Positions 1 through 64,000 of a stretch of 64,000 bases of DNA are shown here, one piece after another. How positions within the stretch are numbered: position 1 is the stretch's first letter; every line of letters starts with the position of its first letter. Under the pieces are notes generated by a model, which saw only the letters and a program-made list of their open reading frames with translations, was not told the DNA's origin and did not search any database. The position numbers and the translations under genes are program-made. The DNA comes from an uncultured virus (IMG/VR IMGVR_UViG_3300030102_007128) (taxonomy: Duplodnaviria; Heunggongvirae; Uroviricota; Caudoviricetes): the IMG/VR virus record IMGVR_UViG_3300030102_007128. One strand, given 5' to 3'.

Positions 1-1353
1 GCTACTAATGGGTATTATAAAGATATAGCAGATAACATTGACAGACAAATAGAAGCAGGATTACCTTTATTAGACACAAGAATTATAGGTATAGGTAATG
101 CGAGTAAAGAAATAGAAGAAGCCTTGTTTAGAAGATTTGTTCAAATAATAATGGAAGACACAATGGCTATATATCCAGCAGATGAAAAAGCCAGTAAAAT
201 AAAAAGTTGTGTAAAAGATAATTTTGAAGACGCTAATCTTCTTGATATGTCTTTGTTAAAGAAATTAGGCTTTTTAGATGATGTCAATCTTGCTTGGCAG
301 TATAGTATATTACCTAAAATATTTAACCAACCTGATAAAGGCAACAACTATTTTTATAAAGATTTTGCGATGTGGTATCAAAATTTTTCAAAAAAATATA
401 AAAACGAAAGAGAAAGAGAAAAAATAATGAGTTCAGGAGATGTTTTCTTTCAAGAAACAGCGATAGGTTTTGTATTTGATTCCTGTTTTACAGGTGGAGG
501 TAAGGTTGGTGGTAATGAAGAATTACAAAATCAGTTCAAGAAGTTTTTATATTGTCTGATTAAAGATGAATGGCTTTCTGAAAGTGCGAGTGCTAAAAAA
601 ATTGGTAGTGTATCATCTGAAGGTGTAGAAGAAAGTGAAATAGAAATAAAAAGAAGTTTATTGTTAAAGAAATTTGAGGAAGAAGGCGAAGAGTTATTTT
701 TTAATGGATTAACTGATGATATAAGAAAAGGCTTCAAAAAAGTTATAGATAAAGAGGGTGTAAATATAGGCGGTTTGAGAAAGTGGGTTCAAAGAACAAT
801 GTTTAATGTAATAGCATCTAACTCAACAGAAAAAGAACTCAATCAACTACCTGAAATAGGAAGTAAAATGATACCTTTTATATATGGTGAAATAATTAGA
901 AACCTAACTAATGAAAAGAAAATAGATACTGATTTGTTTAATAAACTATTAGAAGAAATGTATTCTCAATTTACAATTTTATTTAGTAAAGGAGATGTAA
1001 AGAGCATTAATACTGATGATGAGATGATTAAAGAGTTATTTAGTGGAGATTACTTTGGAAAACCTTTATTCTCAACTCCAGAAAAGTTTGATGGATATGA
1101 TTTAGAAGTTTATATGAATAAATATTTCAAAAATGAATTTCAATTATTCTTAAAATATAATTTAAGTGCTAAAGGATTTATTCAACTTGTTGGTAGTATT
1201 AATATTGATGGAGACGCAATAAAAAACTTTTTTGCTATTCCAAGAGTAAAAGATTATTTACAAAAGTTTTATGATAGAAACAAACAGAAATTTGGTGATA
1301 AGTTGCCTGTAAACTTTAAGAATTTAGCAAAATTCGCAGATTTAACTCCTTAA
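1..1353 (+). CDS. MoxR/AAA_5-like ATPase, C-terminal part (5' truncated by window edge)
   Basis: Frame 1 is open from base 1 (ATNGYYKDIADN...RIIGIGNASKEIEEALFRRF). RIIGIGN resembles sensor 1 and ALFRRF the arginine finger of MoxR-type AAA+. It is followed by metallopeptidase and vWA genes, the usual partners. Confidence 0.6.
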   Translation, partial: ATNGYYKDIADNIDRQIEAGLPLLDTRIIGIGNASKEIEEALFRRFVQIIMEDTMAIYPADEKASKIKSCVKDNFEDANLLDMSLLKKLGFLDDVNLAWQYSILPKIFNQPDKGNNYFYKDFAMWYQNFSKKYKNEREREKIMSSGDVFFQETAIGFVFDSCFTGGGKVGGNEELQNQFKKFLYCLIKDEWLSESASAKKIGSVSSEGVEESEIEIKRSLLLKKFEEEGEELFFNGLTDDIRKGFKKVIDKEGVNIGGLRKWVQRTMFNVIASNSTEKELNQLPEIGSKMIPFIYGEIIRNLTNEKKIDTDLFNKLLEEMYSQFTILFSKGDVKSINTDDEMIKELFSGDYFGKPLFSTPEKFDGYDLEVYMNKYFKNEFQLFLKYNLSAKGFIQLVGSINIDGDAIKNFFAIPRVKDYLQKFYDRNKQKFGDKLPVNFKNLAKFADLTP

Positions 1354-1354
1354 T

Positions 1355-2410
1355 ATGAAACACGAATATATAAAAGATTGGAATGAGTTTTGGGAGTTTT
1401 ACATTGATAGTGTAAAATTAGAAGTAGGTCCTGAATTTGATGCTTTACAAAAATCTCTTAAATATGGAGAAATAGGAAAAAGATTAGATTATCTAACAAC
1501 CGAAGAGTTTAATGATATTAATAATTTAATTAGAAAAACAGCACAAATACCATCAAAAGTTGAATTGATTTACGACCCTTCTGCTGAAACTTTTTATTCA
1601 AGATTTAATATAAAAACTAAAAAATATGAAATAGCATACCCTACATTTACAAAATTTATGATGTTTTGGGAGCCTGCTATGAAATTTGCCTTTAGACACG
1701 AATTAGGACATATATTACGAGGTGATTGCACTATTGATATGAATGGATATAAAAATGTTGCAAATGCGAATTGTTGTATGGATATAAGAATTAACGGTGT
1801 TCTTAATAAACAATCTATGATTGAAACTTATTGTTGTTTGTATTACAATTTAGAAAACCCTATAACAAAAGAAAAATGGGATAATGATTTGTTAGTGCCT
1901 GAAGTTCAATTTCCAAAAATAAATTTAGATTGGGATGAAAAAGAAAAATTCATACCAAGTTGGACTACGATATCTGACTATTATAGTAAGGCTCAAGAAG
2001 AGGAAAAAGGACAAAATCAGGGGAAAGGACAAGGACAGCCAGGAGATGGAGAACCACAAGAAGGTCAAGGACAGCCTCAAGAAGGGGAAGGACAGGGAGG
2101 TTCCACAGAAGATGAAGAGGGTATATTAGATGATTTGAAAAACGCAGGGGTAAATGGTGAAAAAGCCAATAAGCCAAAGTTTAGAGAGGGAGAAGAGATA
2201 GATAAGAATAAAAAGCCCGGTAGTGATGAGCCAAATCCTGAAGAGGGCTCTTCTAAAGAAAAGTTAGATGACATTAGATTAAAACAAAAAATAAAAAGAA
2301 CAATAGACAATTTAGACAAAATGAAAGGTAAGTATAGTGATAAGATAACGCCTTCAGAAATTGAGTTTATTGATAACAAAATAGAAGAATTAGAGAAAAT
2401 ACTAAATTAA
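1355..2410 (+). CDS. HExxH metallopeptidase-like protein (DUF2201 N-terminal type) with G/Q/E-rich linker
   Basis: AFRHELGHILRGD followed by ANCCMDIRIN (N..D..IN pattern), then a low-complexity GQGQPQEG linker. Confidence 0.65.
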   Translation: MKHEYIKDWNEFWEFYIDSVKLEVGPEFDALQKSLKYGEIGKRLDYLTTEEFNDINNLIRKTAQIPSKVELIYDPSAETFYSRFNIKTKKYEIAYPTFTKFMMFWEPAMKFAFRHELGHILRGDCTIDMNGYKNVANANCCMDIRINGVLNKQSMIETYCCLYYNLENPITKEKWDNDLLVPEVQFPKINLDWDEKEKFIPSWTTISDYYSKAQEEEKGQNQGKGQGQPGDGEPQEGQGQPQEGEGQGGSTEDEEGILDDLKNAGVNGEKANKPKFREGEEIDKNKKPGSDEPNPEEGSSKEKLDDIRLKQKIKRTIDNLDKMKGKYSDKITPSEIEFIDNKIEELEKILN

Positions 2411-2414
2411 AATT

Positions 2415-2639
2415 ATGTGGAATAATCAAAACTATAATCAGCAACCATCACTCGCACAACAAAGAATGATGATATGTAGAGCGTGCCCTTTTTCAAGAGA
2501 AACAACCGGAGTAGGGTTAACCTGTGGTAAATTATTAAGACCAGAATACGACCAGTATGGAAATCAACTTACTTGTGGTTGTATATTAAAAGCAAAAACG
2601 GCGTTAAAAAACCAAAGATGTCCTCAAAATAAATGGTAA
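2415..2639 (+). CDS. Small Cys-rich phage protein (DUF6171-like)
   Basis: RMMICRACP...CG...CGCILKAKTALKNQRCPQNKW pattern. Confidence 0.6.
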   Translation: MWNNQNYNQQPSLAQQRMMICRACPFSRETTGVGLTCGKLLRPEYDQYGNQLTCGCILKAKTALKNQRCPQNKW

Positions 2640-3683
2640 ATGGAGTTTAGAGAAAGAAAAGAAAAATATCAAGATATAATAAGTAATCTCAATGATGGTC
2701 TTAACGACTTAATCGAAAGATGTAAAGAAAAGATTGACCGTCAAAATGAAGAAGATAATCCTATTATTTCATCTCAAGTACCTTCTTGTGGCTCTATGAA
2801 CTATAATGAAGAAATACCAAATAGTGATTTGACATCAGATGAATTAGAGGCTTTACAAGAAACTTCAGAAGAAGAGATTGAAGATATATTTGATGAACTC
2901 AATTCAGAAAATATAGATGATGAATTAGAAAAACTTTCTAAAGAAATGGGTGGTTCTGGTGTCGGTGAAGGACAAGGTGATATTTCAGGTTTTATGTATG
3001 TTCCAAAATATACGGTACCTGAATGGTTTGATGAAATAGAGGCGGCAGTAGGAAGTTTAATAGGAGAGCCAGATAAAGGAAGAGCAGGAACTGATTATGA
3101 AGAAATGCAAACCTATATTGAACAAGGAGTAATGATTGTAAGAAGACCAAAAAGAATGATGTTACAAGAAAGTAAAGAGGTTTATGTTTTGCTTGACACA
3201 TCAGGAAGTATGTCTTTTAACTTTTATAAAGGTCAAAGTTTCTTGAAATTATTAGGAGGTTTTATTCCTGTATTAGGAGAAGAATATACCGGTAAATATT
3301 GGGTATGTGATGATTGCGGTATGAGGGCATATAAAAACCCAAAAAAGAAAGTTCCAAATAATTCATATAATTTAGAAAGTGTAAATGAAAAAGTATTATA
3401 TGAAGGAGGTGGAGGCACAAGTTTTGACGGAGCGTTCGCTAAATTAGGAGCAATAGAAAGAAAAAAACAACAAGAAAATCCTGATTATGAAATGTGTGTT
3501 GTATTTTTTAGTGATATGGAAATAGGATATAATGAATTTACAAGTTATAGAGATTTAGGCCCAAGTAAAATAATTTTTGTTACTGCAAAAAACAATGAGA
3601 GTGAATTAAAAAAACACCCGTGGATATATGAAAGTGATAAACATAAAATAGTATTAATAGAATTAGAAAATGACAGAAATTAG
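2640..3683 (+). CDS. vWA-domain protein (DUF2201/VWA-like)
   Basis: MIDAS motif VLLDTSGSM, GGGGTSF and VFFSD; acidic N-terminal half. Confidence 0.8.
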   Translation: MEFRERKEKYQDIISNLNDGLNDLIERCKEKIDRQNEEDNPIISSQVPSCGSMNYNEEIPNSDLTSDELEALQETSEEEIEDIFDELNSENIDDELEKLSKEMGGSGVGEGQGDISGFMYVPKYTVPEWFDEIEAAVGSLIGEPDKGRAGTDYEEMQTYIEQGVMIVRRPKRMMLQESKEVYVLLDTSGSMSFNFYKGQSFLKLLGGFIPVLGEEYTGKYWVCDDCGMRAYKNPKKKVPNNSYNLESVNEKVLYEGGGGTSFDGAFAKLGAIERKKQQENPDYEMCVVFFSDMEIGYNEFTSYRDLGPSKIIFVTAKNNESELKKHPWIYESDKHKIVLIELENDRN

Positions 3684-4365
3684 AAATAAAGAAATTCAAG
3701 ATACAATTATGGTGTTGCCAGATGATTATGTGGCAAACAAACAAGATATTGCTTATTTCAAAAGTTATGATGGTTGTGATGACTATGTAATTTACGAACA
3801 TTTGATTGAAAAAATTTGGGGTTATGTTAAATCACACTATTATAACCTTGATAGTATAGGAGATAGGGTTTTAGGAGGCTCTGTTAGTGTTTTATCTGTA
3901 AATAGTGGTTCTGGTAAAGTTTTAGAGCAGGCTCCAAAAAATACAATTATAACAGCGTATAACAATGATTATACTTGTAAAAGAATAACAGATTTTGTGT
4001 GTCAAGATAGGGCACTCGAAGGAAAATATTTTTCAGAGTTCAAAGATATATCTCAATTTTTTGCATTAGAAAACACAAATTCTTCTCGAAAATACGATAT
4101 CGTTATAACACAACCAGTAGATGGTTTTAAGTTTTATAAAGACATTGACAAAGATGAAGAAATTACAAAAGGAACACCTATTGAATATTATACTCATAGG
4201 TCATTACATTTTGTAGAACAAAACGGATTACTAATTGTATTGTGTCCGAAAGAAAAAGTTAGTGAAGTAAGTAACGGCTCTTACTTTCCTATAAAAGAAA
4301 TAGTAGAAATTAAAAATAAAATGATTACTTCTTATGTCGCAGTAATTATTCAAAAAGGTAGATAA
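3670..4365 (+). CDS. Degenerate N6-adenine methyltransferase-like protein
   Basis: VLSVNSGSGKVL (motif I-like), YDIVITQPV in place of FDxxxxNPPY, and EYYTHRSLHFVEQNGLLIVLCP (cf. YF..KSL..LKPGG.L..I.P). Confidence 0.55.
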   Translation: MTEIRNKEIQDTIMVLPDDYVANKQDIAYFKSYDGCDDYVIYEHLIEKIWGYVKSHYYNLDSIGDRVLGGSVSVLSVNSGSGKVLEQAPKNTIITAYNNDYTCKRITDFVCQDRALEGKYFSEFKDISQFFALENTNSSRKYDIVITQPVDGFKFYKDIDKDEEITKGTPIEYYTHRSLHFVEQNGLLIVLCPKEKVSEVSNGSYFPIKEIVEIKNKMITSYVAVIIQKGR

Positions 4366-4366
4366 T

Positions 4367-4669
4367 ATGACAAAGAAACTATGGTTTAATCAAACAGGGG
4401 ATGGATTACCTGATATAGCAGTTGCAGATATGATTGATAAATTTGATGATACGCCAAATTTAAGACATATGCATCCTTTTGGATTTGATGATTTACCAAT
4501 TGATGTTCAGTTTAATGAACAAGGTGAGCATTGCGAATTTCTAAAAACAGAAAGAGAACAATTATTAACAAATTTGAATTTTGCTAAAACTCAACAAGAA
4601 ATTGATGATATATATCAGGCTTTAGAGATTTTGAGTGAAGCAGGTTCAGGTGAAGAGTGTGTATATTAA
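4367..4669 (+). CDS. Hypothetical protein with WFNQTG motif and Cys-bounded helical hairpin
   Basis: ORF track; shares the motif and CxxL..R..L hairpin with proteins at 35-54 kb. Confidence 0.6.
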   Translation: MTKKLWFNQTGDGLPDIAVADMIDKFDDTPNLRHMHPFGFDDLPIDVQFNEQGEHCEFLKTEREQLLTNLNFAKTQQEIDDIYQALEILSEAGSGEECVY

Positions 4670-4680
4670 AAAAAAAGATT

Positions 4681-4932
4681 ATGAGTTATTTAGCCCCAAA
4701 TTATTTATTTAACGATAGAGATAACGAGCAGATAGGTATGTTGTATGTTGATGAAGGTAATATACAAGGATATCAAGTTAGAATTATGAAAGGAACAGAC
4801 AGGGAACAAGATAGAATGGATAGTAGATATAAAGATGATAAAGAACCTAACTCTATTTATTTAGGCAAAGACAAAGATGGAACAAGGATATATTTAAGAG
4901 CAGACGGAACCATTGAGGACAAAAAATTTTGA
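4681..4932 (+). CDS. Hypothetical protein
   Basis: ATG at 4681 after an A-rich leader is preferred over the GTG at 4657. Confidence 0.55.
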   Translation: MSYLAPNYLFNDRDNEQIGMLYVDEGNIQGYQVRIMKGTDREQDRMDSRYKDDKEPNSIYLGKDKDGTRIYLRADGTIEDKKF

Positions 4933-4951
4933 TGACAAAAGTTAAAAAAAA

Positions 4952-5194
4952 ATGAAGTTACCTAAATTATATGAAATAAAGAGTGTTAGACAAAAACACC
5001 GAATAATAAAAGATATAGTTAATACTATGAAAAAATTAGATATTAATAATTATCCTAATTTGCTTAATCAAATAGAAACAGACACATCTAAAGTAAATTT
5101 GATTGATATGGTTATTATAAATATGTATAGTAAAGATAGTGGAACAAAAAGTATTGAAAACGCTTTACAAAGCATTGAGGTTACATTGAATTAA
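4952..5194 (+). CDS. Hypothetical protein
   Basis: 80-aa ORF with A-run before the ATG, in operon context. Confidence 0.6.
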   Translation: MKLPKLYEIKSVRQKHRIIKDIVNTMKKLDINNYPNLLNQIETDTSKVNLIDMVIINMYSKDSGTKSIENALQSIEVTLN

Positions 5195-5199
5195 TAAAA

Positions 5200-8100
5200 A
5201 TGGCAGAAGTATTAGAATATATAGAACATCAGATAGAAAATCTTAAAGATACTATTAAAGATGATAATCTGTTGAAATCAACAGGTATTTATGAGGGAAC
5301 ATTATACATTTCAAGAAACCCAAAAGTAATAATGGGAGGCAGAGATAAGATGTCGGCAGCCTACGGAATTAGTGTTAGATATCTAAAAGAGATAAAAGAT
5401 TTAGCGTTAAAACAAAAAACAGAAAAACCGCAAAGTTATTTTATAAAACAAATAGAAACTAAAGATGCGGACCGAGATGTAAGAAATGTTTTGTCTAAAT
5501 TGTTTCAATACAAAACTGATGAACTTATTAGAGCGTTTGTAAATAAAATAAATTTTGTTATACTAAATAATATAAGTCAAAGTAGTGTTAGAAGCACATT
5601 CTTTGGGATGGCAACGGAGCATAATATAGATTATTTTTCACTTCCTTATGGGCAGTTGGCACCAATTTTATACACTGGTAGTGTTATAAATGAAAAAGTA
5701 ATAAATAATGTTATATTAAGAAGAATAGGTCAAGAGTTGTCGCCTTGTAATTTAAGAGATACATCAATAGTAAATTCATTAAATACATATACAGGGATAT
5801 ACAATAAAGATGAAAACTATCTTACATTCAAATATCTAAAAACAGAAGCAGAGGGGTATATTTCAAGTGATGATTTGTTTTTTGACATTAATGAAAACCT
5901 TTCTTGTAAAAACTTACCTTATTTATATTTTGATAGACCTTCTGAAGAAAATCTTAAAGAAAGTGAAGAAGGCTGTTCGACAGATGAACTTAAAAATATA
6001 ACTGACAGGCTTAATTTTGTTCAAAATCTAAATCAAAACCCTGACTTCATAAAAATAGAGAATTTTTCAGGTCTTAAACTATATAATTATATAAATAATT
6101 TTGCAAGATTATCAAGTAAATTTATTGATAATAAAACGGGNNNNNNNNNNCATAAAATTATATTTTGACAAACAAAAGGATTATTTTGCCTCTGTTAGAA
6201 GTAACGACTTAAAGGTTGCATTATTCTGCGCAAACTACGGTAATGAACCCACCGATTTATTAGACATATATTTTAACGAAAAAAATGAAGATGTATATAT
6301 AGTAAACAAAAATCAATCTCAATATGGATATTGTAAAGGATTATTCAAAAGTGAACTTTCTAATTGTGAGCATACAATATATTTACAATTAATACAGCCT
6401 GCCTTGTCAGCACAACAAAAAGCAGACCTTTTTTCAGAAGAAAATATTTTACCAATAGTTTTAGAAAATGATGTTGTTAGGGAAACAACAGGTTTAGAAG
6501 ACGCTATTACAAGACAATCTTATCTTATGGCGATTGATGATGATAAGGTTTTTTATGATTTATTTATAAGAAATATTGCAAGTTATGTATATAGTTATGC
6601 CAGACAAATAGAAAAGAAAGATAATGATGGAACTATAAAATTAATTTGGGAAACAATACCAAACCCAAAATGGAGTAAAAAAGGAAAGGATGATGAGTGG
6701 ATACCTGTTTACAACGATAAAGGAAAACTAAAATGGTATCAATTCAAAGAGCCAGACATATTTTATATATATGATGTAAGAGAAACATTTTGGACAATAA
6801 ATCAAAACCTATCAATAAAAGAAGTTTTAGCATATTTTGTTAGTAAAGGCGGGAGTAAGTTTGACAACTCTTCATATTATAGAAAATTATCACAAAGAAT
6901 TTTGGGTGTTGATTATTTTTCTTTCAGTAAAAGATTAGAGCCTTTTTTATTAGAAGAAAACTTTTTGTGTATAGAAGATATTGAATATGATGTATTAACC
7001 AATAGTTTATTAAAAATAAATTATGCTTATATACACGATTATACAAAAGATGATGTATATAAAAAGATTGATTATTTAATGAATAATATGTCGGACCCTA
7101 TATCAAAATTTTTTGGAGATGTTAAAGGTTCTAAAATAATAGAAAATCAAATTCTTCTTTTAGAATCCAACAAGCCAGAAATGGTAAAGTTTGGAAGTAA
7201 AAATAAAGCAACTAAACTAACTTTAAGTATTCATAATCCTATTTTTTATGATACATATAGACCAAACGCCTATGTAAGTAGATATGCTTTTGACAGAAAT
7301 ATATTTAATAAAGGAAAAATACACATATCTACAAGAGATGGAGAAGGGAACAAATTCAAGCCTATTGATTTCTCATCTAATAAAAAATTAGATTTACAAA
7401 ATTACGAAGCAATAGACACCAGTATAAAAAACACCCATATAGATAAGTTTATAAAATGGCTAAAGTTTGGAAGTCAAGCAAGAATAGCCAAAGATTATAT
7501 AAGTGAAAAAGAAATTATTGATGGATATGTTTTACCACTTCCTGCTAAAGAGTTTATACCAATATATTTAATGGACACTTTTGAAAGTAAAAATGAAAAA
7601 GGTGACAATGTTAAATATCCTTTATATTTTGAGAGTTCAAACAAAAAATCAGATGAATTTTTTACCCTAACAAATCTTGAAAAGAATTTAACATCGGATA
7701 GTTATGATTTATTAATAAAAGCCAAATTATCGACAGGAAACTCTTCTGGCTTTGCAAATAAAGAAGAAGCAAAAGAGGTTTATGATATAATAATGGCAAA
7801 ATACAATAAACTTGTTAGTGAAATTCGTTTAGAAGGAGATAGATTATTTACTCTTTTTTGTCAAACACAATTTACCGGTGATTATAAGATAGAAATAGAA
7901 AACAAATGGAACTCAAGATATAATAATATGGCTATTCCTGATTATTCTAAATTTCCTGTTTTTTGCGAACATTCAAGATGGTTTGGTGGTTATAAAAAAA
8001 GTAGCCCGTTTCCGTTTAATTTAAGAGAGGCACAAGTTGAAGGATTAAAGTTTTCGGTAGCAAATTCTAACGCAGGACTATTAGCACACGAAGTAGGTTT

Positions 8101-11100
8101 TGGTAAAACAACCACTTCTATCGCTTTGTTTTCACATATGAATTTAACGGGAGCGTCATCAAGAAATTTAGTTTTCACTCCAAAACAGGTTTATGAAAAA
8201 TTCTATGATGAGATAACAGGTAACGAAGAAACAGGAATATTAGGCCTATTAGGTAATCATATAAACCCATACAATGTAGTTAAGTTAGGAAATGNNNNNN
8301 NNNNTTTTAATGGGTAAATTAAAACCTATGTTCAAAGGTTCAGATATTTTTACTCAAGAAGGTTCAGAAGCATTAAAAGTTTATGATGAAGAAGAAATAG
8401 GATTTATTCAAGATTTCAAGAACATAGTTGATGAGGCTAAAGCAGAAATGGGTAGTATTAGAGTTATGCCTGCTGGACAGCCAAGATTTTTTACAGAGCC
8501 AGAGTTAATTAATGAAACAGAAAAAGATACTCGAATATCTGGTAGAATTATGGATTCTAATGCCCAAGATTGGTGGAGTTCGTTTTATGGTAAATTATTA
8601 CAGAGATATGGAGATATAATTGAACTGCCATCAGTTGAAGAATTATTAGATAGAGTAGATGTAGAAATTCAAAAAAATTATGATATAATAGAAAGACAAA
8701 TAGAGAACTACAAAAATAAATCAAGATATACCAAAGCGTCTTTTGAAACAAAAGAACAGATAAAAGAATTGCCAAAATATATACAAAAATGGTGGGCAGA
8801 CAGAAGTAAAAAGTTCCCAAGAGATGTAATTACTAAAAAAACGATAAACAATATACCTCAAGATGATTATCCACATAAATATTGGGTTACAGAACCTGAA
8901 GGACTTTTAGAATTTGGTTTTATAACCGCAAAAGAGGCCAAAGACGCTGAAAAACAAAATAAAAAATTACCAGGAACACTTACACCGCAAGGATTTGATT
9001 TAATAAAAGAAAAGGATGATAAAATTTCTAAAGCGTTTTTCAACAAAGAAGAGGGTAAACAAAGTGGAAGAATGACTACTTTATTAAACTCTATTCGTGA
9101 TATGTTGATAGATGAGTTAGGATATTATAAAGATTATGTTTTAAGAGAAAATTCAGTAATTCTTTGTTATCATCAAGCGATTGATAGATTTAGAGTAAGT
9201 AAAAACTCAAGAGTTAAGGCTCAAAACTTTGTCGCTAATATAGATGATGAGTATTATTCACCAAACAATGTTAGGGCTAAATACAATCTATTAGGAAACA
9301 AAGCCTTATCATTAAATTCACTTAATATTACAGGTTTAGTTGTTGATGAAATACATAATTTTAACAATTTAGTGTCAAGACCAAGACCTGCTACATTATC
9401 ACTAATATCTGATATTTCAGGAGGTTCACAAAGAACTTTAGCGTTGTTACCTACTCAAAAAAGTAGTGCTGTAAGTGATAAATTGCCTTCAGGTGCCGGT
9501 ATAACACACAAAGGCTCTGTAATACAAGGTATTCAAGCCAACAATCCTGAGGATAAAGAGAGGGATAAGCCTTATTTAATAAAATTTAACTCAACCGGTA
9601 AAGGAACATTAAAAAATGGACCAACTAATTTATTAGCGATTGTTTTTGAAATTCAAAATACAGCCAAAATACAAAACATAAAAGAAAAAAATACAATAAT
9701 GATGTCTGCAACACCTTTTACAGACAATGTTTTTCAAATGTTTAGTGTTTTTGGTATGACAAATGTAGAAAGAATGAAAGAGGCAAATATGGACAAAGTA
9801 TTTGATTTCTTTATAACTTTTGTTAAAGAAGAGTGGAGATATAATCTTACACACCGAAATGTCTTTGGTTTATTCGCAGAAATAGAAGGATATTATAATA
9901 CATTTGCGATGTCTAATTTTATTAAGTCATTCGCAAACTTCAAAGTTTCAGATGCGGTAATTGAAGCAAAAAGACCTCAAAAATATTTAATACCGCAGAA
10001 TGAAGGAAGAATGATAGATGGTAAGTTAGAAGGAGGCCCTAATACATCAGCAGTTAATTATGATGAGGATTTAAGACAAGTTTCAAGTTATATTGAACTT
10101 TCTGATATTCAAAAAGAGATGTTAAAAAAGATAGCAGAGTTTGTTGAAGGCAAAATAGATACACCTTACGCTATATGTCCTAATTATTTAGATGTTAAAG
10201 TTGAAAAATCAGGAAATGTTGTTTTTACAGATGAAGAAACTCAAAAAAGAGTAGATGAAATCAACAAACAATATAGATTAACAAAAACATTAAGAAGTAA
10301 AGGCGATAATGAAAACGCCGATAGTAGTGCAGAAGAAACTTATGAGTTGGCATATGATTTACTTATAGAAAATAGTAAAAACAAAGTAATTCAAAAAATA
10401 TTTGAAAAAGTAAGTGTTTTAATTGACGGTAAACCTGAAGAGGAAGAAGAAGAAATTACTCAATATGATTTAGATATAGATAGTATTGGCTTAACTGCTT
10501 TAGATGAAGAACAGGTGTTTACAGCGAAGGCTATTGTAGGTCAATCTTACGGACAATCTTGTGTTATTTCTCCATATTTACTTAAGTGTGATAATAAGGG
10601 CGAATTACAAAATAGTTTATTAAAAGATTTTCCTTTGAGTAAAGATAATATGTCTTTAACAGCCAAAAACTTTGTTGAACAAAGCCCTAAAATTAAATAT
10701 GCCGTAGATTGTGCAATAAATTCAATAATATATGATTCCTATAATTTAGAAAATAATAGAGAAATAGGTGGTCAAATTATATATTTAGATAGAGGTAAGA
10801 ATTTTAGATATGGTGGCTCTACTTACAATGCTTATGAGTTAATTAAAAAATATATTGCAGATAAAAAAATAAAATATCAAGATAAAGACGGTGAAGATAA
10901 AATCTTAACAGAAGATGAGATAATCATCATTACTGGAGCGATGGGAAAAAGTGGATTGAGAGAAAAATTCAGAGATAAATTTAACTTTGGAGAAGCCAAA
11001 ATATTGATTGGTTCATCAGCGATTAAAGAAGGTATTGACTTAAACAAAAGGGCGCATACATTGTATATATTAGATAGTGATTTCTCTCCTTCAAACGCTA

Positions 11101-12284
11101 TGCAGTTAGAGGGAAGAATATGGAGGCAAGGAAATATGTGGAAATATGTTCGTATAGTTTATGTTCTTGGTAGAGATAGTATTGATGCTTTTGTTTATTC
11201 TAAACTACAACAAAAAATAAATGAAATTAAAAAGATGTTAGAAAGTGGTGTTTATGAATTGAATAAAACTCAATTTACAATAGATGCTAAAGAAAGAATT
11301 AAAAAAATAATATCTGATATAGACCAATTAACTGAATTAGAGTGGCAAGACAAAAATGATGAATTGAACACAAAAAATGCTGAATTAAGTTCAAAGAAGA
11401 GTGATTTAATCACAATCAGTCAAGAGTATGGTAGAATTAAAAAAGATTACGCAAATAATATGAAATTGATAAACGCTATATATCAAATCGTATTGAAAGG
11501 TGAAAAAGTAAAAATCGCAAAACAAATAAAACAAGATTACGATATTCTCAATGAAAACAAATATAGATTGGAATCTGCCAATAAGGGACTACAATGGAGA
11601 AAGCAAAACCCTTATATGCCAATGAGTATTATAGAGGCTTTGAAAATTTTAGACAAACAGATTGAGGACAAGAAAAGAGTTTTCCCTTTTGTAAATAAAG
11701 AAATAAATGAAAATACAAGTGTGTTTGAGGCTAATATGGCTATAAGTAAAGTGATTAGATTTGTCAGTAGCAACAAATCAACATTAGTGTCAATTACAAA
11801 TAATTCAGATATTAGGGAAAATGTTTTACAAGGAATAAGAAATAAAAAAGAAGAAGAAAAAATTATTTCAGATGAACTTATAGAAACTTTATTTATTTAT
11901 AACCAATGGGAAGCGTTTAATCATATATTAAAAGAAGTGAGTATGTTTGAGCAAGGCTCGCCAAAAGAAAGGGTTTTAGCCAACTATTTGGCTTTTGTTT
12001 CTTCAGTAAATAAAAAAGACGCTGATGGTATTGAAATAATACAAAATGGAAAACCTGTAAAGTGTGATATTAGTGATATAGGTAATTTAATAGCAAATAT
12101 TGAAAAACAAATAACATCAATAGAAAGACAATTATCTACTGCAGGTGTAAAAGAATATAAAGAAAGAACAGCGAGAAAACTGATTAAAGATATAGCCAGT
12201 CAAAGAAAAATTACTGGAGAAAGTGTAGAAGAGTTAGTTGAAAAGTTTGATATTTCAATGAAATTATTAAAATTAAGAGAATAA
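5200..12284 (+). CDS. Giant SF2/SNF2-type helicase protein (DarB/polyvalent-protein type); probably one gene split by N gaps at 6141-6150 and 8295-8304
   Basis: Motif I LLAHEVGFGKT, II LVVDEIHNF, III MMSATPF, V IGSSAIKEGIDL and VI QLEGRIWRQGN. The three ORF-track pieces break exactly at the N runs. Confidence 0.8.
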
Positions 12285-14636
12285 ATGAAGAAATTTTTAG
12301 ACACATTCGAAGATAAAAATGTATCTGATTTGATATCAGTATTTCCTCAATATGCAGAATTATTTGAAGAAATAGATAATTTAGATAGACAAACATCTAA
12401 TAATGTTTCAAGTCAAGTAAAGCAAGAGTATTTGTCAATTATAGATAGTTTAGATAATTTCTTGTTTAGAAATGAAAATTTACAAAAACTTGGAGTAAAA
12501 GAGAGGCTAAATATAGCAGAAACCATATCATCTGAATTTGCAGAAAAAACATTAGAAGAAGAATTAGAAGAGATAACGAAAAACATTGACAAGTCAATAA
12601 TTCAACAACAGGTCAAAAAAGACATTGAAGAAAAATCAAAATCTGGGGTTGATTTAAGTGAACTAAAAGAAATAACTCGTGATATTATTGATGTTGAAAA
12701 TCAATATTATGGTTTAAGTTTTGAAAGAAAAGACATAAGTGAATATTCTTTTTACAAAGTTTTAAGTGTGTTGAACATTGGTATAAAATATTATAACGGT
12801 AGTTCAAGTGGTAGACATTTTGTTATGATTAAACTAACAAATGATGATAGATTGATTTTACAGGTAGAAGAGCCTATTGTTAATTATAAAAGAATATTTG
12901 CTTATACTGAAAAGCCTTTAGATGTTTATGTATTATCGAAAACAAAAGAGAGGGCTGAATATATATATAATATGTTAGAGCCAACTTTTTCAGAAAACAC
13001 AAGTTATAAAGACACAAAATCTTTTATTAGTGATTTTGATTTATTTAATAAACCATTATTTATAGGAGCGTATCAAGATGACTTTTTTTATGAAGAAGCA
13101 GAACTTCTTTTACAACCAGATTTCTTATTAAAAAGACAATCATTGATAAAACAAAACTTTAATTTGCACTATCCTTTAGAATACATATTAACTCTTATGT
13201 ATTGCGATAGTATCTATGATGTTCAAAGTAGAGATGGTCAAAGAACTTATGAAGAAATAAGAGATTTAATAAAAAACGCTATTGACACAAAACAATTTAG
13301 AATAGAAAGAATAGGTGATGTTCCTCACACTAAAAATATATTAGAAAAATTACAAAATCTTAATTTAATAGATGAAAATTATTCTTTAACATCTATGGGT
13401 AAATCAGTAAGTTTATATCAGTCAAAAAGTTTTACAATTAATCAAAAGTTTAGTCCTACATTTTATTATTACGCTGATATAAAAAACACATTTAGTAATT
13501 CAAAAAATAAATTTTGTTCTGATTTCAACGGAACCATAATATATCACACAGGAGATACTATTAGTAAAATATCTTACGCTATATTCTTAAACACAAAATT
13601 ACTTAACGACTTTAATTTTAATAAAGCCAAGCAGATAGACACTTTTGCAAGTGCCTGGCAAGCAAAACAAAATTTTAATTCTTATGTGGAATACAAGCCA
13701 TTCGCATCAAGGTCAAAATTAGAGTTTTATGCAAGAAAATCTGAAGAAAAGATGAGAGGTTTAGAAAACAAATTAAACTTCAGAAATAATGATATGTATG
13801 ACTTGGCTGTAACTAATCCTACAACAAAATATACTTATTTACTAAATTCTTCTATATATAATGCAATACTAAAAATACATAGTGATAAAAAAATAATCAT
13901 AATGGGACCTGATTATGCGCCATTAGACAACAAAACACCACTATATTTTATGTTAGTTGATGAAAAAAATAATCTTTTAGCCGTAATGAAACCCTTACAT
14001 TCTGTAACTAAAAGTGAAAAAGGCGTAGGCGTTGGTCAATTAGATTTTGAACTTACCAATTTTTATCAATCATTACCAACAAATCAAAATCCAGAGCCTG
14101 TTTGGGATTTCGATAATGTATATAAAGAAATATCAAATTCTGCGCCTGAAATCATAGAAAAAGGAGTTATAACAAATGATATAGGAGATTTGTCAAAAGA
14201 TAGTGATGTAGAACCTGCTATTGAAGAAACTACAATACAAGAAGAGGATGACTTTATAAGTGCAGATGTTTATGATGCTAAAAAGGCAGGAACATATGTA
14301 GAAGAAGAAAAAGAAGAAGAGAACGAAGATTTACAAAACGAAATAGATTTACTTGAAGAAACATTAGAGGTTTTACCAGAAGATGAAGAGATTAAAGAAG
14401 AATTAGAACGAAAAAGAGAAGAGTTGTTAAATTCTCAAAAAGAAGAAGCAATAATAGAGGAAAAAATTGAACTTGAAGATGATGATTTTGATTTAGATAT
14501 AGATTTAGAAGATTTTACTGAAGAAGAGCCTGTTGGTGAAGAAGAGGTGGAGAAAATTTTAGATGAACAAATAAAACCTATAAAACAAAGAGAAGAAGAA
14601 GAGTTAGACCTTGATGATATAGATTTTGATATATAA
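12285..14636 (+). CDS. Large hypothetical protein with very acidic C-terminus
   Basis: 783-aa ORF abutting the helicase stop; D/E-rich tail. Confidence 0.75.
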   Translation: MKKFLDTFEDKNVSDLISVFPQYAELFEEIDNLDRQTSNNVSSQVKQEYLSIIDSLDNFLFRNENLQKLGVKERLNIAETISSEFAEKTLEEELEEITKNIDKSIIQQQVKKDIEEKSKSGVDLSELKEITRDIIDVENQYYGLSFERKDISEYSFYKVLSVLNIGIKYYNGSSSGRHFVMIKLTNDDRLILQVEEPIVNYKRIFAYTEKPLDVYVLSKTKERAEYIYNMLEPTFSENTSYKDTKSFISDFDLFNKPLFIGAYQDDFFYEEAELLLQPDFLLKRQSLIKQNFNLHYPLEYILTLMYCDSIYDVQSRDGQRTYEEIRDLIKNAIDTKQFRIERIGDVPHTKNILEKLQNLNLIDENYSLTSMGKSVSLYQSKSFTINQKFSPTFYYYADIKNTFSNSKNKFCSDFNGTIIYHTGDTISKISYAIFLNTKLLNDFNFNKAKQIDTFASAWQAKQNFNSYVEYKPFASRSKLEFYARKSEEKMRGLENKLNFRNNDMYDLAVTNPTTKYTYLLNSSIYNAILKIHSDKKIIIMGPDYAPLDNKTPLYFMLVDEKNNLLAVMKPLHSVTKSEKGVGVGQLDFELTNFYQSLPTNQNPEPVWDFDNVYKEISNSAPEIIEKGVITNDIGDLSKDSDVEPAIEETTIQEEDDFISADVYDAKKAGTYVEEEKEEENEDLQNEIDLLEETLEVLPEDEEIKEELERKREELLNSQKEEAIIEEKIELEDDDFDLDIDLEDFTEEEPVGEEEVEKILDEQIKPIKQREEEELDLDDIDFDI

Positions 14637-14648
14637 AAACACAATAAA

Positions 14649-17600
14649 ATGAAAAAATTACCAAAAAGATTTACGGTTACGAAAAAACAAACAATAGACG
14701 GACAAACATATAATGTTGGAGATTACGCCTTAAAGAAAAAAAGAGCAGGAGGAGGAGTATATCTAAATATGGATAATGGGGAAATGTTAGGTGTTGATAG
14801 TGATAATATATCTAAATTGACTGAAAAGTTTGAAAAAGGTGGAGATATAAACAACTATAAATACTCATTAAGAGTAATAGAGGGACAGGTTGAGCCTTTG
14901 GGTTTTAATAATATACAAGATTATTTGAGTTCGGTATCTGAAACTGAAGGTTTTGAAAGTGCTTTTTACAATGAAAAAGATGGTAGAATATATACAAACT
15001 CTAAAGAATTTTATGATTTCATAGAAGATGATGCGGTAGGGTATGCAAAAGGTGGTTCGGTATACTCACAAATGAACTTAACTAAATCTGAATTGAAAGA
15101 AAAAGAAGAATTAAAAAAAGTAGTAAGTAAATCATTTGATTGGTATACTTATAAAAAAGGAAGAGCCTGGACTACTTCAGATACTAAAAAATTAGCAGAA
15201 AAACTATCTCAAAATATAAAATCTTTGAAAGAGTTTCCACAAGTATTGAATAGAGTTAATATAAGAGAGTTTATTGATGAGTTGGAAGGATATTCAGTTC
15301 CAAAAAACAAAGGTATAAATTATGTAACCGAAAGTTTATATTCTTACTTTATGAAAGGAGATGGATATGCAAAAGGTGGAAAGTTAAGTAGTAATGACAA
15401 AAAGTCAATAGATGAATTTATAGAAGAAGATATTTCAATGAGTGATAAGTATGATGATATGGGATTAGAAACACCTGATTATGAAGAATATGCTAACGAA
15501 ATTACTGAACAAGGAGTAGTAGATAAATCTAAAAAGAAAGATGTATTAAAATATATTAAATCAACACTTGGAAAAAGAGATGAGTATATTAAGTATTGGC
15601 AAGAAGAAGATTATGCAAAAGGTGGCAGTATTGATAAAAAAATAGATGAAGTAGAAAGAAGTATTGATAATGAAACAGATATGGAAAGAATGGAAGAACT
15701 CTATGAAGAGTTAGAAGTTTTAGAAGAGGAAAAAGAACAACAATTATCAAAACAAAAAATGATGTTTGGCGGAACTACATCTATGCCAAGAGGAAGTGGT
15801 TGGGGAGATTATGAAAAAGGAGATAGAGTATTAAAGAAAAAAGATTTAATACCAGGAAATATGTATCTATCTTATAGTGGGCAGTTTGACGCTAAAAATG
15901 TAGTTTATATAATGCCTTTAAGAGATGGAAATCAGTTTTTTACAGACAAAATATTTTTTGTATATGTAGACCCAAAATCTAAAACCCCTAAATTAAGAGA
16001 TGAATATGATAAAGTGGTAAATATAGATGAAAGTGATTTGCGAGATAATGTTATGAATTATAATTTCTACAAGATAAAAAATCATAAATATAAGAAGCCT
16101 TCTAAATTCGACCACGGAGGAATAATTACAAGTAAAAGAGATTTAGATTTAGTTGTAGGTGCGATGATGAAGATAGCAGTAGATAATGATTGTACCAAAA
16201 ATGATAGTTATTGGACAAAAGAACGAAAAGATAGATTATCATCTTTAGCAGTTGATATGTTAAATAAACACAAACATATGTATATGAAAAAAGAATATGG
16301 TGTGGGTGGTGTATTAGCAGGTGCTTTAGTCGGTGGGTATATTGGTTATAAATATGGATTAATACAAGAACAAAGAAAACTTGAAGATTTATTTAGAACA
16401 GAGAAAAAACTCGCTAAAGAATACAAACAAAAATATGATGATAGAAAGAAAAAATATGAAGAAGGCGGTTCTGTTATGAACCCTGATACGCCTAAAATAT
16501 ATGTGGCTGACTTAAAAGCGTATAATGAAGGCAAGTTAATAGGTGAGTGGATAGATTTAACTGATTATAGTGATGGATATGAAGTTCAAGAAAAAATTGA
16601 TGAACTTATGAGTGATTATAGTGATAAATATCATAGTGGAGAAGAAACAGAACACGCTATACACGATTACGAAAACTTTGATAGTAGTTTATATAGTGAA
16701 TATATGGGGGAAAGAGAATACGATATTATCATACAAACTCACAATATTTCAGAAGACAAAGACATACCTGCTGAAGTTTTACAAACAATTATGAATGATT
16801 TTAGTGAGGCTGAAGATAATTTAGAAGAATTTGTAGATGATAGATATGTAGGAGAGTTTGATAATGATAGTGAAATAGGAGAGTATTATGTAGATATGGT
16901 AGGCGGTATTGAAGGAGTTTCAAATCCTGAATACTATTTTGATTATGAGGCTTTAGGAAGAGATTTATCAATTAATGACTACAACGAATATGACAATCAC
17001 TATTTTAGAAACTATAAAAAAGGAGGAGAGATAAAAGAATATGATTTGTCTAAATATGAAAAAGGTGGAGCATTAGAAAAAGAATTTAAGTTTGACAAGA
17101 ATTTTGTTATATATGTTCCTTCAACATCTGATGTGGGAAATAAAGTATCTAAAAGAGTAGATGAAGTAGAGAAGTATGTCGCTAATGAGTTTGGTGGTTA
17201 TACAGAAACAGAGACCGATGGAGGTTATAAATCAACATCAGGGGAGATAATAGAAGAAGATATAGTTAAGATATCAGTATTTGCCAACAATAAAGATTGG
17301 AAAAAGAATGAAAGTAAAGTGGTTTCTAAAGTAAAAGAATGGGCTACAAAATGGGGGCAAGAAGCCATAGGGTTTGAATACGAGGGAGATTTATACTATA
17401 TAGATGAAGAGGGTAAATTTGCAAAAGGTGGTAGTGTTTCCACACTAAAAACAGAATATATTAAATTCTTAAAAGATAATGATGTTGATGTTGATAAATT
17501 AAAATTTAGATATAGAAAAGTTGGAACTTATGGAGATGAAGAAATTTGGACACACGACAAAAAAAGTGGTCGTTCAGGTTTTGTAATAACAAGAGATGAT

Positions 17601-18262
17601 TTTGAAAGCATTAAAAAAGATGACCCTAAAGATTTTGTTTATGGTTATAGTTTACCCACAAAATATGCAAAAGGTGGTGTAACCGTGGGTTTTTATGATG
17701 AAGGACAAAAATCAATGAGATTTCAACAATTTGATAATAGAGAAGAAACTAAAAAGTTTTTAGAAAAAGAGGGTATGAAAGAGGTTAAAAAAGACCCTAA
17801 AACAAGAAAAGAATTTAAGTTTTATGCAAAAGGTGGTAGTGTTTCGTATGATAAAATGAATAATGTAGATAGTAATCAGTATAGAATGATTGAAAGAGCA
17901 GTTAGAGGTAGAGATGTTTTATTACGAACAAAAGGCGATAAAATATTTGTTATTGATGAAAGAAATGACAAAATATATGAATACGAAATATATGGCAAAC
18001 AAAAAATAGAGGATTTTGTTGATAAACTAAAATCAAGTTATGCAAAAGGTGGAGTGATTAAAAAAGGAGATTATGTTAGAGATGCGAGAGGAGAGTTAGG
18101 GTTAGTAAACAAAGTTAAGAAAGGAATTGCCTATGTAAAATACCCTTCAACTAATCCAAATGCTTTTGAGCCTGTCTTTTTACNNNNNNNNNNCACGAAA
18201 TAAAAGAAACAAAAGATATGCACAAAGGAAGAAAAGTATATACAGATTTTTATGATAAATAA
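14649..18262 (+). CDS. Modular polyprotein with 14 [YFM]xxGG linkers; includes an ArdA module and a glycine-zipper hydrophobic segment
   Basis: Linkers FEKGG, YAKGG x6, MMFGG, FDHGG, YGVGG, YEEGG, YKKGG, YEKGG, FAKGG. After the gap at 18184-18193 a frame reads HEIKETKDM...YDK to a stop at 18262. Confidence 0.75.
16470..17012 (+). other. ardA: ArdA antirestriction domain embedded between two GG linkers
   Basis: TPKIYVADLKAYNEGKLIGEWIDL...EHAIHDYEN...YFDYEALGRDL...YFRN. These are the hallmark ArdA N- and C-terminal motifs, about 180 aa, very acidic. Confidence 0.85.
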
Positions 18263-18265
18263 GAT

Positions 18266-20155
18266 ATGAAAAAAAGAAATATAAAAGAAGAAAACGAAAG
18301 AGTTGAGAAAGATTTTCCTAAAAATCCTGACAATATATCAAAAGATGAATTACACGAACATTTTGATTTAGACCAAGATGGAAAAGTAACTCTTGAAGAA
18401 TATGCAGAACATATTGACTTTCATTGTGAAAATCCAGCAGTTTTACAAGATGAATTAGATTATGAGAGGGGTTTTATGTATAAAGATGGAGGTAAAGTAA
18501 AAGAACTCAAAGAATATCTTGCTGAATTGTTGAAAGAGTATAAAGAAAATTATAGTAGTTTGTCTAACTATGAAAGAAGTGAAATAGCAAGGCTTTTCAT
18601 AGAAAACTTTATCGAATATCAACATTTAACTAAAACAAAAATGTTTAAGAAAGGCGGATTGACACCTGCTAAAGCAAAAAAAATGTTAAAAGATGGAACT
18701 GCCCAAGGAAAACCTTTGACAGATAAACAAAGAAGATATTTTTACGCAGTTTCTAATGAAAAAATGAAAGACGGAGGAGAAACAATTAAAGGTGTTAGTT
18801 TTAGACAATATATACTAAAGTCAAAAGATAAGAGTAAAGCCAACGGATTGTATGTTTATAATCCTTATTACAAGAGATTTGGATATATTAATGATGAAAA
18901 TCTTGATAAAGGCAAAATACCTTATAGAGTAAAAGTTCACTATAATAAGACATCAGGATTAGGTAAAGGAACATTAATGAATATAAACGACTTAATTATA
19001 GTAGATGAGAGAAGATATGATAAAGGAGGTATAGTTTTTCCCGAAAAATTTACTGGTAATGATGATATAGTTTACCTTAAAACCAAAGAGGACTCAAGAG
19101 GTGCTCACTATAACTTATTTTATAAAGGGCATAATATTGATAGAGGTGGATATAGGTTTGGAAGTAAAAAAGAATTAAAAGATTTTGCAGATGATTATGT
19201 TCTTTCTAATCAATTATATAATAAGTTAAGATATGAGAAAGAAGGCGATTATAAATATGAAAAAGGAGGCGAAGTTGATTTGTTCGACAACTATGAAAAA
19301 CTACCATCTAAACCAAAAAATATAATAGATAAGTATATGAAAAAATATGAAGAGGGTAATTACAATTATGAAGATAGTAAAGAGTTTCTTAAAAAAATGG
19401 AAGCCGAGGGATATACTTTTGAGTATGGTTTAGATAATGAGCCTTATGATTTAAGAAAAATGGAAAAAGGTGGTGAGGTAAAGGGCTACAAAAAAACACA
19501 ATCAGAAATTAAAGATNNNNNNNNNNCACCTAATTATGACTATGATTATGAAGATATAGGTCAATTTTCAATGAAAGATGAGAATTGGAAATACTTTACT
19601 CAAGAAGATTTTAGAGATATAGGTAAAGAAATAACAGAAACCGCCTTCAATGGAGATTTAGATGTAGCATATGAAAGTATAGTAAAGCAAAGAAGTTCTT
19701 TTGAAAAAGGAGGTATGACAAAAGAAGATTATCTTAAAAAGAAATTTGATGTAAGAGAATTTGTAGATGAAGATACAGGAGAGTTAGTTCCTATTGAGAT
19801 ACCTATTGATAGAGATAAAAGAGTTTCAAAATCTTATAGTCCTTCTGAAAGAAGAAGAGAAAGAAAAAGAGAACTCAAAGATTTTCAAAGAATGGAAGAA
19901 CTTCAAGATTTACAGGGAGATATAGACACACTTAAGTATAAGTTAGAAGATGAAAAAAAATATTATGATAGTTTGTTTGTAGACCAAGATATAGAGGCAG
20001 GACAAAAAGGGGAAAATTGGAGTGATGATGATGCTAATAGATATGGAGTAATGATGAATGAAAGTGCTGAAAAAATAGCCGCAATCAAACTTTTAATAGA
20101 TAAAAAACAGAAAGAATATAACGAAAAAGAGAGTTCTTATAGTGAATTTTATTAG
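18266..20155 (+). CDS. Second [YFM]xxGG-linker polyprotein with N-terminal EF-hand motif
   Basis: FDLDQDGKVTLEEY; linkers YKDGG, FKKGG, MKDGG, YDKGG, YEKGG, MEKGG, FEKGG; gap at 19517-19526. Confidence 0.7.
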   Translation: MKKRNIKEENERVEKDFPKNPDNISKDELHEHFDLDQDGKVTLEEYAEHIDFHCENPAVLQDELDYERGFMYKDGGKVKELKEYLAELLKEYKENYSSLSNYERSEIARLFIENFIEYQHLTKTKMFKKGGLTPAKAKKMLKDGTAQGKPLTDKQRRYFYAVSNEKMKDGGETIKGVSFRQYILKSKDKSKANGLYVYNPYYKRFGYINDENLDKGKIPYRVKVHYNKTSGLGKGTLMNINDLIIVDERRYDKGGIVFPEKFTGNDDIVYLKTKEDSRGAHYNLFYKGHNIDRGGYRFGSKKELKDFADDYVLSNQLYNKLRYEKEGDYKYEKGGEVDLFDNYEKLPSKPKNIIDKYMKKYEEGNYNYEDSKEFLKKMEAEGYTFEYGLDNEPYDLRKMEKGGEVKGYKKTQSEIKDXXXXPNYDYDYEDIGQFSMKDENWKYFTQEDFRDIGKEITETAFNGDLDVAYESIVKQRSSFEKGGMTKEDYLKKKFDVREFVDEDTGELVPIEIPIDRDKRVSKSYSPSERRRERKRELKDFQRMEELQDLQGDIDTLKYKLEDEKKYYDSLFVDQDIEAGQKGENWSDDDANRYGVMMNESAEKIAAIKLLIDKKQKEYNEKESSYSEFY

Positions 20156-20205
20156 ATAAAAAAAATAAATCACTATAAAATGTAGATTTATATTTTAGAA
20201 AATAA

Positions 20206-20213
20206 TATATTTG
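20206..20213 (+). promoter_or_regulatory. Bacteroidota-type -7 promoter element
   Basis: TATATTTG (TAnnTTTG) in the intergenic gap, 19 nt before ATG 20233. Confidence 0.55.
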
Positions 20214-20232
20214 TAAATTAAAAACATAAAAA

Positions 20233-20790
20233 ATGTCTAAAGAAATTGAAAATTTAGAAGATAAAGTAAAAGGTGCTAAAGTTTTATTAAAAAAATACGA
20301 GAAGGCGAAAAATACAAAGATGATTTCTCGAATTAAAGATAAAATTGAAAGAGATGAGAATAAAATAGCAGAGTTAAAAAAGAAAGACAAAAAAACAGAT
20401 AAGCCTGAAAAGTCAAAAAGTATGTCAATATCTGGCTCTCTATCAAAAGAAAAATGTATAGAGTTTCTTAATCAATTAGCAAAAGACCAAGGAATAGAAA
20501 GAAAGAAAAAAAATATAGCGTCGGGTAGAGCAGATAGTTCGGGCTCACTAAAAGTTAGTGCCTCTTTAGAGAATGAGGCTGAAAGTATAGAAAAAAAAAC
20601 CGAGAAAGGACAGACACTTAATAAAACAGACCAAAAAAAGGTAGGAGTTAATATCGATAAGATAATGACTGAATGTGTCAAAATGATAAGAACAAAAAAG
20701 GATTCTGAAGCACTTATTAGAGATTTGATAAGTAATTTACAATCTTTACTTTCTGATATAAAAGCAGGAAAAATCGAATATGAAGGATAA
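20233..20790 (+). CDS. Lys-rich helical hypothetical protein
   Basis: 185-aa ORF downstream of a promoter-like element. Confidence 0.7.
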   Translation: MSKEIENLEDKVKGAKVLLKKYEKAKNTKMISRIKDKIERDENKIAELKKKDKKTDKPEKSKSMSISGSLSKEKCIEFLNQLAKDQGIERKKKNIASGRADSSGSLKVSASLENEAESIEKKTEKGQTLNKTDQKKVGVNIDKIMTECVKMIRTKKDSEALIRDLISNLQSLLSDIKAGKIEYEG

Positions 20791-20813
20791 TTATTAACTA
20801 AAAACTTTACATT

Positions 20814-21299
20814 ATGTACCCACACCAAGTTTTAATGGAAGAGCAAGAAATCACAAAAAAAGACCTTTCAAAAGAGGCTCAAGGTTTTCTCAAAGATTTT
20901 AATCATAAACTTAACGCCGTCAATATGAAAGTTAAGAGATTAGAAAAACAAGGACACGAGGGAAAGGTAACTGAAGATGATATGGCCAAATTAAATCGTT
21001 TGTCTAAATCTGTCGTATTTCAAATCTATACAGAAATGAAAGAAGATATAGAAAGAAAGAAAAATGAAAAATTAGAAGAAGTTAGACAAAAAGAAGAAGC
21101 CTTAAAAATAAAAAAACAACAAGAAGAAGAAGAGGTAAAAGCAAGAGAAGAGTTAGAAATGCGAAAAAGAAAGATAGAAGAAAATGCAATAAAAGAAGCA
21201 GAAGAATTGGCTGAACAAATTGACCAAAAAGAAGAAAGGGAAAAAATTAAAAAAGTTCAGGAAGAACAGGACAGCAATTTATTTAACTTTTTCTTTTAA
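20814..21299 (+). CDS. Coiled-coil hypothetical protein
   Basis: E/K-rich C-terminal half, ending NLFNFFF. Confidence 0.7.
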   Translation: MYPHQVLMEEQEITKKDLSKEAQGFLKDFNHKLNAVNMKVKRLEKQGHEGKVTEDDMAKLNRLSKSVVFQIYTEMKEDIERKKNEKLEEVRQKEEALKIKKQQEEEEVKAREELEMRKRKIEENAIKEAEELAEQIDQKEEREKIKKVQEEQDSNLFNFFF

Positions 21300-21301
21300 T
21301 T

Positions 21302-22237
21302 ATGGCAAGAAAACGAACAAGAAGTAAAAAGTCGCCAATTGAAAAAAGATTTCAAGCGACAACTCCTAATCATAAATACGGGTTATTACCTGTAAACAAC
21401 CTAACCTATGGAAACCCAAACGCTCAACAAAGTATTTTAGTAGAGAAAAAAGGAGATTTTGACTATATATCAGAGTATTTTTTAGATAAGCCTTATCCAA
21501 ATAACGATGGTAAATACGCTCAAAGTGAATTATCTAAAATTACTCAAGAAATGAAAAAACTTGAATATGACAATGTTATATCTATGTCATATAAGTTTGA
21601 TGAGGATTTGAAAGGTATGTGTGTTGATATGGCTAATAAATGTGGTGTAGGGAATCCTCAAAAATTTGTAGAGAGTGTTTTCAATGATATAGATAGTGTA
21701 ATTATGAAGTTAAAGTTCTATTATAATAGAATTAGACCTTTTCAATTAGCAAACATCTATCAATATCCACTTAATCCTATGCCTACAATAAATGCACAAT
21801 CACCATCATATCCTTCAGGGCATACGGTTCAATCAAAAGTTGTCGCTGATATATTGTCTTATAAATATCCAGATAAATCAGATATATTACAAAAATTTGC
21901 TGAAAAATGTTCAAATTCAAGAATTATATTAGGAGTTCATTTTCCTTCTGATGAAGTTTTTGGTTTACAGGTAGCCGCAGGGATAGTAAAAGACACTAAA
22001 TTTCAAAATAAATATTTTACAAAAAAAGTTTTAAGTCCAGAAATAAACAACCTGGAACAGGATAAAGCACAAGAAATGTTTAGCCCACCTAAAGGCAGAC
22101 AAAGACAAACAATGCAACCTAATATTATAAATAATGAAAGTGAAATTTTTGGAGGGCTTCCTCAAGAAGAAAAACCTATCGACCATCATTTATCAGATAA
22201 TGAAGTTTTTGGGGGTTTACCAAGACAACAAATCTAA
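21302..22237 (+). CDS. PAP2-superfamily acid phosphatase/haloperoxidase-like protein
   Basis: KFYYNRIRP, SYPSGH and SRIILGVHFPSD match the three PAP2 motifs. Confidence 0.85.
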   Translation: MARKRTRSKKSPIEKRFQATTPNHKYGLLPVNNLTYGNPNAQQSILVEKKGDFDYISEYFLDKPYPNNDGKYAQSELSKITQEMKKLEYDNVISMSYKFDEDLKGMCVDMANKCGVGNPQKFVESVFNDIDSVIMKLKFYYNRIRPFQLANIYQYPLNPMPTINAQSPSYPSGHTVQSKVVADILSYKYPDKSDILQKFAEKCSNSRIILGVHFPSDEVFGLQVAAGIVKDTKFQNKYFTKKVLSPEINNLEQDKAQEMFSPPKGRQRQTMQPNIINNESEIFGGLPQEEKPIDHHLSDNEVFGGLPRQQI

Positions 22238-22241
22238 AAAT

Positions 22242-22860
22242 ATGACAGAAAGTAAATATCATTGGATTATAGATGCTGGACACGGCGGTCTTCATCCTGA
22301 AACAAAAGAATATCAAACGAGAGGGAAAAGAAGTCCTAAATTTCCACCTTCAAGTAAATATAAAGGTGAAGTTCTATATGAAGGTGTTAGAAATAGAAAA
22401 GTATTAGAATATCTTAAGCCTTTGTTAGAAAAAGATAACATAGGTTATAGTGTTGTTTCTGAAAAATGGAAAGACATATCATTAAGTGATAGAGTAATCA
22501 AAGCCAATCAAATAGCACAGGAAAAAGATAATTGTATATATCTATCTATACATCATAACGCATATGGAAAAGGGTGGAATAATGCACACGGTATTTCAAC
22601 ATATCACTTTCCAAAATCAGAAAAAGGATTTAGATTGGCGAGTGTTTTTCAAAGTAGAATTGTAGAAGAGATGAAGTGGAGAAGTAGAGGTGTTAAAAAT
22701 GCTAACTTTTATGTATTAAAATATACCAAAATGCCGGCAGTATTAACTGAAAATGGCTTTATGACTAATTTGAAAGAGGCTGAAGTTTTGATGAGTGATA
22801 AAGGAAGTAAAANNNNNNNNNNTTAAAGAGATAAATGAAAGAGGATTAAATTTTTTGTAA
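22242..22860 (+). CDS. N-acetylmuramoyl-L-alanine amidase (Amidase_3 endolysin)
   Basis: IIDAGHGG, YEGVRN, LSIHHNA and MPAVLTENGFMTN. The start at ATG 22242 and the end beyond the N gap (22813-22822) are inferred. Confidence 0.85.
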
Positions 22861-22878
22861 AAAAAAATCCAAAAACCA

Positions 22879-22907
22879 TTGTGAAATAAAAAAAAATTGT
22901 AATTTTG
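22879..22907 (+). promoter_or_regulatory. Bacteroidota sigma-type promoter (-33 TTG / -7 TAnnTTTG)
   Basis: TTG at 22879-22881 and TAATTTTG at 22900-22907, in an intergenic region. Confidence 0.6.
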
Positions 22908-22948
22908 TTCAAGTTTTCACAACTTAAATTGTTTTGACTACTTCTATT

Positions 22949-22974
22949 ATCGGGTTGGTGCCCGATTTTTTTTT
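22949..22974 (+). terminator. Intrinsic terminator
   Basis: ATCGGG-TTGGTG-CCCGAT hairpin followed by a T run. Confidence 0.7.
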
Positions 22975-22976
22975 AT

Positions 22977-23372
22977 ATGATATATCAGAAACACATACCT
23001 GAACCGATAGAAAAAATCATTCTCGGTAAAAACAAAAAATCAACATATTATTTAACTGCCAATCTTTTTTATAGTAGTGTTCATTACGCTGTTAGAAAAA
23101 AAATTGTTGATAAAGTTAAACTATTTCTAAAGCCTTATTTGTTGGATTGCCCCAAGTTAGAAAAAAACATTAGCATCTCAATTGGCTATCAATCCCCTAA
23201 AAAAAGTAAATTTGATTTAGATAATAAAGCGTTTTTTTGGCAAAAAGTCATTTGTGACCTGCTTCAAACAATGGGAAAAATAGAAGATGACAATGTTGAT
23301 TACATCAGGCAAATACATTATTTCTATAAAAAAGGAGATGCTAAATTAATTTTTCAAATAAACCAATTGTAA
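22977..23372 (+). CDS. RusA-like Holliday junction resolvase
   Basis: FDLDN...DLL....IEDDN acidic motif; 131 aa. Confidence 0.7.
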   Translation: MIYQKHIPEPIEKIILGKNKKSTYYLTANLFYSSVHYAVRKKIVDKVKLFLKPYLLDCPKLEKNISISIGYQSPKKSKFDLDNKAFFWQKVICDLLQTMGKIEDDNVDYIRQIHYFYKKGDAKLIFQINQL

Positions 23373-23430
23373 TTTCAATTAATTTTTTTATTATTGTTGT
23401 CGTTAAAAAATAATTTCTAAAATAATTTTT

Positions 23431-23868
23431 GTGAAAAACGCACACTCCGTAGAATTAATAAATCTGTTAATGAAAGCCATTAACGAGAAAGGTGTCGAAA
23501 AAACAAAAAAAATTTTACAAAAAGGAATTGAAGATGGTTATGAAACAGGAGATAGGTTGATGTCTTTCATAATCAAAACCACCTGTAAAAACTTCGTAAT
23601 ATCAGAGAGTGAATTGTTTTTAGGCAGAAGTCGAAGAAACGGAACACGAACTAAAGCCAGAGCATTATTAATATATATGTTCTATAAACATATGGATTTA
23701 AGTCAGGCTAAAATATCAAAAATATTTAATATAAATAAGGCTACAATATCAAGAGATATTAAATATATGGAATCTCTAAATGTAAAGTTTTCAGAAGAAA
23801 AAAAACAATTAAAACTTAAAGATAAAATCAACAAAGAAATACAAGAATTTGTAGAAAATAATAAATAA
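23431..23868 (+). CDS. DnaA C-terminal-like HTH DNA-binding protein
   Basis: IIKTTCKNFVISESELF..SR.....ARALLIY....MDLSQAKISKIFNINKATISR matches the Bac_DnaA_C pattern. Confidence 0.7.
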   Translation: MKNAHSVELINLLMKAINEKGVEKTKKILQKGIEDGYETGDRLMSFIIKTTCKNFVISESELFLGRSRRNGTRTKARALLIYMFYKHMDLSQAKISKIFNINKATISRDIKYMESLNVKFSEEKKQLKLKDKINKEIQEFVENNK

Positions 23869-23869
23869 T

Positions 23870-25003
23870 ATGTCAGAAGAAAGTAACACACCAGATTATT
23901 CTCAATTATCAACACCAGATAATTTTAACCCATTTGATGAGCCGGTAGTAGAAAGAGAATACACAAAACCTCAAGTATCTTATGACCCTAATACGATACA
24001 AGGAATACCAGAGCCTACTTATCAACAGCCTAATTTAGATGAATTAGAAGATGAGGATTACGAAGATGAGGCTCCAAAAGAAAAGCCTAAAAAAGGGTTC
24101 GGTAGTGATGACCCTTTTGTGAATAATGATTTACAAGATTATAGTAGTAAAGAAAAAGATGAAGCATCTGCTCAACTTGTTGATACTTTTTTAGACGGAT
24201 ATAAAGTTGCTCACACCATCGCAGGAAGATATTTCACTCTTTCTGAAGAAGAAATAGTAAAAAAGGCAATCAAAGGAGAGTTAAATCCTGATATGAGAAT
24301 ACCTATTTCTCAAACTCAAACTATTTCGGTTAGAGAGTTTATTGGCGAGTTTAACAATCAAGTAAACGAAGTTTTAGTTGTTGATGATGAGTTTGTTGAA
24401 AAAGTAAGACCTGTAATGATTAGAGTGTTCTCTAAAAGAGGTTACGGTATGTCAGATGAGCAATATTTAATGTTTGCTTTTGGTAAAGATATTGTTCAGA
24501 AAGGTGCTCAATTATACACTTTCAAAAAATCATTAACACAATCACTTAAAATGATGACTGAAATGTATAATCAACAGGTTCAGGCAGCCTATAATACACA
24601 GGCGCCACCACCACCTCCTCCGAGTTCAGGACCGTCACCTGAGCCTAATCCAGGTCAAGAACCACAAGGACCGCCACCAACACAAGATGTTAATACAACA
24701 CAAGAAGTTATGGAGGCTATAAAGAAAAATCAAGAAATGAATATGAATGAGGAGGAAGATAATAGAATAATGGAGCGAGAAGAAATGATGACAAACCCTA
24801 CTATGCACGAACAAATGGAAGATGAAATATCAGTAAAACCAAAAAGAAGAAGAGGTAGACCCAAAAAGAAAATGAGAGTTGCTCCCACAGAAATAGATGA
24901 AAAAGAAAAACCTACAATTATAGAAGTTTCACCTAATGAAAATGAAATGGACTTAAATGTTGGGTTTGATATTGAAGACGCTAAAGAAACAGAAGAAAAA
25001 TAA
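23870..25003 (+). CDS. Acidic/Pro-rich hypothetical protein
   Basis: 377-aa ORF with a PPPPP tract and a KPKRRRGRPKKK basic (AT-hook-like) patch. Confidence 0.75.
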   Translation: MSEESNTPDYSQLSTPDNFNPFDEPVVEREYTKPQVSYDPNTIQGIPEPTYQQPNLDELEDEDYEDEAPKEKPKKGFGSDDPFVNNDLQDYSSKEKDEASAQLVDTFLDGYKVAHTIAGRYFTLSEEEIVKKAIKGELNPDMRIPISQTQTISVREFIGEFNNQVNEVLVVDDEFVEKVRPVMIRVFSKRGYGMSDEQYLMFAFGKDIVQKGAQLYTFKKSLTQSLKMMTEMYNQQVQAAYNTQAPPPPPPSSGPSPEPNPGQEPQGPPPTQDVNTTQEVMEAIKKNQEMNMNEEEDNRIMEREEMMTNPTMHEQMEDEISVKPKRRRGRPKKKMRVAPTEIDEKEKPTIIEVSPNENEMDLNVGFDIEDAKETEEK

Positions 25004-25034
25004 TTAAAATAAATATTAACCAAAAATAGATAAA

Positions 25035-25241
25035 ATGAAAACATTTGTAATTATCTTTTTGACACTTTTATTCTTAACTACTTTAGTTTGTTATTTTGCT
25101 CAATGCAAAGAAGATAAATGCACTAAAAAATCTAAGGATAAAAGAGCAGAGGGTATCAAAAGGGCTCAAAAAAATCTTCATCCTGTCATTAACAGAAATG
25201 TTGATAGAGATAGTAGAGGTAGATTTTGTAAGAAAAGATAG
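25035..25241 (+). CDS. Small N-terminally anchored basic protein
   Basis: Hydrophobic N-terminus; ends RDSRGRFCKKR. Confidence 0.55.
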   Translation: MKTFVIIFLTLLFLTTLVCYFAQCKEDKCTKKSKDKRAEGIKRAQKNLHPVINRNVDRDSRGRFCKKR

Positions 25242-25244
25242 AAT

Positions 25245-25952
25245 ATGAAAAGCAGGATGCCGAGGGTTCTTGTTTGTGGTCCTCAATCTGATGTGAAAAA
25301 ATATTGTTTTGATGAGTGGGCAGAAAATGTAAATAATTTTACTTATCCTAATTATGATGTTTTTTTAGCAGATAATTCTTTAACAAAAGATTTTAGTGAG
25401 TATATAAAAACAAAAGGGTTTAAGTGTATTAATATTACCAATGAAGAAAACAAGGACTCTGTATTGAAAAGAGTGGCTATGAGCCACGAACTTTGTAGAA
25501 AATATGCAGAGAAGAATAATTATCAATACATTCTTCATTTAGAAACTGATGTTTTTCCACCTATTGACATAATAGAGCAACTTTTATTCGAAGGTAAATC
25601 TATCATAGGTGCGGTGTATCAATTAAGTGATGATGATAGTAGAACGCCAATGTTAAACAGAATTTCATCTAATCTTGATGAATATAGAGTGGCTATGTAT
25701 GGAGGATATAATAACTTTATGATAAAAGGCAAGCCTACCCAAACATTATCCGCAGGTTTAGGTTGTGTTTTGATAAAAAGAAAAATATTTACAAAGTTTA
25801 ATTTTAGACACATAGAAGGAGCAAGTTGGTTTCCTGATGTGGTTTGGATAAATGATTTGTATAGGGCAGGAATACCGTATTACGCTCATACAGGTATAAT
25901 TTGCAGACATAAAAATTCATTTTGGGGTGTTTTTGGAAAAGATTATAAATAA
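25245..25952 (+). CDS. GT-A fold glycosyltransferase
   Basis: YDVFLADNS, ILHLETDVFPP (xD motif) and AGLGCVLIKR. Confidence 0.7.
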   Translation: MKSRMPRVLVCGPQSDVKKYCFDEWAENVNNFTYPNYDVFLADNSLTKDFSEYIKTKGFKCINITNEENKDSVLKRVAMSHELCRKYAEKNNYQYILHLETDVFPPIDIIEQLLFEGKSIIGAVYQLSDDDSRTPMLNRISSNLDEYRVAMYGGYNNFMIKGKPTQTLSAGLGCVLIKRKIFTKFNFRHIEGASWFPDVVWINDLYRAGIPYYAHTGIICRHKNSFWGVFGKDYK

Positions 25953-25958
25953 CAAAAA

Positions 25959-26864
25959 ATGAAAATAGATTATATAATACCTACAATTGGCAGACCAGAA
26001 ATAGAGAGAACTAAACAATCTATTTTTGATGAAAGAATAAATCACAATATATTAATATGTGATACTGAAAATTCAGCAGGTGAAAACAGAAATAAATGTT
26101 TAGAAAAAGTAAAAGATAGTGATTGGATAGTTTTTGTAGATGATGATGATTATTTAGTTAAAGGACATAGTAAAGAGTTGGATAAGAATTACGATTGTGT
26201 TGTTTTAAGAATGAAAAAAGAATATGAAGATGTAATTATACCAAGATACAACGACAATGAGTTAAGAAGTGGAAATATAGGTATCAACTTTGCATTAAAT
26301 ACAAAATTTTATCTAAAACATAAATTTTTATTTGATAGTAATGGTAATGAAGAAGATTGGAGATTTTTTGCAAGAGTTTTTCTAACAACCAAAAAAATTA
26401 AAATAACAGATGATATATATTATATCGCACCTAAAGGAAATTATAACAAAATGACAAATTCAGATTTCAAACAAAACATAACAAATATTTCAAAAGGAGA
26501 TAGAGATAAATATTTTCAACTACCTCAAAACATAAAAGAACACTCTAAAAGTAAAGGTTTTGACAAAACAATGAGTGGTATCAAAAGAAGATTAGAAGAG
26601 CAGTTAGAAATAAGAAAAGAGTATGTTCAATTATTAGAAAATAAACAGAAAGCGTATGAAGATTATTTAAGTAAGCCTAATGAAGAAACAAAAAAAGAAC
26701 TCTTTTATAGAACCGCCGCAGTAGATAAACATAATTTAGATATTGAGATAACAGCACAAAAAAATGTGTTTTTAGACACTTACATATATTATAAAGAAGA
26801 TTTCTTAAAGAGATATGAAAATGATAAAGGAAAAAAACAGAGTGTTTTTATAAAAAATAAATAA
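25959..26864 (+). CDS. GT2-family glycosyltransferase with helical C-terminal extension
   Basis: IIPTIGR, AGENRN, WIVFVDDDD and EEDWRF. Confidence 0.75.
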   Translation: MKIDYIIPTIGRPEIERTKQSIFDERINHNILICDTENSAGENRNKCLEKVKDSDWIVFVDDDDYLVKGHSKELDKNYDCVVLRMKKEYEDVIIPRYNDNELRSGNIGINFALNTKFYLKHKFLFDSNGNEEDWRFFARVFLTTKKIKITDDIYYIAPKGNYNKMTNSDFKQNITNISKGDRDKYFQLPQNIKEHSKSKGFDKTMSGIKRRLEEQLEIRKEYVQLLENKQKAYEDYLSKPNEETKKELFYRTAAVDKHNLDIEITAQKNVFLDTYIYYKEDFLKRYENDKGKKQSVFIKNK

Positions 26865-27832
26865 TGAAAAAAGCACTTATAACAGGAGTAACGGGTATGG
26901 ATGGAAGTCATCTTACTGACTTTTTACTTGAAAAAAACTATAAAGTTTATGGTATGGAAAGAAGGTCATCTTCTAAAAACAGGACCAACACTAAAACTTT
27001 TCAAGATAATTCTAATTTCAAGTTTGTTAATGGAGACCTTTCTGACCAAAATTCATTACTTCGTGTTATTAGAGAGTGTCAGCCTGATGAAATATACAAT
27101 TTAGGAGCGCAATCTTTTGTTGGAGAAAGTTGGAACACGCCTGAAAACACAGGCAACATTACAGGTTTAGGTGTTTTAAGAATGTTAGAGGCTATAAGAG
27201 AATACGGAGAGCCTGTTAAATTTTATCAAGCATCTACTTCAGAAATGTTTGGTAAAATGAGTGGTGTGGCTGATGAAAAAACAATATTTTATCCAAGAAG
27301 CCCGTATGGAGTTGCAAAACTTTATGGGCATTGGATTACAAAGAATTATAGAGAATCCTATAATATGTTCAATGTTTCAGGAATACTTTTTAATCACGAA
27401 AGCGAAAGAAGAGGTGTTGAATTTGTAAGTAGAAAAATAACTGATGGTGTTGCGAGAATATATTTAGGATTAGATACTCATATAACATTAGGAAATCTTG
27501 ACACCCACAGAGATTGGGGTTATTCGCCTGACTATGTATCTTCTATGTGGATGATGCTTCAACAAGAAAAACCAGAAGATTTTGTCATATCAACAGGAAA
27601 GACATATAGTTTATGTGAGTTTATCGAGATAGCGTTTTCTCAAATACAAATTAAAGATTGGAGAAAATATATAAAACAAGATGAAAAATATATGAGGCCT
27701 GCAGAAGTAGATTACTTAAAAGGCAACTCGAATAAAGCAAAAGATGTTCTCGGTTGGGAGCCTAAAACAAATTTTGAAAATATGATTAAAAAAATGGTTG
27801 ATAATGATATAGAACGACTAAAAAATGAATAA
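26864..27832 (+). CDS. gmd: GDP-mannose 4,6-dehydratase
   Basis: KKALITGVTGMDGSHL, PDEIYNLGAQSFV, FYQASTSEMFG, YPRSPYGVAK, GILFNHESERRG, RDWGY and RPAEVD. Confidence 0.95.
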   Translation: MKKALITGVTGMDGSHLTDFLLEKNYKVYGMERRSSSKNRTNTKTFQDNSNFKFVNGDLSDQNSLLRVIRECQPDEIYNLGAQSFVGESWNTPENTGNITGLGVLRMLEAIREYGEPVKFYQASTSEMFGKMSGVADEKTIFYPRSPYGVAKLYGHWITKNYRESYNMFNVSGILFNHESERRGVEFVSRKITDGVARIYLGLDTHITLGNLDTHRDWGYSPDYVSSMWMMLQQEKPEDFVISTGKTYSLCEFIEIAFSQIQIKDWRKYIKQDEKYMRPAEVDYLKGNSNKAKDVLGWEPKTNFENMIKKMVDNDIERLKNE

Positions 27833-28601
27833 TAAACCTAAAATATATGATTGTTTTTTATTTTATAATGAATTAGAATTGTTAGAAATAAGATTAAACA
27901 TTCTAAATGATTTTGTAGATAAATTTGTTTTGTTGGAATCTACCAAAACATTTAACAATAATGAAAAAAAATTGTATTATCAAAACAACAAAGATAAATA
28001 CAAAAAGTTTCAAGATAAAATCATACACATTATTTTAGATGAACATCCTCCTTTTACAAAAGGTTGGGATTATGAAAGATATCAAAGAAATTGTATCATA
28101 AAAGGTTTAGATGAGGCTGAAGATGATGATGTTATCATTTTATCAGATTTAGATGAAATACCTAATCCAAATTTGCTAAAACAAATTTATAAGTTACCAG
28201 GAATAAAAGTATTAAAATTACCTACATTTTATTATTACCTAAATCTTTTAACTAATGATATTGCGATGTGTAGCAGGATATTTACAAAAAAACACTTGAA
28301 TAAATTGACAATGCAAGAAATAAGAACTCAAGGAGATACATTATATGTGAAAGACACAGGATGGCACTTTTCTTTTATTGGAGATGAAAATTTTATAAAA
28401 AACAAAATAGAAAACTTTTCACATCAAGAGTTTAACACCAAAGAGGTTAAAAATAATATAAAAAATAATATAAATAAAGGTGTGGATATTTTTAGTAGAA
28501 AAGGCTTCAAAACTAAATTTGTTAATATGTCAAACAATTTTCCTAAATATATTTTAGATAATTTAGAAAAGTATAAACACTTAATAAAACAAAAAAAATG
28601 A
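27825..28601 (+). CDS. GT17-family N-acetylglucosaminyltransferase-like protein
   Basis: IYDCFLFYNELELLEIRL, ERYQRN, ILSDLDEIP, GWHFSF and FSHQE. Confidence 0.85.
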   Translation: MNNKPKIYDCFLFYNELELLEIRLNILNDFVDKFVLLESTKTFNNNEKKLYYQNNKDKYKKFQDKIIHIILDEHPPFTKGWDYERYQRNCIIKGLDEAEDDDVIILSDLDEIPNPNLLKQIYKLPGIKVLKLPTFYYYLNLLTNDIAMCSRIFTKKHLNKLTMQEIRTQGDTLYVKDTGWHFSFIGDENFIKNKIENFSHQEFNTKEVKNNIKNNINKGVDIFSRKGFKTKFVNMSNNFPKYILDNLEKYKHLIKQKK

Positions 28602-29419
28602 GAGAACCAAAATTAGGTATGGCCGTAGGCAAAAAAGGTATTGGTAAAACTTATCAAACCAAAATGCTTTTAGAAAGTTATGTTTATGGTAATCCTGAAA
28701 AAGGAGTAAAACCAAGAAAGGTTCTTATATTAGATGTTAATGATGAGTTTGAAGATTACAAAGCAATATCAATGAATGATTTAGTAAAATTTTCTGTTAT
28801 GCCTCACGCAGAAATTAGAAGAGTAAGACCTTTTGATGAAACGACAGGGGTTAGATTAACTCTAAATGAAATCGCAGATTGTTTGTGGAATATACTACAT
28901 TATTTTAGAGGTGGTATGCTTTTAATTGAAGATATTAACAAATATGTGTCTGACTTTTTGCCTAATGATTTAGTAGGCGCAATTTGTTCAAATAGACATA
29001 CTGATTTAGATATAATTATGCACTTTCAAAGTATTGGAAGAATTACAACCAAAATATGGCAAAACGCTAATTGGTTAAGATTTCATAAAAATTCTGATAG
29101 TGTAGAAAGACACAGAAACAAATTTCCTGACAAATATCAATTATTTAGTATAGCCGAAAACATTGTAAATAGTCAATATTTTAATGATAATCCACGATAC
29201 TTTATATATATAGATTTAGATGAAGAAAAAATTAGAGGTAAAATAACACCTCAAATGAGAGAGAACGCCATTGATGATTATTTATCTAAAAATTATAATT
29301 CGATAGTAAAACCTGCTATTAACAAAAAGAATTTAAGAGATGGTAGTAAGATAAATAAAGAAGAGGCTATTATAGAAGTTAGAGAAAGATTGAAAAAACA
29401 ATATTTTGTAATTGATTAA
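28598..29419 (+). CDS. A32/FtsK-HerA-type ATPase, putative genome packaging ATPase
   Basis: Walker A GKKGIGKT, ILDVNDEF, Walker B LLIEDIN, then NRH and MHFQS (Arg/His and Gln motifs). It is 273 aa with no nuclease domain. Confidence 0.7.
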   Translation: MREPKLGMAVGKKGIGKTYQTKMLLESYVYGNPEKGVKPRKVLILDVNDEFEDYKAISMNDLVKFSVMPHAEIRRVRPFDETTGVRLTLNEIADCLWNILHYFRGGMLLIEDINKYVSDFLPNDLVGAICSNRHTDLDIIMHFQSIGRITTKIWQNANWLRFHKNSDSVERHRNKFPDKYQLFSIAENIVNSQYFNDNPRYFIYIDLDEEKIRGKITPQMRENAIDDYLSKNYNSIVKPAINKKNLRDGSKINKEEAIIEVRERLKKQYFVID

Positions 29420-29420
29420 T

Positions 29421-30884
29421 ATGAAAAGATACGATTTAATAAACGCATTAATAAAAAAACACAACTACAAAAATTATCTTGAAATTGGAGTGAGAGATAA
29501 TAGGTGTTTTGACAAAATTAAGATAAAAGACAAAAGTGGTGTTGACCCTATGCAAGATGAGTGGGAAATAGAAAAAGGCAAAGCCACAGGTTGGGATAGT
29601 TCAAAAGTTCCCGTTAAATACCGAATGACATCTGACGAGTATTTTGAAAATTACAATATAAAATATGATATTATTTTTATTGACGGTTTACACGAAAACG
29701 AACAAGTTTATCGAGATATTCAAAATTCATTAAATTGTCTTAATGAAGGAGGAACTATACTAATGCACGATTGTTTACCTGAAAAAGAAGAGCATCAAGA
29801 AATTCCGAGAAAATCTAATTATTGGAATGGAGATGTTTGGAAAGCGTATGTTCGTGTTAGAAATGAGAGAAAAGATGTTGAAATGTGTGTGGTTGATACA
29901 GATACAGGTGTAGGAATTATAAAAATATTAAATAAAGAAAATTACCTTTCAGAACCTGCTGTCAAAGGAAAATTGATTTTAGATTGGAATAACTATGTAG
30001 AAAACAAAGAAGAATGGATGAATATAGTATCTACTGATTATATAACATTATATATAGGTGAAGAATATTTTGAAAATAAAAGGGTTCAGACATTTTTACA
30101 TTCAGGAGGTTTAGGAGATGTAATATGGTCTTTGCCTTTTGTTATAGCAAACAAAGGAGGAGATATGTATTTAAGAAATCATAGTGTTATAAGTGCTACT
30201 AATATGCAGTTCAAAGGTTTGTTCAGAATATTAACAACTCAACCGTATATAAGAAAAGTAATAAAATATCCTATAAATTACGCAAATAAAGACATTGATG
30301 TTCATACAGGAGTTCTAAACCATCCTGACAAAGTAAGATATAGTCCTGATATAGAAATAGACATAGATTTAGATTTTTTTAGATTATCACCATTTCTAAA
30401 TAAAGAACATTTACTTACATCATATTTTACTGCGTTCAAATTGGCACCTCAAAATTTACCTATACCTTTTTTGAAGTTAGATGAAAGTTTTGATTTCAAA
30501 AACAAAGAATTGAACAAAAAAGTTGAAATACCAAAAATTAAATATAATGTTTTTCATATTACTCAAAGACATAGATGCGATTTTGATTGGAAAAAATTAA
30601 TACAAGAACAATCAGAGCCTAATTATTTTATAGGACTTAAAGAAGAGTATGATGAAATAATTAAAGATTACAAGGTTAAAGATAATTTAATATATTATGG
30701 TCACAAAGTAAAAGATGTTTACGATATGGCTATTATGATAAATCACGCAGAAAATATTTTTTGTAATCCTTCTGTTGTTCATTGTTTGGCAGTTGGCTTA
30801 AACTTGCCATATAATTTAGTTGTTCATCCTGATTTCGACGCTGTAAAAACATTTCTGCCAATAGAAACGATAGTTAATAAATAA
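29421..30884 (+). CDS. Class I SAM methyltransferase (Methyltransf_24-like) fused to a GT-B/GT9-like domain
   Basis: YLEIGV, YDIIFIDGLH and GGTILMHD in the N half; HSGGLGDVIWSLP begins the second domain. Confidence 0.7.
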   Translation: MKRYDLINALIKKHNYKNYLEIGVRDNRCFDKIKIKDKSGVDPMQDEWEIEKGKATGWDSSKVPVKYRMTSDEYFENYNIKYDIIFIDGLHENEQVYRDIQNSLNCLNEGGTILMHDCLPEKEEHQEIPRKSNYWNGDVWKAYVRVRNERKDVEMCVVDTDTGVGIIKILNKENYLSEPAVKGKLILDWNNYVENKEEWMNIVSTDYITLYIGEEYFENKRVQTFLHSGGLGDVIWSLPFVIANKGGDMYLRNHSVISATNMQFKGLFRILTTQPYIRKVIKYPINYANKDIDVHTGVLNHPDKVRYSPDIEIDIDLDFFRLSPFLNKEHLLTSYFTAFKLAPQNLPIPFLKLDESFDFKNKELNKKVEIPKIKYNVFHITQRHRCDFDWKKLIQEQSEPNYFIGLKEEYDEIIKDYKVKDNLIYYGHKVKDVYDMAIMINHAENIFCNPSVVHCLAVGLNLPYNLVVHPDFDAVKTFLPIETIVNK

Positions 30885-30891
30885 ATTTTTA

Positions 30892-30899
30892 TAATTTTG
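30892..30899 (+). promoter_or_regulatory. Possible TAnnTTTG -7 element
   Basis: TAATTTTG just before ATG 30904, which would give a near-leaderless mRNA. Confidence 0.35.
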
Positions 30900-30903
30900 T
30901 CAA

Positions 30904-31131
30904 ATGAAAAAAAACATAGGCTTTATTGTTGGTGCGACTACTTTTGCTCTTTTTATGACAGAAGCAGTTATTCATTTTAATATGGGTCAAAACTATAAAA
31001 AACATAAAAACGAAAAAACATCAGCCTTTGAATTGCCTAATCAAGATGAATTAATAAAACTTTCTTTAATAGTAGGAACTTTTTCTGTCTTGAATGGATA
31101 TCTTGTAAACAAAATAAAAGAAAGTTTATAA
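30904..31131 (+). CDS. Small two-helix membrane protein
   Basis: Two hydrophobic segments; EAVIHFNMG. Confidence 0.65.
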   Translation: MKKNIGFIVGATTFALFMTEAVIHFNMGQNYKKHKNEKTSAFELPNQDELIKLSLIVGTFSVLNGYLVNKIKESL

Positions 31132-31255
31132 AATCAACATAACTTAAACATATTTTTTTGTAAAATCAGATATATAGTTAGTTTTTTTTACAAAATAAAC
31201 AAATCCCGTTTAAGATATATTTTTCAAAATAATTTAATACCTCTTATGTATAATC

Positions 31256-31263
31256 TAAATTTG
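31256..31263 (+). promoter_or_regulatory. TAnnTTTG -7 element heading the putative structural operon
   Basis: TAAATTTG in the AT-rich intergenic region 31132-31314. Confidence 0.5.
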
Positions 31264-31314
31264 TCGTGTTAAAAATGGCTGGCGCTGTTTAATTATTAAA
31301 AAATCTTTAGTAAG

Positions 31315-31449
31315 ATGATAGAAGGCAAAAAAAATAAAGGAATGCTTATGAGTGCTTTTATGGTTGCTTTGGCTGTTGCAGGAGGAATCCTGTTGGCTGA
31401 TGTGGCTAAAAAGAACTTAATGGGTGGTTCTAAAGAGCAAGACATATAA
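31315..31449 (+). CDS. 44-aa membrane peptide (not in ORF track)
   Basis: MIEGKKNKGMLMSAFMVALAVAGGILLADVAKKNLMGGSKEQDI. Confidence 0.6.
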   Translation: MIEGKKNKGMLMSAFMVALAVAGGILLADVAKKNLMGGSKEQDI

Positions 31450-31619
31450 TTAGAGAATAAATCCTACGGGTTTCTCACTCGAAAAATTCCACTCCTGGTT
31501 GAGCCAACGCTCCTGGTCGAGATACGAATAATAGAGTAAAGTAATTATATAAAAGTTTAAGTTGAGAACAAAGAGTATTAAGTAAAGTTATTAACCGACA
31601 AAAAAACAGATTAGAAAAA

Positions 31620-32348
31620 ATGGATAATTTAGACCAATATTTCTCTGATGCAGAAGAAAACATCTCAAATGAGTATATGTCAGCAAATGGCGTAAACGAT
31701 TGGGATGACGCTTTTGATTTCGGTGGTAATGAAGAAGAGTATTATAACGCAAATGGCGCAAGTGCCGTAGATGCTTCAGCATCACAGCCTTACATCATTT
31801 CTTTATATAACTCATCAGGTGGTGGTACTGACTTAAGTAATATCGAAGTGGGGAATGCTTATTCCGCAATCGCTCTTACTTCTGGAAATATCTCTACTAC
31901 GGCAGGTATCAAGTATTCTATGGGTATCACAGGTGTTACCTATTTAGAGTGGCTATGGCAAACTACTACAAAACCTTTTGTAGTTGGTTTAACATATTTA
32001 CAATCTGATACTTCGGCTCAAGTTCTTCAAACTATCGTTGTAAAAGTAGTTGATGCTAACGGTAACCAACAACAGAAAACTCTTGTACCTACAATCGACC
32101 CTTACCAAAATCAATCAGACATTACGGTATTGAAACATACTTATAAGTTTGATGGATTTACTTCACTTACGGTGAATGAAATCACAAATGGTAAGACCCT
32201 TAAAGTTTACTTATTCCCAAGTGAAACTGCTACTATTGGTAGAAGTTTAACTGGAAGTTCGATAGCGAGAGGGTATTCTAACCCGAATGTAGTTAGACAA
32301 GATAAAATTGTTCTTGGTCAAGGCGTTGCACGAGCATTGAGAGGCTAA
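31620..32348 (+). CDS. Putative major capsid protein (beta-rich, jelly-roll candidate) with acidic N-terminal leader
   Basis: T/S/V/Y-rich beta pattern. 10 of 15 Ile codons are ATC, whereas ATA/ATT dominate elsewhere. It has its own terminator and lies near the ATPase at the head of the membrane-protein cluster. The fold is inferred. Confidence 0.5.
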   Translation: MDNLDQYFSDAEENISNEYMSANGVNDWDDAFDFGGNEEEYYNANGASAVDASASQPYIISLYNSSGGGTDLSNIEVGNAYSAIALTSGNISTTAGIKYSMGITGVTYLEWLWQTTTKPFVVGLTYLQSDTSAQVLQTIVVKVVDANGNQQQKTLVPTIDPYQNQSDITVLKHTYKFDGFTSLTVNEITNGKTLKVYLFPSETATIGRSLTGSSIARGYSNPNVVRQDKIVLGQGVARALRG

Positions 32349-32378
32349 TTATAGCCTTAAAGAGATTTTAGATTAAAT

Positions 32379-32424
32379 GGGGGTTAGACATTAGCAAAGG
32401 CTTATGTTTTTACCCCCTTTTTTT
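32379..32424 (+). terminator. Intrinsic terminator after the capsid candidate
   Basis: GGGGGT...ACCCCC stem with inner AGACAT/ATGTTT and AGC/GCT pairing, followed by T7. Confidence 0.75.
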
Positions 32425-32442
32425 AACATTAAAAAGAAATAA

Positions 32443-32934
32443 ATGACATTATACGATTATATAGCATCTAAAAACCCATATCAAGCCAATGATTTATTGA
32501 GTGAATATGGTTTTCAAGAAAGTGATAGTATATCTACAATCGCTTCAAGATTAAAAATGATTGTCAGAAAATATAAAAAAATAGGACTTCAAGAATTATA
32601 TAAAATACACCCTGATATCAAGTTATTTGATAGTTTTGGTAAAAGTAATGAAGTCGAGATGAATTTCGTAAATGCAACAGGAAGAACACCTGAATTTATC
32701 AATCCTGACCAAGTAGATGAGCCAATACCATCGAGTTCAGAAAATACTTTCACACAAGAACGATTTGATGAGTTGAAAAGAATACAAAAAGACGCTCTTA
32801 AAGAAGTTATCAGAATGAAGAGAGATATGAAAAGAAGAAGGATGAACAATATGAATAGCAATCAAATGAATATGAACAATATGTTAATGTTAGGTATAGT
32901 GTTTGCTATTGGATATATGATAGGTAAAAAATAA
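32443..32934 (+). CDS. C-terminally anchored membrane protein
   Basis: FVNATG motif, coiled coil, C-terminal TM followed by KK. Confidence 0.7.
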   Translation: MTLYDYIASKNPYQANDLLSEYGFQESDSISTIASRLKMIVRKYKKIGLQELYKIHPDIKLFDSFGKSNEVEMNFVNATGRTPEFINPDQVDEPIPSSSENTFTQERFDELKRIQKDALKEVIRMKRDMKRRRMNNMNSNQMNMNNMLMLGIVFAIGYMIGKK

Positions 32935-32936
32935 TT

Positions 32937-33590
32937 ATGATTTTTGAGAGCCATAAACTATTTGAAAATATAAAAAATATGAGAGGAACTAACGATATGA
33001 GTATTTCAAGAGAACTAATTTTGTCAGAATTGAGTAAAATTATTATGTCAAGACCAACAGAAGTTAGAAGAGTTCTAATTAATTGCGGTGTTGCGATAAA
33101 CGAAAGACCTTCAAAAGTAGAATTAGTTAAAAAGGTCAATTATAATATAGCACAAAGTAAGTGTTTAAGAGATAATTTAGGACAAATGATTGCCGACAAT
33201 CAAATACCTTTTGGAAACGAAGAGTATATGAACGCAGAAGGTGGTCAGACAGGAAGTAATTTTGGTCAGAATTGGGGTTCAACAATAGGTAATATTATTG
33301 GAACAGGTTTTGGTATATGGCAAACAGGACAGAGTAGAAAAGAAGGTCAATCACAAAGAGCCCACGAAATGGAGTTGGCAAGATTGAATACGGAAACTAT
33401 GTTAAAACAGATGGAACTTCAACAGCAGTTGTCAGGTATGCAAAATGTTCAACAGGCTGGAACAGGAGGTGGAAGCAATATGATTACTATATTATTAGTA
33501 TTGGGGGCTGTTGCAGTTATTGGTTTTGCCATTTATGCGAGTAGAAAAAAGGCTCCAGCAACGGTTACAACAGCACCAGTGTCTAACTAA
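32937..33590 (+). CDS. Membrane protein (helical N-domain, YMNAEG, amphipathic segment, coil, AG-TM)
   Basis: Architecture read from the translation. Confidence 0.7.
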   Translation: MIFESHKLFENIKNMRGTNDMSISRELILSELSKIIMSRPTEVRRVLINCGVAINERPSKVELVKKVNYNIAQSKCLRDNLGQMIADNQIPFGNEEYMNAEGGQTGSNFGQNWGSTIGNIIGTGFGIWQTGQSRKEGQSQRAHEMELARLNTETMLKQMELQQQLSGMQNVQQAGTGGGSNMITILLVLGAVAVIGFAIYASRKKAPATVTTAPVSN

Positions 33591-33604
33591 TCGTTCTTTG
33601 AAAT

Positions 33605-33916
33605 ATGTTTGATGAAGCACAAGAAATAACTTTTGATAACAATAGTCAGTTAAACAAATCTAAACAAATGGTACCGCCAGATGTTCAGACAAGTATAAAT
33701 AATATTGTTAATACAAATCAATCAGATGTTGCTAAAAACGAAACTAAAGAAATGATAAAAGGTGGCGTTTTAGGAGCGGTTATTGGGGCAATATTGTGTC
33801 TTTACAGAGGTAAGAAAGTATGGTTAGGCGTGTTAGCAGGAGGTTTAGCAGGTGGATATTTAGCAAAAGAAGGTATTGTAAAAATATCTAAAGAAAAAAA
33901 AGAAGATAAAGAATGA
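33605..33916 (+). CDS. Glycine-zipper membrane protein
   Basis: GGVLGAVIG and GVLAGGLAGG segments. Confidence 0.7.
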   Translation: MFDEAQEITFDNNSQLNKSKQMVPPDVQTSINNIVNTNQSDVAKNETKEMIKGGVLGAVIGAILCLYRGKKVWLGVLAGGLAGGYLAKEGIVKISKEKKEDKE

Positions 33917-34743
33917 ATTTATTATTTAAGACAAAACAGAGGTCATTAACATTAATGATAGAAGTTGCTACAAGACAACCAGAAAAAATACAGATTGTAG
34001 TAAAAGATATCAATAAGCCTGACACAAAATATACTGATAGATATTCTACGGTAAATGGAGTTCAGAGATTTTTTGTTAGAATGCCTATTTCGCCTTACGA
34101 AGCACTTGTAAGTGTCTATAATAATAAAAATGGCAATCTGAAACAAGGAGCAGACCCTACTTTCAAAGTAATTAAAGTAGATGCTCGACCATTAGAAAGA
34201 AAAATGGATTGTGTTGATTGGAGTAATCCTAAAATAAGAGATTTTGTAGGATTTGCTCAACAATTTAGTAATAATGCAGGTATATTAAGTGCAGGAGCCT
34301 ATCCAAATGGTAGCACATATATATCTGATGAAGGTAATTTTAGAATAGATTACTTTGATAATATAAAAAGTAAACAAGGAAGAGTTATTCCCACACCCGC
34401 AAGAATAAGTCAAACAAAAGGGATTATTCAAGTAAGTAGAGACCATTTCAAGAAATTCACGGTTCCTATGAGAATGGCAATTTTACTACACGAATTTTCT
34501 CACTTCTATCTTAACGATAGAATGGAAGATGAAACAGAGGCAGATTTGAACGGATTACTTATCTACCTCGCACTCGGTTACCCGAGAATTGAAGCGTATC
34601 AGTCGTTTTTAACAACATTCAAAGACACGCCTACGCAACAAAATAAAGAGCGTTATGAGATTTTACATCAATTCATAACGAATTTTGAAAGAAATAAATT
34701 TTGCACGACACATAGTAATCCAATGTTGAGAGCAAGTAAATAA
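33913..34743 (+). CDS. Zincin metallopeptidase (candidate maturation protease)
   Basis: AILLHEFSH plus downstream ETEAD; located within the structural cluster. Confidence 0.7.
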   Translation: MNLLFKTKQRSLTLMIEVATRQPEKIQIVVKDINKPDTKYTDRYSTVNGVQRFFVRMPISPYEALVSVYNNKNGNLKQGADPTFKVIKVDARPLERKMDCVDWSNPKIRDFVGFAQQFSNNAGILSAGAYPNGSTYISDEGNFRIDYFDNIKSKQGRVIPTPARISQTKGIIQVSRDHFKKFTVPMRMAILLHEFSHFYLNDRMEDETEADLNGLLIYLALGYPRIEAYQSFLTTFKDTPTQQNKERYEILHQFITNFERNKFCTTHSNPMLRASK

Positions 34744-34753
34744 AAAGAAAAAA

Positions 34754-35335
34754 ATGAATACAGATTTTAGACCGACTAACGGAAAAGCGCCCTGGACTAA
34801 TTTTGCAGGTAATAAGTTTGATAACTTTTATGTAAATGCGGCAGGTCGTCCAGGAGACCCTTTATCTCCTGTTCCTAATATAGGAAGAAGAAGAGGGCCA
34901 GGTGGAGATAGAATTCCTACCAATACAACTTACAGAGCAGGAGGAGGTCCACGACCATATTTACCACCAATGATTGAAAGAAGTGGTGGTCCAGGTGTAG
35001 GACCTCAAGATGTTACTGGTTTAACTCCGAGAATGGCAGGTCCAATTAGACCAATATCAATAGTAGGAGATAATATGAGAACAGGAAAACCTACAACATT
35101 AGGTAGTCCAGGACCGACTATACCACCAAGACCTTTTAGATTAGGTCCACCAGAAGGACTACAATCTCATATGGCTTTTAGAACAAGAGGACCAAGAGAG
35201 AGATATGATAGATTTGATGGAGGTCAAGATATGACAAAAACAAGTGTAGGTTCTTATGTTTTAGGTATGGTATCTGTGGCGGCATTATTTTTCGTAATAG
35301 GATACGGATTACAAAAAGGAAAAGAAACAGCATAA
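34754..35335 (+). CDS. Pro/Gly/Arg-rich C-anchored membrane protein
   Basis: WTNFAG and YVNAAG motifs; C-terminal LFFVIGYG anchor. Confidence 0.7.
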   Translation: MNTDFRPTNGKAPWTNFAGNKFDNFYVNAAGRPGDPLSPVPNIGRRRGPGGDRIPTNTTYRAGGGPRPYLPPMIERSGGPGVGPQDVTGLTPRMAGPIRPISIVGDNMRTGKPTTLGSPGPTIPPRPFRLGPPEGLQSHMAFRTRGPRERYDRFDGGQDMTKTSVGSYVLGMVSVAALFFVIGYGLQKGKETA

Positions 35336-35348
35336 AAAAAATAAAATT

Positions 35349-36059
35349 ATGAATACAGGATTTACAAATGATGAAATAATTGATGTAGCCTCACAATATG
35401 GCTCATTTATGAACCAAAGTGGTAATTTCATTGATGATAATGAGAATGTCGATTTGAACAATGAAGATGTTGTAAGAGTTGCTACTTCTATGGGGATGTT
35501 TTTTAATAACACAGGGTTTATTGATGAGAACGCAAATCAACCAAGTATAACACTTGACCATCACGATAGTCGTTTAGGACCAAATATGGTTTTAGAAACT
35601 GCTGATACAGAATACTCTAATCACCCAGGATTTTTAGGAATTACTTGGAGTTCAAAGAAAAGAGAAGAACAGAGATATCAAAAAGAACTTAATAAAGTAA
35701 ATAACTCTTATCCAAATACAGGAAGTTGTGCAGTTATGACTGATAGTTTGAATAGATTAGATGATAGTATAGCCCAATTAGAAAGTGAAGAAGGAGAAGG
35801 AGGAAGAGGAGCGAGAAGAGTTCGTGCAAGAGCATTAAAAGCCAGAAATGCAAGAAGAGGAAGTGTTGCGGCAGGTCAAGAGGCGGCTTGTGCTGGTGAA
35901 CAAGCAGAAATAGACAGAATGGCTATGTGGCAAACTCAAATGATGGCACCACCAACTTCAGGACCCGCAGGAATTAGTGCTACTAATTTATTATTAGGAG
36001 TTGTAGTTTTAGGAGGTTTAGTATATGGTATAACAAGATTAGCGAGACCAAAATCTTAA
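35349..36059 (+). CDS. Membrane protein with NxxG motifs, Cys-bounded hairpin and AG-TM
   Basis: FMNQSG, FFNNTG and YSNHPG motifs; C-terminal TM. Confidence 0.7.
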   Translation: MNTGFTNDEIIDVASQYGSFMNQSGNFIDDNENVDLNNEDVVRVATSMGMFFNNTGFIDENANQPSITLDHHDSRLGPNMVLETADTEYSNHPGFLGITWSSKKREEQRYQKELNKVNNSYPNTGSCAVMTDSLNRLDDSIAQLESEEGEGGRGARRVRARALKARNARRGSVAAGQEAACAGEQAEIDRMAMWQTQMMAPPTSGPAGISATNLLLGVVVLGGLVYGITRLARPKS

Positions 36060-36071
36060 TAAAAAAAAGAA

Positions 36072-36602
36072 ATGAGGCATAAATATTATAATCAAAGTGG
36101 TAATGTGATGAAATGTAATGGTCAGTATGTTACTAATGACCCTTGCTTTCCTGTATGTAGTTTGCCTGATGGAAGTGGTTGTGATTGGGCAGGAATTTAT
36201 GGAGGAGGAATTGGAGGTCCTGCAGAACAATACTCTATTACAACTGGAGATGCTGCCGCAGGAAACACATCAACAAGAACGGTAACTCCAATGATAGACC
36301 CTTATCAAAGTATAACTCCTTCAATGTTAAGTTTTGATGGTTCAAATAGAGAAACCGGTACTGATATAGATGGTAGTCCTACTGATTTATGGTTTAATCA
36401 GAGTGGAGATAATGTAATAGAAGTAGGAGGGCATAAATACGCATTTGAGCCTGTATTAAGTTTTAGACCTACTTGTGATACGATGGACGAAAGTGGAGAT
36501 GGAATTTTTACTAATCAGGATTGTAGCCAAAGACCTGGTATCGGTGGTGTTCCTGGTTTAGGAGTATCTGCTTTAAGGTTCAAAGATGGTAAAATGTATT
36601 AA
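36072..36602 (+). CDS. Cys/Gly-rich protein with NxxG motifs
   Basis: YYNQSG and WFNQSG; shares a 22-aa block with 41067..41831. Confidence 0.65.
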   Translation: MRHKYYNQSGNVMKCNGQYVTNDPCFPVCSLPDGSGCDWAGIYGGGIGGPAEQYSITTGDAAAGNTSTRTVTPMIDPYQSITPSMLSFDGSNRETGTDIDGSPTDLWFNQSGDNVIEVGGHKYAFEPVLSFRPTCDTMDESGDGIFTNQDCSQRPGIGGVPGLGVSALRFKDGKMY

Positions 36603-36621
36603 AAAGTAAAAAAAAAAGGTT

Positions 36622-37206
36622 ATGTTTTTGAATGAAAGTTTTATAGATAATGGAGGTATGATGTCAATGACCGTTGATGGTTATAGTGATGAGAATTTTT
36701 TATATCATCCTGGTTTTATAGGAGGAACTTGGGTAAAAGATTTATTTCAGCCTAAAAAAGCAGAAAATGATAGATATAATGATGAATATGCGGAACAAAA
36801 GGCAAATTGTGATTACGCACCAGATGATAGTTGTGCCGATTTACAAGATTGTAAAAATTATTTTCAAAACATTATAAATAATAATGGTGGAAACTCAAGA
36901 GTTCCCAAAAGAAAAAGAAAGGCTGCTAAAAACCATATGGATAAAGTTAATGGTTATATAGCCGCAAGAGAGTGTGATGGAGCAACTTCAGGTATAGATG
37001 AGGCTCAAAATCAAGTGATTGTATATGAGAAGGAACTTGAAGAATTGAAGTATCAAAGAGAACAAGATAGATTGCAATCAGAAAAAGAATTTTCTCAAAT
37101 GATGGAAATGAATAGATTACAATCTGAAAGAGATAAAAAAATGATGATGTATGTCGGTTTAGGTTTAGCCGGTGTTGTTGTCGTAAGTTTAATAACAAGA
37201 AAATAA
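36622..37206 (+). CDS. C-anchored membrane protein with Cys-bounded hairpin and coiled coil
   Basis: HPGFIGG; same architecture as 35349 and 53363. Confidence 0.7.
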   Translation: MFLNESFIDNGGMMSMTVDGYSDENFLYHPGFIGGTWVKDLFQPKKAENDRYNDEYAEQKANCDYAPDDSCADLQDCKNYFQNIINNNGGNSRVPKRKRKAAKNHMDKVNGYIAARECDGATSGIDEAQNQVIVYEKELEELKYQREQDRLQSEKEFSQMMEMNRLQSERDKKMMMYVGLGLAGVVVVSLITRK

Positions 37207-37226
37207 CAAATAGTAATAAATTAAAA

Positions 37227-37586
37227 ATGAAAAAAATGACTGCAAATCAAATTTACAAGTTATCAGGTTCAAAAACTCCATTCGCAGAGTGGATAGGTGA
37301 ACAAAAAACTAAATACGGTGAAAAATTCATAGAAAATGAAGAGTTTATGAATATGGCCGGTAATTTTATTGGAGATGAAATGCCAAGAAGTCCACAACAA
37401 GTAGTTATGGAAAATGCTGATGAGAACATACAATATCCTCAAGGAGCAGGTATTTCTACTGAAATTGAACTTGGTGGAAGTGAAGTTTCTGCAAGTGCAG
37501 GAGTAAGTGGCTTAAGAAATCTTGTATTTATTGTTGGTGGTGTTGTATTAGCCGTTTACGCTTACAATAGATTTATAAAAAAATAA
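37227..37586 (+). CDS. Small C-anchored membrane protein
   Basis: FMNMAG motif; SAG-TM-KK. Confidence 0.7.
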   Translation: MKKMTANQIYKLSGSKTPFAEWIGEQKTKYGEKFIENEEFMNMAGNFIGDEMPRSPQQVVMENADENIQYPQGAGISTEIELGGSEVSASAGVSGLRNLVFIVGGVVLAVYAYNRFIKK

Positions 37587-37587
37587 A

Positions 37588-38082
37588 ATGGATAATAAAA
37601 AAATAATTATAGGAATTTCAGGCGTTGTAATTGTAGGTGTAGGAATATATCTTGTTACAAGAAAGGCTAAACCTACGCCTCCACCAAATAATTTGCCTGA
37701 CAATACAGGTCTTAACGACCCTACCACTATGGCAACAGACACATTAGGAGGTCAGTTAGGTAATTTCTTCACAAGTTTGATAGGTAATTGGAATAAAAGT
37801 AATAATCCAACAAATCCAAAGTTAAACGACCCAGGATGTCAAAACATACCTGCTGACCCTTATGTTGGCGACGCTGTTAATAAAGCAAATTACTCAAGTG
37901 AACAAATAAAGAAAATGCAAACTACTTTAGTGAGTTTTGGTGAGCCTATATCAGGTTTTATAAATAACACAGGTGGTATTGATGGTAAAATAGGCGATGG
38001 ATTCAAATCTGCTTATAATACTGCAAGAAAATCGTGTTATATAACAGGAATAAGTGATTTAGAAAAACAATCAGGAATATAA
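37588..38082 (+). CDS. N-anchored protein with divergent peptidoglycan-binding-like domain
   Basis: QIKKMQTTL...GIDGKIGDGFKSAY resembles PG_binding_1. Confidence 0.55.
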   Translation: MDNKKIIIGISGVVIVGVGIYLVTRKAKPTPPPNNLPDNTGLNDPTTMATDTLGGQLGNFFTSLIGNWNKSNNPTNPKLNDPGCQNIPADPYVGDAVNKANYSSEQIKKMQTTLVSFGEPISGFINNTGGIDGKIGDGFKSAYNTARKSCYITGISDLEKQSGI

Positions 38083-38588
38083 TGGCATTTATAAATAACT
38101 ATAAAGATAATTTTTTACCAAGTTCAAATCCTTGGGAAGATGATATTACTACATACAATGTGCCTAAAAAAAGAGCATTGAATAAATTAAGTAATATGGA
38201 CTATGATACATTAAATTCATTATTAGATGAAATGGCAAGTGTATATAAAACAATGCCAATGTGTCCAGACAAGGTAAGAATGAAGAAAAAAATGATGGCT
38301 CTAATTCAAGAAATAAAGAAAAGAGATGATTTAGAAGTTATTACAAAAGATGAAAGAGATGATAATTTTGAAATGCCTTTAGACCCACCACCAATGACTA
38401 CTACAACCGCAGTCGAAAATCCAGTAGTTACTATGGTAAATGATACAAGTGATGATTTGATACTCGAAGAGTGTGATGATGATATTGATTTAGATGATGA
38501 AATGGTGCCGCCGTCTAATGATATGACTAATTTTTTGATAGCAGGCGCCTTAATAATTTTAATAATTTCAATAACAAACAAAAAGTAA
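38082..38588 (+). CDS. C-anchored acidic membrane protein
   Basis: C-terminal TM followed by KK. Confidence 0.7.
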   Translation: MAFINNYKDNFLPSSNPWEDDITTYNVPKKRALNKLSNMDYDTLNSLLDEMASVYKTMPMCPDKVRMKKKMMALIQEIKKRDDLEVITKDERDDNFEMPLDPPPMTTTTAVENPVVTMVNDTSDDLILEECDDDIDLDDEMVPPSNDMTNFLIAGALIILIISITNKK

Positions 38589-38592
38589 AAAA

Positions 38593-38997
38593 ATGGACAA
38601 AAAAACAATGATGTATTTAGGTATTGGTGTAGGCGCAGCCGCACTTATCTATTTTATGATGAGAAGAAAAGATGAGCCTATGGGACCAGGTAGTAGAATG
38701 ATGGACCCAACTCTTGACCCAACTATGACACCTCCAGCACCATCTTATACTAACAATATAGCAATAAGTAACGCTTCAGGCTTAGGTTTATATAAATGGT
38801 ATGGAGTAGAAAGTAAAGATAGAGCAAAATTTGATGCGAGTGCACAAATTGGAACTTCGGGTATGATTAACGGAAGTCAACCTTGCACTATTAATGATTT
38901 TTGGATTGATGGAAATGGTAAAAAAGGAGCATTCAGATGTGAAGAGATTTCGGTAGGAAATTATGACATTCCTGGAGGTTCAAGATTGGAATATTAA
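38593..38997 (+). CDS. N-anchored protein, paralogue of 49680..50042
   Basis: Shared GMING.Q.CTI...AF.CEEI..G.Y.I..GS domain. Confidence 0.7.
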   Translation: MDKKTMMYLGIGVGAAALIYFMMRRKDEPMGPGSRMMDPTLDPTMTPPAPSYTNNIAISNASGLGLYKWYGVESKDRAKFDASAQIGTSGMINGSQPCTINDFWIDGNGKKGAFRCEEISVGNYDIPGGSRLEY

Positions 38998-39000
38998 AAA

Positions 39001-39423
39001 ATGAGTAAAGCAATCTGTCTAAATATACCAGGCGTTAATAGTAGTGCCGCACAATGGATTTCTTGGCATAAGGCATTGAAATCTTGTGTTGGCAAGAAAA
39101 ATGCTAATCAATTATTTGTTATGCAATATGACAAAGTAAATTTTGACGCTAATGTAGAGTTGAGAGAGTATATGAGAAGTCAAGGAGTAGATTTAGATAG
39201 AGATGTTTTAGATAGAGCCGTAGATTTCGGTTCAGGTGTTTATAATTGGGCTGGTGGAGTTTTCGAAATTGGTTCAGGTATAAGTATAATATTAGTTGTT
39301 ATGATTTTAGGTTCAGTAGGTTTCTTATTATATAATATAGGAAAAGACCCTGACACAGCAGTTAGAGCCGGAAGTGCCATAGCAACGAGAGGTATGTCAG
39401 AAGTGGCGGCACCAAAAAAATAA
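39001..39423 (+). CDS. Membrane protein
   Basis: WISWHKALK N-domain; TM near the C-terminus. Confidence 0.7.
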   Translation: MSKAICLNIPGVNSSAAQWISWHKALKSCVGKKNANQLFVMQYDKVNFDANVELREYMRSQGVDLDRDVLDRAVDFGSGVYNWAGGVFEIGSGISIILVVMILGSVGFLLYNIGKDPDTAVRAGSAIATRGMSEVAAPKK

Positions 39424-39436
39424 GAATGAATAAATT

Positions 39437-39919
39437 ATGAAAAAAACAACCAAAATACAGATAGCAGGAGGAGTTTTACTTCTCTCCGCAGGTTATTTAA
39501 TTGTTCGTTCTATACAAAGAAAGAAATTATTTAATGAGATAGCCGAAAAGATAGGTCCAGCATCAAACTTATCTTTAAGTTCTTTCCAAGATTATTTTAA
39601 CCCAGCATATGCAGAAAGTCCAACTGGATATAGTGTTACAATGGGTCCTTATATTAGACAAGGAGATACAAATCTTAATAGGTGGGCTAACTCTCTTTAT
39701 GATTTCGCAGGAATTATTGATGATGATGAAGGTGAAGTTTATGGTGTTCTTAATGCTTTACCTGATGCTGTTGCTGTTAGTGAAGTAGCAGGAAAGTTTC
39801 AAAGAAGACACAACAAAGATTTATTAGAGTATTTGAATAAATATATGGATACAAAAGGAGAACAAAGTAAAATGGCAGCGATTATATCAAAAAAGCCACC
39901 ATTTAGATTAACTAATTAA
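39437..39919 (+). CDS. N-anchored protein with annexin-like repeat
   Basis: ANSLYDFAGIIDDDEGEVYGVL...SEVAGKFQRRHNKDLLEYL resembles the annexin repeat consensus. Confidence 0.55.
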   Translation: MKKTTKIQIAGGVLLLSAGYLIVRSIQRKKLFNEIAEKIGPASNLSLSSFQDYFNPAYAESPTGYSVTMGPYIRQGDTNLNRWANSLYDFAGIIDDDEGEVYGVLNALPDAVAVSEVAGKFQRRHNKDLLEYLNKYMDTKGEQSKMAAIISKKPPFRLTN

Positions 39920-39922
39920 TAT

Positions 39923-40969
39923 ATGGATAGAAAATTAAAAATAGGATTGTATAGTTTTGGAGGATTAGTTGTCGCAACAGGAATATTCTTTGGTATTAGA
40001 GCGATAATCAAGGCTCAAAAAGCAAAAAGAGAAAAAGATGACTTACAGAGAAAAGAAGATTTGAACGAACTTACTACTGAAGAAAGACAGAGGTTGAATG
40101 AATTAGAAAAAAAATTCGAACTTATGGATGGCGAGAAAACTTCTGACAATATGAGAGTTTGTGCCTTTCCATTAGGAAATAACGCAGGAGGTAATAAAGG
40201 ATGTAAAGAAGTTGCTCAAATACAATTAGCAATGAATAAAAAACATTTACCTGGCAGAGGAACAGAAGTTTGGGCTTGTAATGGTACAAGTCAAGAATTA
40301 GTTGTTGATGGTCAAATGGGTTCTAAAACAATGACTGCGATAGCAAGATTTTACGGTTTCTGTTGTAAAAGCACAGGTTTTCTGTATGAAGTATGTAATT
40401 GCACAAAGTGTAGTATTGATAAATCTAAATTAAACCAAATTATAAAAGGAGCAGATGTTAGTGATAGTGCGTTAGAGGCAGCAGGATTTGATGTATATAG
40501 TTCTTATTCAGGTTTTGATGGTAGTGGTTTTCTGAACTTTACTTTATCTGATAAAGAAGAATTACGAGGTGAAGGAGGACTACAATGGAGAGACCAACAA
40601 GGTCCTTTAGGTGACTTTTTCGCAAACAGATATGACTTTACAGATGATTATCCACCTGTAAGTAATTTAGAACACGCTTACGGACAAGGAAAGGGATTTG
40701 GATTTAATGGTTATAGTAATCAAGTAGGTAATATAAGACCTGATTTAGGTGGAGGTTTCTCATCTTTTCAAAATAGAATGATGAATATGGGTTGTAATGG
40801 TCTTATTTCTCGTAGAGATGTTTTACAATCTAAATTGAATAGATTTGATACATTAGGTATAAGACCTAATCAGAGAATACAATTACAAGAGAAAATAGAT
40901 TTTATTAATAGTCAATTACAACAAAAAAATTGTGATTTGATGTTTAGTGGTATGAATGAAATAGTGTAA
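39923..40969 (+). CDS. N-anchored protein with Cys-decorated PG-binding-like domain and C-terminal Cys hairpin
   Basis: FPL...EVAQIQLAMN...LVVDGQMGSKT; YSNQVG; GCNGL...KNC. Confidence 0.65.
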   Translation: MDRKLKIGLYSFGGLVVATGIFFGIRAIIKAQKAKREKDDLQRKEDLNELTTEERQRLNELEKKFELMDGEKTSDNMRVCAFPLGNNAGGNKGCKEVAQIQLAMNKKHLPGRGTEVWACNGTSQELVVDGQMGSKTMTAIARFYGFCCKSTGFLYEVCNCTKCSIDKSKLNQIIKGADVSDSALEAAGFDVYSSYSGFDGSGFLNFTLSDKEELRGEGGLQWRDQQGPLGDFFANRYDFTDDYPPVSNLEHAYGQGKGFGFNGYSNQVGNIRPDLGGGFSSFQNRMMNMGCNGLISRRDVLQSKLNRFDTLGIRPNQRIQLQEKIDFINSQLQQKNCDLMFSGMNEIV

Positions 40970-40977
40970 ACAAAAAC

Positions 40978-41028
40978 GGAGAGAGGGCTCTTATGAGTTT
41001 GGGGAGGGTGTGTCCCCATTCTTTCTCC
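40978..41028 (+). ncRNA. GC-rich three-way-junction RNA element (intergenic or 5' UTR)
   Basis: GGAGAGAG/CTTTCTCC closing stem with inner hairpins GGCTC-TTAT-GAGTT and TGGGGA-N7-TCCCCA. Confidence 0.45.
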
Positions 41029-41066
41029 ACTTAATTAAAAATATTAACATATAAATAATAACAAAA

Positions 41067-41831
41067 ATGAATAGTAAATATTACAATTTCGATGGCTCTA
41101 ATAGAGAAACGGGAACTGATATGGACGGAGGACCATCTGATATCTGGTTTAACCAGCAAGGTCCTGAAGCACAAGCGCCATCAGGTTATCCAACCTGTGC
41201 CTCAACACAAGGTCAATGCCCTTGCTCGTATGGAGGTTGTATGGACCCTGCGGCAACAAACTATGACCCAAATGCTACTTGTGATGATGGTAGTTGTATA
41301 GCAGTAGTATCAGGATGTACCGACCCTAACTCTACTAACTATAATCCTTCAGCAAATACTGATGACGGAACTTGTTATACAGCAGTTTCTGGTTGTACCG
41401 ACCCAACTGCATCCAATTACAATCCTTTAGCAAACACAGATTGTGCTGGAAATTATTTAGGAGGACCTGTTGGTCCTTTACAAAATCAAGGACAACAACA
41501 AAACCAACAAGCCGCAGCGTTTAGTGGTTATTCTAACTTTAACACAGGATTTACTCCTAACCCAAATGCGCCAATGACAATATCAACAAGTCATCATTTA
41601 AGTGCGGCAGGTAGTGGATGTGGTTATTCTAATTTTAATACAGGTTTTGTTCCTGACCCTAATGCTCCAATGACAATATCTACAAGTCATCACTTAAGTA
41701 TGGCAGGTAGTGGAACAGATTGGCAGAATACAGGTTATTCAGGAACAGATTGGCAAGAGTATAGTGAAATGGCAGGAACTGATTGGCAAAGACAAGGCTA
41801 TTCAGGAACTTCTTGGCAAGAAGATTTATAA
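41067..41831 (+). CDS. Repeat protein with three GC[TM]DP..NY.P.A..D repeats and multiple NxxG-type motifs
   Basis: Translation; duplicated PNAPMTISTSHHLS and GTDWQ units. Confidence 0.75.
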   Translation: MNSKYYNFDGSNRETGTDMDGGPSDIWFNQQGPEAQAPSGYPTCASTQGQCPCSYGGCMDPAATNYDPNATCDDGSCIAVVSGCTDPNSTNYNPSANTDDGTCYTAVSGCTDPTASNYNPLANTDCAGNYLGGPVGPLQNQGQQQNQQAAAFSGYSNFNTGFTPNPNAPMTISTSHHLSAAGSGCGYSNFNTGFVPDPNAPMTISTSHHLSMAGSGTDWQNTGYSGTDWQEYSEMAGTDWQRQGYSGTSWQEDL

Positions 41832-41850
41832 TAAATAAAAAAGTAATAAA

Positions 41851-42102
41851 ATGACAAGATTTGCACAAGGAACCGACCCTGAATACATAAAAAAAGTCAA
41901 TGAGGCTATGTATGGAAAAGGTAAAGATAATGAAGAAGTAAAAAAAGAATTAATTGAAGAGGCTGAAGAAATTTTAGAAAAAAACAATAATGTAAAAACT
42001 GCTGGTATAGGAGGTAATAAAACTATTATGTTTCTCTTAATCGGTGGAATAGTTTTGTTTTACTTAAATAAACAAGGTTTTTTCAAAAAAATATTAAAAT
42101 AA
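41851..42102 (+). CDS. Small C-anchored membrane protein
   Basis: KTAGIGG followed by TM and basic tail. Confidence 0.7.
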   Translation: MTRFAQGTDPEYIKKVNEAMYGKGKDNEEVKKELIEEAEEILEKNNNVKTAGIGGNKTIMFLLIGGIVLFYLNKQGFFKKILK

Positions 42103-42108
42103 AATAAT

Positions 42109-42672
42109 ATGATAGGTTTTAGAAGAAGAGTAGCGAAATTAAGTTGTAAATCTTTAAGAAGAGTTAGAATTAGGCTTGCTATTAAAATTAGACAATTAGA
42201 TACTAATAACATTTTTCAACTTTTATCTCCAAATAGAGCCAGAATGATAAAAGTGTTAAAATCAAGATTAAAATATGTTAATAAGGTATATAGAGCAAAA
42301 TGTAGATTAAATTCAAGTGGAAGTTTCTTAAATCAAATTGGAGGAATACCTATTCCACCACCACCTTCAAATGCTACTATACCAGGTCAACCATATACAT
42401 CAATACCAAGACCTGGAGGACCAATTATGCCTATACCAAGACCAACACCACCGGTTTTGCCACCACCCCTACCAAGTGTTCCTTTTCATACTCATAATAT
42501 AGTAGATACTAATATAAGAAGAACAGGAGGTCCAATAGCAAGTCCTTATAGAGTTCCTGTACCAAGAGGAAACTATACTAATACACCAGGAACTTTACCT
42601 ACGGGTAGTGTAACACCTATGAGTATGTTTTCCGGTAATTCGACTTGGTTCAGTAGTGTAGATATGAAATAA
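42109..42672 (+). CDS. Basic Cys-hairpin plus Pro-rich protein
   Basis: Arg/Lys-rich N-half bounded by Cys; Pro-rich C-half. Confidence 0.65.
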   Translation: MIGFRRRVAKLSCKSLRRVRIRLAIKIRQLDTNNIFQLLSPNRARMIKVLKSRLKYVNKVYRAKCRLNSSGSFLNQIGGIPIPPPPSNATIPGQPYTSIPRPGGPIMPIPRPTPPVLPPPLPSVPFHTHNIVDTNIRRTGGPIASPYRVPVPRGNYTNTPGTLPTGSVTPMSMFSGNSTWFSSVDMK

Positions 42673-42688
42673 TAAAACAAAAAAGAAT

Positions 42689-44194
42689 ATGAATAAATTA
42701 TGGTTTAATCAGGCAGGAGATGTATCAAGAGGAGCGAATATGGTTCCTCCTATGAATGGTTCTTCTGGACAAACATTAGTAGATATACCTCTACATCAAG
42801 CCTGTAAATATATAACTTCACACGGTATATGTGATATATACAACGCACATATGGCCAACGGAGATGTTCAATCGGCTATGCAGGCAATAAGCACATTTGC
42901 TTATCAAGAAGGTATATCTTCTCGAGATGCTTATCCACTTATTTTACAATGTTGTGGAGATAATACGCCAGGAGAAATTCCTTGTGAAGATTTTTGGCCT
43001 TCTGTTCAACAACAGCAAGGATGGTGTCAAAAATGGGCACAGGCTCAAGCAAGTGGTAATCCATTACAAATTCAGGCAGAGATATCAAATTTAGCAACAG
43101 CGTTTAATATAACAAACGACCAAGCAGAAAGTGTTTTTGTGAGATGTTGTCCAGGAACAAGTGGAGATGAACCTTGTCCTCCAGCAGACCCTAACTCGCC
43201 TTATTATACATTAGATTATTTCTGCACTTCAGATTATTGTGTTGATGGTCAAGGTAATCCTTTACCAAACGCACATCCTGATTGTGTATGTTGTCCAGGA
43301 ACTAATACTTCGACAGGACCTTGCCCACCTTCAGACCCTAATTCACCTTACAATACAAACGCACCAGAATTTTGTCCAAATTGTGTTCCAGGAGGATACT
43401 ACTACGGACACCCTGATTGTGTATGTTGTCCAGGAAATAACGAAATAGATGTAACACCTTGGTGTGACCAATATGTTCAAGCAGTTGATAACGCAGATTT
43501 ATCTGTAATACAACAAATAATAACACAAGTTTCAAATACATTCAATATAACTTGGCAACAGGCCGCACAACTATTATATGATGTTTGTATATGTCCTAAT
43601 AGTTCTGATGTTTGTAAAGACCCTAATTGGCAACAACTACCTCCAGGAGGAATGCCAGGTGAACCAAACTATCCAGGAGGTAAAAACAACTATTGTGATA
43701 GATGTGGTCAAGGAACAGGTTCTTTCCCTGTAAGTTGGATAAACGGACAATGGCAATATGACCCACAGAATGGGATAGATTATTGTCAATGTTGTCCTTC
43801 AAGTCCTGAAGGACCTTGTGATGGTTTCGTAGATAATGGTTGTTGCAATAAATGTGATGCGGCTAATGGAGACCCTACGACTAACAATATGGGAGGTTTG
43901 CCTTTAATGGGACCTAATCATCCGTGTTCTCAATTCTGTAATCAGTATGGAAGCACTTGCTGTCCTACAAACACAAATCAAGGAGGAAACACAGGAACTT
44001 CAACTTCACCTGATATGCCAATGGCAAGACAGGCACAAATTGGAAGTCCTGATAACCCACTTGGTTTAGGAAGTTTATCTGACCAGAAGTTATATTTTAC
44101 AGGACCAAATAATACGAGAAGAGCAGGAGATTTCTTAACTGATGACCCTGGTGACACTCAAACATTTGCAGAATTTGAAGAAGATGTACCATAA
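42689..44194 (+). CDS. Highly Cys-rich repeat protein
   Basis: WFNQAG; three ~43-aa helical Cys-bounded repeats and two PCPP.DPNSPY...HPDCVCCPG repeats. Confidence 0.75.
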   Translation: MNKLWFNQAGDVSRGANMVPPMNGSSGQTLVDIPLHQACKYITSHGICDIYNAHMANGDVQSAMQAISTFAYQEGISSRDAYPLILQCCGDNTPGEIPCEDFWPSVQQQQGWCQKWAQAQASGNPLQIQAEISNLATAFNITNDQAESVFVRCCPGTSGDEPCPPADPNSPYYTLDYFCTSDYCVDGQGNPLPNAHPDCVCCPGTNTSTGPCPPSDPNSPYNTNAPEFCPNCVPGGYYYGHPDCVCCPGNNEIDVTPWCDQYVQAVDNADLSVIQQIITQVSNTFNITWQQAAQLLYDVCICPNSSDVCKDPNWQQLPPGGMPGEPNYPGGKNNYCDRCGQGTGSFPVSWINGQWQYDPQNGIDYCQCCPSSPEGPCDGFVDNGCCNKCDAANGDPTTNNMGGLPLMGPNHPCSQFCNQYGSTCCPTNTNQGGNTGTSTSPDMPMARQAQIGSPDNPLGLGSLSDQKLYFTGPNNTRRAGDFLTDDPGDTQTFAEFEEDVP

Positions 44195-44230
44195 AATAAA
44201 AAAATATTAATAAACAAAAAACAAAAAGTT

Positions 44231-44623
44231 ATGAGTTATAATTGTAGCACAATAAGAGCAGACGGTTCAAGTTGTTTTGGACAACTAAATGGTTGTAATA
44301 CTGAAAATGATTGTTATCCTTGCGATACAAATAATGATGGGGGTCCTTACAACGATTGTAATGGAATGGAGATAGTGTCTGACATAAAAAAAACAAGAGG
44401 AGTTCCTGGAATGGGTTCAACAAGTAGAGGGCCGAGAGGTCAAGAATTAGCATTTAGAAATTTTAGTGCAAGTAGAGGAACACAACCTTGGAGAAGATTT
44501 GACGGAGGTCGTTCTAATATGATGGACAAATCTGCTTCTCAATATGTAATGGGATTATTAGGTGTAGGTATTCTGTTCTTTGTAATAGGATATGGATATG
44601 AAGAAGGAAAAAAGGCAGCATAA
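44231..44623 (+). CDS. Cys-containing C-anchored protein (anchor paralogous to 34754)
   Basis: RFDGG...YVMG...LFFVIGYGYEEGKKAA. Confidence 0.7.
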   Translation: MSYNCSTIRADGSSCFGQLNGCNTENDCYPCDTNNDGGPYNDCNGMEIVSDIKKTRGVPGMGSTSRGPRGQELAFRNFSASRGTQPWRRFDGGRSNMMDKSASQYVMGLLGVGILFFVIGYGYEEGKKAA

Positions 44624-44647
44624 ATATTAACTAATAAAAAAAAAGAT

Positions 44648-45496
44648 ATGTATCATAATAACAGATATAGTAATTTTATACCAGCACCAAATTGTTTTGG
44701 TAATTGTCCTAATCCACAAGGAATATATTATTATCCGCCTCCAGGTGGAGGACCTTGTCCATCTTCACATCCAAACTCACAGCCGCCTAATTGCGCACAA
44801 CAACCTAATCTACCAGGTATAACATCAACATTTACAAATAATATGATGGCAGGATACAATCAGTTTGGTTGTAGTTTCTTATATAATAGACAGGGTGTTT
44901 TACAGAATAAATTAAATCAATTAGTGTCTGCTGGAACAAATCCTTTGTGGCAAAGAATGTTACAGAATAGAATTACTTATATGAGTAATATGATTATGAA
45001 TAATTGCACAGGAGGACCAACACCTCCACCACCAATGCCACCAAGACCATTACCTCCAAGTGGGCCACAAGCACCACAAGTGCCACAAGCACCAATGATG
45101 AACGCAATAGGAGATGATGAGTTTAATCCAAATCCTCCAATAACCACTACATCTGGAAAGATGGACCCTGGAGGAAATGTAATAGAAATCGGACCATATG
45201 GTTGGAAGAAAGATGAATTTAACCCTAATCCACCAATAACACCTACTTCGGGTAGAATAACAACTACTGGAGGAGGACAATGTTCTTCTGATAGTGATTG
45301 TGGAGGAGGGCGAAGATGTGTAAATGGTTATTGTCAAACAACTACAAGAAGTAGAAGAGTTCCTCCAGGAACATACTTACCAGGAATACCTGCGGTAGGA
45401 AGAAATTTACCAAAAAACTTTGAAGATATTGAAGATATGGGTAGACCAGAAAGATTTTCGGGTTATAGTGGTACCTGGATGAAGTCAGATTATTAA
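44648..45496 (+). CDS. Pro/Cys-rich modular protein
   Basis: Cys hairpin, DEFNPNPPIT x2 and a CSSDSDC....CVNGYC motif. Confidence 0.7.
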   Translation: MYHNNRYSNFIPAPNCFGNCPNPQGIYYYPPPGGGPCPSSHPNSQPPNCAQQPNLPGITSTFTNNMMAGYNQFGCSFLYNRQGVLQNKLNQLVSAGTNPLWQRMLQNRITYMSNMIMNNCTGGPTPPPPMPPRPLPPSGPQAPQVPQAPMMNAIGDDEFNPNPPITTTSGKMDPGGNVIEIGPYGWKKDEFNPNPPITPTSGRITTTGGGQCSSDSDCGGGRRCVNGYCQTTTRSRRVPPGTYLPGIPAVGRNLPKNFEDIEDMGRPERFSGYSGTWMKSDY

Positions 45497-45506
45497 AAAA
45501 AAAGAT

Positions 45507-46151
45507 ATGAAAAAAGACAAATATTCAAATTTTATGGGAGATGATGGTAATTACAAAATATACCCACCACTTCCAAATCCAGACGGATTGAGAGGCAATC
45601 CTGATACTTTTGATTGGGCTATGAACCAAGGAGGCGATGGTCTTAACGGAACTCGTCCTTATATGAATTTTGATGGAGATGATGAATATAGTAATCATCC
45701 TGGATTTTTAGATATATTCAAAAGAAAAGATACCAAGATGATTGACTTGCCTGATGGTCAAGGAGGAACTAATCAGTATAGTTGGGGAGATATTCAAGCA
45801 GACCCTAATTTAATGCAACTTTATGACGCTAATCAAAACCTTAAAAAAGAAAAAAGAAGTCAATGGTGGGGTAATTTTGGTAAGAATATGGGTAATGTGT
45901 TAAATCAGTTTTCAACTGCTTATCAAAACACACAAAATAAACCAGGAGGTATTACAGACCCAAATTTTAATCAACCTATACAGCCTATAAATACTAATAC
46001 ACCTCCACCTACTCAAGCAGGTGTAGGAACAACTCAAATAATTGGTTATGTATTAATTGGAGTAGCAGTAATAGGATTATTAATATACGCAACAAAAGGA
46101 GATAGTGGCAAAACAATAGTAGTTCAAACACCTACAAAGCCAACGGCGTAG
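45507..46151 (+). CDS. C-anchored membrane protein with several NxxG motifs
   Basis: YSNFMG, YMNFDG and YSNHPG; TQAG-TM. Confidence 0.7.
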   Translation: MKKDKYSNFMGDDGNYKIYPPLPNPDGLRGNPDTFDWAMNQGGDGLNGTRPYMNFDGDDEYSNHPGFLDIFKRKDTKMIDLPDGQGGTNQYSWGDIQADPNLMQLYDANQNLKKEKRSQWWGNFGKNMGNVLNQFSTAYQNTQNKPGGITDPNFNQPIQPINTNTPPPTQAGVGTTQIIGYVLIGVAVIGLLIYATKGDSGKTIVVQTPTKPTA

Positions 46152-46187
46152 ATGTTTTTACTATATTTAGTAGCAAAAGAAAAAAAA

Positions 46188-46715
46188 ATGTTAGATAGAA
46201 AAAATATAATAATAGGAGGTGTTGTAAGTTTAGTTGCTTTTATAGGTTATTACTTGTATAAACAATCAAAACTTATATCTTCATTATGTTATGATTTTTC
46301 ATCTACTGATTTTTTAGGAAGAGATGGAACAACTTCAAATTTAGCATTGAATTTTGAGTTTAATAACTATTCAGATATACCTATAACTATAACAGGTTAC
46401 GATATAAACGCCTTCATAGATGGTAGAATGGTAGGAAAACTTATAAACGAAGAAGAATTTGTAATACCTGCTAAAGGAAAAGCACAAGTAAGATTTGTGG
46501 CAGAAGCAGACACTCAAGTTGCACTTGGTCAGTTTTTAGGTTCTTTTTTAACTCAATTAATAGACCAAATACAAAGTGTCTTTACAATAAAAGGAAATGT
46601 AAGTGCAAAAATGGGTATAATTAAAGTAGATAATTACCCTATTGAATACACTTGGAATACGGATGAAATTATTTCAGATATAAAAACCTCTGAAAAATGT
46701 CCTCCAATAACATAA
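46188..46715 (+). CDS. N-anchored LEA_2/WHy-domain-like protein
   Basis: TM followed by LNFEFNNYSDIPITITGYDINAFIDG; ATG 46188 follows an A run. Confidence 0.6.
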   Translation: MLDRKNIIIGGVVSLVAFIGYYLYKQSKLISSLCYDFSSTDFLGRDGTTSNLALNFEFNNYSDIPITITGYDINAFIDGRMVGKLINEEEFVIPAKGKAQVRFVAEADTQVALGQFLGSFLTQLIDQIQSVFTIKGNVSAKMGIIKVDNYPIEYTWNTDEIISDIKTSEKCPPIT

Positions 46716-46721
46716 TTTTAT

Positions 46722-46729
46722 TATTTTTG
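46722..46729 (+). promoter_or_regulatory. TAnnTTTG -7 element
   Basis: TATTTTTG in the intergenic gap, 16 nt before ATG 46746. Confidence 0.45.
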
Positions 46730-46745
46730 AAAATAAAAAATACAA

Positions 46746-47186
46746 ATGAATAAAGTATTAAAAACACAGATAGTAGGTTCAGCAATAGACATTATGAGTA
46801 ATGCCTTGAAAAGATTATCGAAGGAAAATCAATGTGATGCTACTAATATTCAATTAGTAATAAAATTTGATGGTCAAAGAGTTTTATATTCTTATATGAA
46901 AGATTATGAAAAAATAAGTGATTTGACTTTTAATGAAATATTAGGCGTAAAGTTCGATTTCAAACAAAGAGAATTTTTAACTGCGCCTTTTTTACAGAAA
47001 TCTATTGTTAGATTGGCTGAAGAAAAAAATGTAGATGTAAACGAAATGTCATCTATAATTATGACAAAAGATAGTGATGCTAACAAAGTATATATGTTAG
47101 CGTATCACAATAACGAATTTTATAAACAAATTTCTTTTAATTGGCTATTCGATAGTCCAGAAGAAATATTAGGAGATATGATGTAA
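46746..47186 (+). CDS. Hypothetical protein
   Basis: 146-aa ORF. Confidence 0.7.
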   Translation: MNKVLKTQIVGSAIDIMSNALKRLSKENQCDATNIQLVIKFDGQRVLYSYMKDYEKISDLTFNEILGVKFDFKQREFLTAPFLQKSIVRLAEEKNVDVNEMSSIIMTKDSDANKVYMLAYHNNEFYKQISFNWLFDSPEEILGDMM

Positions 47187-47187
47187 T

Positions 47188-47475
47188 ATGGCAGGAACAC
47201 TAAAAGTATTTACGAGAACAATGGCAGCAACAGATGTTATTACGATATCAGGTAATCAGGGTTTTCAATTTGTTTCTATATTGTGTAAAACAGATAATTC
47301 TGGTTCTAATGGTATTACTATTAGAGGAACAAGTAGTGTTGGCACAACTGCTTCAAATGATATAGTATTAAAAGCAGATGAGGCAGTTACGATTTCTTGT
47401 CCTGACCCGTATTCAATAGATTCCTTAACAATAACAGCAGGTACCAGTAGTACCGCAATAGTAACAGCATCTTAA
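47188..47475 (+). CDS. Small all-beta protein (possible minor capsid/vertex protein)
   Basis: 95 aa, T/S/I/V-rich beta pattern. The role is inferred. Confidence 0.45.
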   Translation: MAGTLKVFTRTMAATDVITISGNQGFQFVSILCKTDNSGSNGITIRGTSSVGTTASNDIVLKADEAVTISCPDPYSIDSLTITAGTSSTAIVTAS

Positions 47476-47476
47476 T

Positions 47477-47734
47477 ATGGCAACACAAAAAGAAGATATA
47501 GTTTATATTAAAACAGAGTTAAAAAAACAAGGTGTCTTGTTAGAAAGATTGGCTAACGCAGTTTGTGGAGATGAAGAGTTTGGTCAAAAAGGACTAATAG
47601 AACAAGTTAATAGTCATAGTAGATATATCGAAACAGACAAGACATTTAAGAACAAAATTATAGGAGGAATTACTGCTATAACGACTGCTTGGGGTTTAAT
47701 TATAGGAGCAGTGTTAAAATTTTGGAACGATTAA
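47477..47734 (+). CDS. Small coiled-coil plus C-terminal TM protein (holin-like possible)
   Basis: Architecture only. Confidence 0.5.
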   Translation: MATQKEDIVYIKTELKKQGVLLERLANAVCGDEEFGQKGLIEQVNSHSRYIETDKTFKNKIIGGITAITTAWGLIIGAVLKFWND

Positions 47735-47762
47735 ATAAATTAAAAAAATTAAAATTAGTATT

Positions 47763-47924
47763 ATGAATTACAAAGAGAAAAAAAGAATGTATGACCACTA
47801 TACAGGATTAGGATGGTCATCAGAAGACATCCAAAAATGGGCGACTAAAGATTTAACAGGTTCAAAACCTGCTGAAGAAAAAGTTGAAAAAGTTGAAAAG
47901 AAAGATAAAAAATCAAGTAAGTAA
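47763..47924 (+). CDS. 53-aa hypothetical protein (not in ORF track)
   Basis: MNYKEKKRMYDHY...KKSSK fills the gap between neighbouring genes. Confidence 0.5.
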   Translation: MNYKEKKRMYDHYTGLGWSSEDIQKWATKDLTGSKPAEEKVEKVEKKDKKSSK

Positions 47925-47928
47925 ATAA

Positions 47929-48159
47929 ATGAATATATTTAAGAACAAGTATGTTATGATAGGACTCACTTTCGCAGGTGGCGTTTTATTATATACTGCA
48001 ATAAAAAAGTTCACAAGCAAGGATGAAATCACTACTTCAGGTCCAAAACCAGAAGATAACACGACAAGTCCTACCACACCTGTTTCGGGAACAGCAGATA
48101 CAATCTTAAATAATATTGATGAAAAACAAGCAGAAGATTTGAAAAACGAATTAAAATAA
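47929..48159 (+). CDS. Small N-anchored membrane protein
   Basis: N-terminal TM and T/P-rich stalk. Confidence 0.7.
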   Translation: MNIFKNKYVMIGLTFAGGVLLYTAIKKFTSKDEITTSGPKPEDNTTSPTTPVSGTADTILNNIDEKQAEDLKNELK

Positions 48160-48165
48160 TGTTTT

Positions 48166-48708
48166 ATGGACAACAATACCCTAAAGTGGTTAGTGGCTGG
48201 TGTGGCTGTTTACCTACTTTTTATTAGAAAAAAAGAAACTCCCCCATCCCCAACTACACCTGTTGTAGATGATATACCAGGATGTACCGACCCAACCGCA
48301 AATAATTATAGTGATGTAGCGACTATTGATGATGGTTCTTGTATTTATGACCCTGTAACACCACTTATAGTTTCAGGATGCACGGACCCTTTAGCGACTA
48401 ATTATGACCCTTTAGCAACTGATGATGATGGTAGTTGTAATTTACCTGTGGTTGAAGTTTTAGGTTGCACAAACGCTTTAGCAGATAATTATAATTCTTT
48501 AGCAAGTTCAGATGATGGCTCTTGTACCTTTACAGAAGTAGATTGTTATTCAGATTGTCCAAACCCAACAATAGTTCCTTCAGTAGAAACTATATGTCCG
48601 GCAACACACCCTAATTTAACAATGCCACAATGTGCCGCACCAATTATTGGATGCCAAGATACAATGGCGACAAATTATAATCCTAACGCAACTCAAGGTT
48701 GCTCTTAA
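48166..48708 (+). CDS. N-anchored protein with GCTDP...DDGSC repeats
   Basis: Three full and one partial GCT[DN]..A.NY...A..DDGSC repeats. Confidence 0.75.
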   Translation: MDNNTLKWLVAGVAVYLLFIRKKETPPSPTTPVVDDIPGCTDPTANNYSDVATIDDGSCIYDPVTPLIVSGCTDPLATNYDPLATDDDGSCNLPVVEVLGCTNALADNYNSLASSDDGSCTFTEVDCYSDCPNPTIVPSVETICPATHPNLTMPQCAAPIIGCQDTMATNYNPNATQGCS

Positions 48709-48720
48709 AAGTATATAGAT

Positions 48721-49668
48721 ATGAGTAGAAATAGATGGTATAACGATAGAATTGATGAGCCTTGGCATAATCAAGCAGGTCCAGGTGGAGGTATGGCTAT
48801 GCCTAATCAGAATATGGCACAACCAAATCAACAGCCAAATCAAACACCTGTTAATCCTAATCTAAATCCACAAAATTTAGTCGCAGGATTGGCTTCGACA
48901 AATCCTGGTTCACCTGCTGTATATACTCCAGAAGTTCCTTATCAACCAGCAGTACCTTATCAACCGGCAGTATATAGTCCTGAAATCCCTTATCAACCGG
49001 CAGTTCCAGAGGTTCCGTATCAGGCAGCAGTTCCAGAGGTTCCTTATCAGGCGGCAGTATATAGTGACCCTATACCGGAAGTTCCAGGATACAATCCAAA
49101 TACAAACCCACAAAATTTAGTTTCAGGACCTACTGGAGAAGGAACACAACCTGCTACGCCTTGTCCTTGTCAGTATCAAATGAATTGTTGGTCTCAAACT
49201 TGTCCTTCGACATTACAAACTTACGGAGGTTTGAGTGCACCTGTTTGTCCACCAAACACACAAGAAACAGAAACAAATTGTTATGTTCCTCCTGTACCTG
49301 AAGTTCCGGCACAATTAATTTCGGCAGAAGTCCCTTATCAACCGGCTATACCTGAAGTTCCTTATCAGGCTGCGATACCTGAAGTTCCTTATCAGGCACC
49401 ACAATTAATTTCAGCAGAAGTTCCTGCACAACCAGAAGTTCCTTATCAGGCACCACAATTATTTACTTCAGCGATACCGCCAACATATAATATGAATTGT
49501 TGGTCGCAGACCTGTCCTTCAACATTGAGTGAGTATGCTAATCTACCTTCACCGAGTTGTCCGGCTAACACACAAGTTACTGAAACAAATTGTAATTATA
49601 TTCCGGCTAATCAAAATCAGAATATGGCAGCATTTTCAGGAAATGGTCAATTTATGTTCGATTATTAA
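48721..49668 (+). CDS. Pro-rich repeat protein (PEVPYQ[PA]A units, duplicated MNCWSQTCPSTL domain)
   Basis: Translation; WHNQAG motif. Confidence 0.75.
   Translation: MSRNRWYNDRIDEPWHNQAGPGGGMAMPNQNMAQPNQQPNQTPVNPNLNPQNLVAGLASTNPGSPAVYTPEVPYQPAVPYQPAVYSPEIPYQPAVPEVPYQAAVPEVPYQAAVYSDPIPEVPGYNPNTNPQNLVSGPTGEGTQPATPCPCQYQMNCWSQTCPSTLQTYGGLSAPVCPPNTQETETNCYVPPVPEVPAQLISAEVPYQPAIPEVPYQAAIPEVPYQAPQLISAEVPAQPEVPYQAPQLFTSAIPPTYNMNCWSQTCPSTLSEYANLPSPSCPANTQVTETNCNYIPANQNQNMAAFSGNGQFMFDY
48928..49455 (+). repeat. Coding minisatellite-like repeats (GAAGTTCCTTATCAG-like units)
   Basis: Many imperfect copies encoding EVPYQ, in two clusters. Confidence 0.7.
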
Positions 49669-49679
49669 AAATTAAAAAA

Positions 49680-50042
49680 ATGAAAAAAAATAATATATAT
49701 ATAGGTATAGCATTAGTTCTCGCAGGATTTATTGTTTATCAAAACAGAAAAAAAATATTCGGTGCTGGGAAAACTACAAGTCCTGGTTCTATCGGAGGTC
49801 AAGTGAAAATTAGAAATGCCGCAAAATCTGGAGCAGGTAATTTTTACGCAATAAAAACTGCTGATAGAAAAAGTCAAAAAGACACTAAATTTGTTGTAGG
49901 AAGTGTAGGAATGATTAACGGAACGCAGAAATGCACTATATCAAAACTAAAAAAAGTTGATGGAAAGATTACAGCCTTTCAATGTGAAGAGATAGCACCA
50001 GGCTCTTACAATATTACTGATGGCTCAATCTTCTCATTTTAA
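49680..50042 (+). CDS. N-anchored protein, paralogue of 38593..38997
   Basis: Shared C-terminal domain. Confidence 0.7.
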   Translation: MKKNNIYIGIALVLAGFIVYQNRKKIFGAGKTTSPGSIGGQVKIRNAAKSGAGNFYAIKTADRKSQKDTKFVVGSVGMINGTQKCTISKLKKVDGKITAFQCEEIAPGSYNITDGSIFSF

Positions 50043-50056
50043 TAAAGATAAATAAG

Positions 50057-50661
50057 ATGAATAAAGGATTAAAAATAACACTTATAGCACTTGGGGTAAT
50101 AGGNNNNNNNNNNTAGGGACAGGTGTAGGCTTGTATTTTCTTTTAAGAAAGCCTAAAAACCCTAATATACCTAATACTCCTAACACTCCAAGTAGTCCTA
50201 ACACACCTACTACTCCTGTTAGTGAATTTCCGTTAAAAAGAGGAAGTAAAGGAGATAAAGTTAAAGAACTACAAAAGTTCTTAAACATAAAGTATAGTAG
50301 TGGTTTAGTAGTTGATGGTGACTTTGGTCCGAAAACACAAGGAGCCTTAAATACGGCTACAGGATTATCACAAGTATCAGAAAGTTGGTATCAAAACAAT
50401 GTGTTGAATGTGAATATTCCTACTATGGTAGATAGAGATAATGATGGTATTCCTGATACAATAGATATAGATGGAGGAGATGGTACAGGAGTAAGTTCAA
50501 ACGCAGTTGGAAATAATAATACAAATAGTTTATATAATCCAAATAACCCAAACACTTTATATCAACTTGACCCTATTGTTGCTGTTGCTGACAACACAGG
50601 AATTGGAACAGGATATGGTTATTTTGATGGAACTTGGTTTAATGAACAAAATGAATATTAA
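50057..50661 (+). CDS. N-anchored peptidoglycan-binding protein with DxDxDG Ca-binding motif
   Basis: FPLKRGSKGDKVKELQKFLN...LVVDGDFGPKTQGAL (PG_binding_1) and DRDNDGIPD. The start at 50057 lies upstream of the N gap at 50104-50113. Confidence 0.75.
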
Positions 50662-50678
50662 CAATAAATAATAATAAA

Positions 50679-50792
50679 ATGGCAAAAGGTAAAGATGTAA
50701 ATTTAATTGGATACGCAATAGGATTAGTTTCTGTTGGTGTATTATTTTATGTAATCGGCTACGGATATCAAAAAGGTAGAGATAAAGCATAA
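50679..50792 (+). CDS. 37-aa membrane peptide, stand-alone copy of the LF[FY]VIGYG anchor (not in ORF track)
   Basis: MAKGKDVNLIGYAIGLVSVGVLFYVIGYGYQKGRDKA. Confidence 0.65.
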   Translation: MAKGKDVNLIGYAIGLVSVGVLFYVIGYGYQKGRDKA

Positions 50793-50800
50793 GTAAAAAA

Positions 50801-51256
50801 ATGGGGATAGATACAGGATTTTCAAATAATGGTTTTGTTGATGACAGACAGGAAAGAGAGGTCTTTAACAAATTAGCACAAAAAACTGAAGAAATATCTA
50901 CTGATAATTTAGCCACAGATAGTGATATAGATGGCAAAATTGATGTAGATGAAGATTTACAGGTATATAATGCTGATATGAAAGAGATGAGTATGAACTC
51001 TGTCAAAAAAAGTAAAAAGCAAGGAAAAACTTTTCTACAAAGAAATAAAAGACAAATATTCGACGCTTTAATAATATTAGGAGTTGTATATATGGCTTAT
51101 TATTTGTTTTGGGATAAAGATGATGGTATGGAATTTGCTGATGGAGGAGATGTAGATTTCACTCCTGCTCCACAGAATCCACCGGCACCTGCTATGGCAC
51201 AAGCACCACCGCCACCAAGACCAGAAATGCCTGAACCAACATATAATGGAGAGTAA
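50801..51256 (+). CDS. Membrane protein with FADGG motif and Pro-rich tail
   Basis: Central TM followed by MEFADGG. Confidence 0.7.
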   Translation: MGIDTGFSNNGFVDDRQEREVFNKLAQKTEEISTDNLATDSDIDGKIDVDEDLQVYNADMKEMSMNSVKKSKKQGKTFLQRNKRQIFDALIILGVVYMAYYLFWDKDDGMEFADGGDVDFTPAPQNPPAPAMAQAPPPPRPEMPEPTYNGE

Positions 51257-51351
51257 TGAGTGAAGAAGAAAAAAAAGAGCCGAGAATAGTATTTTGGAGT
51301 ATTTTGGCAGTAGGATTGATTTATATGTATAATAATGTGTTTAAGAAATAA
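51256..51351 (+). CDS. 31-aa membrane peptide (not in ORF track)
   Basis: MSEEEKKEPRIVFWSILAVGLIYMYNNVFKK; TAATG overlap with the previous gene. Confidence 0.55.
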   Translation: MSEEEKKEPRIVFWSILAVGLIYMYNNVFKK

Positions 51352-51363
51352 AAAAATAAAATT

Positions 51364-52038
51364 ATGGGAATAACAATAAGACCAGCAGAAGGACCAGACA
51401 CCGTAAAACCTTATAAACCTTGGGGTGGAGTACCTTTTGTAAATCCAAATATGGTTCGACCTTCAGTAGGACAAACAAGATATTATAATATGGCAGCAGT
51501 AACAAATGGAGGAAATGTAATAGATGCTGAATTTTTTGTAGCAGGTGACAAAATTGTGCAAGATTTCCCAAATACTTGTGGTCCTTTTCCACAACTTGGA
51601 GGGTGTGGAGAGGCTATAACACCTTTTACTGGAACGATTACAGGAAATACAAGTGATATAGTAGATGAAGGAGGAGGTTTGTTAGGAGTTGAGTATGAGG
51701 TAAAGTGGGATAGGAAACCAGGAGATACTTCTATGACTACTTATGATGTTTTTACTTACGAAAACCCATCCAACTTTAGAAGAGTACCTTCAGAGTTACC
51801 ACCACCACTAACTACTACTCCTACAAGTCAAGCAGATTGTCGAGAAGGAGAAACTTTCGTAGAGGCTGTTTACCCACCTTGTGTCGTTGATGAAGAGTGT
51901 TTTCCTGTAACACCAGCATATTGTCAAGGACCTACGGGAGATATAACTCCAACAACAGCAGGAACAACAAGTAAATCAATATTACCGATACTTATAATCG
52001 GTGGTTTAATATATTATTTATATACAAAAGACAAATAA
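51364..52038 (+). CDS. C-anchored membrane protein
   Basis: TTAG-TM-KDK; Cys pairs. Confidence 0.7.
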   Translation: MGITIRPAEGPDTVKPYKPWGGVPFVNPNMVRPSVGQTRYYNMAAVTNGGNVIDAEFFVAGDKIVQDFPNTCGPFPQLGGCGEAITPFTGTITGNTSDIVDEGGGLLGVEYEVKWDRKPGDTSMTTYDVFTYENPSNFRRVPSELPPPLTTTPTSQADCREGETFVEAVYPPCVVDEECFPVTPAYCQGPTGDITPTTAGTTSKSILPILIIGGLIYYLYTKDK

Positions 52039-52040
52039 AT

Positions 52041-53084
52041 ATGGCAGATAATTGGATACAATCAGTAGATAAAGAAATGAAAAGAAAGGGTACCGTAGGT
52101 GCTTTTACTAAAGAAGCCCAAAAAGCAGGTATGTCAGTTCACGATTTTGCTACTAAAGTTATGAAAAACCCTGAAGATTTTTCTAAAAGAACAAGAGAAA
52201 GAGCAAATTTAGCCTTAACTTTTGAAAGAATTGCTAAAGACAAAAAGAAAAAGAAAATGATGTATGGAGGTAAAACTAAAATGGCTCACGGAGGTATGTC
52301 GCAAGGATATGATGATAAATTAGATGAAAGTTTAGGTATGAGAACAGGAACAGGTAGTATGAGTAAACAATCATACAAAGACAGAAGAGATGAGAGTAAA
52401 GCCGGAAATAAGATGTTAGGAAGAAGAGCATATGCAAGTGTTGAAAGTATGGATAAAGGAGATAGAATGATGATGGATGGAGGCGATACTGAAATGATGT
52501 ATGGTGGTAAAACCAAGATGATGCACGGAGGAAAAATGAAGATGATGGAAGGCGGTAAAATGAAAATGGCTCACGGAGGTAGAATGAAACAAGGATATGA
52601 TGCGAGAGAAGATGAGAGTTTAGGAATGAGAAGAGGAAAACAGAGTTCTAAAAAAGTATCTGCTAAAGGAAGAAGAGATGATTCCTATGGTAAATTCGGT
52701 AAAAGAGATGAAGAAGATAGAGATATTACTTTAGCAAAAGGTGGTAAATTATCTGCTGAAGCAGTTAAAAAAGGATATATAAGAAGAGATAGATACGATA
52801 AACTGAAAAAAGAGAAAGATGAAAGGATTGATGACTTAAAACAAGATTTGAAAGATAAAGGAGCAGATTGTGCCGAAGACATCAAAACAATGAAGAAAGA
52901 TATTGGTAAGAAAGTTGCAAAACGAATAGACCAAGTAGAAAAACAGAAAGAGAAAGAGTGTGATACTGCTTTCGAAACTTTAAGTGAAACGAAAGACAAG
53001 AGTAAAAAAGAAGAAACAACAGATAGTTTTGTTCTTGGAGGTGTCGCAGGATTGTTGTTAGGAATATTTTTTATGGGTAGATAA
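52041..53084 (+). CDS. Basic protein with eight [ML]xxGG linkers, duplicated QGYD...DESLGMR unit and C-terminal glycine-zipper TM
   Basis: MMYGG x2, MAHGG x2, MMDGG, MMHGG, MMEGG and LAKGG. Confidence 0.75.
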   Translation: MADNWIQSVDKEMKRKGTVGAFTKEAQKAGMSVHDFATKVMKNPEDFSKRTRERANLALTFERIAKDKKKKKMMYGGKTKMAHGGMSQGYDDKLDESLGMRTGTGSMSKQSYKDRRDESKAGNKMLGRRAYASVESMDKGDRMMMDGGDTEMMYGGKTKMMHGGKMKMMEGGKMKMAHGGRMKQGYDAREDESLGMRRGKQSSKKVSAKGRRDDSYGKFGKRDEEDRDITLAKGGKLSAEAVKKGYIRRDRYDKLKKEKDERIDDLKQDLKDKGADCAEDIKTMKKDIGKKVAKRIDQVEKQKEKECDTAFETLSETKDKSKKEETTDSFVLGGVAGLLLGIFFMGR

Positions 53085-53356
53085 TGAGTTGTAAATGTAA
53101 AAATAGTAGAAAAGAGTTTCATCCTTGTCAGCACGGAGGAAAATGTCAATGTGGCGGTAAGTGTAGAGGAAAACAGACAAATGATTTTTACAATGCCGCA
53201 GGACAATATGATGAACACAATTTTAATGTAGTTGGAAGTTTAGATGAGTTCAAAGATGAAAGTGAAAATGTAGGTAGAGTTATTCTATATACAATAGGTG
53301 GTTTAACACTTGCTGGTATAGGATACTATATGTATAAATATAAATTAAAAAAATAA
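53084..53356 (+). CDS. Small protein with metallothionein-like Cys N-terminus and C-terminal TM
   Basis: CKC...C.HGGKCQCGGKC; FYNAAG motif. Confidence 0.65.
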   Translation: MSCKCKNSRKEFHPCQHGGKCQCGGKCRGKQTNDFYNAAGQYDEHNFNVVGSLDEFKDESENVGRVILYTIGGLTLAGIGYYMYKYKLKK

Positions 53357-53362
53357 AAAGAT

Positions 53363-54061
53363 ATGCCAAATCATAGACCAAATACACATTATAGAGGAAG
53401 TTGTTGCGAATGGTGTGATGATTATGCTCAAGGTAGAGCGATAGGAACAACACCACCGGTTGGTGATATAAATGGAGTGCCTTGTGCAGATTTTATGTGT
53501 GGTAATCCAGAATTTTGCCCAGGAACACGACCTATATCAACAGGAGGAAGACCTCAAGCGTATTCAAACTTTATGGATAGTGATAATCTTGATTACATAG
53601 ATAGTCATAGTGATATGGATTACGCTAATCATATTAATTGGTTTACTGGAAAAAGGCATAATGAGGCACACAGGCAGAGTGATATGAATAAAAGAATTAA
53701 TAGTAAGTATCCTATTCCTGAAGGTTGTGATGATTTAGATGCTTCTATAACAAAAATAGATAATGAAATAGGAAAAGTTTCCGTCAAATCTGCTGGAAGT
53801 AAAGGTGCTGAAAGAGTTAAAAATAGAACTCTAAATTCTCTTGAAAGTAGAAGAATAGATTTGAAAGAGGCTTACGAAAAAGAAGAGTGTAGTCAGAAAA
53901 AATTAGATGAACAATCTCAAGAGTTTCAACAAACTATTATGAGTAGGTTCGACCAACAATACGCTCGTGAGATGAGTAGAGAAGAAGATGATACACTAAT
54001 GTATGTAGCGTTAGGTGTAGGTGTGTTAGTAATAGGTGCTGTAATAGTAATAGCAAGATAA
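53363..54061 (+). CDS. C-anchored protein with Cys-rich N-terminus and Cys-bounded hairpin
   Basis: Same architecture as 35349 and 36622. Confidence 0.7.
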   Translation: MPNHRPNTHYRGSCCEWCDDYAQGRAIGTTPPVGDINGVPCADFMCGNPEFCPGTRPISTGGRPQAYSNFMDSDNLDYIDSHSDMDYANHINWFTGKRHNEAHRQSDMNKRINSKYPIPEGCDDLDASITKIDNEIGKVSVKSAGSKGAERVKNRTLNSLESRRIDLKEAYEKEECSQKKLDEQSQEFQQTIMSRFDQQYAREMSREEDDTLMYVALGVGVLVIGAVIVIAR

Positions 54062-54610
54062 ATGAATACGAATGAAGCGATTTATCAATACGCTACTTTT
54101 GTATTAAAAAACAAAAATGAAGTAATAGACCTGATAAATAGTCAGGGTTTAGGTTCTTTGACATATAGTAGTCCAATAGATGAAGTAAATTATATTGTTA
54201 TAGATAATTTGTATAACAAACAATTTATTTCAGGTATGGATTCGATTATGAAAGAAGGGTATGAGTATTTAGAGCCTATCACAACCGTCGCTATAATTGT
54301 AAGTATAATAACGGTTGGTTTAGGAACTGCAAAAATCGTATCGGCAAACAGAAATGCCCGAATGATTAGACAGGAACTAATTAGAGAAGGTTATAGAACT
54401 CAATACTTAAAACAAGATGAGTTAAATCAAATTGCATTTCTTGAAAGAGAAAGATTACAAGATATGTTTTTAGATGCTCAAACAGATTTTTTACAGCGTA
54501 AAGAAAATGCAGACGCTTTAGAAAAAGAGGAAAAAAACAAGGCTATGGTAATGATAGTCATATTAGGTATGGTTTCTGTTATAGTTGTAGCAGGAATGGT
54601 AAGAAAATAA
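54062..54610 (+). CDS. Membrane protein (N-domain, hydrophobic segment, coil, C-terminal TM)
   Basis: Tandem paralogue of 54612. Confidence 0.7.
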   Translation: MNTNEAIYQYATFVLKNKNEVIDLINSQGLGSLTYSSPIDEVNYIVIDNLYNKQFISGMDSIMKEGYEYLEPITTVAIIVSIITVGLGTAKIVSANRNARMIRQELIREGYRTQYLKQDELNQIAFLERERLQDMFLDAQTDFLQRKENADALEKEEKNKAMVMIVILGMVSVIVVAGMVRK

Positions 54611-54611
54611 A

Positions 54612-55148
54612 ATGAATAGAGAAATAAAAGAAATAGGAGTTTATGTATTAGATAACAGAGGTGAAGTTATTTCGTTTTTGAATAGAAATGGCTACTCAAA
54701 TCTACCTTCTAACGCACCATTATCTACAATCAATGATGTTATCGCAGACAATATGTTTAGTGAGCATTTTTGGAATATGTTTGTAGATGATATGCAAAGA
54801 AATTCTGGATATTCAAACTGGCTTGTTGAAGTTGTAGGTATAGTTACCCAAATAGGTGTGAGTATAAATAAAATGTTTGTAGATGCTAAAATGGCTTTAT
54901 TTCAGAGAAATATGATGAGCCGTCAAGAAGTTCGAAACAGAGAAACAGAACAATTTTACAAAGATTTAGCAGAGTTAAACGCAAAAAAACAAATGGCGAT
55001 AGAGTTAGGTGTCGCACAACAAGATGTTTTATTAAAGAGAGAATTACAAAGAGAAAAAGGAAAAAGATATGATTATCTTATTATGTTTGGCTTATTCGTA
55101 GGTGGAGCATTAACAATAGGATATATAATTAGAAAAAAAAATAAATAA
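54612..55148 (+). CDS. Membrane protein, paralogue of 54062
   Basis: VL.N..EVI...N..G N-domain shared. Confidence 0.7.
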   Translation: MNREIKEIGVYVLDNRGEVISFLNRNGYSNLPSNAPLSTINDVIADNMFSEHFWNMFVDDMQRNSGYSNWLVEVVGIVTQIGVSINKMFVDAKMALFQRNMMSRQEVRNRETEQFYKDLAELNAKKQMAIELGVAQQDVLLKRELQREKGKRYDYLIMFGLFVGGALTIGYIIRKKNK

Positions 55149-55150
55149 TT

Positions 55151-55294
55151 ATGGCAAAAAAAAGAAAAATGAACGCCTTTATGTCGGCGAAAGAAAGAGC
55201 AAGAAAATCAGGGAAAAAGTCATTTTCATACAATGGTAAAACATATGTAGCAAAAAAGACAAAAACAGGTATGATGATATATAAAAGAAAGTAA
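55151..55294 (+). CDS. 47-aa very basic protein (not in ORF track), possibly DNA-binding
   Basis: MAKKRKMNAFMSAKERARKSGKKSFSYNGKTYVAKKTKTGMMIYKRK. Confidence 0.65.
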   Translation: MAKKRKMNAFMSAKERARKSGKKSFSYNGKTYVAKKTKTGMMIYKRK

Positions 55295-55537
55295 ATGAAA
55301 GAATTAGTAAAACCAGTAATGATTGGAGTGGGTATAAATTTAGTTTTACCTATGATAGTAAAACCTTACGCTACTCCTGAAGAAATAAAGCCTCCAACAG
55401 GAAATGCGGGAGATTTGAATTTCAAACAACAATTAGTTCATATGATGGTTCACCACGCACAAGTTCCTATCTCGAGTAGTATTATAGTGGGAACAATAGT
55501 AGGTTTAAGTGTTTATTTAGCAGGAAAAATAAAATAA
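55295..55537 (+). CDS. Small two-helix membrane protein
   Basis: INLVLP...ATPEEIKPP...HMMVHHAQVP plus a hydrophobic C-terminus. Confidence 0.7.
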   Translation: MKELVKPVMIGVGINLVLPMIVKPYATPEEIKPPTGNAGDLNFKQQLVHMMVHHAQVPISSSIIVGTIVGLSVYLAGKIK

Positions 55538-55689
55538 TGAAAGAATTTGGCGATAAAGTAGAATGGAGAACCGTTGTAGTATCAGTATTAGCCTTTGTCG
55601 CAGTAGAAATGTTGTTAGAAATCTACATTTTTCAACCAGGAGTTAGAAGAATAGTAGATGAAGAATTAGAAAAAAGAGGATATGAATAG
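55537..55689 (+). CDS. 50-aa membrane peptide (not in ORF track)
   Basis: MKEFGDKVEWRTVVVSVLAFVAVEMLLEIYIFQP...; overlaps both neighbours at their start/stop codons. Confidence 0.55.
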   Translation: MKEFGDKVEWRTVVVSVLAFVAVEMLLEIYIFQPGVRRIVDEELEKRGYE

Positions 55690-56080
55690 TATAGTTAAAG
55701 ACGGATACGCTGATGTAGGCAACACTTTAGGTGGTAATACCTGGTTTAGTCAGTCAGATAACTTTTTTGATGATGACACATCACAGCCTTATATATTTAA
55801 TCTAACAACAGGTAATAATGTAATAGGGGGTTTGCCTACGGGAGGTCCTGCCGCATTAGGTTTTAGTGGCGAAGTGTATTCGATAGACGGATACAGAAGA
55901 AATAGTAAGGATGTAAATAATCCTTATAATTTAATACCAAGTGGAAATATATCAATGAAAAATGTAGATTTTCCGGTATTAGGAATAGACAATTTTGGTA
56001 ATTCTCAAATGATGTTCCCTGAAAATGATTACTATTTTGAAGGAACTGAAGTTTTGGAAATACCAATGAACAAAAATTAA
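55682..56080 (+). CDS. Hypothetical N/G-rich protein
   Basis: 132-aa ORF. Confidence 0.65.
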   Translation: MNSIVKDGYADVGNTLGGNTWFSQSDNFFDDDTSQPYIFNLTTGNNVIGGLPTGGPAALGFSGEVYSIDGYRRNSKDVNNPYNLIPSGNISMKNVDFPVLGIDNFGNSQMMFPENDYYFEGTEVLEIPMNKN

Positions 56081-56112
56081 AAATTAACAATTAACAATTA
56101 AAATTAAAAAAA

Positions 56113-56601
56113 ATGGCAAAAGAAATGGATTTAATGAAAGTAGGGCTTTATGCTCTTGCTGGTTTTGGTGCCTTCGCTGTATATAACAAATACATCGCAA
56201 AGTCATCAGAAAAGCCAGCACTAATGGACCCAGCAGAAGAACCTATGTCTTCGTTCACAGGAACGAGATGGCAACAAGACACAGCGGGTGGAACATTGTG
56301 GCAAAGAGGAAATGTTTTCTCAAATGCGGCAGGAGGCCCTGGACCGCCTAATTGTCCTCAAGGATGGGGTATTTACAGAACTGGAGGACCTGGTTCATCA
56401 GGTGCAACAGGACAAGAACTATACCGTGATATTATGAGAAATAAAAGAGCGTGTGATACAAGAAAGAGAATGGGAATGTCAAAAAGTGGTAGAATGATGA
56501 ATATGTCAGGAAGTGGAACAGATTGGCAAAACACAGGATACTCTGGAACTGCTTGGCAAGAATACTCAAATGCCGCAGGTTGTGGTTCTTGTGGAGCGTA
56601 A
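56113..56601 (+). CDS. N-anchored protein with NxxG motifs
   Basis: FSNAAG, MMNMSG and YSNAAG; shares GSGTDWQNTGYSGT.WQEYS with 41067. Confidence 0.7.
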   Translation: MAKEMDLMKVGLYALAGFGAFAVYNKYIAKSSEKPALMDPAEEPMSSFTGTRWQQDTAGGTLWQRGNVFSNAAGGPGPPNCPQGWGIYRTGGPGSSGATGQELYRDIMRNKRACDTRKRMGMSKSGRMMNMSGSGTDWQNTGYSGTAWQEYSNAAGCGSCGA

Positions 56602-56607
56602 TTTAGT

Positions 56608-56718
56608 ATGTTCAAGTTAGTTTTATATGGATTAGCCGGTTATGGAGGTTATATGTTGTATCAACAATATATTACTAAAGAGATTAATTGTGTAGGTACA
56701 AAACAACCTCTTGCGTAA
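56608..56718 (+). CDS. 36-aa membrane peptide (not in ORF track)
   Basis: MFKLVLYGLAGYGGYMLYQQYI..., similar to the N-anchor of 56113. Confidence 0.55.
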   Translation: MFKLVLYGLAGYGGYMLYQQYITKEINCVGTKQPLA

Positions 56719-56939
56719 TGGCTAATTGGACTGATGTTTTAGAAGAAGGCCACTTAAAGAAGATTGTTACCGTTGGAGGTCTTATCGCAATAGCGATAGG
56801 AACCTCATATGTTATTAAATCTTATTTAGATATTTTAAGAATAAAAATGGTAAAAGAAGAATTAAAGGCGATGAAAACTAAACATAGTCCTATTATGAGT
56901 AATAAAAATGAAGAAAATTGGATTTTAGAAGATGAGTAG
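56718..56939 (+). CDS. Small membrane protein
   Basis: ATG 56718 overlaps the previous TAA; one TM. Confidence 0.6.
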   Translation: MANWTDVLEEGHLKKIVTVGGLIAIAIGTSYVIKSYLDILRIKMVKEELKAMKTKHSPIMSNKNEENWILEDE

Positions 56940-57105
56940 TCAGGCAGGAATAGACAGAATGAAAGCAGGGAAATCTGCGCCGTTTGATGTGCAAATAGCG
57001 TTTAATATTCTTGCTATAACATTAGGTATTCAGATTTACGAGCAATTTCTAAAAGATAGTATAGGAAGTGGTAAAACTATTGATGAACTATTAGGATTAA
57101 AATAA
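56932..57105 (+). CDS. 57-aa membrane peptide (not in ORF track)
   Basis: MSSQAGIDRMKAG...IAFNILAITLGIQIY...LGLK. Confidence 0.5.
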   Translation: MSSQAGIDRMKAGKSAPFDVQIAFNILAITLGIQIYEQFLKDSIGSGKTIDELLGLK

Positions 57106-57118
57106 AAAATAAAAAGAT

Positions 57119-57838
57119 ATGATGAATAATGATTTATGGTTTCAGTTTGCAAAGAATACCAATATGGCTATGGCTAACGACAACTTTGCGGTTGCTCAAG
57201 CCCCAAATATGGCTTCGGCTGGTAAGGCAAACACAAGTCCTGTTGTTGCAACAGGAGTTATGACAGGAGGAAACACACCTGTATTAGGAGGTTTAGCCAC
57301 GGGAAACACGGGAAAGACAAACAATAATGCCAATACAGGAGGTAATATAGTTTGTAATAAGTGTGAAAATGGATTTCCTGTTTCTAATCAGTTTCCTGGA
57401 CCAACTTGTCCTCAAGGTTATACATCTGATAAAGACCCTTGCGCATCTAACACTATAACAGGTTGTATGGACCCTTTAGCAGATAATTACGATAGTATGG
57501 CGACAGCAGATAGTGGGAATTGTGTATATACTAACCCACCTGTACCTGTTCCTCAAGATGATTGTCATAATTGTTCTGACGGAACGGTTTCAAGAGTTGA
57601 CCAAGGTAATTGTCCTGATAGTGGTGATGTAGTTATCGTGCCTGTTGGAGCCGATGGAACAAGTAAAAATCCTTGTCCTACAACTCCTGCTGAAATAATT
57701 GAAGATGGAAACGAACAAGAAGAAGAAGAAGAAATTGTTAATGAAGCGTTAAAACCAGCGACGGCAGGCCTTGGTGACAACAAAACACTTTTGTATATTG
57801 CCATTGGAATAGGAGTTATATTACTTTTGAGAAAATAA
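57119..57838 (+). CDS. Cys-rich C-anchored protein with one GCMDP repeat
   Basis: GCMDPLADNYDSMATADSGNC; ATAGLG-TM-RK. Confidence 0.7.
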   Translation: MMNNDLWFQFAKNTNMAMANDNFAVAQAPNMASAGKANTSPVVATGVMTGGNTPVLGGLATGNTGKTNNNANTGGNIVCNKCENGFPVSNQFPGPTCPQGYTSDKDPCASNTITGCMDPLADNYDSMATADSGNCVYTNPPVPVPQDDCHNCSDGTVSRVDQGNCPDSGDVVIVPVGADGTSKNPCPTTPAEIIEDGNEQEEEEEIVNEALKPATAGLGDNKTLLYIAIGIGVILLLRK

Positions 57839-57842
57839 TGTA

Positions 57843-58043
57843 ATGTCAAGAACAAAAGCGTTAGAGATAGTCAAAAATATGGAGAGAACACTCTCTACTA
57901 TGATTGATATTGAAACGAATGTTCATAACGAACAATTTCCACCAGCGAGAATGAAAAGAAGTGTTTTAAGAAAAATGCAACAAAAACTATTGAAAAAATA
58001 TAGTATAAATGAAAATGAGTATAAACCGAGTATTAACCCTTAA
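57843..58043 (+). CDS. Hypothetical protein
   Basis: 66-aa ORF. Confidence 0.55.
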   Translation: MSRTKALEIVKNMERTLSTMIDIETNVHNEQFPPARMKRSVLRKMQQKLLKKYSINENEYKPSINP

Positions 58044-58054
58044 AAAATTAAAAA

Positions 58055-58153
58055 ATGTTTGATATTAATAGTCCAGATTTTTTAGGAGGTAACAATGTTC
58101 ATAATGTTATCATTATTGGAATGTTAGGTTACCTTATCTATAAATGTAAGTAA
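58055..58153 (+). CDS. 32-aa membrane peptide (not in ORF track)
   Basis: MFDINSPDFLGGNNVHNVIIIGMLGYLIYKCK. Confidence 0.5.
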   Translation: MFDINSPDFLGGNNVHNVIIIGMLGYLIYKCK

Positions 58154-58165
58154 AAAAGAAAAAAA

Positions 58166-58291
58166 GTGAATAACAATATAGTAATAGGTTCTGTTTTAGT
58201 AGTTTGTGTAGTAGGCTCTGCCGTTTTATTCAGAGGTGCTTACAGAAAAATAGTTCAAATTTCTACAAATAAGAGATTTGAAAATGAATGA
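58166..58291 (+). CDS. 41-aa membrane peptide (GTG start, not in ORF track)
   Basis: MNNNIVIGSVLVVCVVGSAVLFRGAYRK... Confidence 0.45.
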   Translation: MNNNIVIGSVLVVCVVGSAVLFRGAYRKIVQISTNKRFENE

Positions 58292-58949
58292 TACAACACA
58301 ACTTAATTCTATGCGTTTTTCACCAATTAAATTGCCTTATAGGTATAATTCATTAGAGCCTTATATTGATGAGGAAACTATGATGATACACTATAATAAG
58401 CATTATTTAGGTTATTTGAAAAAATTTAATGATTTAGTTGATAGATATGATATAAACCAACCTGTCATACCTATTATGCAAGATGTTAATAGATATCCTG
58501 AAGATTTAAGAAACAATGGAGGTGGTTATGTAAATCATTCGTTGTTTTGGAAAATGTTAAAGCCAAACCCTAAAGGAAAATTAAATAAACCAAAAGGTGC
58601 CTGTATGCAGAAAATACTTGAAGAATACGGAACCTTTGGTGAATTTAAGAATTTAATAGTAGAGGCTTCAAAACAAAGGTTCGGTTCAGGATGGGTATGG
58701 TGGGTAATGAATAAAGATGGAAGCACAAATATCTTATTAACGCCCTATCAAGACAATCCTTATATGCCTGAATATAATGCTTATCCATTATTAGGTATTG
58801 ATGTGTGGGAACACGCATATTATCTTCAGTATGATGCTGATAGAGAAAAATATGTAAAAAACATATTTAATATCATAGATTGGGATGAAATAGAAAATAG
58901 ATGTGTAGTAGGCAATAGAAGTATTTTTGATGTTCAAATTGTTAATTAA
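58284..58949 (+). CDS. sodA: Fe/Mn superoxide dismutase, Mn-type signature
   Basis: LPY.Y..LEPYIDEETM.IH..KH, NNGGGYVNH, FGSGW, QDNP and DVWEHAYY. The exact start is uncertain. Confidence 0.9.
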   Translation: MNDTTQLNSMRFSPIKLPYRYNSLEPYIDEETMMIHYNKHYLGYLKKFNDLVDRYDINQPVIPIMQDVNRYPEDLRNNGGGYVNHSLFWKMLKPNPKGKLNKPKGACMQKILEEYGTFGEFKNLIVEASKQRFGSGWVWWVMNKDGSTNILLTPYQDNPYMPEYNAYPLLGIDVWEHAYYLQYDADREKYVKNIFNIIDWDEIENRCVVGNRSIFDVQIVN

Positions 58950-58960
58950 AAAATTAAAAA

Positions 58961-59149
58961 ATGAAAAAATTGTTTGATATATTAGGAGGAAGAAAGACAG
59001 CGTTAGCGATTATTTTATTCATAATTGCTACCGTTTTATTATGTGTAGGAAAGGCAGATTTCTCTAATTGGAGTGAGTTTGTTAAATGGGTATTTGGTAT
59101 CTATGCCGTAGGTAATGGTGCTGAACATATAGCCAAACGAGGAAGTTAA
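58961..59149 (+). CDS. Small holin-like membrane protein
   Basis: GGRK followed by a TM, then a second TM ending GIYAVGN. Confidence 0.55.
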   Translation: MKKLFDILGGRKTALAIILFIIATVLLCVGKADFSNWSEFVKWVFGIYAVGNGAEHIAKRGS

Positions 59150-59159
59150 ATGTAAATAT

Positions 59160-59834
59160 ATGTTCTCGAAACTTAAAAAACACGCCCTACTGATTTGTAT
59201 TTTTATGTTATGTTTTTTTATATGGCAAACATTTAGTGCAAATAGTAGATTACAAGATTATAAAAATCAAGTAATTAAGTTAAAAGATGGAGAACAATTA
59301 TTTATTGAGAAGTTAAACGAGAAGGGAGAGAAAATAGCCGAGCAAGACCAGATAATCTTAACACAAAAAGATGCGATTGCTCACAACCTGCTTGAGATAA
59401 GTAATCTTAAAAAAATTAAATCTCAAGTTAAGATACAGACAATAACAAAGATAGATAGTATATATATCCCTGTTATTGATACGGTAGATAGAATTGTTTA
59501 TGATACAACAGGTTTAGCGTTATTGAAACTTCCTACAAAGTTTGGTTTAGAAAGTGAATGGTATTCTATCTTTTCAACTATCAATAAAAATGGTATGTTG
59601 TTAGATAGTTTATCTTTATATAATAGACAGATAATAACAATAGGGATGAAGAGTAACGGTATATTTAAGTCGCCGACACCTTCAGTCGTAGTTAAGAACG
59701 AAAATCCTTATGTTAATATAAATAGTATGAATAATGTCGTTATCAAAAATGATACACGATTTTATGATAAAAAAGGTTTTTGGTTTGGTGTAGGAGTAGG
59801 AACGGGTGTGTTGATACCAATATTAATAAAATAG
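59160..59834 (+). CDS. Spanin-like protein (N-terminal TM, coiled coil, C-terminal FGVGVG)
   Basis: Architecture and position after the holin-like gene. Confidence 0.45.
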   Translation: MFSKLKKHALLICIFMLCFFIWQTFSANSRLQDYKNQVIKLKDGEQLFIEKLNEKGEKIAEQDQIILTQKDAIAHNLLEISNLKKIKSQVKIQTITKIDSIYIPVIDTVDRIVYDTTGLALLKLPTKFGLESEWYSIFSTINKNGMLLDSLSLYNRQIITIGMKSNGIFKSPTPSVVVKNENPYVNINSMNNVVIKNDTRFYDKKGFWFGVGVGTGVLIPILIK

Positions 59835-59836
59835 AG

Positions 59837-62742
59837 ATGAATAAAACAGAAGACATAAAAAAACAACTTGAAAATCTATCAGATGATGATGGATATATTG
59901 GCTATTACGAGGCTCGAAATTTTTTACAATCTAATTTACCTGATTTAGATGAATTTGAGTTAGATGAGGCTATGGAAGATTTAGAACCTGATTATTCAAA
60001 TTATGAAGATGAAGAGGTTTTTTATGTATTAGATGTAGAAAATAAATATGATGAATTAAAAACATCTTATGCAAAAGGAGGTAAAATAAAAATGTATGAT
60101 GAATTACAGGAATATGAAAACGATGCTCAAATAGGAGATAAAATCTATGTAGGATATGGACTTGCTAAAAAAAATATAACTAAACCTGAATACGAGGTGG
60201 TTGGTAAAAACCCTGATGGAACAATAAAAGTAAGAAATTATGGAAGTAAGGCAAAGAAAACTTTTTTAACATTTGGTCCGCAATCTTATGATGAGCAAGT
60301 TATGGTGTTTTCAAAAGGCGGGAAAATAGATGTAGTTGATGAAAGAAGTGTAGGTAAAATGAAAATAATTGTTTTGAATGATGGTAAAACTTCAAGAACA
60401 ATAACTTTCAAAGATGGAGTTCAAAATAAATTCAATAGAAACAAAAAAGAAGATATAGAAAAACTTTGGGATTTGTCTGGTAAAGTTCCTTACGGCACGA
60501 TAGTAGATAAAAACTACAAGTTTGAACACGGTGGTAGTATATTAGAGAAATCTTATAATCCTCAAGAAGTTTTTGATATGATAACTCAAGCAGGAACTTG
60601 GGAAGAATTTATGAGTGCAGACGGAGATGGTAGATTAGAAATATATAATAACGCAAAATACAGATTTGAAAAGGGTGGTAAAACAATAAGCAGAGAAGAA
60701 GTAGTAGAAGTCCTTAAAGATAAGTTAGAAGATGTATTAGAAGATGCTAATCAAGAATATGAAGGACAAGAAATAACAGGAGAAGAGGTAGAATACGAAA
60801 GTAGAGATGGTTTTATACCTTATACTGATGGGGGTTATGAATACAGATTTTTTACATACGGAAACTATTTGACAGGTTCAGGAAAATCTTTACCTACAAA
60901 TACTTTAGATGCTGAATTAGAAAGAGTAGAAAATCTAAATTATGAATATGGCAAAGAAAGATTTGAAGAAGAATATCCTGACATAGTAAAAGAATTAGGA
61001 GGTATTGAAAATGTTGATTATAATTCCTTATCTGAGGCAGGTTATGAAAGTGAGGCAGATGATTTAGATGAGTTTTCGAGAAGTGATGATGATAGTATTA
61101 TGTTTGAAGTAGAAGCATTTTATTACAAACCTGATAATGATAGAGGTGTTGATGGTAAACATACAATCGTATTATCAGGAAGTGTAAATATGGAGGCGCC
61201 TTATCACCGAACAGGTAATATGGAAGATTATATACAAGAAACATTCACTTTTGATAGTATAAAAGATTTAGAAGACAAGTTAGATAAATCTATACCTAAA
61301 ATAGAGGCTTGGTTTGATGGAGATAATTATAAACAAGGAAAAGAATTAAAAATGGGAAGATTTGAAAAAGGTGGTGAGGTTGAGAAACACTATAAAATAG
61401 AGTTTTTAGATGAAAATGAAGAGATTATAGATGTTGAAAGATATGGAAACACAGAGCCGGACCAAGATGATTACTATGAGATGGCGAGCAAATTAAACGC
61501 ATTTTCTGGAATTGTTTATAGTTATGATGAAGATGATGAAGATGGCACCTTGAAAGATGAGGGTTTTTATGAAACTGATTTTGGTGTTTTTCAATATAAA
61601 AAAGGTGGTTTAATCAGAGAATATATCAAACCAAAAGGAATGAGATTACTTTCTGATGAAAGAAAACAAAAAATAAAAGAGGCACAAAAAGAGTATGATA
61701 AAAAACCAAACGACATAAATCAAGCAGCATTACAAGGACAAATAGATAGAGCAGTAGATGAGGTAGAAAATAGAGTAATGGGTATTGATGGAAAATACGA
61801 AAGTTATTTAGTTAGATATGCAAAAGGTGGTAGAATTTTGGTAGGTAGATTTGATGAAAAACAACTTAAAAATAAAGAGGATAAAAAAGCGATAGAAAAG
61901 GCACAAAAAGAAAGTGGCTTAACATATATAGATAGTAAAATCATTAAAAAAGGTGGTAAAATGTTTATGGAAGTTTATCTAATCCCTAATGAAGAATACT
62001 ATAAATCCTCAAAATTTTCAAAAGGGGGTTATGTTACCTCAAGAAATATAAAAGAGAGTGTAAGAGAGTATTTAATGGATAAGGTGCCTTATGTTCGAAA
62101 GCCTGTTGATTTAGAAGAGGTTAATACGGTATTAGATTTTACTAAATTACCTGATGATGTGAAAACTGCTATCTTAAATATGAAAAAAATAGTAGTAAGA
62201 GATGATGAAGATTTATCTTTCTTCAAATCAAGATTAGATGGAGATATACAATTCTATATTCTATTTATTAAAGGAGAGCCTTATTTAGTAGATACACAGG
62301 GATACGATTACGCTCGATATATAGTAAGAATAGTTGGGGCAGGAGAAGAGTTAAGTGTTAAATTATCTAATTATGTAGAATACACCCCTTATGCAAAAGG
62401 TGGTATAATAACAGGAGCAGGAAAACCAGGTTTAGATAAAATTAAAAAAATATCTAAAGACAATCCAAGTCAAATGTATAAGGTAACTGATGATAATTAT
62501 ACAAATATTGGAACCTTTTATCTTAAAAATGGAAAGTTTGCTAAAATGACGGTTTCAAATGCAGATTATGATTTTGCTTACAACAAAGTATCATTAAGAC
62601 CTAAACGAGATGTTATATATAAAGCAACAGAGATAGAAGNNNNNNNNNNTTCGCAAAAGGAGGAAAAGTAAAAAGTAATAATAACGAAATGATAATTGGA
62701 GGTTTAGCAGGTATTCTGTTTGGCTTCTTATTAAATAAATAA
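59837..62742 (+). CDS. Third large [YFM]xxGG-linker polyprotein, ending in a glycine-zipper TM
   Basis: About 10 linkers. After the gap at 62640-62649 the frame reads FAKGGKVKSNNNEMIIGGLAGILFGFLLNK to a stop at 62742. Confidence 0.75.
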
Positions 62743-62743
62743 T

Positions 62744-63667
62744 ATGAGTAAAGTAGATTTAGCAAAAAAGACAGCGAAGTTAATGGTTGAGAAACTCTCT
62801 CCACAAGAGTTAGAGAATGAGTTATATCAACTATTGGTTTTATTATCTGATGATGATTTAGATTACGCTTATGATGATATAAGTAGAGGTGATATAGCCG
62901 GTCCTCCATCAGATTATACACCAATGTCAGCGTCTAATTTTGAAGATGAGTTAGATGATATGGAAGAAGCAGGCGTGTTAATAAATAATCCACAAGATAC
63001 AGAAGAGTATTTAAGAACATCAACTTATGTAGAGGGAGATGAAAAGAAGCCTACTTTTGAATTAGATGAATTTGTTTACGCTTATGAACCTGGTATGGAT
63101 AGATGGCTTCCTTATACTATTCATAATATTATAGGTGATAATAAATATGAGTTAAGAGAATATGGAGTGGGAGCACCATCACAAGCAGGAGATATAATTG
63201 AATATGAAGGAGAGTTGAAAAAACAGCCAGAGGACAAAGTGTTTTTAGTTCAAGATTACCTATACGCCAATAGTGGTAAAGATTTTGAAGATTTTGTAAA
63301 GAAAAGTGACCTTGTAAAAGATGTTTTTATAGATACTATGAGTGGAACGGTAGATTTAGAATGGAATGACCCTACTATGAAAGGATATATTACACAAGCC
63401 ACTCCGTTTTGGAATGAGCCAGATGAAATACCCGTTCAAGTAACGACTGAAGAAGGTGTCCTTATAGATGGTAGTGGAGTTTTAGAATACGAAGATTTGA
63501 ATGTTCGTTTTAAGCCAACACCAGAGTTTGATATAGATAATGCTGTTTATCCTAATGACCCTGATGACTTTTATCGGGCTTATATATCTGCTTTACCAAA
63601 AATACTGAAAATAAGTAAGCAAATTGTAGATATATATGAAGATTATCAGTCAGAGCAAGAAGATTAA
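62744..63667 (+). CDS. Acidic hypothetical protein
   Basis: 307-aa ORF. Confidence 0.7.
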   Translation: MSKVDLAKKTAKLMVEKLSPQELENELYQLLVLLSDDDLDYAYDDISRGDIAGPPSDYTPMSASNFEDELDDMEEAGVLINNPQDTEEYLRTSTYVEGDEKKPTFELDEFVYAYEPGMDRWLPYTIHNIIGDNKYELREYGVGAPSQAGDIIEYEGELKKQPEDKVFLVQDYLYANSGKDFEDFVKKSDLVKDVFIDTMSGTVDLEWNDPTMKGYITQATPFWNEPDEIPVQVTTEEGVLIDGSGVLEYEDLNVRFKPTPEFDIDNAVYPNDPDDFYRAYISALPKILKISKQIVDIYEDYQSEQED

Positions 63668-63685
63668 TAATAATAAAATAAAAAT

Positions 63686-64000
63686 ATGTCAGGAAATATA
63701 ACACAAGGATTCGGTTTTAACAAAGGAGGAAGTTCAGGAGGTGGAGGAACTAATACCAATATTGCTAACGCTGATTTAACAAGTGATGGAAATCACACTT
63801 TAGATGTAGCAGCCACTACACTAACAATAGATAGTGGAGCAGTTGATATGGCTAAATTTAACGGAACAACTAATAAAATAACATTTGGACCAAGTGGGGA
63901 TGACTATACATTTCCTGATGAAAGACCAGGAGCAACAGGTGATGTTTTAAGTGCCGCAGACACAAGTGGTAATTTAGAGTGGATAACTCCAACACCTAAT
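63686..64000 (+). CDS. Fibre/spike-like protein, 3' truncated (not in ORF track)
   Basis: MSGNITQGFGFNKGG...YTFPDERPGATGDVLSAADTSGNLEW matches a common phage fibre repeat pattern. Confidence 0.6.
   Translation, partial: MSGNITQGFGFNKGGSSGGGGTNTNIANADLTSDGNHTLDVAATTLTIDSGAVDMAKFNGTTNKITFGPSGDDYTFPDERPGATGDVLSAADTSGNLEWITPTPN

Follow-up and report, generated by a model that had tools for sequence, protein, structure and literature searches.

The four proteins A–D encoded in the window, the whole stretch of 64,000 nucleotides of viral DNA analysed here, are chains of small modules, each folding independently and all freely reshuffled among relatives, and a seven-residue junction peptide joins these modules almost directly. 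They belong to the polyvalent proteins, the multi-effector class of Iyer et al. 2017. Judged from sequence, the junction peptide probably serves as a cutting or loading signal. No earlier description of it was found in the literature searched. Also new here are a candidate zinc protease, short leaders at N-termini with the motif as their last residues, a conserved membrane anchor at the C-terminus, and a 14-nucleotide sequence shared by eight of the nine YAKGG sites. The features are collected in Table 1.

Table 1. Positions of the cassette proteins, their notable segments and neighbouring genes in the window
Feature	Position	Strand	Remarks
DarB-like SNF2 helicase ORFs	6101..12284	+	context; directly upstream of A and B
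Cassette protein A	14649..18203	+	1184 aa; about 15 modules, ArdA among them, and 14 junction motifs
Internal glycine-zipper hydrophobic segment of A (GVGGVLAGALVGGYIGYKYG)	16299..16358	+	from hydropathy
ArdA module of A	16470..17027	+	residues 608-793, with YEEGG and YKKGG as borders
Cassette protein B	18266..20155	+	629 aa; 7 junction motifs
Stand-alone zinc metallopeptidase, candidate processing enzyme	33913..34743	+	276 aa; HEFSH at 193-197
Protein C	52041..53084	+	347 aa, pI 9.7
Tandem 8-residue M-x-x-G-G-K-x-K repeats of C	52257..52580	+	residues 73-180
C-terminal anchor of C (FVLGGVAGLLLGIFFMGR)	53028..53081	+	same type as relatives' MLIGGLAGILLGIFLGRK tail
Cassette protein D	59837..62671	+	944 aa from ATG; 9 junction motifs and one internal YTDGG
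Central conserved module of D	60680..61375	+	residues 301-532 of 963-aa reading; most widely shared module

The pentapeptide [YFM]-x-x-G-G occurs 39 times in A–D, compared with 3.0 ± 1.7 times, and at most 11 times, in 2000 shuffles of the residues of the four proteins. With L allowed at the first position the count becomes 40, which bears out the sequence-only reading of four proteins with about 40 copies. The longer form [YFM]xxGGx[VITL] is present 33 times in A–D against 0.59 expected. When all plus-strand ORFs of at least 50 aa in the window were scanned for [YFM]x[KDEH]GG, 34 of the 37 matches fell in A–D, which account for 3,123 of the 21,377 residues. A logo of 979 distinct contexts gives the extended consensus [YFM]-[AE]-K-G-G-x-[VITL], with Y (44%), F (29%) or M (20%) at the first position, A (61%) or E (16%) at the second, K (63%) at the third, two invariant glycines (100% each), any residue at the sixth, and V (26%), I (25%), T (19%) or L (13%) at the last; the residues flanking these seven carry almost no information. 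Among 103 metagenomic relatives, 98 hold 5 to 23 copies, and the median segment between motifs is 64 residues. Gly-Gly also occurs away from junctions: the YTDGG of protein D sits within a conserved domain, the confident central domain of the AF2 model, and an MVGG lies within ArdA.

Do the motifs mark the borders of real units? When the proteins were cut at the motif, 678 of the 763 pieces with a match in another protein showed a reciprocal match covering at least 90%; moving every cut by −20, +20 and +40 residues changed this to 501/837, 494/839 and 458/872. Thirty of 32 Pfam domain matches contain no motif, and in the AF2 model of protein D residues 97–690 all seven junction motifs lie at pLDDT below 50 or in a local dip. 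Swap breakpoints, Pfam edges and AF2 edges all coincide with the motif, which supports the view of the modules as independent, swappable units bounded by it. The central module of D recurs in 55 of 103 relatives at varying positions, has 40 invariant columns in alignment A1, and is modelled with an AF2 block-mean pLDDT of about 56–90, its best structural match having a Z of 8.3, within the noise range. The frame of D is also open upstream, where an alternative start, TTG at 59780, gives the 963-aa reading.

In A, one module is ArdA. The Pfam family (PF07275) matches residues 617–785 with an E of 2.8e-23 and a score of 83.7 bits (gathering cut-off 27), covering profile positions 1–153 of 155 between YEEGG (603–607) and YKKGG (789–793), so that the earlier description of a full ArdA delimited by motifs holds. 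Across 15 ArdA matches, 12 start 6–9 residues past a motif, and the other three are at the protein N-terminus. ArdA is the only named domain in A–D, the remaining modules being separate families by the shuffling test. LPD, ART-PolyVal and other domains of the polyvalent catalogue were not found in A–D with Pfam at E ≤0.01, and Pfam finds no embedded HExxH zincin-like domain there either; a zincin is instead encoded as the stand-alone protein at 33913–34743. Relatives hold modules of Zeta-toxin, RelA/SpoT, ART-PolyVal, Eco57I methylase and DUF5824 type and combine all of these but ART-PolyVal with ArdA; ART-PolyVal is found in a 1173-aa cassette protein of the relative G001. The helicase ORFs upstream of A and B have a PHROG match to DarB-like antirestriction proteins (2.8e-13) as well as matches to Helicase_C and SNF2. 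From ArdA, this neighbour and the toxin and enzyme modules of relatives, it is reasonable to regard A–D, as had been suggested, as polyvalent anti-defence proteins with the unknown modules as candidate effectors; we infer virion delivery solely from the kinds of domain and the neighbouring genes.

In the available text of Iyer, Burroughs, Anand, de Souza and Aravind 2017 (PMC5512222), polyvalent proteins are described as polypeptides of mobile elements (phages and conjugative elements) that unite many unrelated effector domains, and their processing by zincin-like peptidases is predicted; the words 'linker' and 'glycine' do not occur in that text. Unrelated effector domains are likewise found in one chain here (ArdA, with further ones in relatives), in agreement with the family's mark of at least two distinct conflict-related domains in a single polypeptide. 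The modules of A–D differ in being mostly tiny, in being joined by one strict junction peptide, and in having the zincin as a separate gene.

What, then, is the function of the junction peptide? One proposal is that of a passive hinge and recombination handle, in which Gly-Gly is a flexible joint, the coding repeat a microhomology, and the peptide is without a reader. In its favour, the window contains eight copies of the exact 14-mer TATGCAAAAGGTGG, with 0.01 expected, and 8 of 9 YAKGG sites carry it, compared with about 0.1 per site predicted from the codon usage of the ORFs concerned; part of the pattern therefore lies at the DNA level, and TATGCAAAAGGTGG probably also acts as microhomology promoting cassette exchange. 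The coincidence of swap breakpoints with the motif and the low-confidence linker stretches or local dips at the junctions of D fit the same proposal. Generic linkers, however, are less strict, since the constraint here covers seven positions and reaches the second residue past Gly-Gly. Moreover, both glycine positions use all four Gly codons and the peptide recurs in contigs spanning 31–59% GC; by the evidence of these sequences, the junction peptide is under selection at the amino-acid level. Nor is a hinge needed in tandem arrays of eight residues, or at an N-terminus. Of 115 distinct N-termini, 19 have the motif starting within residues 1–12, as in MELKNKYAKGGE ahead of ArdA; among the 1041 internal segments, only 40 are as short. 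We therefore consider a mere hinge unlikely. A peptide kept regardless of its neighbouring modules is selected for itself and must have a reader common to all junctions.

Such a reader might bind the peptide rather than cut it, with the junction acting as a docking or loading signal (for particle incorporation, ejection threading or a common partner) on chains that stay whole. We rate this somewhat above the hinge, though still as rather unlikely. The motifs at extreme N-termini, where cutting would shed only 5–12 residues, speak for it, as does the multivalent display in tandem arrays. With a C-terminal anchor, the entire chain would be localised as a single unit. This anchor has a 15-residue mean Kyte-Doolittle hydropathy of 2.45 in protein C (residues 330–344), and of the 120 distinct C-termini among relatives at least 19 have a tail of the MLIGGLAGILLGIFLGRK type. 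The motif also extends across phage lineages without a common protease, and the complete, unrelated phage G007 encodes motif-bearing small basic proteins between its capsid and adaptor genes. On the other side, DNA would be an improbable partner for proteins A, B and D given their acidic pI (4.7–5.5), and an uncut chain would keep incompatible effectors, a DNA mimic as well as toxin-like enzymes, tethered together.

A glycine zipper had been ascribed to three of the four proteins, and all were thought to be tethered to a membrane. This stands for C, with its C-terminal anchor, and internally for A, whose segment GVGGVLAGALVGGYIGYKYG is conserved in P0049 and P0061 and reaches a mean hydropathy of 1.64 (residues 551–565); it does not stand for D and B, which have no hydrophobic segment (maxima 1.03 and 1.01), even though relatives of D do carry a hydrophobic tail at the C-terminus. 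We also considered a GlyGly-CTERM sorting signal of the rhombosortase type, which was rejected: NCBIfam gave no match for C, P0014 and P0011 at E ≤0.1, and no signal peptide was apparent.

Adenain/Ulp1-type enzymes cut (M/L/I)-x-G-G sites, and the adenovirus protease also cuts small basic core proteins. On this pattern, the sequence-only reading took A–D for membrane-tethered virion cargo polyproteins cut after Gly-Gly by a cysteine protease of this kind (clan CE), as in adenovirus and ASFV. The two systems are alike in having Gly-Gly, invariant in our motif, with a bulky residue upstream, and the basic arrays of C could parallel core proteins. The anchor in C and in many relatives is also in keeping with such a model. 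So is G001: it carries inverted terminal repeats of 127 bp, and neither a terminase nor a portal or HK97-type capsid gene was detected in it, making a non-tailed, membrane-containing virion possible. Nevertheless, the Ulp1/adenain-like protease that had been proposed for search was found neither in the window's ORFs nor in two complete relatives: PF02902 and PF00770 gave no match in the window's ORFs or in any of five related records (2 complete). The register is shifted by one residue as well, with the bulky residue one position further from Gly-Gly (bulky-x-x-G-G instead of the bulky-x-G-G of the known enzymes). Furthermore, D and B have no anchor, and the tailed phage G007 bears the same motif. 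The analogy is thus unsupported in both enzyme and site, and we regard this model as highly improbable. A double-glycine leader peptidase (C39) was likewise rejected, PF03412 being absent from the window's ORFs and from all 5 related records while 7 of 14 control genomes were positive.

In T4, the leader of internal proteins directs them to the capsid and is cut off by the prohead protease; it precedes an injected anti-restriction protein. That enzyme is a serine protease with an L/I-x-E site, and there is one leader per protein with no internal junctions. The short leader MELKNKYAKGG preceding ArdA in relatives may be likened to this arrangement, as a resemblance only; the cassette proteins differ in their internal junctions and in the site. 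For a second comparison, the available text of Linares et al. 2023 (PMC10038345) places a cut in the T5 tape-measure protein pb2 after R1127, where the T5 record reads FVPR before and AEGGMMYP after the cut. As far as that text goes, the cut is immediately followed by A-E-G-G-M-M, an A-x-G-G-x-hydrophobic stretch, and lies between a hydrophobic stretch and an enzyme domain, which we count as a further likeness; the case differs in its single site, in Arg instead of Tyr/Phe/Met, and in concerning a tail protein of an unrelated phage.

We tentatively prefer, as the most plausible single reading from these sequences and with considerable reserve, to see the junction peptide as a signal for processing, with the chain cut into free effectors and the protein at 33913 as candidate enzyme. 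Two published cases serve as precedent, the zincin-like processing predicted for polyvalent proteins and the pb2 cut of T5. In this scheme, the polyprotein would be synthesised as a single chain, some chains would be retained by a membrane anchor at the C-terminus or a leader at the N-terminus, and cleavage at the junctions would then release free effectors. Protein C, which has an N-terminal phrog_20603 domain, Met/Lys-rich tandem M-x-x-G-G arrays, a coiled region and the C-terminal anchor, would give short basic peptides from its arrays. Several points weigh against processing. The anchor is hard to square with immediate cutting, which would free all modules but the last; the three proteins that begin with M-x-x-G-G would gain nothing by a cut; the T5 parallel is one site with Arg at the Tyr/Phe/Met position; and the complete, motif-bearing phages G007 and G008 have no protease of the 33913 type.

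The best enzyme candidate within the virus family would be this conserved, stand-alone M48-like zinc protease (AF2 pLDDT 94.6), an N-terminal beta-sandwich followed by an M48-like catalytic domain. Its family comprises 603 cluster representatives at E ≤1e-3, and 57 sequences share H193, E194, H197, E207 and D211 without exception, which gives HExxH with a conserved acidic residue downstream as putative zinc ligand, E207 and D211 both being candidates for the latter. The catalytic domain best matches BepA (6sar_A, rmsd 4.6 over 119 residues) at a Z of 8.4, a value near the tool's stated noise level, followed by 3c37, Ste24, ZMPSTE24 and abylysin (Z 6.0–6.7); Foldseek returned nothing at E ≤1e-3. 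No Pfam family matches above threshold, the weak matches among the 57 members being PhageMetallopep (8), SprT-like (6) and M48 (3, best E 0.066). The protein resembles M48/minigluzincin peptidases such as BepA, Ste24 and abylysin in its HExxH on a helix and the invariant Glu downstream, but differs in having no membrane segments, in the added beta-sandwich, and in having no above-threshold M48 match. It shares 47% identity with its counterpart in the complete relative G001. The protease is present in all six family records examined (the window, G001, G002, G004, G009 and G010), a co-occurrence with the junction inside one virus family and hence not independent evidence, and it is absent from the two complete motif-bearing phages of another lineage. 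Other phage lineages with the same peptide would have to use a different enzyme, possibly the host's.

A large stock of unknown counter-defence domains resides in polyvalent phage proteins, and the borders of these domains are usually guessed. The junction peptide marks module borders that evolution respects in swaps, and it can be used now to split hundreds of metagenomic proteins into candidate effectors, whatever the mechanism. Should it signal cutting or loading, it would account for the maturation or packing of polyvalent proteins, a question as old as the family's description, and the candidate zinc protease makes cutting directly testable at the bench. A bolder extension by analogy, which we hold to be less probable than the hinge, is that [Y/F/M]-A-K-G-G-x-V may be a junction code widely used by phages, turning polyvalent proteins into free anti-defence effectors and tandem Lys/Met-rich arrays into short DNA-condensing peptides, as with adenovirus core proteins, and read by lineage-specific or host proteases (here the M48-like zincin). 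In hundreds of proteins from uncultured phages, every border between modules would then delimit a separate effector, a ready-parsed catalogue.

The source phage of the four cassette proteins is uncultured and marine. In protein B, the module at residues 336–403 has matches in phrog_37263 and in small proteins from phages of Cellulophaga, Tenacibaculum and Polaribacter.

The four cassette proteins, designated A to D in their order along the window, contain 49 GG dipeptides, and Y, F or M stands three residues upstream in 39 of these. Residue shuffles of the same proteins gave 3.0 +/- 1.7 such pentapeptides (largest 11, 2000 shuffles), and a 7-mer with V/I/T/L two residues past the GG was observed 33 times against 0.59 in shuffles. 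Among + strand ORFs of at least 50 aa, 34 of the 37 hits of the strict form [YFM]x[KDEH]GG lie inside the four proteins, which account for 15% of the residues. The motif picked out in the sequence-only reading is therefore real, given counts far above those of shuffles and their concentration in four proteins. A logo built from 979 distinct contexts in relatives of D reads Y/F/M, A/E, K, G, G, x, V/I/T/L, with uninformative flanks. The flavour of the motif varies among proteins beyond chance: they differ in how often K occupies the third position (chi-square p about 2e-7) and M the first (p about 1e-8). The four ORFs translate cleanly except for three 10-base masked runs; all large ORFs of the window are on the + strand, and GC is 27-36%. 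In a literature search this junction peptide was nowhere described, the pentapeptide query giving Strep-tag constructs only.

The modules between motifs are independent units, and module swaps break at the junction. With D as query, 103 metagenomic proteins were retrieved, 98 of which carry 5 to 23 motif copies; they cover just 6-38% of D, except for three closer ones (57-74%). Proteins were cut at the motif, and pieces with a reciprocal hit of at least 90% cover were counted among the pieces with any hit in another protein. The fraction was 678/763 (89%) for cuts at the motif, compared with 501/837 (60%), 494/839 (59%) and 458/872 (53%) when the cuts were slid by -20, +20 and +40 residues, respectively. 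ArdA had been described as a single motif-bounded module, and the Pfam match (A residues 617-785) is indeed flanked by YEEGG at 603 and YKKGG at 789. In A and its relatives, 30 of 32 Pfam domain hits are free of the motif, the other two being DUF5824 matches that extend over the upstream piece; of the 15 ArdA hits, 12 start 6-9 residues past a motif and the remaining three at the protein N-terminus. PHROG families likewise match single inter-motif segments (A 814-922, B 334-400 and C 11-66), and a B module recurs within small proteins of Cellulophaga, Tenacibaculum and Polaribacter phages. D residues 97-690 were modelled with AlphaFold (mean pLDDT 57.8, the alignment being shallow except in the central domain): all seven junction motifs sit where confidence is low or dips locally, and the internal YTDGG falls inside the confident central domain. 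Since breakpoints, Pfam edges and AlphaFold edges all fall at the motif, predicted domains end at the motifs rather than span them.

Of all modules, the central one of D is shared most widely, being present in 55 of 103 relatives; its alignment contains 40 invariant columns, among them a P-Y-H-R stretch. This module matches no Pfam family, and its fold found no convincing counterpart (best VIA Z 8.3; none in Foldseek at E <=1e-3). No match was obtained by profile search of genome contigs with the alignment of this module, by IMG/VR close-relative scans with D, A and two metagenomic relatives (P0071 and P0011), by tblastn of D, the zincin described below, the conserved ATPase or the A 808-926 module against cultured phages, or by DNA search of 14649-20155 against cultured phages.

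The junction peptide is kept under selection at the protein level. All four Gly codons are in use at both G positions, and the peptide is present in viral contigs spanning 31-59% GC. The exact 14-mer TATGCAAAAGGTGG occurs in eight copies in the window, against 0.01 expected, and encodes eight of the nine YAKGG sites; from codon usage in these ORFs, the prediction is about 0.1 per site. Therefore, a DNA-level process also shapes the junctions, for instance microhomology-driven exchange or conversion; the eight copies suggest that the DNA is homogenised or provides microhomology by which cassettes are exchanged. It could accordingly be imagined that the junction acts as a hinge, with recombination driven by its coding sequence. 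A pure hinge is unnecessary at the N-terminus, yet the motif is present there, and we regard this explanation as unlikely. An internal Shine-Dalgarno function, with K-G-G coded as AAAGGAGG and translation restarting at each module, was rejected because GGA is rarer at the first Gly (14/39) than elsewhere in the same ORFs (93/180).

At the N-terminus, the motif begins within residues 1-12 in 19 of 115 distinct termini of relatives, e.g. MELKNKYAKGGE followed by ArdA, and three relatives open directly with M-x-x-G-G; equally short internal segments number just 40 of 1041. At the other end, at least 19 of 120 distinct C-termini finish in the conserved anchor MLIGGLAGILLGIFLGRK, which directly follows a final motif and a stretch rich in Lys; the C terminus of protein C is of the same type. 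A glycine-zipper hydrophobic segment had been assigned to three of the cassette proteins; it was found in A (internal, 551-565) and C (C-terminal) and is absent from D, as it is from B. Protein C is basic (pI 9.7) and has 8-residue tandem M-x-x-G-G-K-x-K repeats. A, B and D are acidic, so tethering of DNA through the junctions is unlikely for them. The NCBIfam model for GlyGly-CTERM gave no match to protein C or to the relatives P0014 and P0011 (E <=0.1). Many small ORFs of the window, at least six, also have a C-terminal hydrophobic membrane segment opening with hydrophobic-hydrophobic-x-G-G (e.g. LIIGGLIYYLY and LFVGGALTIGY), resembling the MLIGG anchor of the cassette proteins.

We tentatively propose, at somewhat less than even confidence, that the junction peptide is a processing signal, and that a stand-alone, putative M48-like zinc metallopeptidase (zincin) is the local candidate enzyme. 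The zincin ORF is situated among small membrane-protein genes. Its product is 47% identical to that of the equivalent gene in G001, a complete relative, and 603 cluster representatives (E <=1e-3) make up the large, uncharacterised family of viral proteins that includes it. H193, E194, H197, E207 and D211 are invariant in an alignment of 57 members, with HEFSH at 193-197. In its AlphaFold model (pLDDT 94.6, pTM 0.92), a beta-sandwich at the N-terminus precedes a helical catalytic domain. The best matches of this domain are M48-type zinc peptidases, namely BepA (Z 8.4, rmsd 4.6, 119 residues), followed by 3c37, Ste24, ZMPSTE24 and abylysin (Z 6.0-6.7). Foldseek gave none at E <=1e-3, a PDB sequence search gave no match, and ESM Atlas look-ups with this ORF and the one at 23870 were uninformative. 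Pfam hits to zincins were weak only: PhageMetallopep in 8 of 57 members, SprT-like in 6, and M56, M48 and M78 in 3 each.

The zincin was found in all six examined records of the window's virus family (the window, G001, G002, G004, G009 and G010). A complete 160-kb record, G003, is devoid of it; there, the protein homologous to the D module has 2222 aa and lacks the motif. This co-occurrence of zincin and motif is confounded by common descent. The zincin cannot be a universal reader of the motif, because it is missing from G007 and G008, complete phages of another lineage with YAKGG proteins. A complex prediction for zincin and protein C residues 140-192 scored 0.00, which speaks neither for nor against binding. 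The sequence-only reading had pointed to the Gly-Gly processing of adenovirus and ASFV and to a Ulp1/adenain-like protease; Ulp1, adenain and C39 proteases were sought, and none was found in the window ORFs or five related records (two complete). We consider cutting by a clan CE protease very improbable. Alternatively, the junction peptide might be an uncut docking or loading tag, which we hold to be rather doubtful.

Beyond this virus family, paired YAKGG codings at a spacing of 60-70 residues were sought by a pattern scan, for which the rough chance expectation is below one; 44 viral contigs were retrieved (IMG/VR loci L017-L060). Most encode small Lys/Met/Gly-rich proteins, some with tandem MMKKKGYAKGG (KKGYAKGG) arrays and others with a C-terminal YAKGG-x-V-SASKRADGIAQRGKTKG tail. 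The YAKGG proteins of G007, a complete phage, are located between capsid and adaptor genes (L063-L066, about 27.0-28.8 kb); this phage also encodes a terminase, an HK97-type capsid protein, SU10 adaptors and a 3799-aa LPD38 polyvalent protein. A cut in T5 pb2 has been mapped after R1127 (Linares et al. 2023, PMC10038345). In the T5 record, ...FVPR precedes this cut and AEGGMMYP follows it, a loose match to the junction peptide at a single site.

The cassette proteins are members of the polyvalent family described by Iyer et al. 2017 (PMC5512222). They share with it a modular architecture, ArdA, a DarB-like helicase directly upstream in the window and, in relatives, Zeta-toxin, RelA/SpoT, Eco57I, DUF5824 and ART-PolyVal modules; the words "linker" and "glycine" are both absent from the text of that paper. 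By analogy and from their gene neighbourhood, the cassette proteins may be delivered by the virion. Two masked runs coincide with overlaps between the ORFs into which the DarB-like SNF2 helicase region is divided, and this region may be one longer gene.

Features of the window discussed in the text
Feature	Position	Strand	Remark
DarB-like SNF2 helicase region	5200-14636	+	
Masked runs at helicase ORF overlaps	6141-6150, 8295-8304		10 bases each
Further masked runs	18184, 19517, 22813, 50104, 62640		
Protein A	14649-18203	+	1184 aa
Protein B	18266-20155	+	629 aa
TATGCAAAAGGTGG copies	15042, 15366, 15612, 17664, 17823, 18039, 61817, 62390	+	
PAP2-family phosphatase	21302-22237	+	conserved in G001
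Amidase_3 endolysin	22134-22826	+	
Sugar-modification cluster	25959-30884	+	
ATPase	28598-29419		273 aa
Zincin	33913-34743	+	candidate processing enzyme
ORFs with hydrophobic-hydrophobic-x-G-G C-terminal segment	35349-36059, 37227-37586, 41851-42102, 51364-52038, 53084-53356, 54612-55148		
Protein C	52041-53084	+	347 aa
Fe/Mn superoxide dismutase	58278-58949	+	
Protein D	59837-62671	+	
D central module	60680-61375	+	

The virus family of the window has a GC content of 30-35%. G001 is rated complete at 68,799 bp, its inverted terminal repeats being exact and 127 bp long; G009 is 79.4 kb. Neither in G001 nor in the window were terminase, portal, capsid or tail genes recognisable with Pfam and PHROGs, and a non-tailed virus type is conceivable for the family. 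The best-conserved gene encodes the ATPase, for which a PDB sequence search gave no match. Relative to G001, which has other glycosyltransferases elsewhere, a sugar-modification cluster is inserted around this gene, comprising a glycosyltransferase-like ORF, a GDP-mannose 4,6-dehydratase, a GT17-like glycosyltransferase and a methyltransferase-domain protein.

What the first reader, a model, noticed from the sequence alone, without database searches (positions are those of the whole stretch)
31620..56601. Second motif, [FYWM]xNxxG, in the capsid candidate and about 16 other proteins
Seen: at least 25 copies, including YYNANG, FVNATG, YMNAEG, WTNFAG, YVNAAG, FMNQSG, YSNHPG x2, YYNQSG, WFNQ[STQA]G x4, FMNMAG, YYNFDG, YSNFMG, WHNQAG, FYNAAG, FSNAAG and YSNAAG, plus shorter F[SDT]G variants. 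They occur in otherwise dissimilar proteins, including the outlier at 4367. In the capsid candidate the motif ends the acidic leader just before the beta-rich core. It is nearly mutually exclusive with the GG motif. Inference: a shared maturation cleavage site or assembly-docking tag, giving two separate address systems in one virus.
Basis: partly seen in the sequence, partly recalled or inferred. Interest (0 to 1): 0.85.

Follow-up and report, generated by a model that had tools for sequence, protein, structure and literature searches.

The report
Shared address tag on virion proteins
A six-residue motif (aromatic-x-Asn-x-x-Gly) really does recur far above chance on the capsid-protein leader and about twenty otherwise unrelated small proteins of an uncultured marine membrane-type virus, is kept in its relatives, and most likely works as a common assembly or maturation tag.

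Summary
In ORFs at 31620-56601 the strict motif [FYW]xNxxG occurs 31 times in 20 proteins, against 4.7 expected from per-protein shuffles (z 12.5). Outside that block there are 4 copies against 5.2 expected, one of them the N-terminal WFNQTG of the 4367 protein. Reversed, re-spaced and residue-swapped versions are not enriched, and codons vary, so selection acts on the protein. The motif is conserved. Of 101 capsid-candidate homologues with a recognisable leader, 92 carry it there. It sits in the same alignment column in two families of tail-anchored membrane proteins. It is enriched 4.5-fold in the 10 kb after the capsid gene of 52 related viral contigs, but not in the 10 kb before it.

The element is an uncultured virus of about 80-100 kb. 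It has a jelly-roll capsid candidate, a HerA/FtsK-like ATPase, many single-pass membrane proteins and a conserved zinc-protease-like gene at 33913.

My best reading is a short linear address tag read by one common partner during assembly or maturation. The partner is probably the 33913 protease, for which there is only weak complex support (0.56, best control 0.01). Cleavage is unproven. "Mutual exclusion with GG" is not supported for plain GG.

The parts
31620..32348 (+). Capsid-protein candidate, 242 aa. It has an acidic N-terminal leader (1-55) with a relaxed motif copy YMSANG (residues 19-24) and the strict copy YYNANG (residues 41-46, nt 31740-31757), then SQPYI and a jelly-roll core.
   Evidence: AF2 with alignment A1 gave pLDDT 64; strands span 58-200 and the leader 17-55 is below 50. 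VIA-align Z 5.5-6.1 to jelly-roll capsid proteins (GFLV, FLiP, phiCjT23, PBCV-1). Foldseek found nothing at E<=0.001. There are 440 homologues. The leader motifs are conserved.
33913..34743 (+). Conserved zincin-like protein, 276 aa: an N-terminal beta-sandwich (1-96) plus a helical HExxH domain. It is the candidate reader or protease for the tag.
   Evidence: A homologue is present in 55 of 63 loci. Of the 8 without, 6 end too early and 2 are the distant L062/L063. HExxH is in 56 of 56. H193, E194, H197, E207 and D211 are invariant. AF2 pLDDT 90. Residues 128-262 match BepA (M48) at Z 8.2, rmsd 4.3, 124 aligned. Only sub-threshold Pfam hits: SprT-like 11 of 48, M48 3 of 48, M56 3 of 48. Complex with capsid leader residues 1-60: 0.56, best control 0.01, weak support.
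28598..29419 (+). HerA/FtsK-like P-loop ATPase, the packaging ATPase candidate.
   Evidence: Weak Pfam DUF87 match (E 0.0016) and PHROG terminase match (7e-6). Conserved in 60 of 63 loci at 45-59% identity.
4367..4669 (+). Outlier: a 100-aa acidic soluble protein with WFNQTG at residues 6-11 (nt 4382-4399). It is encoded outside the structural block.
   Evidence: Only 4 homologues were found. The 85%-identical one keeps WFNQMG at its N-terminus.
32443..32934 (+). Tail-anchored membrane protein directly after the capsid gene; FVNATG at residues 75-80 (nt 32665-32682).
   Evidence: 16 of the 17 family members shown carry [FY]x[NG]xxG at the same place between the N-terminal domain and the C-terminal membrane segment.
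32937..33590 (+). Tail-anchored membrane protein; YMNAEG at residues 97-102 (nt 33225-33242).
   Evidence: The gene in the same position in related genome G002 carries four tandem copies with a 16-aa period.
34754..35335 (+). Tail-anchored Pro/Gly-rich protein; WTNFAG (residue 14) and YVNAAG (residue 26).
   Evidence: It is a paralogue of 44231.
35349..36059 (+). Tail-anchored protein; FMNQSG (20), FFNNTG (51), YSNHPG (89).
   Evidence: Its paralogues 36622 and 53363 carry degenerate copies.
36072..36602 (+). Soluble protein; YYNQSG at residue 5 and WFNQSG at residue 107.
   Evidence: It shares the segment FDGSNRETGTD-DG-P-D-WFNQ-G with 41067.
37227..37586 (+). Tail-anchored protein; FMNMAG at residues 40-45.
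   Evidence: 10 of the 13 family members shown keep a motif copy between the conserved N-terminal helix and the membrane segment.
41067..41831 (+). Soluble Cys-repeat protein; YYNFDG at residue 5 and WFNQQG at residue 27.
42109..42672 (+). Protein with a basic N-terminal domain; FLNQIG (73) and YTNTPG (156).
   Evidence: N-termini resembling that of 42109 by eye, followed by Y/FLNQ[ST]G at residues 77-82, precede the 42689-like domain in the longer homologues P0132, P0135-P0137 and P0150. BLAST of 42109 against P0132, P0136 and P0150 gave no hit at E<=1e-3.
42689..44194 (+). Cys-rich soluble protein, 501 aa; WFNQAG at residue 5 (and FCNQYG at 416, possibly chance).
   Evidence: 17 of 27 homologues carry a strict motif. 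In 10 of these it lies within the first 20 residues. 3 more have WFNISAG, WFQASG or WFQVSG there.
45507..46151 (+). Tail-anchored protein; YSNFMG (6), YMNFDG (52), YSNHPG (61).
48721..49668 (+). Pro-rich repeat protein. Its N-terminal tag RWYNDRIDEPWHNQAG contains the strict copy at residue 15.
   Evidence: Its first 20-29 residues match the N-termini of the 42689 homologues P0126 and P0133 (70% and 52% identity), while the rest is unrelated. This suggests a portable tag.
53084..53356 (+). Small Cys-rich tail-anchored protein; FYNAAG at residue 35.
56113..56601 (+). Protein with an N-terminal membrane segment; FSNAAG (69) and YSNAAG (151, 12 residues from the C-terminus).
55682..56080 (+). 132-aa protein with a degenerate tag (WFSQSD-NFFDDD) followed by TSQPYIFNL, the same junction as in the capsid candidate.
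   Evidence: hhalign against A1 aligned 15 columns at the junction only, probability 37%. Sequence.

Best explanation
The motif is a genuine, selected short linear motif. Its core is [FYW]-x-N-x-x-G. The extended consensus across the virus family is acidic-acidic-[FY]-x-N-A-[SADT]-G-[F]. Asn is replaceable by Gly in some lineages.

It sits in disordered leaders, in linkers and at chain ends. It marks the capsid-protein candidate, many tail-anchored membrane proteins, several soluble Cys-rich proteins and one small acidic protein encoded elsewhere.

I read it as a common address tag. One shared partner recognises it while the particle is built, which brings otherwise unrelated proteins to the same assembly site. 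The most likely reader is the conserved zincin-like protein at 33913 (a beta-sandwich plus an HExxH domain). It would bind the tag and probably cut at or near it as a maturation step, in the way the phage T4 capsid-targeting sequence and the adenovirus protease sites work.

Shown: enrichment, exact-spacing specificity, conservation in orthologues, location in low-confidence or linker regions, and conservation of the zincin.

For: Enrichment: 31 copies against 4.7 expected in the block, 4 against 5.2 outside it. Only the exact spacing and residues are enriched. Codons at the fixed positions follow background usage, so this is not a DNA repeat.

Conservation in relatives: across 52 related IMG/VR loci (11 of 63 were dropped because my regex did not find the capsid ORF) there are 332 copies against 73 expected in the 10 kb from the capsid gene onward, and 47 against 52 in the 10 kb before it. 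In three whole related genomes the copies peak in the 5-kb bins right after the capsid gene.

Conservation in orthologues:
- The G of the first leader copy is one of only two invariant leader residues in A1.
- 92 of 101 capsid homologues have a strict copy in the leader, and 99 of 101 a relaxed one.
- The motif keeps the same column in the 32443 family (16 of 17) and the 37227 family (10 of 13).
- N-terminal tags are kept in diverged 42689 homologues and shared with the unrelated 48721.

Evidence for a reader: 33913 is conserved in every related locus that holds enough downstream sequence, L062 and L063 excepted, with HExxH in 56 of 56. Its model is confident and its best match is an M48 zincin. 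The complex prediction of 33913 with capsid leader residues 1-60 scored 0.56 (runs 0.56, 0.45, 0.62), best of 3 controls 0.01. The tool's verdict was 'weak support'. That mark was reached by 116 of 157 solved complexes and 2 of 215 mismatches. Scores at 0.60 or under came from only 18 of those solved complexes and from both passing mismatches. The runs agree in at least 30% of contacts, and partner pLDDT is at least 42.

Against: No data show cleavage or binding. The complex score is in the band the tool calls more often wrong than right, no contacts were returned, and the leader's N-terminal helix rather than the motif could be what scores.

Some placements fit multivalent docking better than cutting: four copies with a 16-aa period in G002 53972, copies at residues 5-6, and copies at the extreme C-terminus (G001 846-1562 ends in FYNNQG; 56113 has one 12 residues from its end).

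The AF2 monomer of the capsid candidate does not dock its own leader, which says nothing about an oligomer.

The capsid assignment itself rests on a medium-confidence model and Z of about 6. No cultured relative exists to anchor any of this.
Confidence: 0.5

Rival explanations
1. Docking only. The tag is never cut. It binds a pocket on the capsid lattice, mimicking the capsid protein's own N-terminal arm, or on another scaffold. In this way it ties the membrane proteins and cargo to the shell.
For: The capsid leader carries two copies, and membrane proteins carry one to four, some in tandem with a regular period. Copies at extreme N- and C-termini suit docking. The tags lie N-terminal to C-terminal membrane anchors in 10 of the 20 motif proteins (plus my reading).
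Against: The AF2 monomer leaves the leader undocked. No oligomer test could be run. A conserved protease in the structural module would then need another substrate set. The leader scored with the protease (weak).
Confidence: 0.25
2. Homotypic sticker. The aromatic/Asn/Gly segments bind one another, like low-complexity aromatic-rich kinked segments, and form a matrix or condensate between shell and membrane or at the assembly site.
For: The block proteins are rich in G, N, P, Q and aromatic residues, and related short patterns (F[SDT]G, YSN[FH], GT-WQ repeats) are also enriched. Many proteins carry several copies.
Against: Enrichment is confined to one exact spacing with fixed N and G. The extended consensus with flanking acidic residues and Ala at +3 points to recognition by a folded partner. 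The comparison with kinked segments is recalled, not tested.
Confidence: 0.1
3. Host-directed motif. The tags bind a host envelope or periplasmic protein during entry, as the disordered translocation domains of colicins do. They would play no role in assembly.
For: The motifs lie in disordered Gly/Asn/aromatic-rich regions of putative virion membrane proteins. The colicin comparison is from general knowledge only.
Against: The capsid-protein leader and a soluble acidic protein also carry the tag. The motif is kept across capsid homologues only 31-43% identical, from many environments and so probably many hosts.
Confidence: 0.07
4. Asn chemistry. The motif is an N-glycosylation sequon for the virus's glycosyltransferases, or an Asn-driven self-cleavage or cross-link site.
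For: Asn is fixed by definition. A glycosyltransferase and sugar-nucleotide cluster lies at 25245-28601.
Against: Asn is replaced by Gly at the orthologous position in a whole capsid clade (FIGVDG, FFGADG) and in the 32443 family (FLGADG). That fits a turn-forming role, not a reactive side chain. None of the four cluster proteins has a BLAST match in the 63 loci (0-2 loci) or in three whole related genomes that still show the enrichment.
Confidence: 0.03
5. No function. The pattern comes from composition, low complexity or recent paralogy.
For: The block is N- and G-rich, and some motif proteins are paralogues.
Against: Per-protein shuffles keep composition and still give z 12.5. Reversed and re-spaced controls are flat. 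The motif falls in 18 BLAST families. It holds its position in orthologues while the flanks diverge.
Confidence: 0.02

Closest known systems
Capsid targeting sequence (CTS) of phage T4 internal proteins, removed by the gp21 prohead protease
   Same: A short shared tag on otherwise unrelated proteins, including anti-defence cargo, directs them into the forming particle (PMC3012670, passages read). Here N-terminal copies at residues 5-6 occur on five unrelated proteins, one of them a small acidic protein encoded outside the structural block.
   Different: The sequence differs. Copies are also internal, tandem and C-terminal, and they occur on the capsid protein's own leader and on membrane proteins. 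The virus has a jelly-roll capsid candidate and a HerA/FtsK-like ATPase, not an HK97-fold head with a scaffold core. The candidate protease is a zincin, not a serine protease. Removal of the tag is not shown. (That gp21 cuts the CTS is recalled, not read here.)
Adenovirus protease (adenain) consensus sites in virion precursor proteins
   Same: One virus-coded protease and one short consensus shared by many structural precursors in a jelly-roll-lineage virus (recalled knowledge).
   Different: Adenain is a cysteine protease with (M/I/L)XGG-X type sites. Here there is an HExxH protein and an aromatic-x-Asn-x-x-Gly tag. No cleavage is demonstrated.
Multivalent aromatic short linear motifs of eukaryotic endocytic adaptors (DPF/DPW, FxDxF, NPF) that bind beta-sandwich appendage or EH domains
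   Same: Short aromatic-centred motifs, often several per disordered region, read by one folded hub near a membrane (recalled knowledge). 33913 has an N-terminal beta-sandwich.
   Different: There is no sequence or evolutionary relation. The host is bacterial.
M48/M56/SprT-type zincins (BepA, Ste24, BlaR1, SprT)
   Same: 33913 has HExxH plus a downstream Glu. Its best structural match is BepA at Z 8.2.
   Different: No curated family is reached: best Pfam E 0.013, below all cut-offs; no NCBIfam hit; no PDB sequence match. The third ligand lies only 10 residues after the second His. An extra N-terminal beta-sandwich is present.

Membership tests
Protease cleavage-site consensus of a virion maturation protease | A virus-coded protease conserved with the structural genes | tested here: met
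   The 33913 family is present in 55 of 63 loci (6 of the other 8 are truncated). HExxH is in 56 of 56. The fold is zincin-like.
Protease cleavage-site consensus of a virion maturation protease | A short consensus shared by several structural proteins | tested here: met
   31 copies in 20 proteins against 4.7 expected. The motif is conserved in relatives.
Protease cleavage-site consensus of a virion maturation protease | Proteins are actually cut at the consensus | not testable with these tools
   This needs particle proteomics or an in vitro assay.
Protease cleavage-site consensus of a virion maturation protease | Protease and substrate segment contact each other | tested here: inconclusive
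   Complex score 0.56, best control 0.01, verdict 'weak support', no contacts given.
Capsid-targeting tag (T4 CTS-like) | The same short tag on unrelated proteins that end up in the particle | tested here: inconclusive
   The tag is shared by 18 BLAST families and is portable between 48721 and the 42689 family. Presence of these proteins in particles was not testable.
Capsid-targeting tag (T4 CTS-like) | The tag is N-terminal and sufficient for incorporation | tested here: not met
   Only 5 window proteins have the tag at residues 5-6. Most copies are internal, and some are C-terminal. Sufficiency was not testable.
Peptidase family M48 (for 33913) | Match to the curated family model above its cut-off | tested here: not met
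   3 of 48 members match at best E 0.015, below the gathering score.
Peptidase family M48 (for 33913) | HExxH plus a Glu ligand, zincin fold | tested here: met
   H193, E194, H197 and E207 are invariant. BepA match Z 8.2, rmsd 4.3, 124 aligned. The Z value is borderline by the tool's own note.
[quoted passage not shown] | Jelly-roll fold | tested here: inconclusive
   pLDDT 64. VIA Z 5.5-6.1 to FLiP, phiCjT23, PBCV-1 and GFLV capsid proteins, mixed with non-viral beta-sandwiches. Foldseek found nothing at E<=0.001.
[quoted passage not shown] | Linked FtsK/HerA-type packaging ATPase and membrane proteins | tested here: met
   The ATPase lies 2.2 kb upstream and is conserved in 60 of 63 loci. 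Most block ORFs have one membrane segment (plus my reading).
EF-hand / DxDxDG calcium loop | Acidic ligands at loop positions 1 and 12 | tested here: not met
   Position 1 is the aromatic residue and position 12 is not acidic in the family consensus F-x-N-A-D-G-F-I-D-D-D-L. The loop definition is recalled.

The most novel reading that the evidence does not exclude
An uncultured family of large (about 80-100 kb) marine membrane-type viruses sorts its whole particle proteome with one portable peptide tag. The proteome includes the capsid protein, more than ten unrelated tail-anchored membrane proteins, soluble Cys-rich proteins and an injected cargo protein encoded among anti-defence genes. A dedicated beta-sandwich-zincin reads the tag and then clips it. 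This would be a SLiM-plus-hub sorting and maturation system not described for bacterial viruses with internal membranes.
Probability: 0.25. Interest if true: 0.8.

Novelty: new variant of a known kind. Interest (0 to 1): 0.66.

Why it matters
Shared tags that address proteins to a forming virus particle are known in only a few well-studied tailed phages and in adenovirus. Here a different tag, with a different candidate reader, marks the structural module of a widespread virus group that is uncultured and, in the three paper searches I ran, undescribed.

The tag gives three practical handles. It offers a sequence-only way to predict which of the many unannotated small proteins are particle components. 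It gives a direct biochemical experiment: tag peptide plus the 33913 protein or the capsid protein. And it is a possible tool for loading foreign proteins into such particles.

Tried and rejected
- **Composition, low complexity or paralogy as the cause:** rejected.
- **DNA-level repeat:** rejected, because codons are varied.
- **Glycosylation sequon or Asn chemistry:** disfavoured. Asn is swapped for Gly in orthologues, and the glycosyltransferase cluster is not conserved.
- **EF-hand-like calcium loop:** considered because the family consensus reads x-N-A-D-G-F-I-D. Rejected because loop positions 1 and 12 do not fit, and the window's own copies lack the downstream Asp pattern.
- **De novo three-residue pattern search in the block:** dominated by intragenic repeats (PxxPxxP, PEVPYQ, TDWQ). 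YxNxxG and FxNxxG came out at z of about 7 each.
- **Cultured relatives:** tblastn of the capsid candidate and of the ATPase against 50,697 phage records found nothing.
- **Single-protein locus search in viral contigs:** found nothing. The alignment-based search found 63 loci.
- **Other searches without a result:** earlier notes of this scan, none. ESM Atlas, no hit at or above 0.8. PDB sequence profile of 33913, none. NCBIfam, none for 33913 or the capsid candidate. The 4367 protein has no match in five related virus records.
- **55682 as a capsid paralogue:** only the 15-column junction aligns.
- **Paper searches for the virus group:** searches listed nothing that describes it (listings and abstracts only).
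- **Not run, for lack of jobs:** a complex test of tag peptides against oligomeric capsid protein.

Full report
**What the window is.** All long ORFs lie on the + strand and G+C is about 26-38%. The left half encodes:
- a split DarB-like helicase (6101-12284) and an ArdA-containing 1184-aa protein (14649-18203);
- a PAP2 phosphatase-like membrane protein (21302);
- an Amidase_3 endolysin (22134) and a RusA-like resolvase (22977);
- a glycosyltransferase and sugar-nucleotide cluster (25245-28601);
- a HerA/FtsK-like P-loop ATPase (28598-29419) and a methyltransferase (29412).

From 31620 to about 57800 there are some 45 small ORFs with no family match. Nearly all have one hydrophobic segment, most often at the C-terminus (plus my reading of the sequences). 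No whole genome is held for the window. No cultured phage matches the capsid candidate or the ATPase.

**The capsid candidate.** The 31620 protein has 440 homologues in marine and other metagenomes, on contigs up to about 100 kb. AF2 (pLDDT 64) gives an N-terminal helix, a low-confidence stretch at 17-55, and a beta-sandwich at 58-200. The aligner that does not depend on Foldseek ranks jelly-roll capsid proteins (GFLV, FLiP, phiCjT23, EhV, PBCV-1) among its top rows at Z 5.5-6.1, mixed with other beta-sandwiches. Foldseek found nothing at E<=0.001. With the linked ATPase and the many membrane proteins, a PRD1-like particle with an internal membrane is a reasonable inference, but it is not shown.

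**Checking the observation.**
- Inside 31620-56601 there are 31 strict [FYW]xNxxG copies in 20 of 44 ORFs, against 4.7 +/- 2.1 expected from 1000 shuffles that keep each protein's composition (z 12.5).
- Outside there are 4 copies against 5.2 expected. One is WFNQTG at residues 6-11 of the 4367 protein.
- The reverse pattern and three of the four re-spaced patterns run at 0.4-1.5x. The adjacent-aromatic pattern [FYW]NxxG is at 2.7x in the block (z 3.9) and 1.2x in the loci; it probably reflects copies with an aromatic residue also at position 2. Replacing N with D/S/Q/G, G with A/S/N, or the first residue with I/L/V, M or a charged residue gives 0.4-1.8x.
- F[SDT]G is also enriched (19 against 5.2).
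- Codons at the fixed positions follow background usage.
- The 20 motif proteins fall into 18 BLAST families.
- A handful of hits look like chance: those in 33913, 41851, 51364 and 54612.
- Mutual exclusion with GG fails for a plain GG dipeptide, since 18 of 20 motif proteins also have GG.

**Conservation.**
- In alignment A1 of 25 capsid homologues the leader holds two motif positions. The Gly of the first is one of only two invariant leader residues.
- Among the 120 listed homologues, 114 are at least 200 aa long and 101 have a recognisable leader-core junction. Of those 101, 92 have a strict copy in the leader (22 have two or more) and 99 a relaxed copy.
- The leader architecture across the family is: helix, then F-x-N-A-D-G-F-I-D-D-D, then L-S-F-T-G-D-D-F-F-N-A-x-G, then a linker, then SQPY. 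One clade has Gly in place of Asn.
- The gene next to the capsid gene (32443 family) keeps [FY]x[NG]xxG at one place in 16 of the 17 members shown. The 37227 family keeps it in 10 of 13. The flanks diverge in both.
- In 52 related loci (11 of 63 dropped because my regex missed the capsid ORF), the 10 kb from the capsid gene onward hold 332 copies against 73 expected. The 10 kb before it hold 47 against 52.
- In three whole related genomes the copies peak right after the capsid gene. One neighbour has four tandem copies with a 16-aa period.
- Homologues of the Cys-rich 42689 protein keep N-terminal W-F-N or W-H-N-Q-x-G tags. The unrelated 48721 protein shares that tag.
- A logo from 268 distinct copies shows E/D at -2 and -1, Ala at +3 (6x), S/A/D/T at +4 and Phe at +6 (5.5x).

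**The candidate reader.** BLAST of the window's proteins against the loci shows a small conserved core: PAP2 (56 loci), 23870 (58), the ATPase (60), the capsid candidate (63) and 33913 (55). Of the 8 loci without a 33913 homologue, 6 end too early and 2 are the distant L062 and L063. HExxH is present in 56 of 56 members, and H193, E194, H197, E207 and D211 are invariant. AF2 gives pLDDT 90, with a beta-sandwich at 1-96 and a helical domain whose best match is the M48 protease BepA (Z 8.2, rmsd 4.3, 124 aligned), followed by 3c37 (Z 6.5) and Ste24 (Z 5.9). No curated family is reached.

The single complex job paired 33913 with capsid leader residues 1-60. It scored 0.56 (runs 0.56, 0.45, 0.62), best control 0.01. 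The tool calls this weak support and returned no contacts. That mark was reached by 116 of 157 solved complexes and 2 of 215 mismatches. Scores at 0.60 or under came from only 18 of the solved complexes and from both mismatches that passed. The runs agree in at least 30% of contacts, and partner pLDDT is at least 42.

**Mechanism.** The exact spacing, the conservation inside fast-evolving linkers, the multiple copies and the portability all point to a short linear motif read by a folded partner. The Asn-to-Gly swaps suggest a turn (both residues favour such backbone angles; general knowledge) flanked by aromatic residues, not a reactive Asn. Tail-anchored proteins expose their N-terminal parts to the cytoplasm, where capsid protein and 33913 are made. 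If the membrane ends up inside the shell, as in PRD1-type viruses (general knowledge), these parts face the shell.

I therefore read the motif as an address tag for assembly. 33913 is the most likely reader, and cleavage is a probable but unproven consequence. Tandem and terminal copies fit pure docking better, so that rival stays strong. The glycosylation reading is weakened by the Asn-to-Gly swaps and by the absence of the glycosyltransferase cluster from relatives that keep the motif.

**Comparison and novelty.** The nearest known systems are the T4 capsid-targeting sequence (PMC3012670, passages read) and adenovirus protease sites (recalled). This differs from both in the tag sequence, in tag placement, in the inclusion of the capsid leader and membrane proteins, in the type of candidate enzyme and in the virus type. 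Two searches for the virus group (listings and abstracts only) found no description of it. I did not search for the motif itself in the literature, because a degenerate pattern cannot be searched as words.

Noticed in passing
window 6141-6150, 8295-8304, 18184-18193, 19517-19526, 22813-22822, 50104-50113, 62640-62649: There are seven runs of exactly 10 N. Several sit at or near gene junctions, for example between the two DarB-like ORFs and at the ends of the 14649 and 22134 ORFs. ORF boundaries there may therefore be artefacts of masking or scaffolding.
   Followed up: no
window 6101-18203: A large anti-restriction region: a DarB-like helicase split into 738 + 1330 aa ORFs across an N run, a 783-aa unknown, and an 1184-aa protein with a central ArdA domain. 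None of them carries the motif.
   Followed up: partly
window 41067-41831, 48166-48708, 57119-57838: A repeated Cys-bounded module of about 22 aa (G-C-T-D-P-x-A-x-N-Y-x-x-x-A-x-x-D-D-G-S-C) occurs in three proteins. It has no Pfam match.
   Followed up: no
window 52041-53084: A 347-aa tail-anchored protein has a repeated M-[MA]-[YHE]-G-G-[KMR] unit, about 7 copies. Its homologue in G005 is part of a 1371-aa protein.
   Followed up: partly
window 55682-56080: A 132-aa protein repeats the capsid candidate's junction (degenerate tag, acidic run, then TSQPYIFNL), but nothing else aligns. It could be a minor shell or vertex protein.
   Followed up: partly
window 42109-44194; proteins P0132, P0135-P0137, P0150: In the longer homologues of 42689 (P0132, P0135-P0137, P0150), a basic N-terminus that resembles 42109 by eye is followed by a motif copy at residues 77-82 and then the 42689-like domain. 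This suggests the adjacent genes 42109 and 42689 are one protein there. BLAST of 42109 against P0132, P0136 and P0150 found no match at E<=1e-3.
   Followed up: partly
G001 (L064-L069) 17225-18418, also L062, L063, L007 6784, L018 7715: Some related genomes carry a second, distant capsid-like gene. It has a basic rather than an acidic tagged leader, and there is no motif enrichment after it.
   Followed up: partly
window 21302-22237, 23870-25003, 47477-47734: Besides the ATPase, the capsid candidate and 33913, three other proteins are conserved across the family: the PAP2-like membrane phosphatase, a largely disordered 377-aa protein with a basic C-terminus, and an 85-aa tail-anchored protein. 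Their roles are unknown.
   Followed up: no
window 48721-49668: This protein is built of tandem Pro-rich repeats (P-E-V-P-Y-Q-A-A and variants). These repeats dominate the de novo pattern statistics.
   Followed up: no
window 58278-58949: An Fe/Mn superoxide dismutase gene lies just after the structural block.
   Followed up: no
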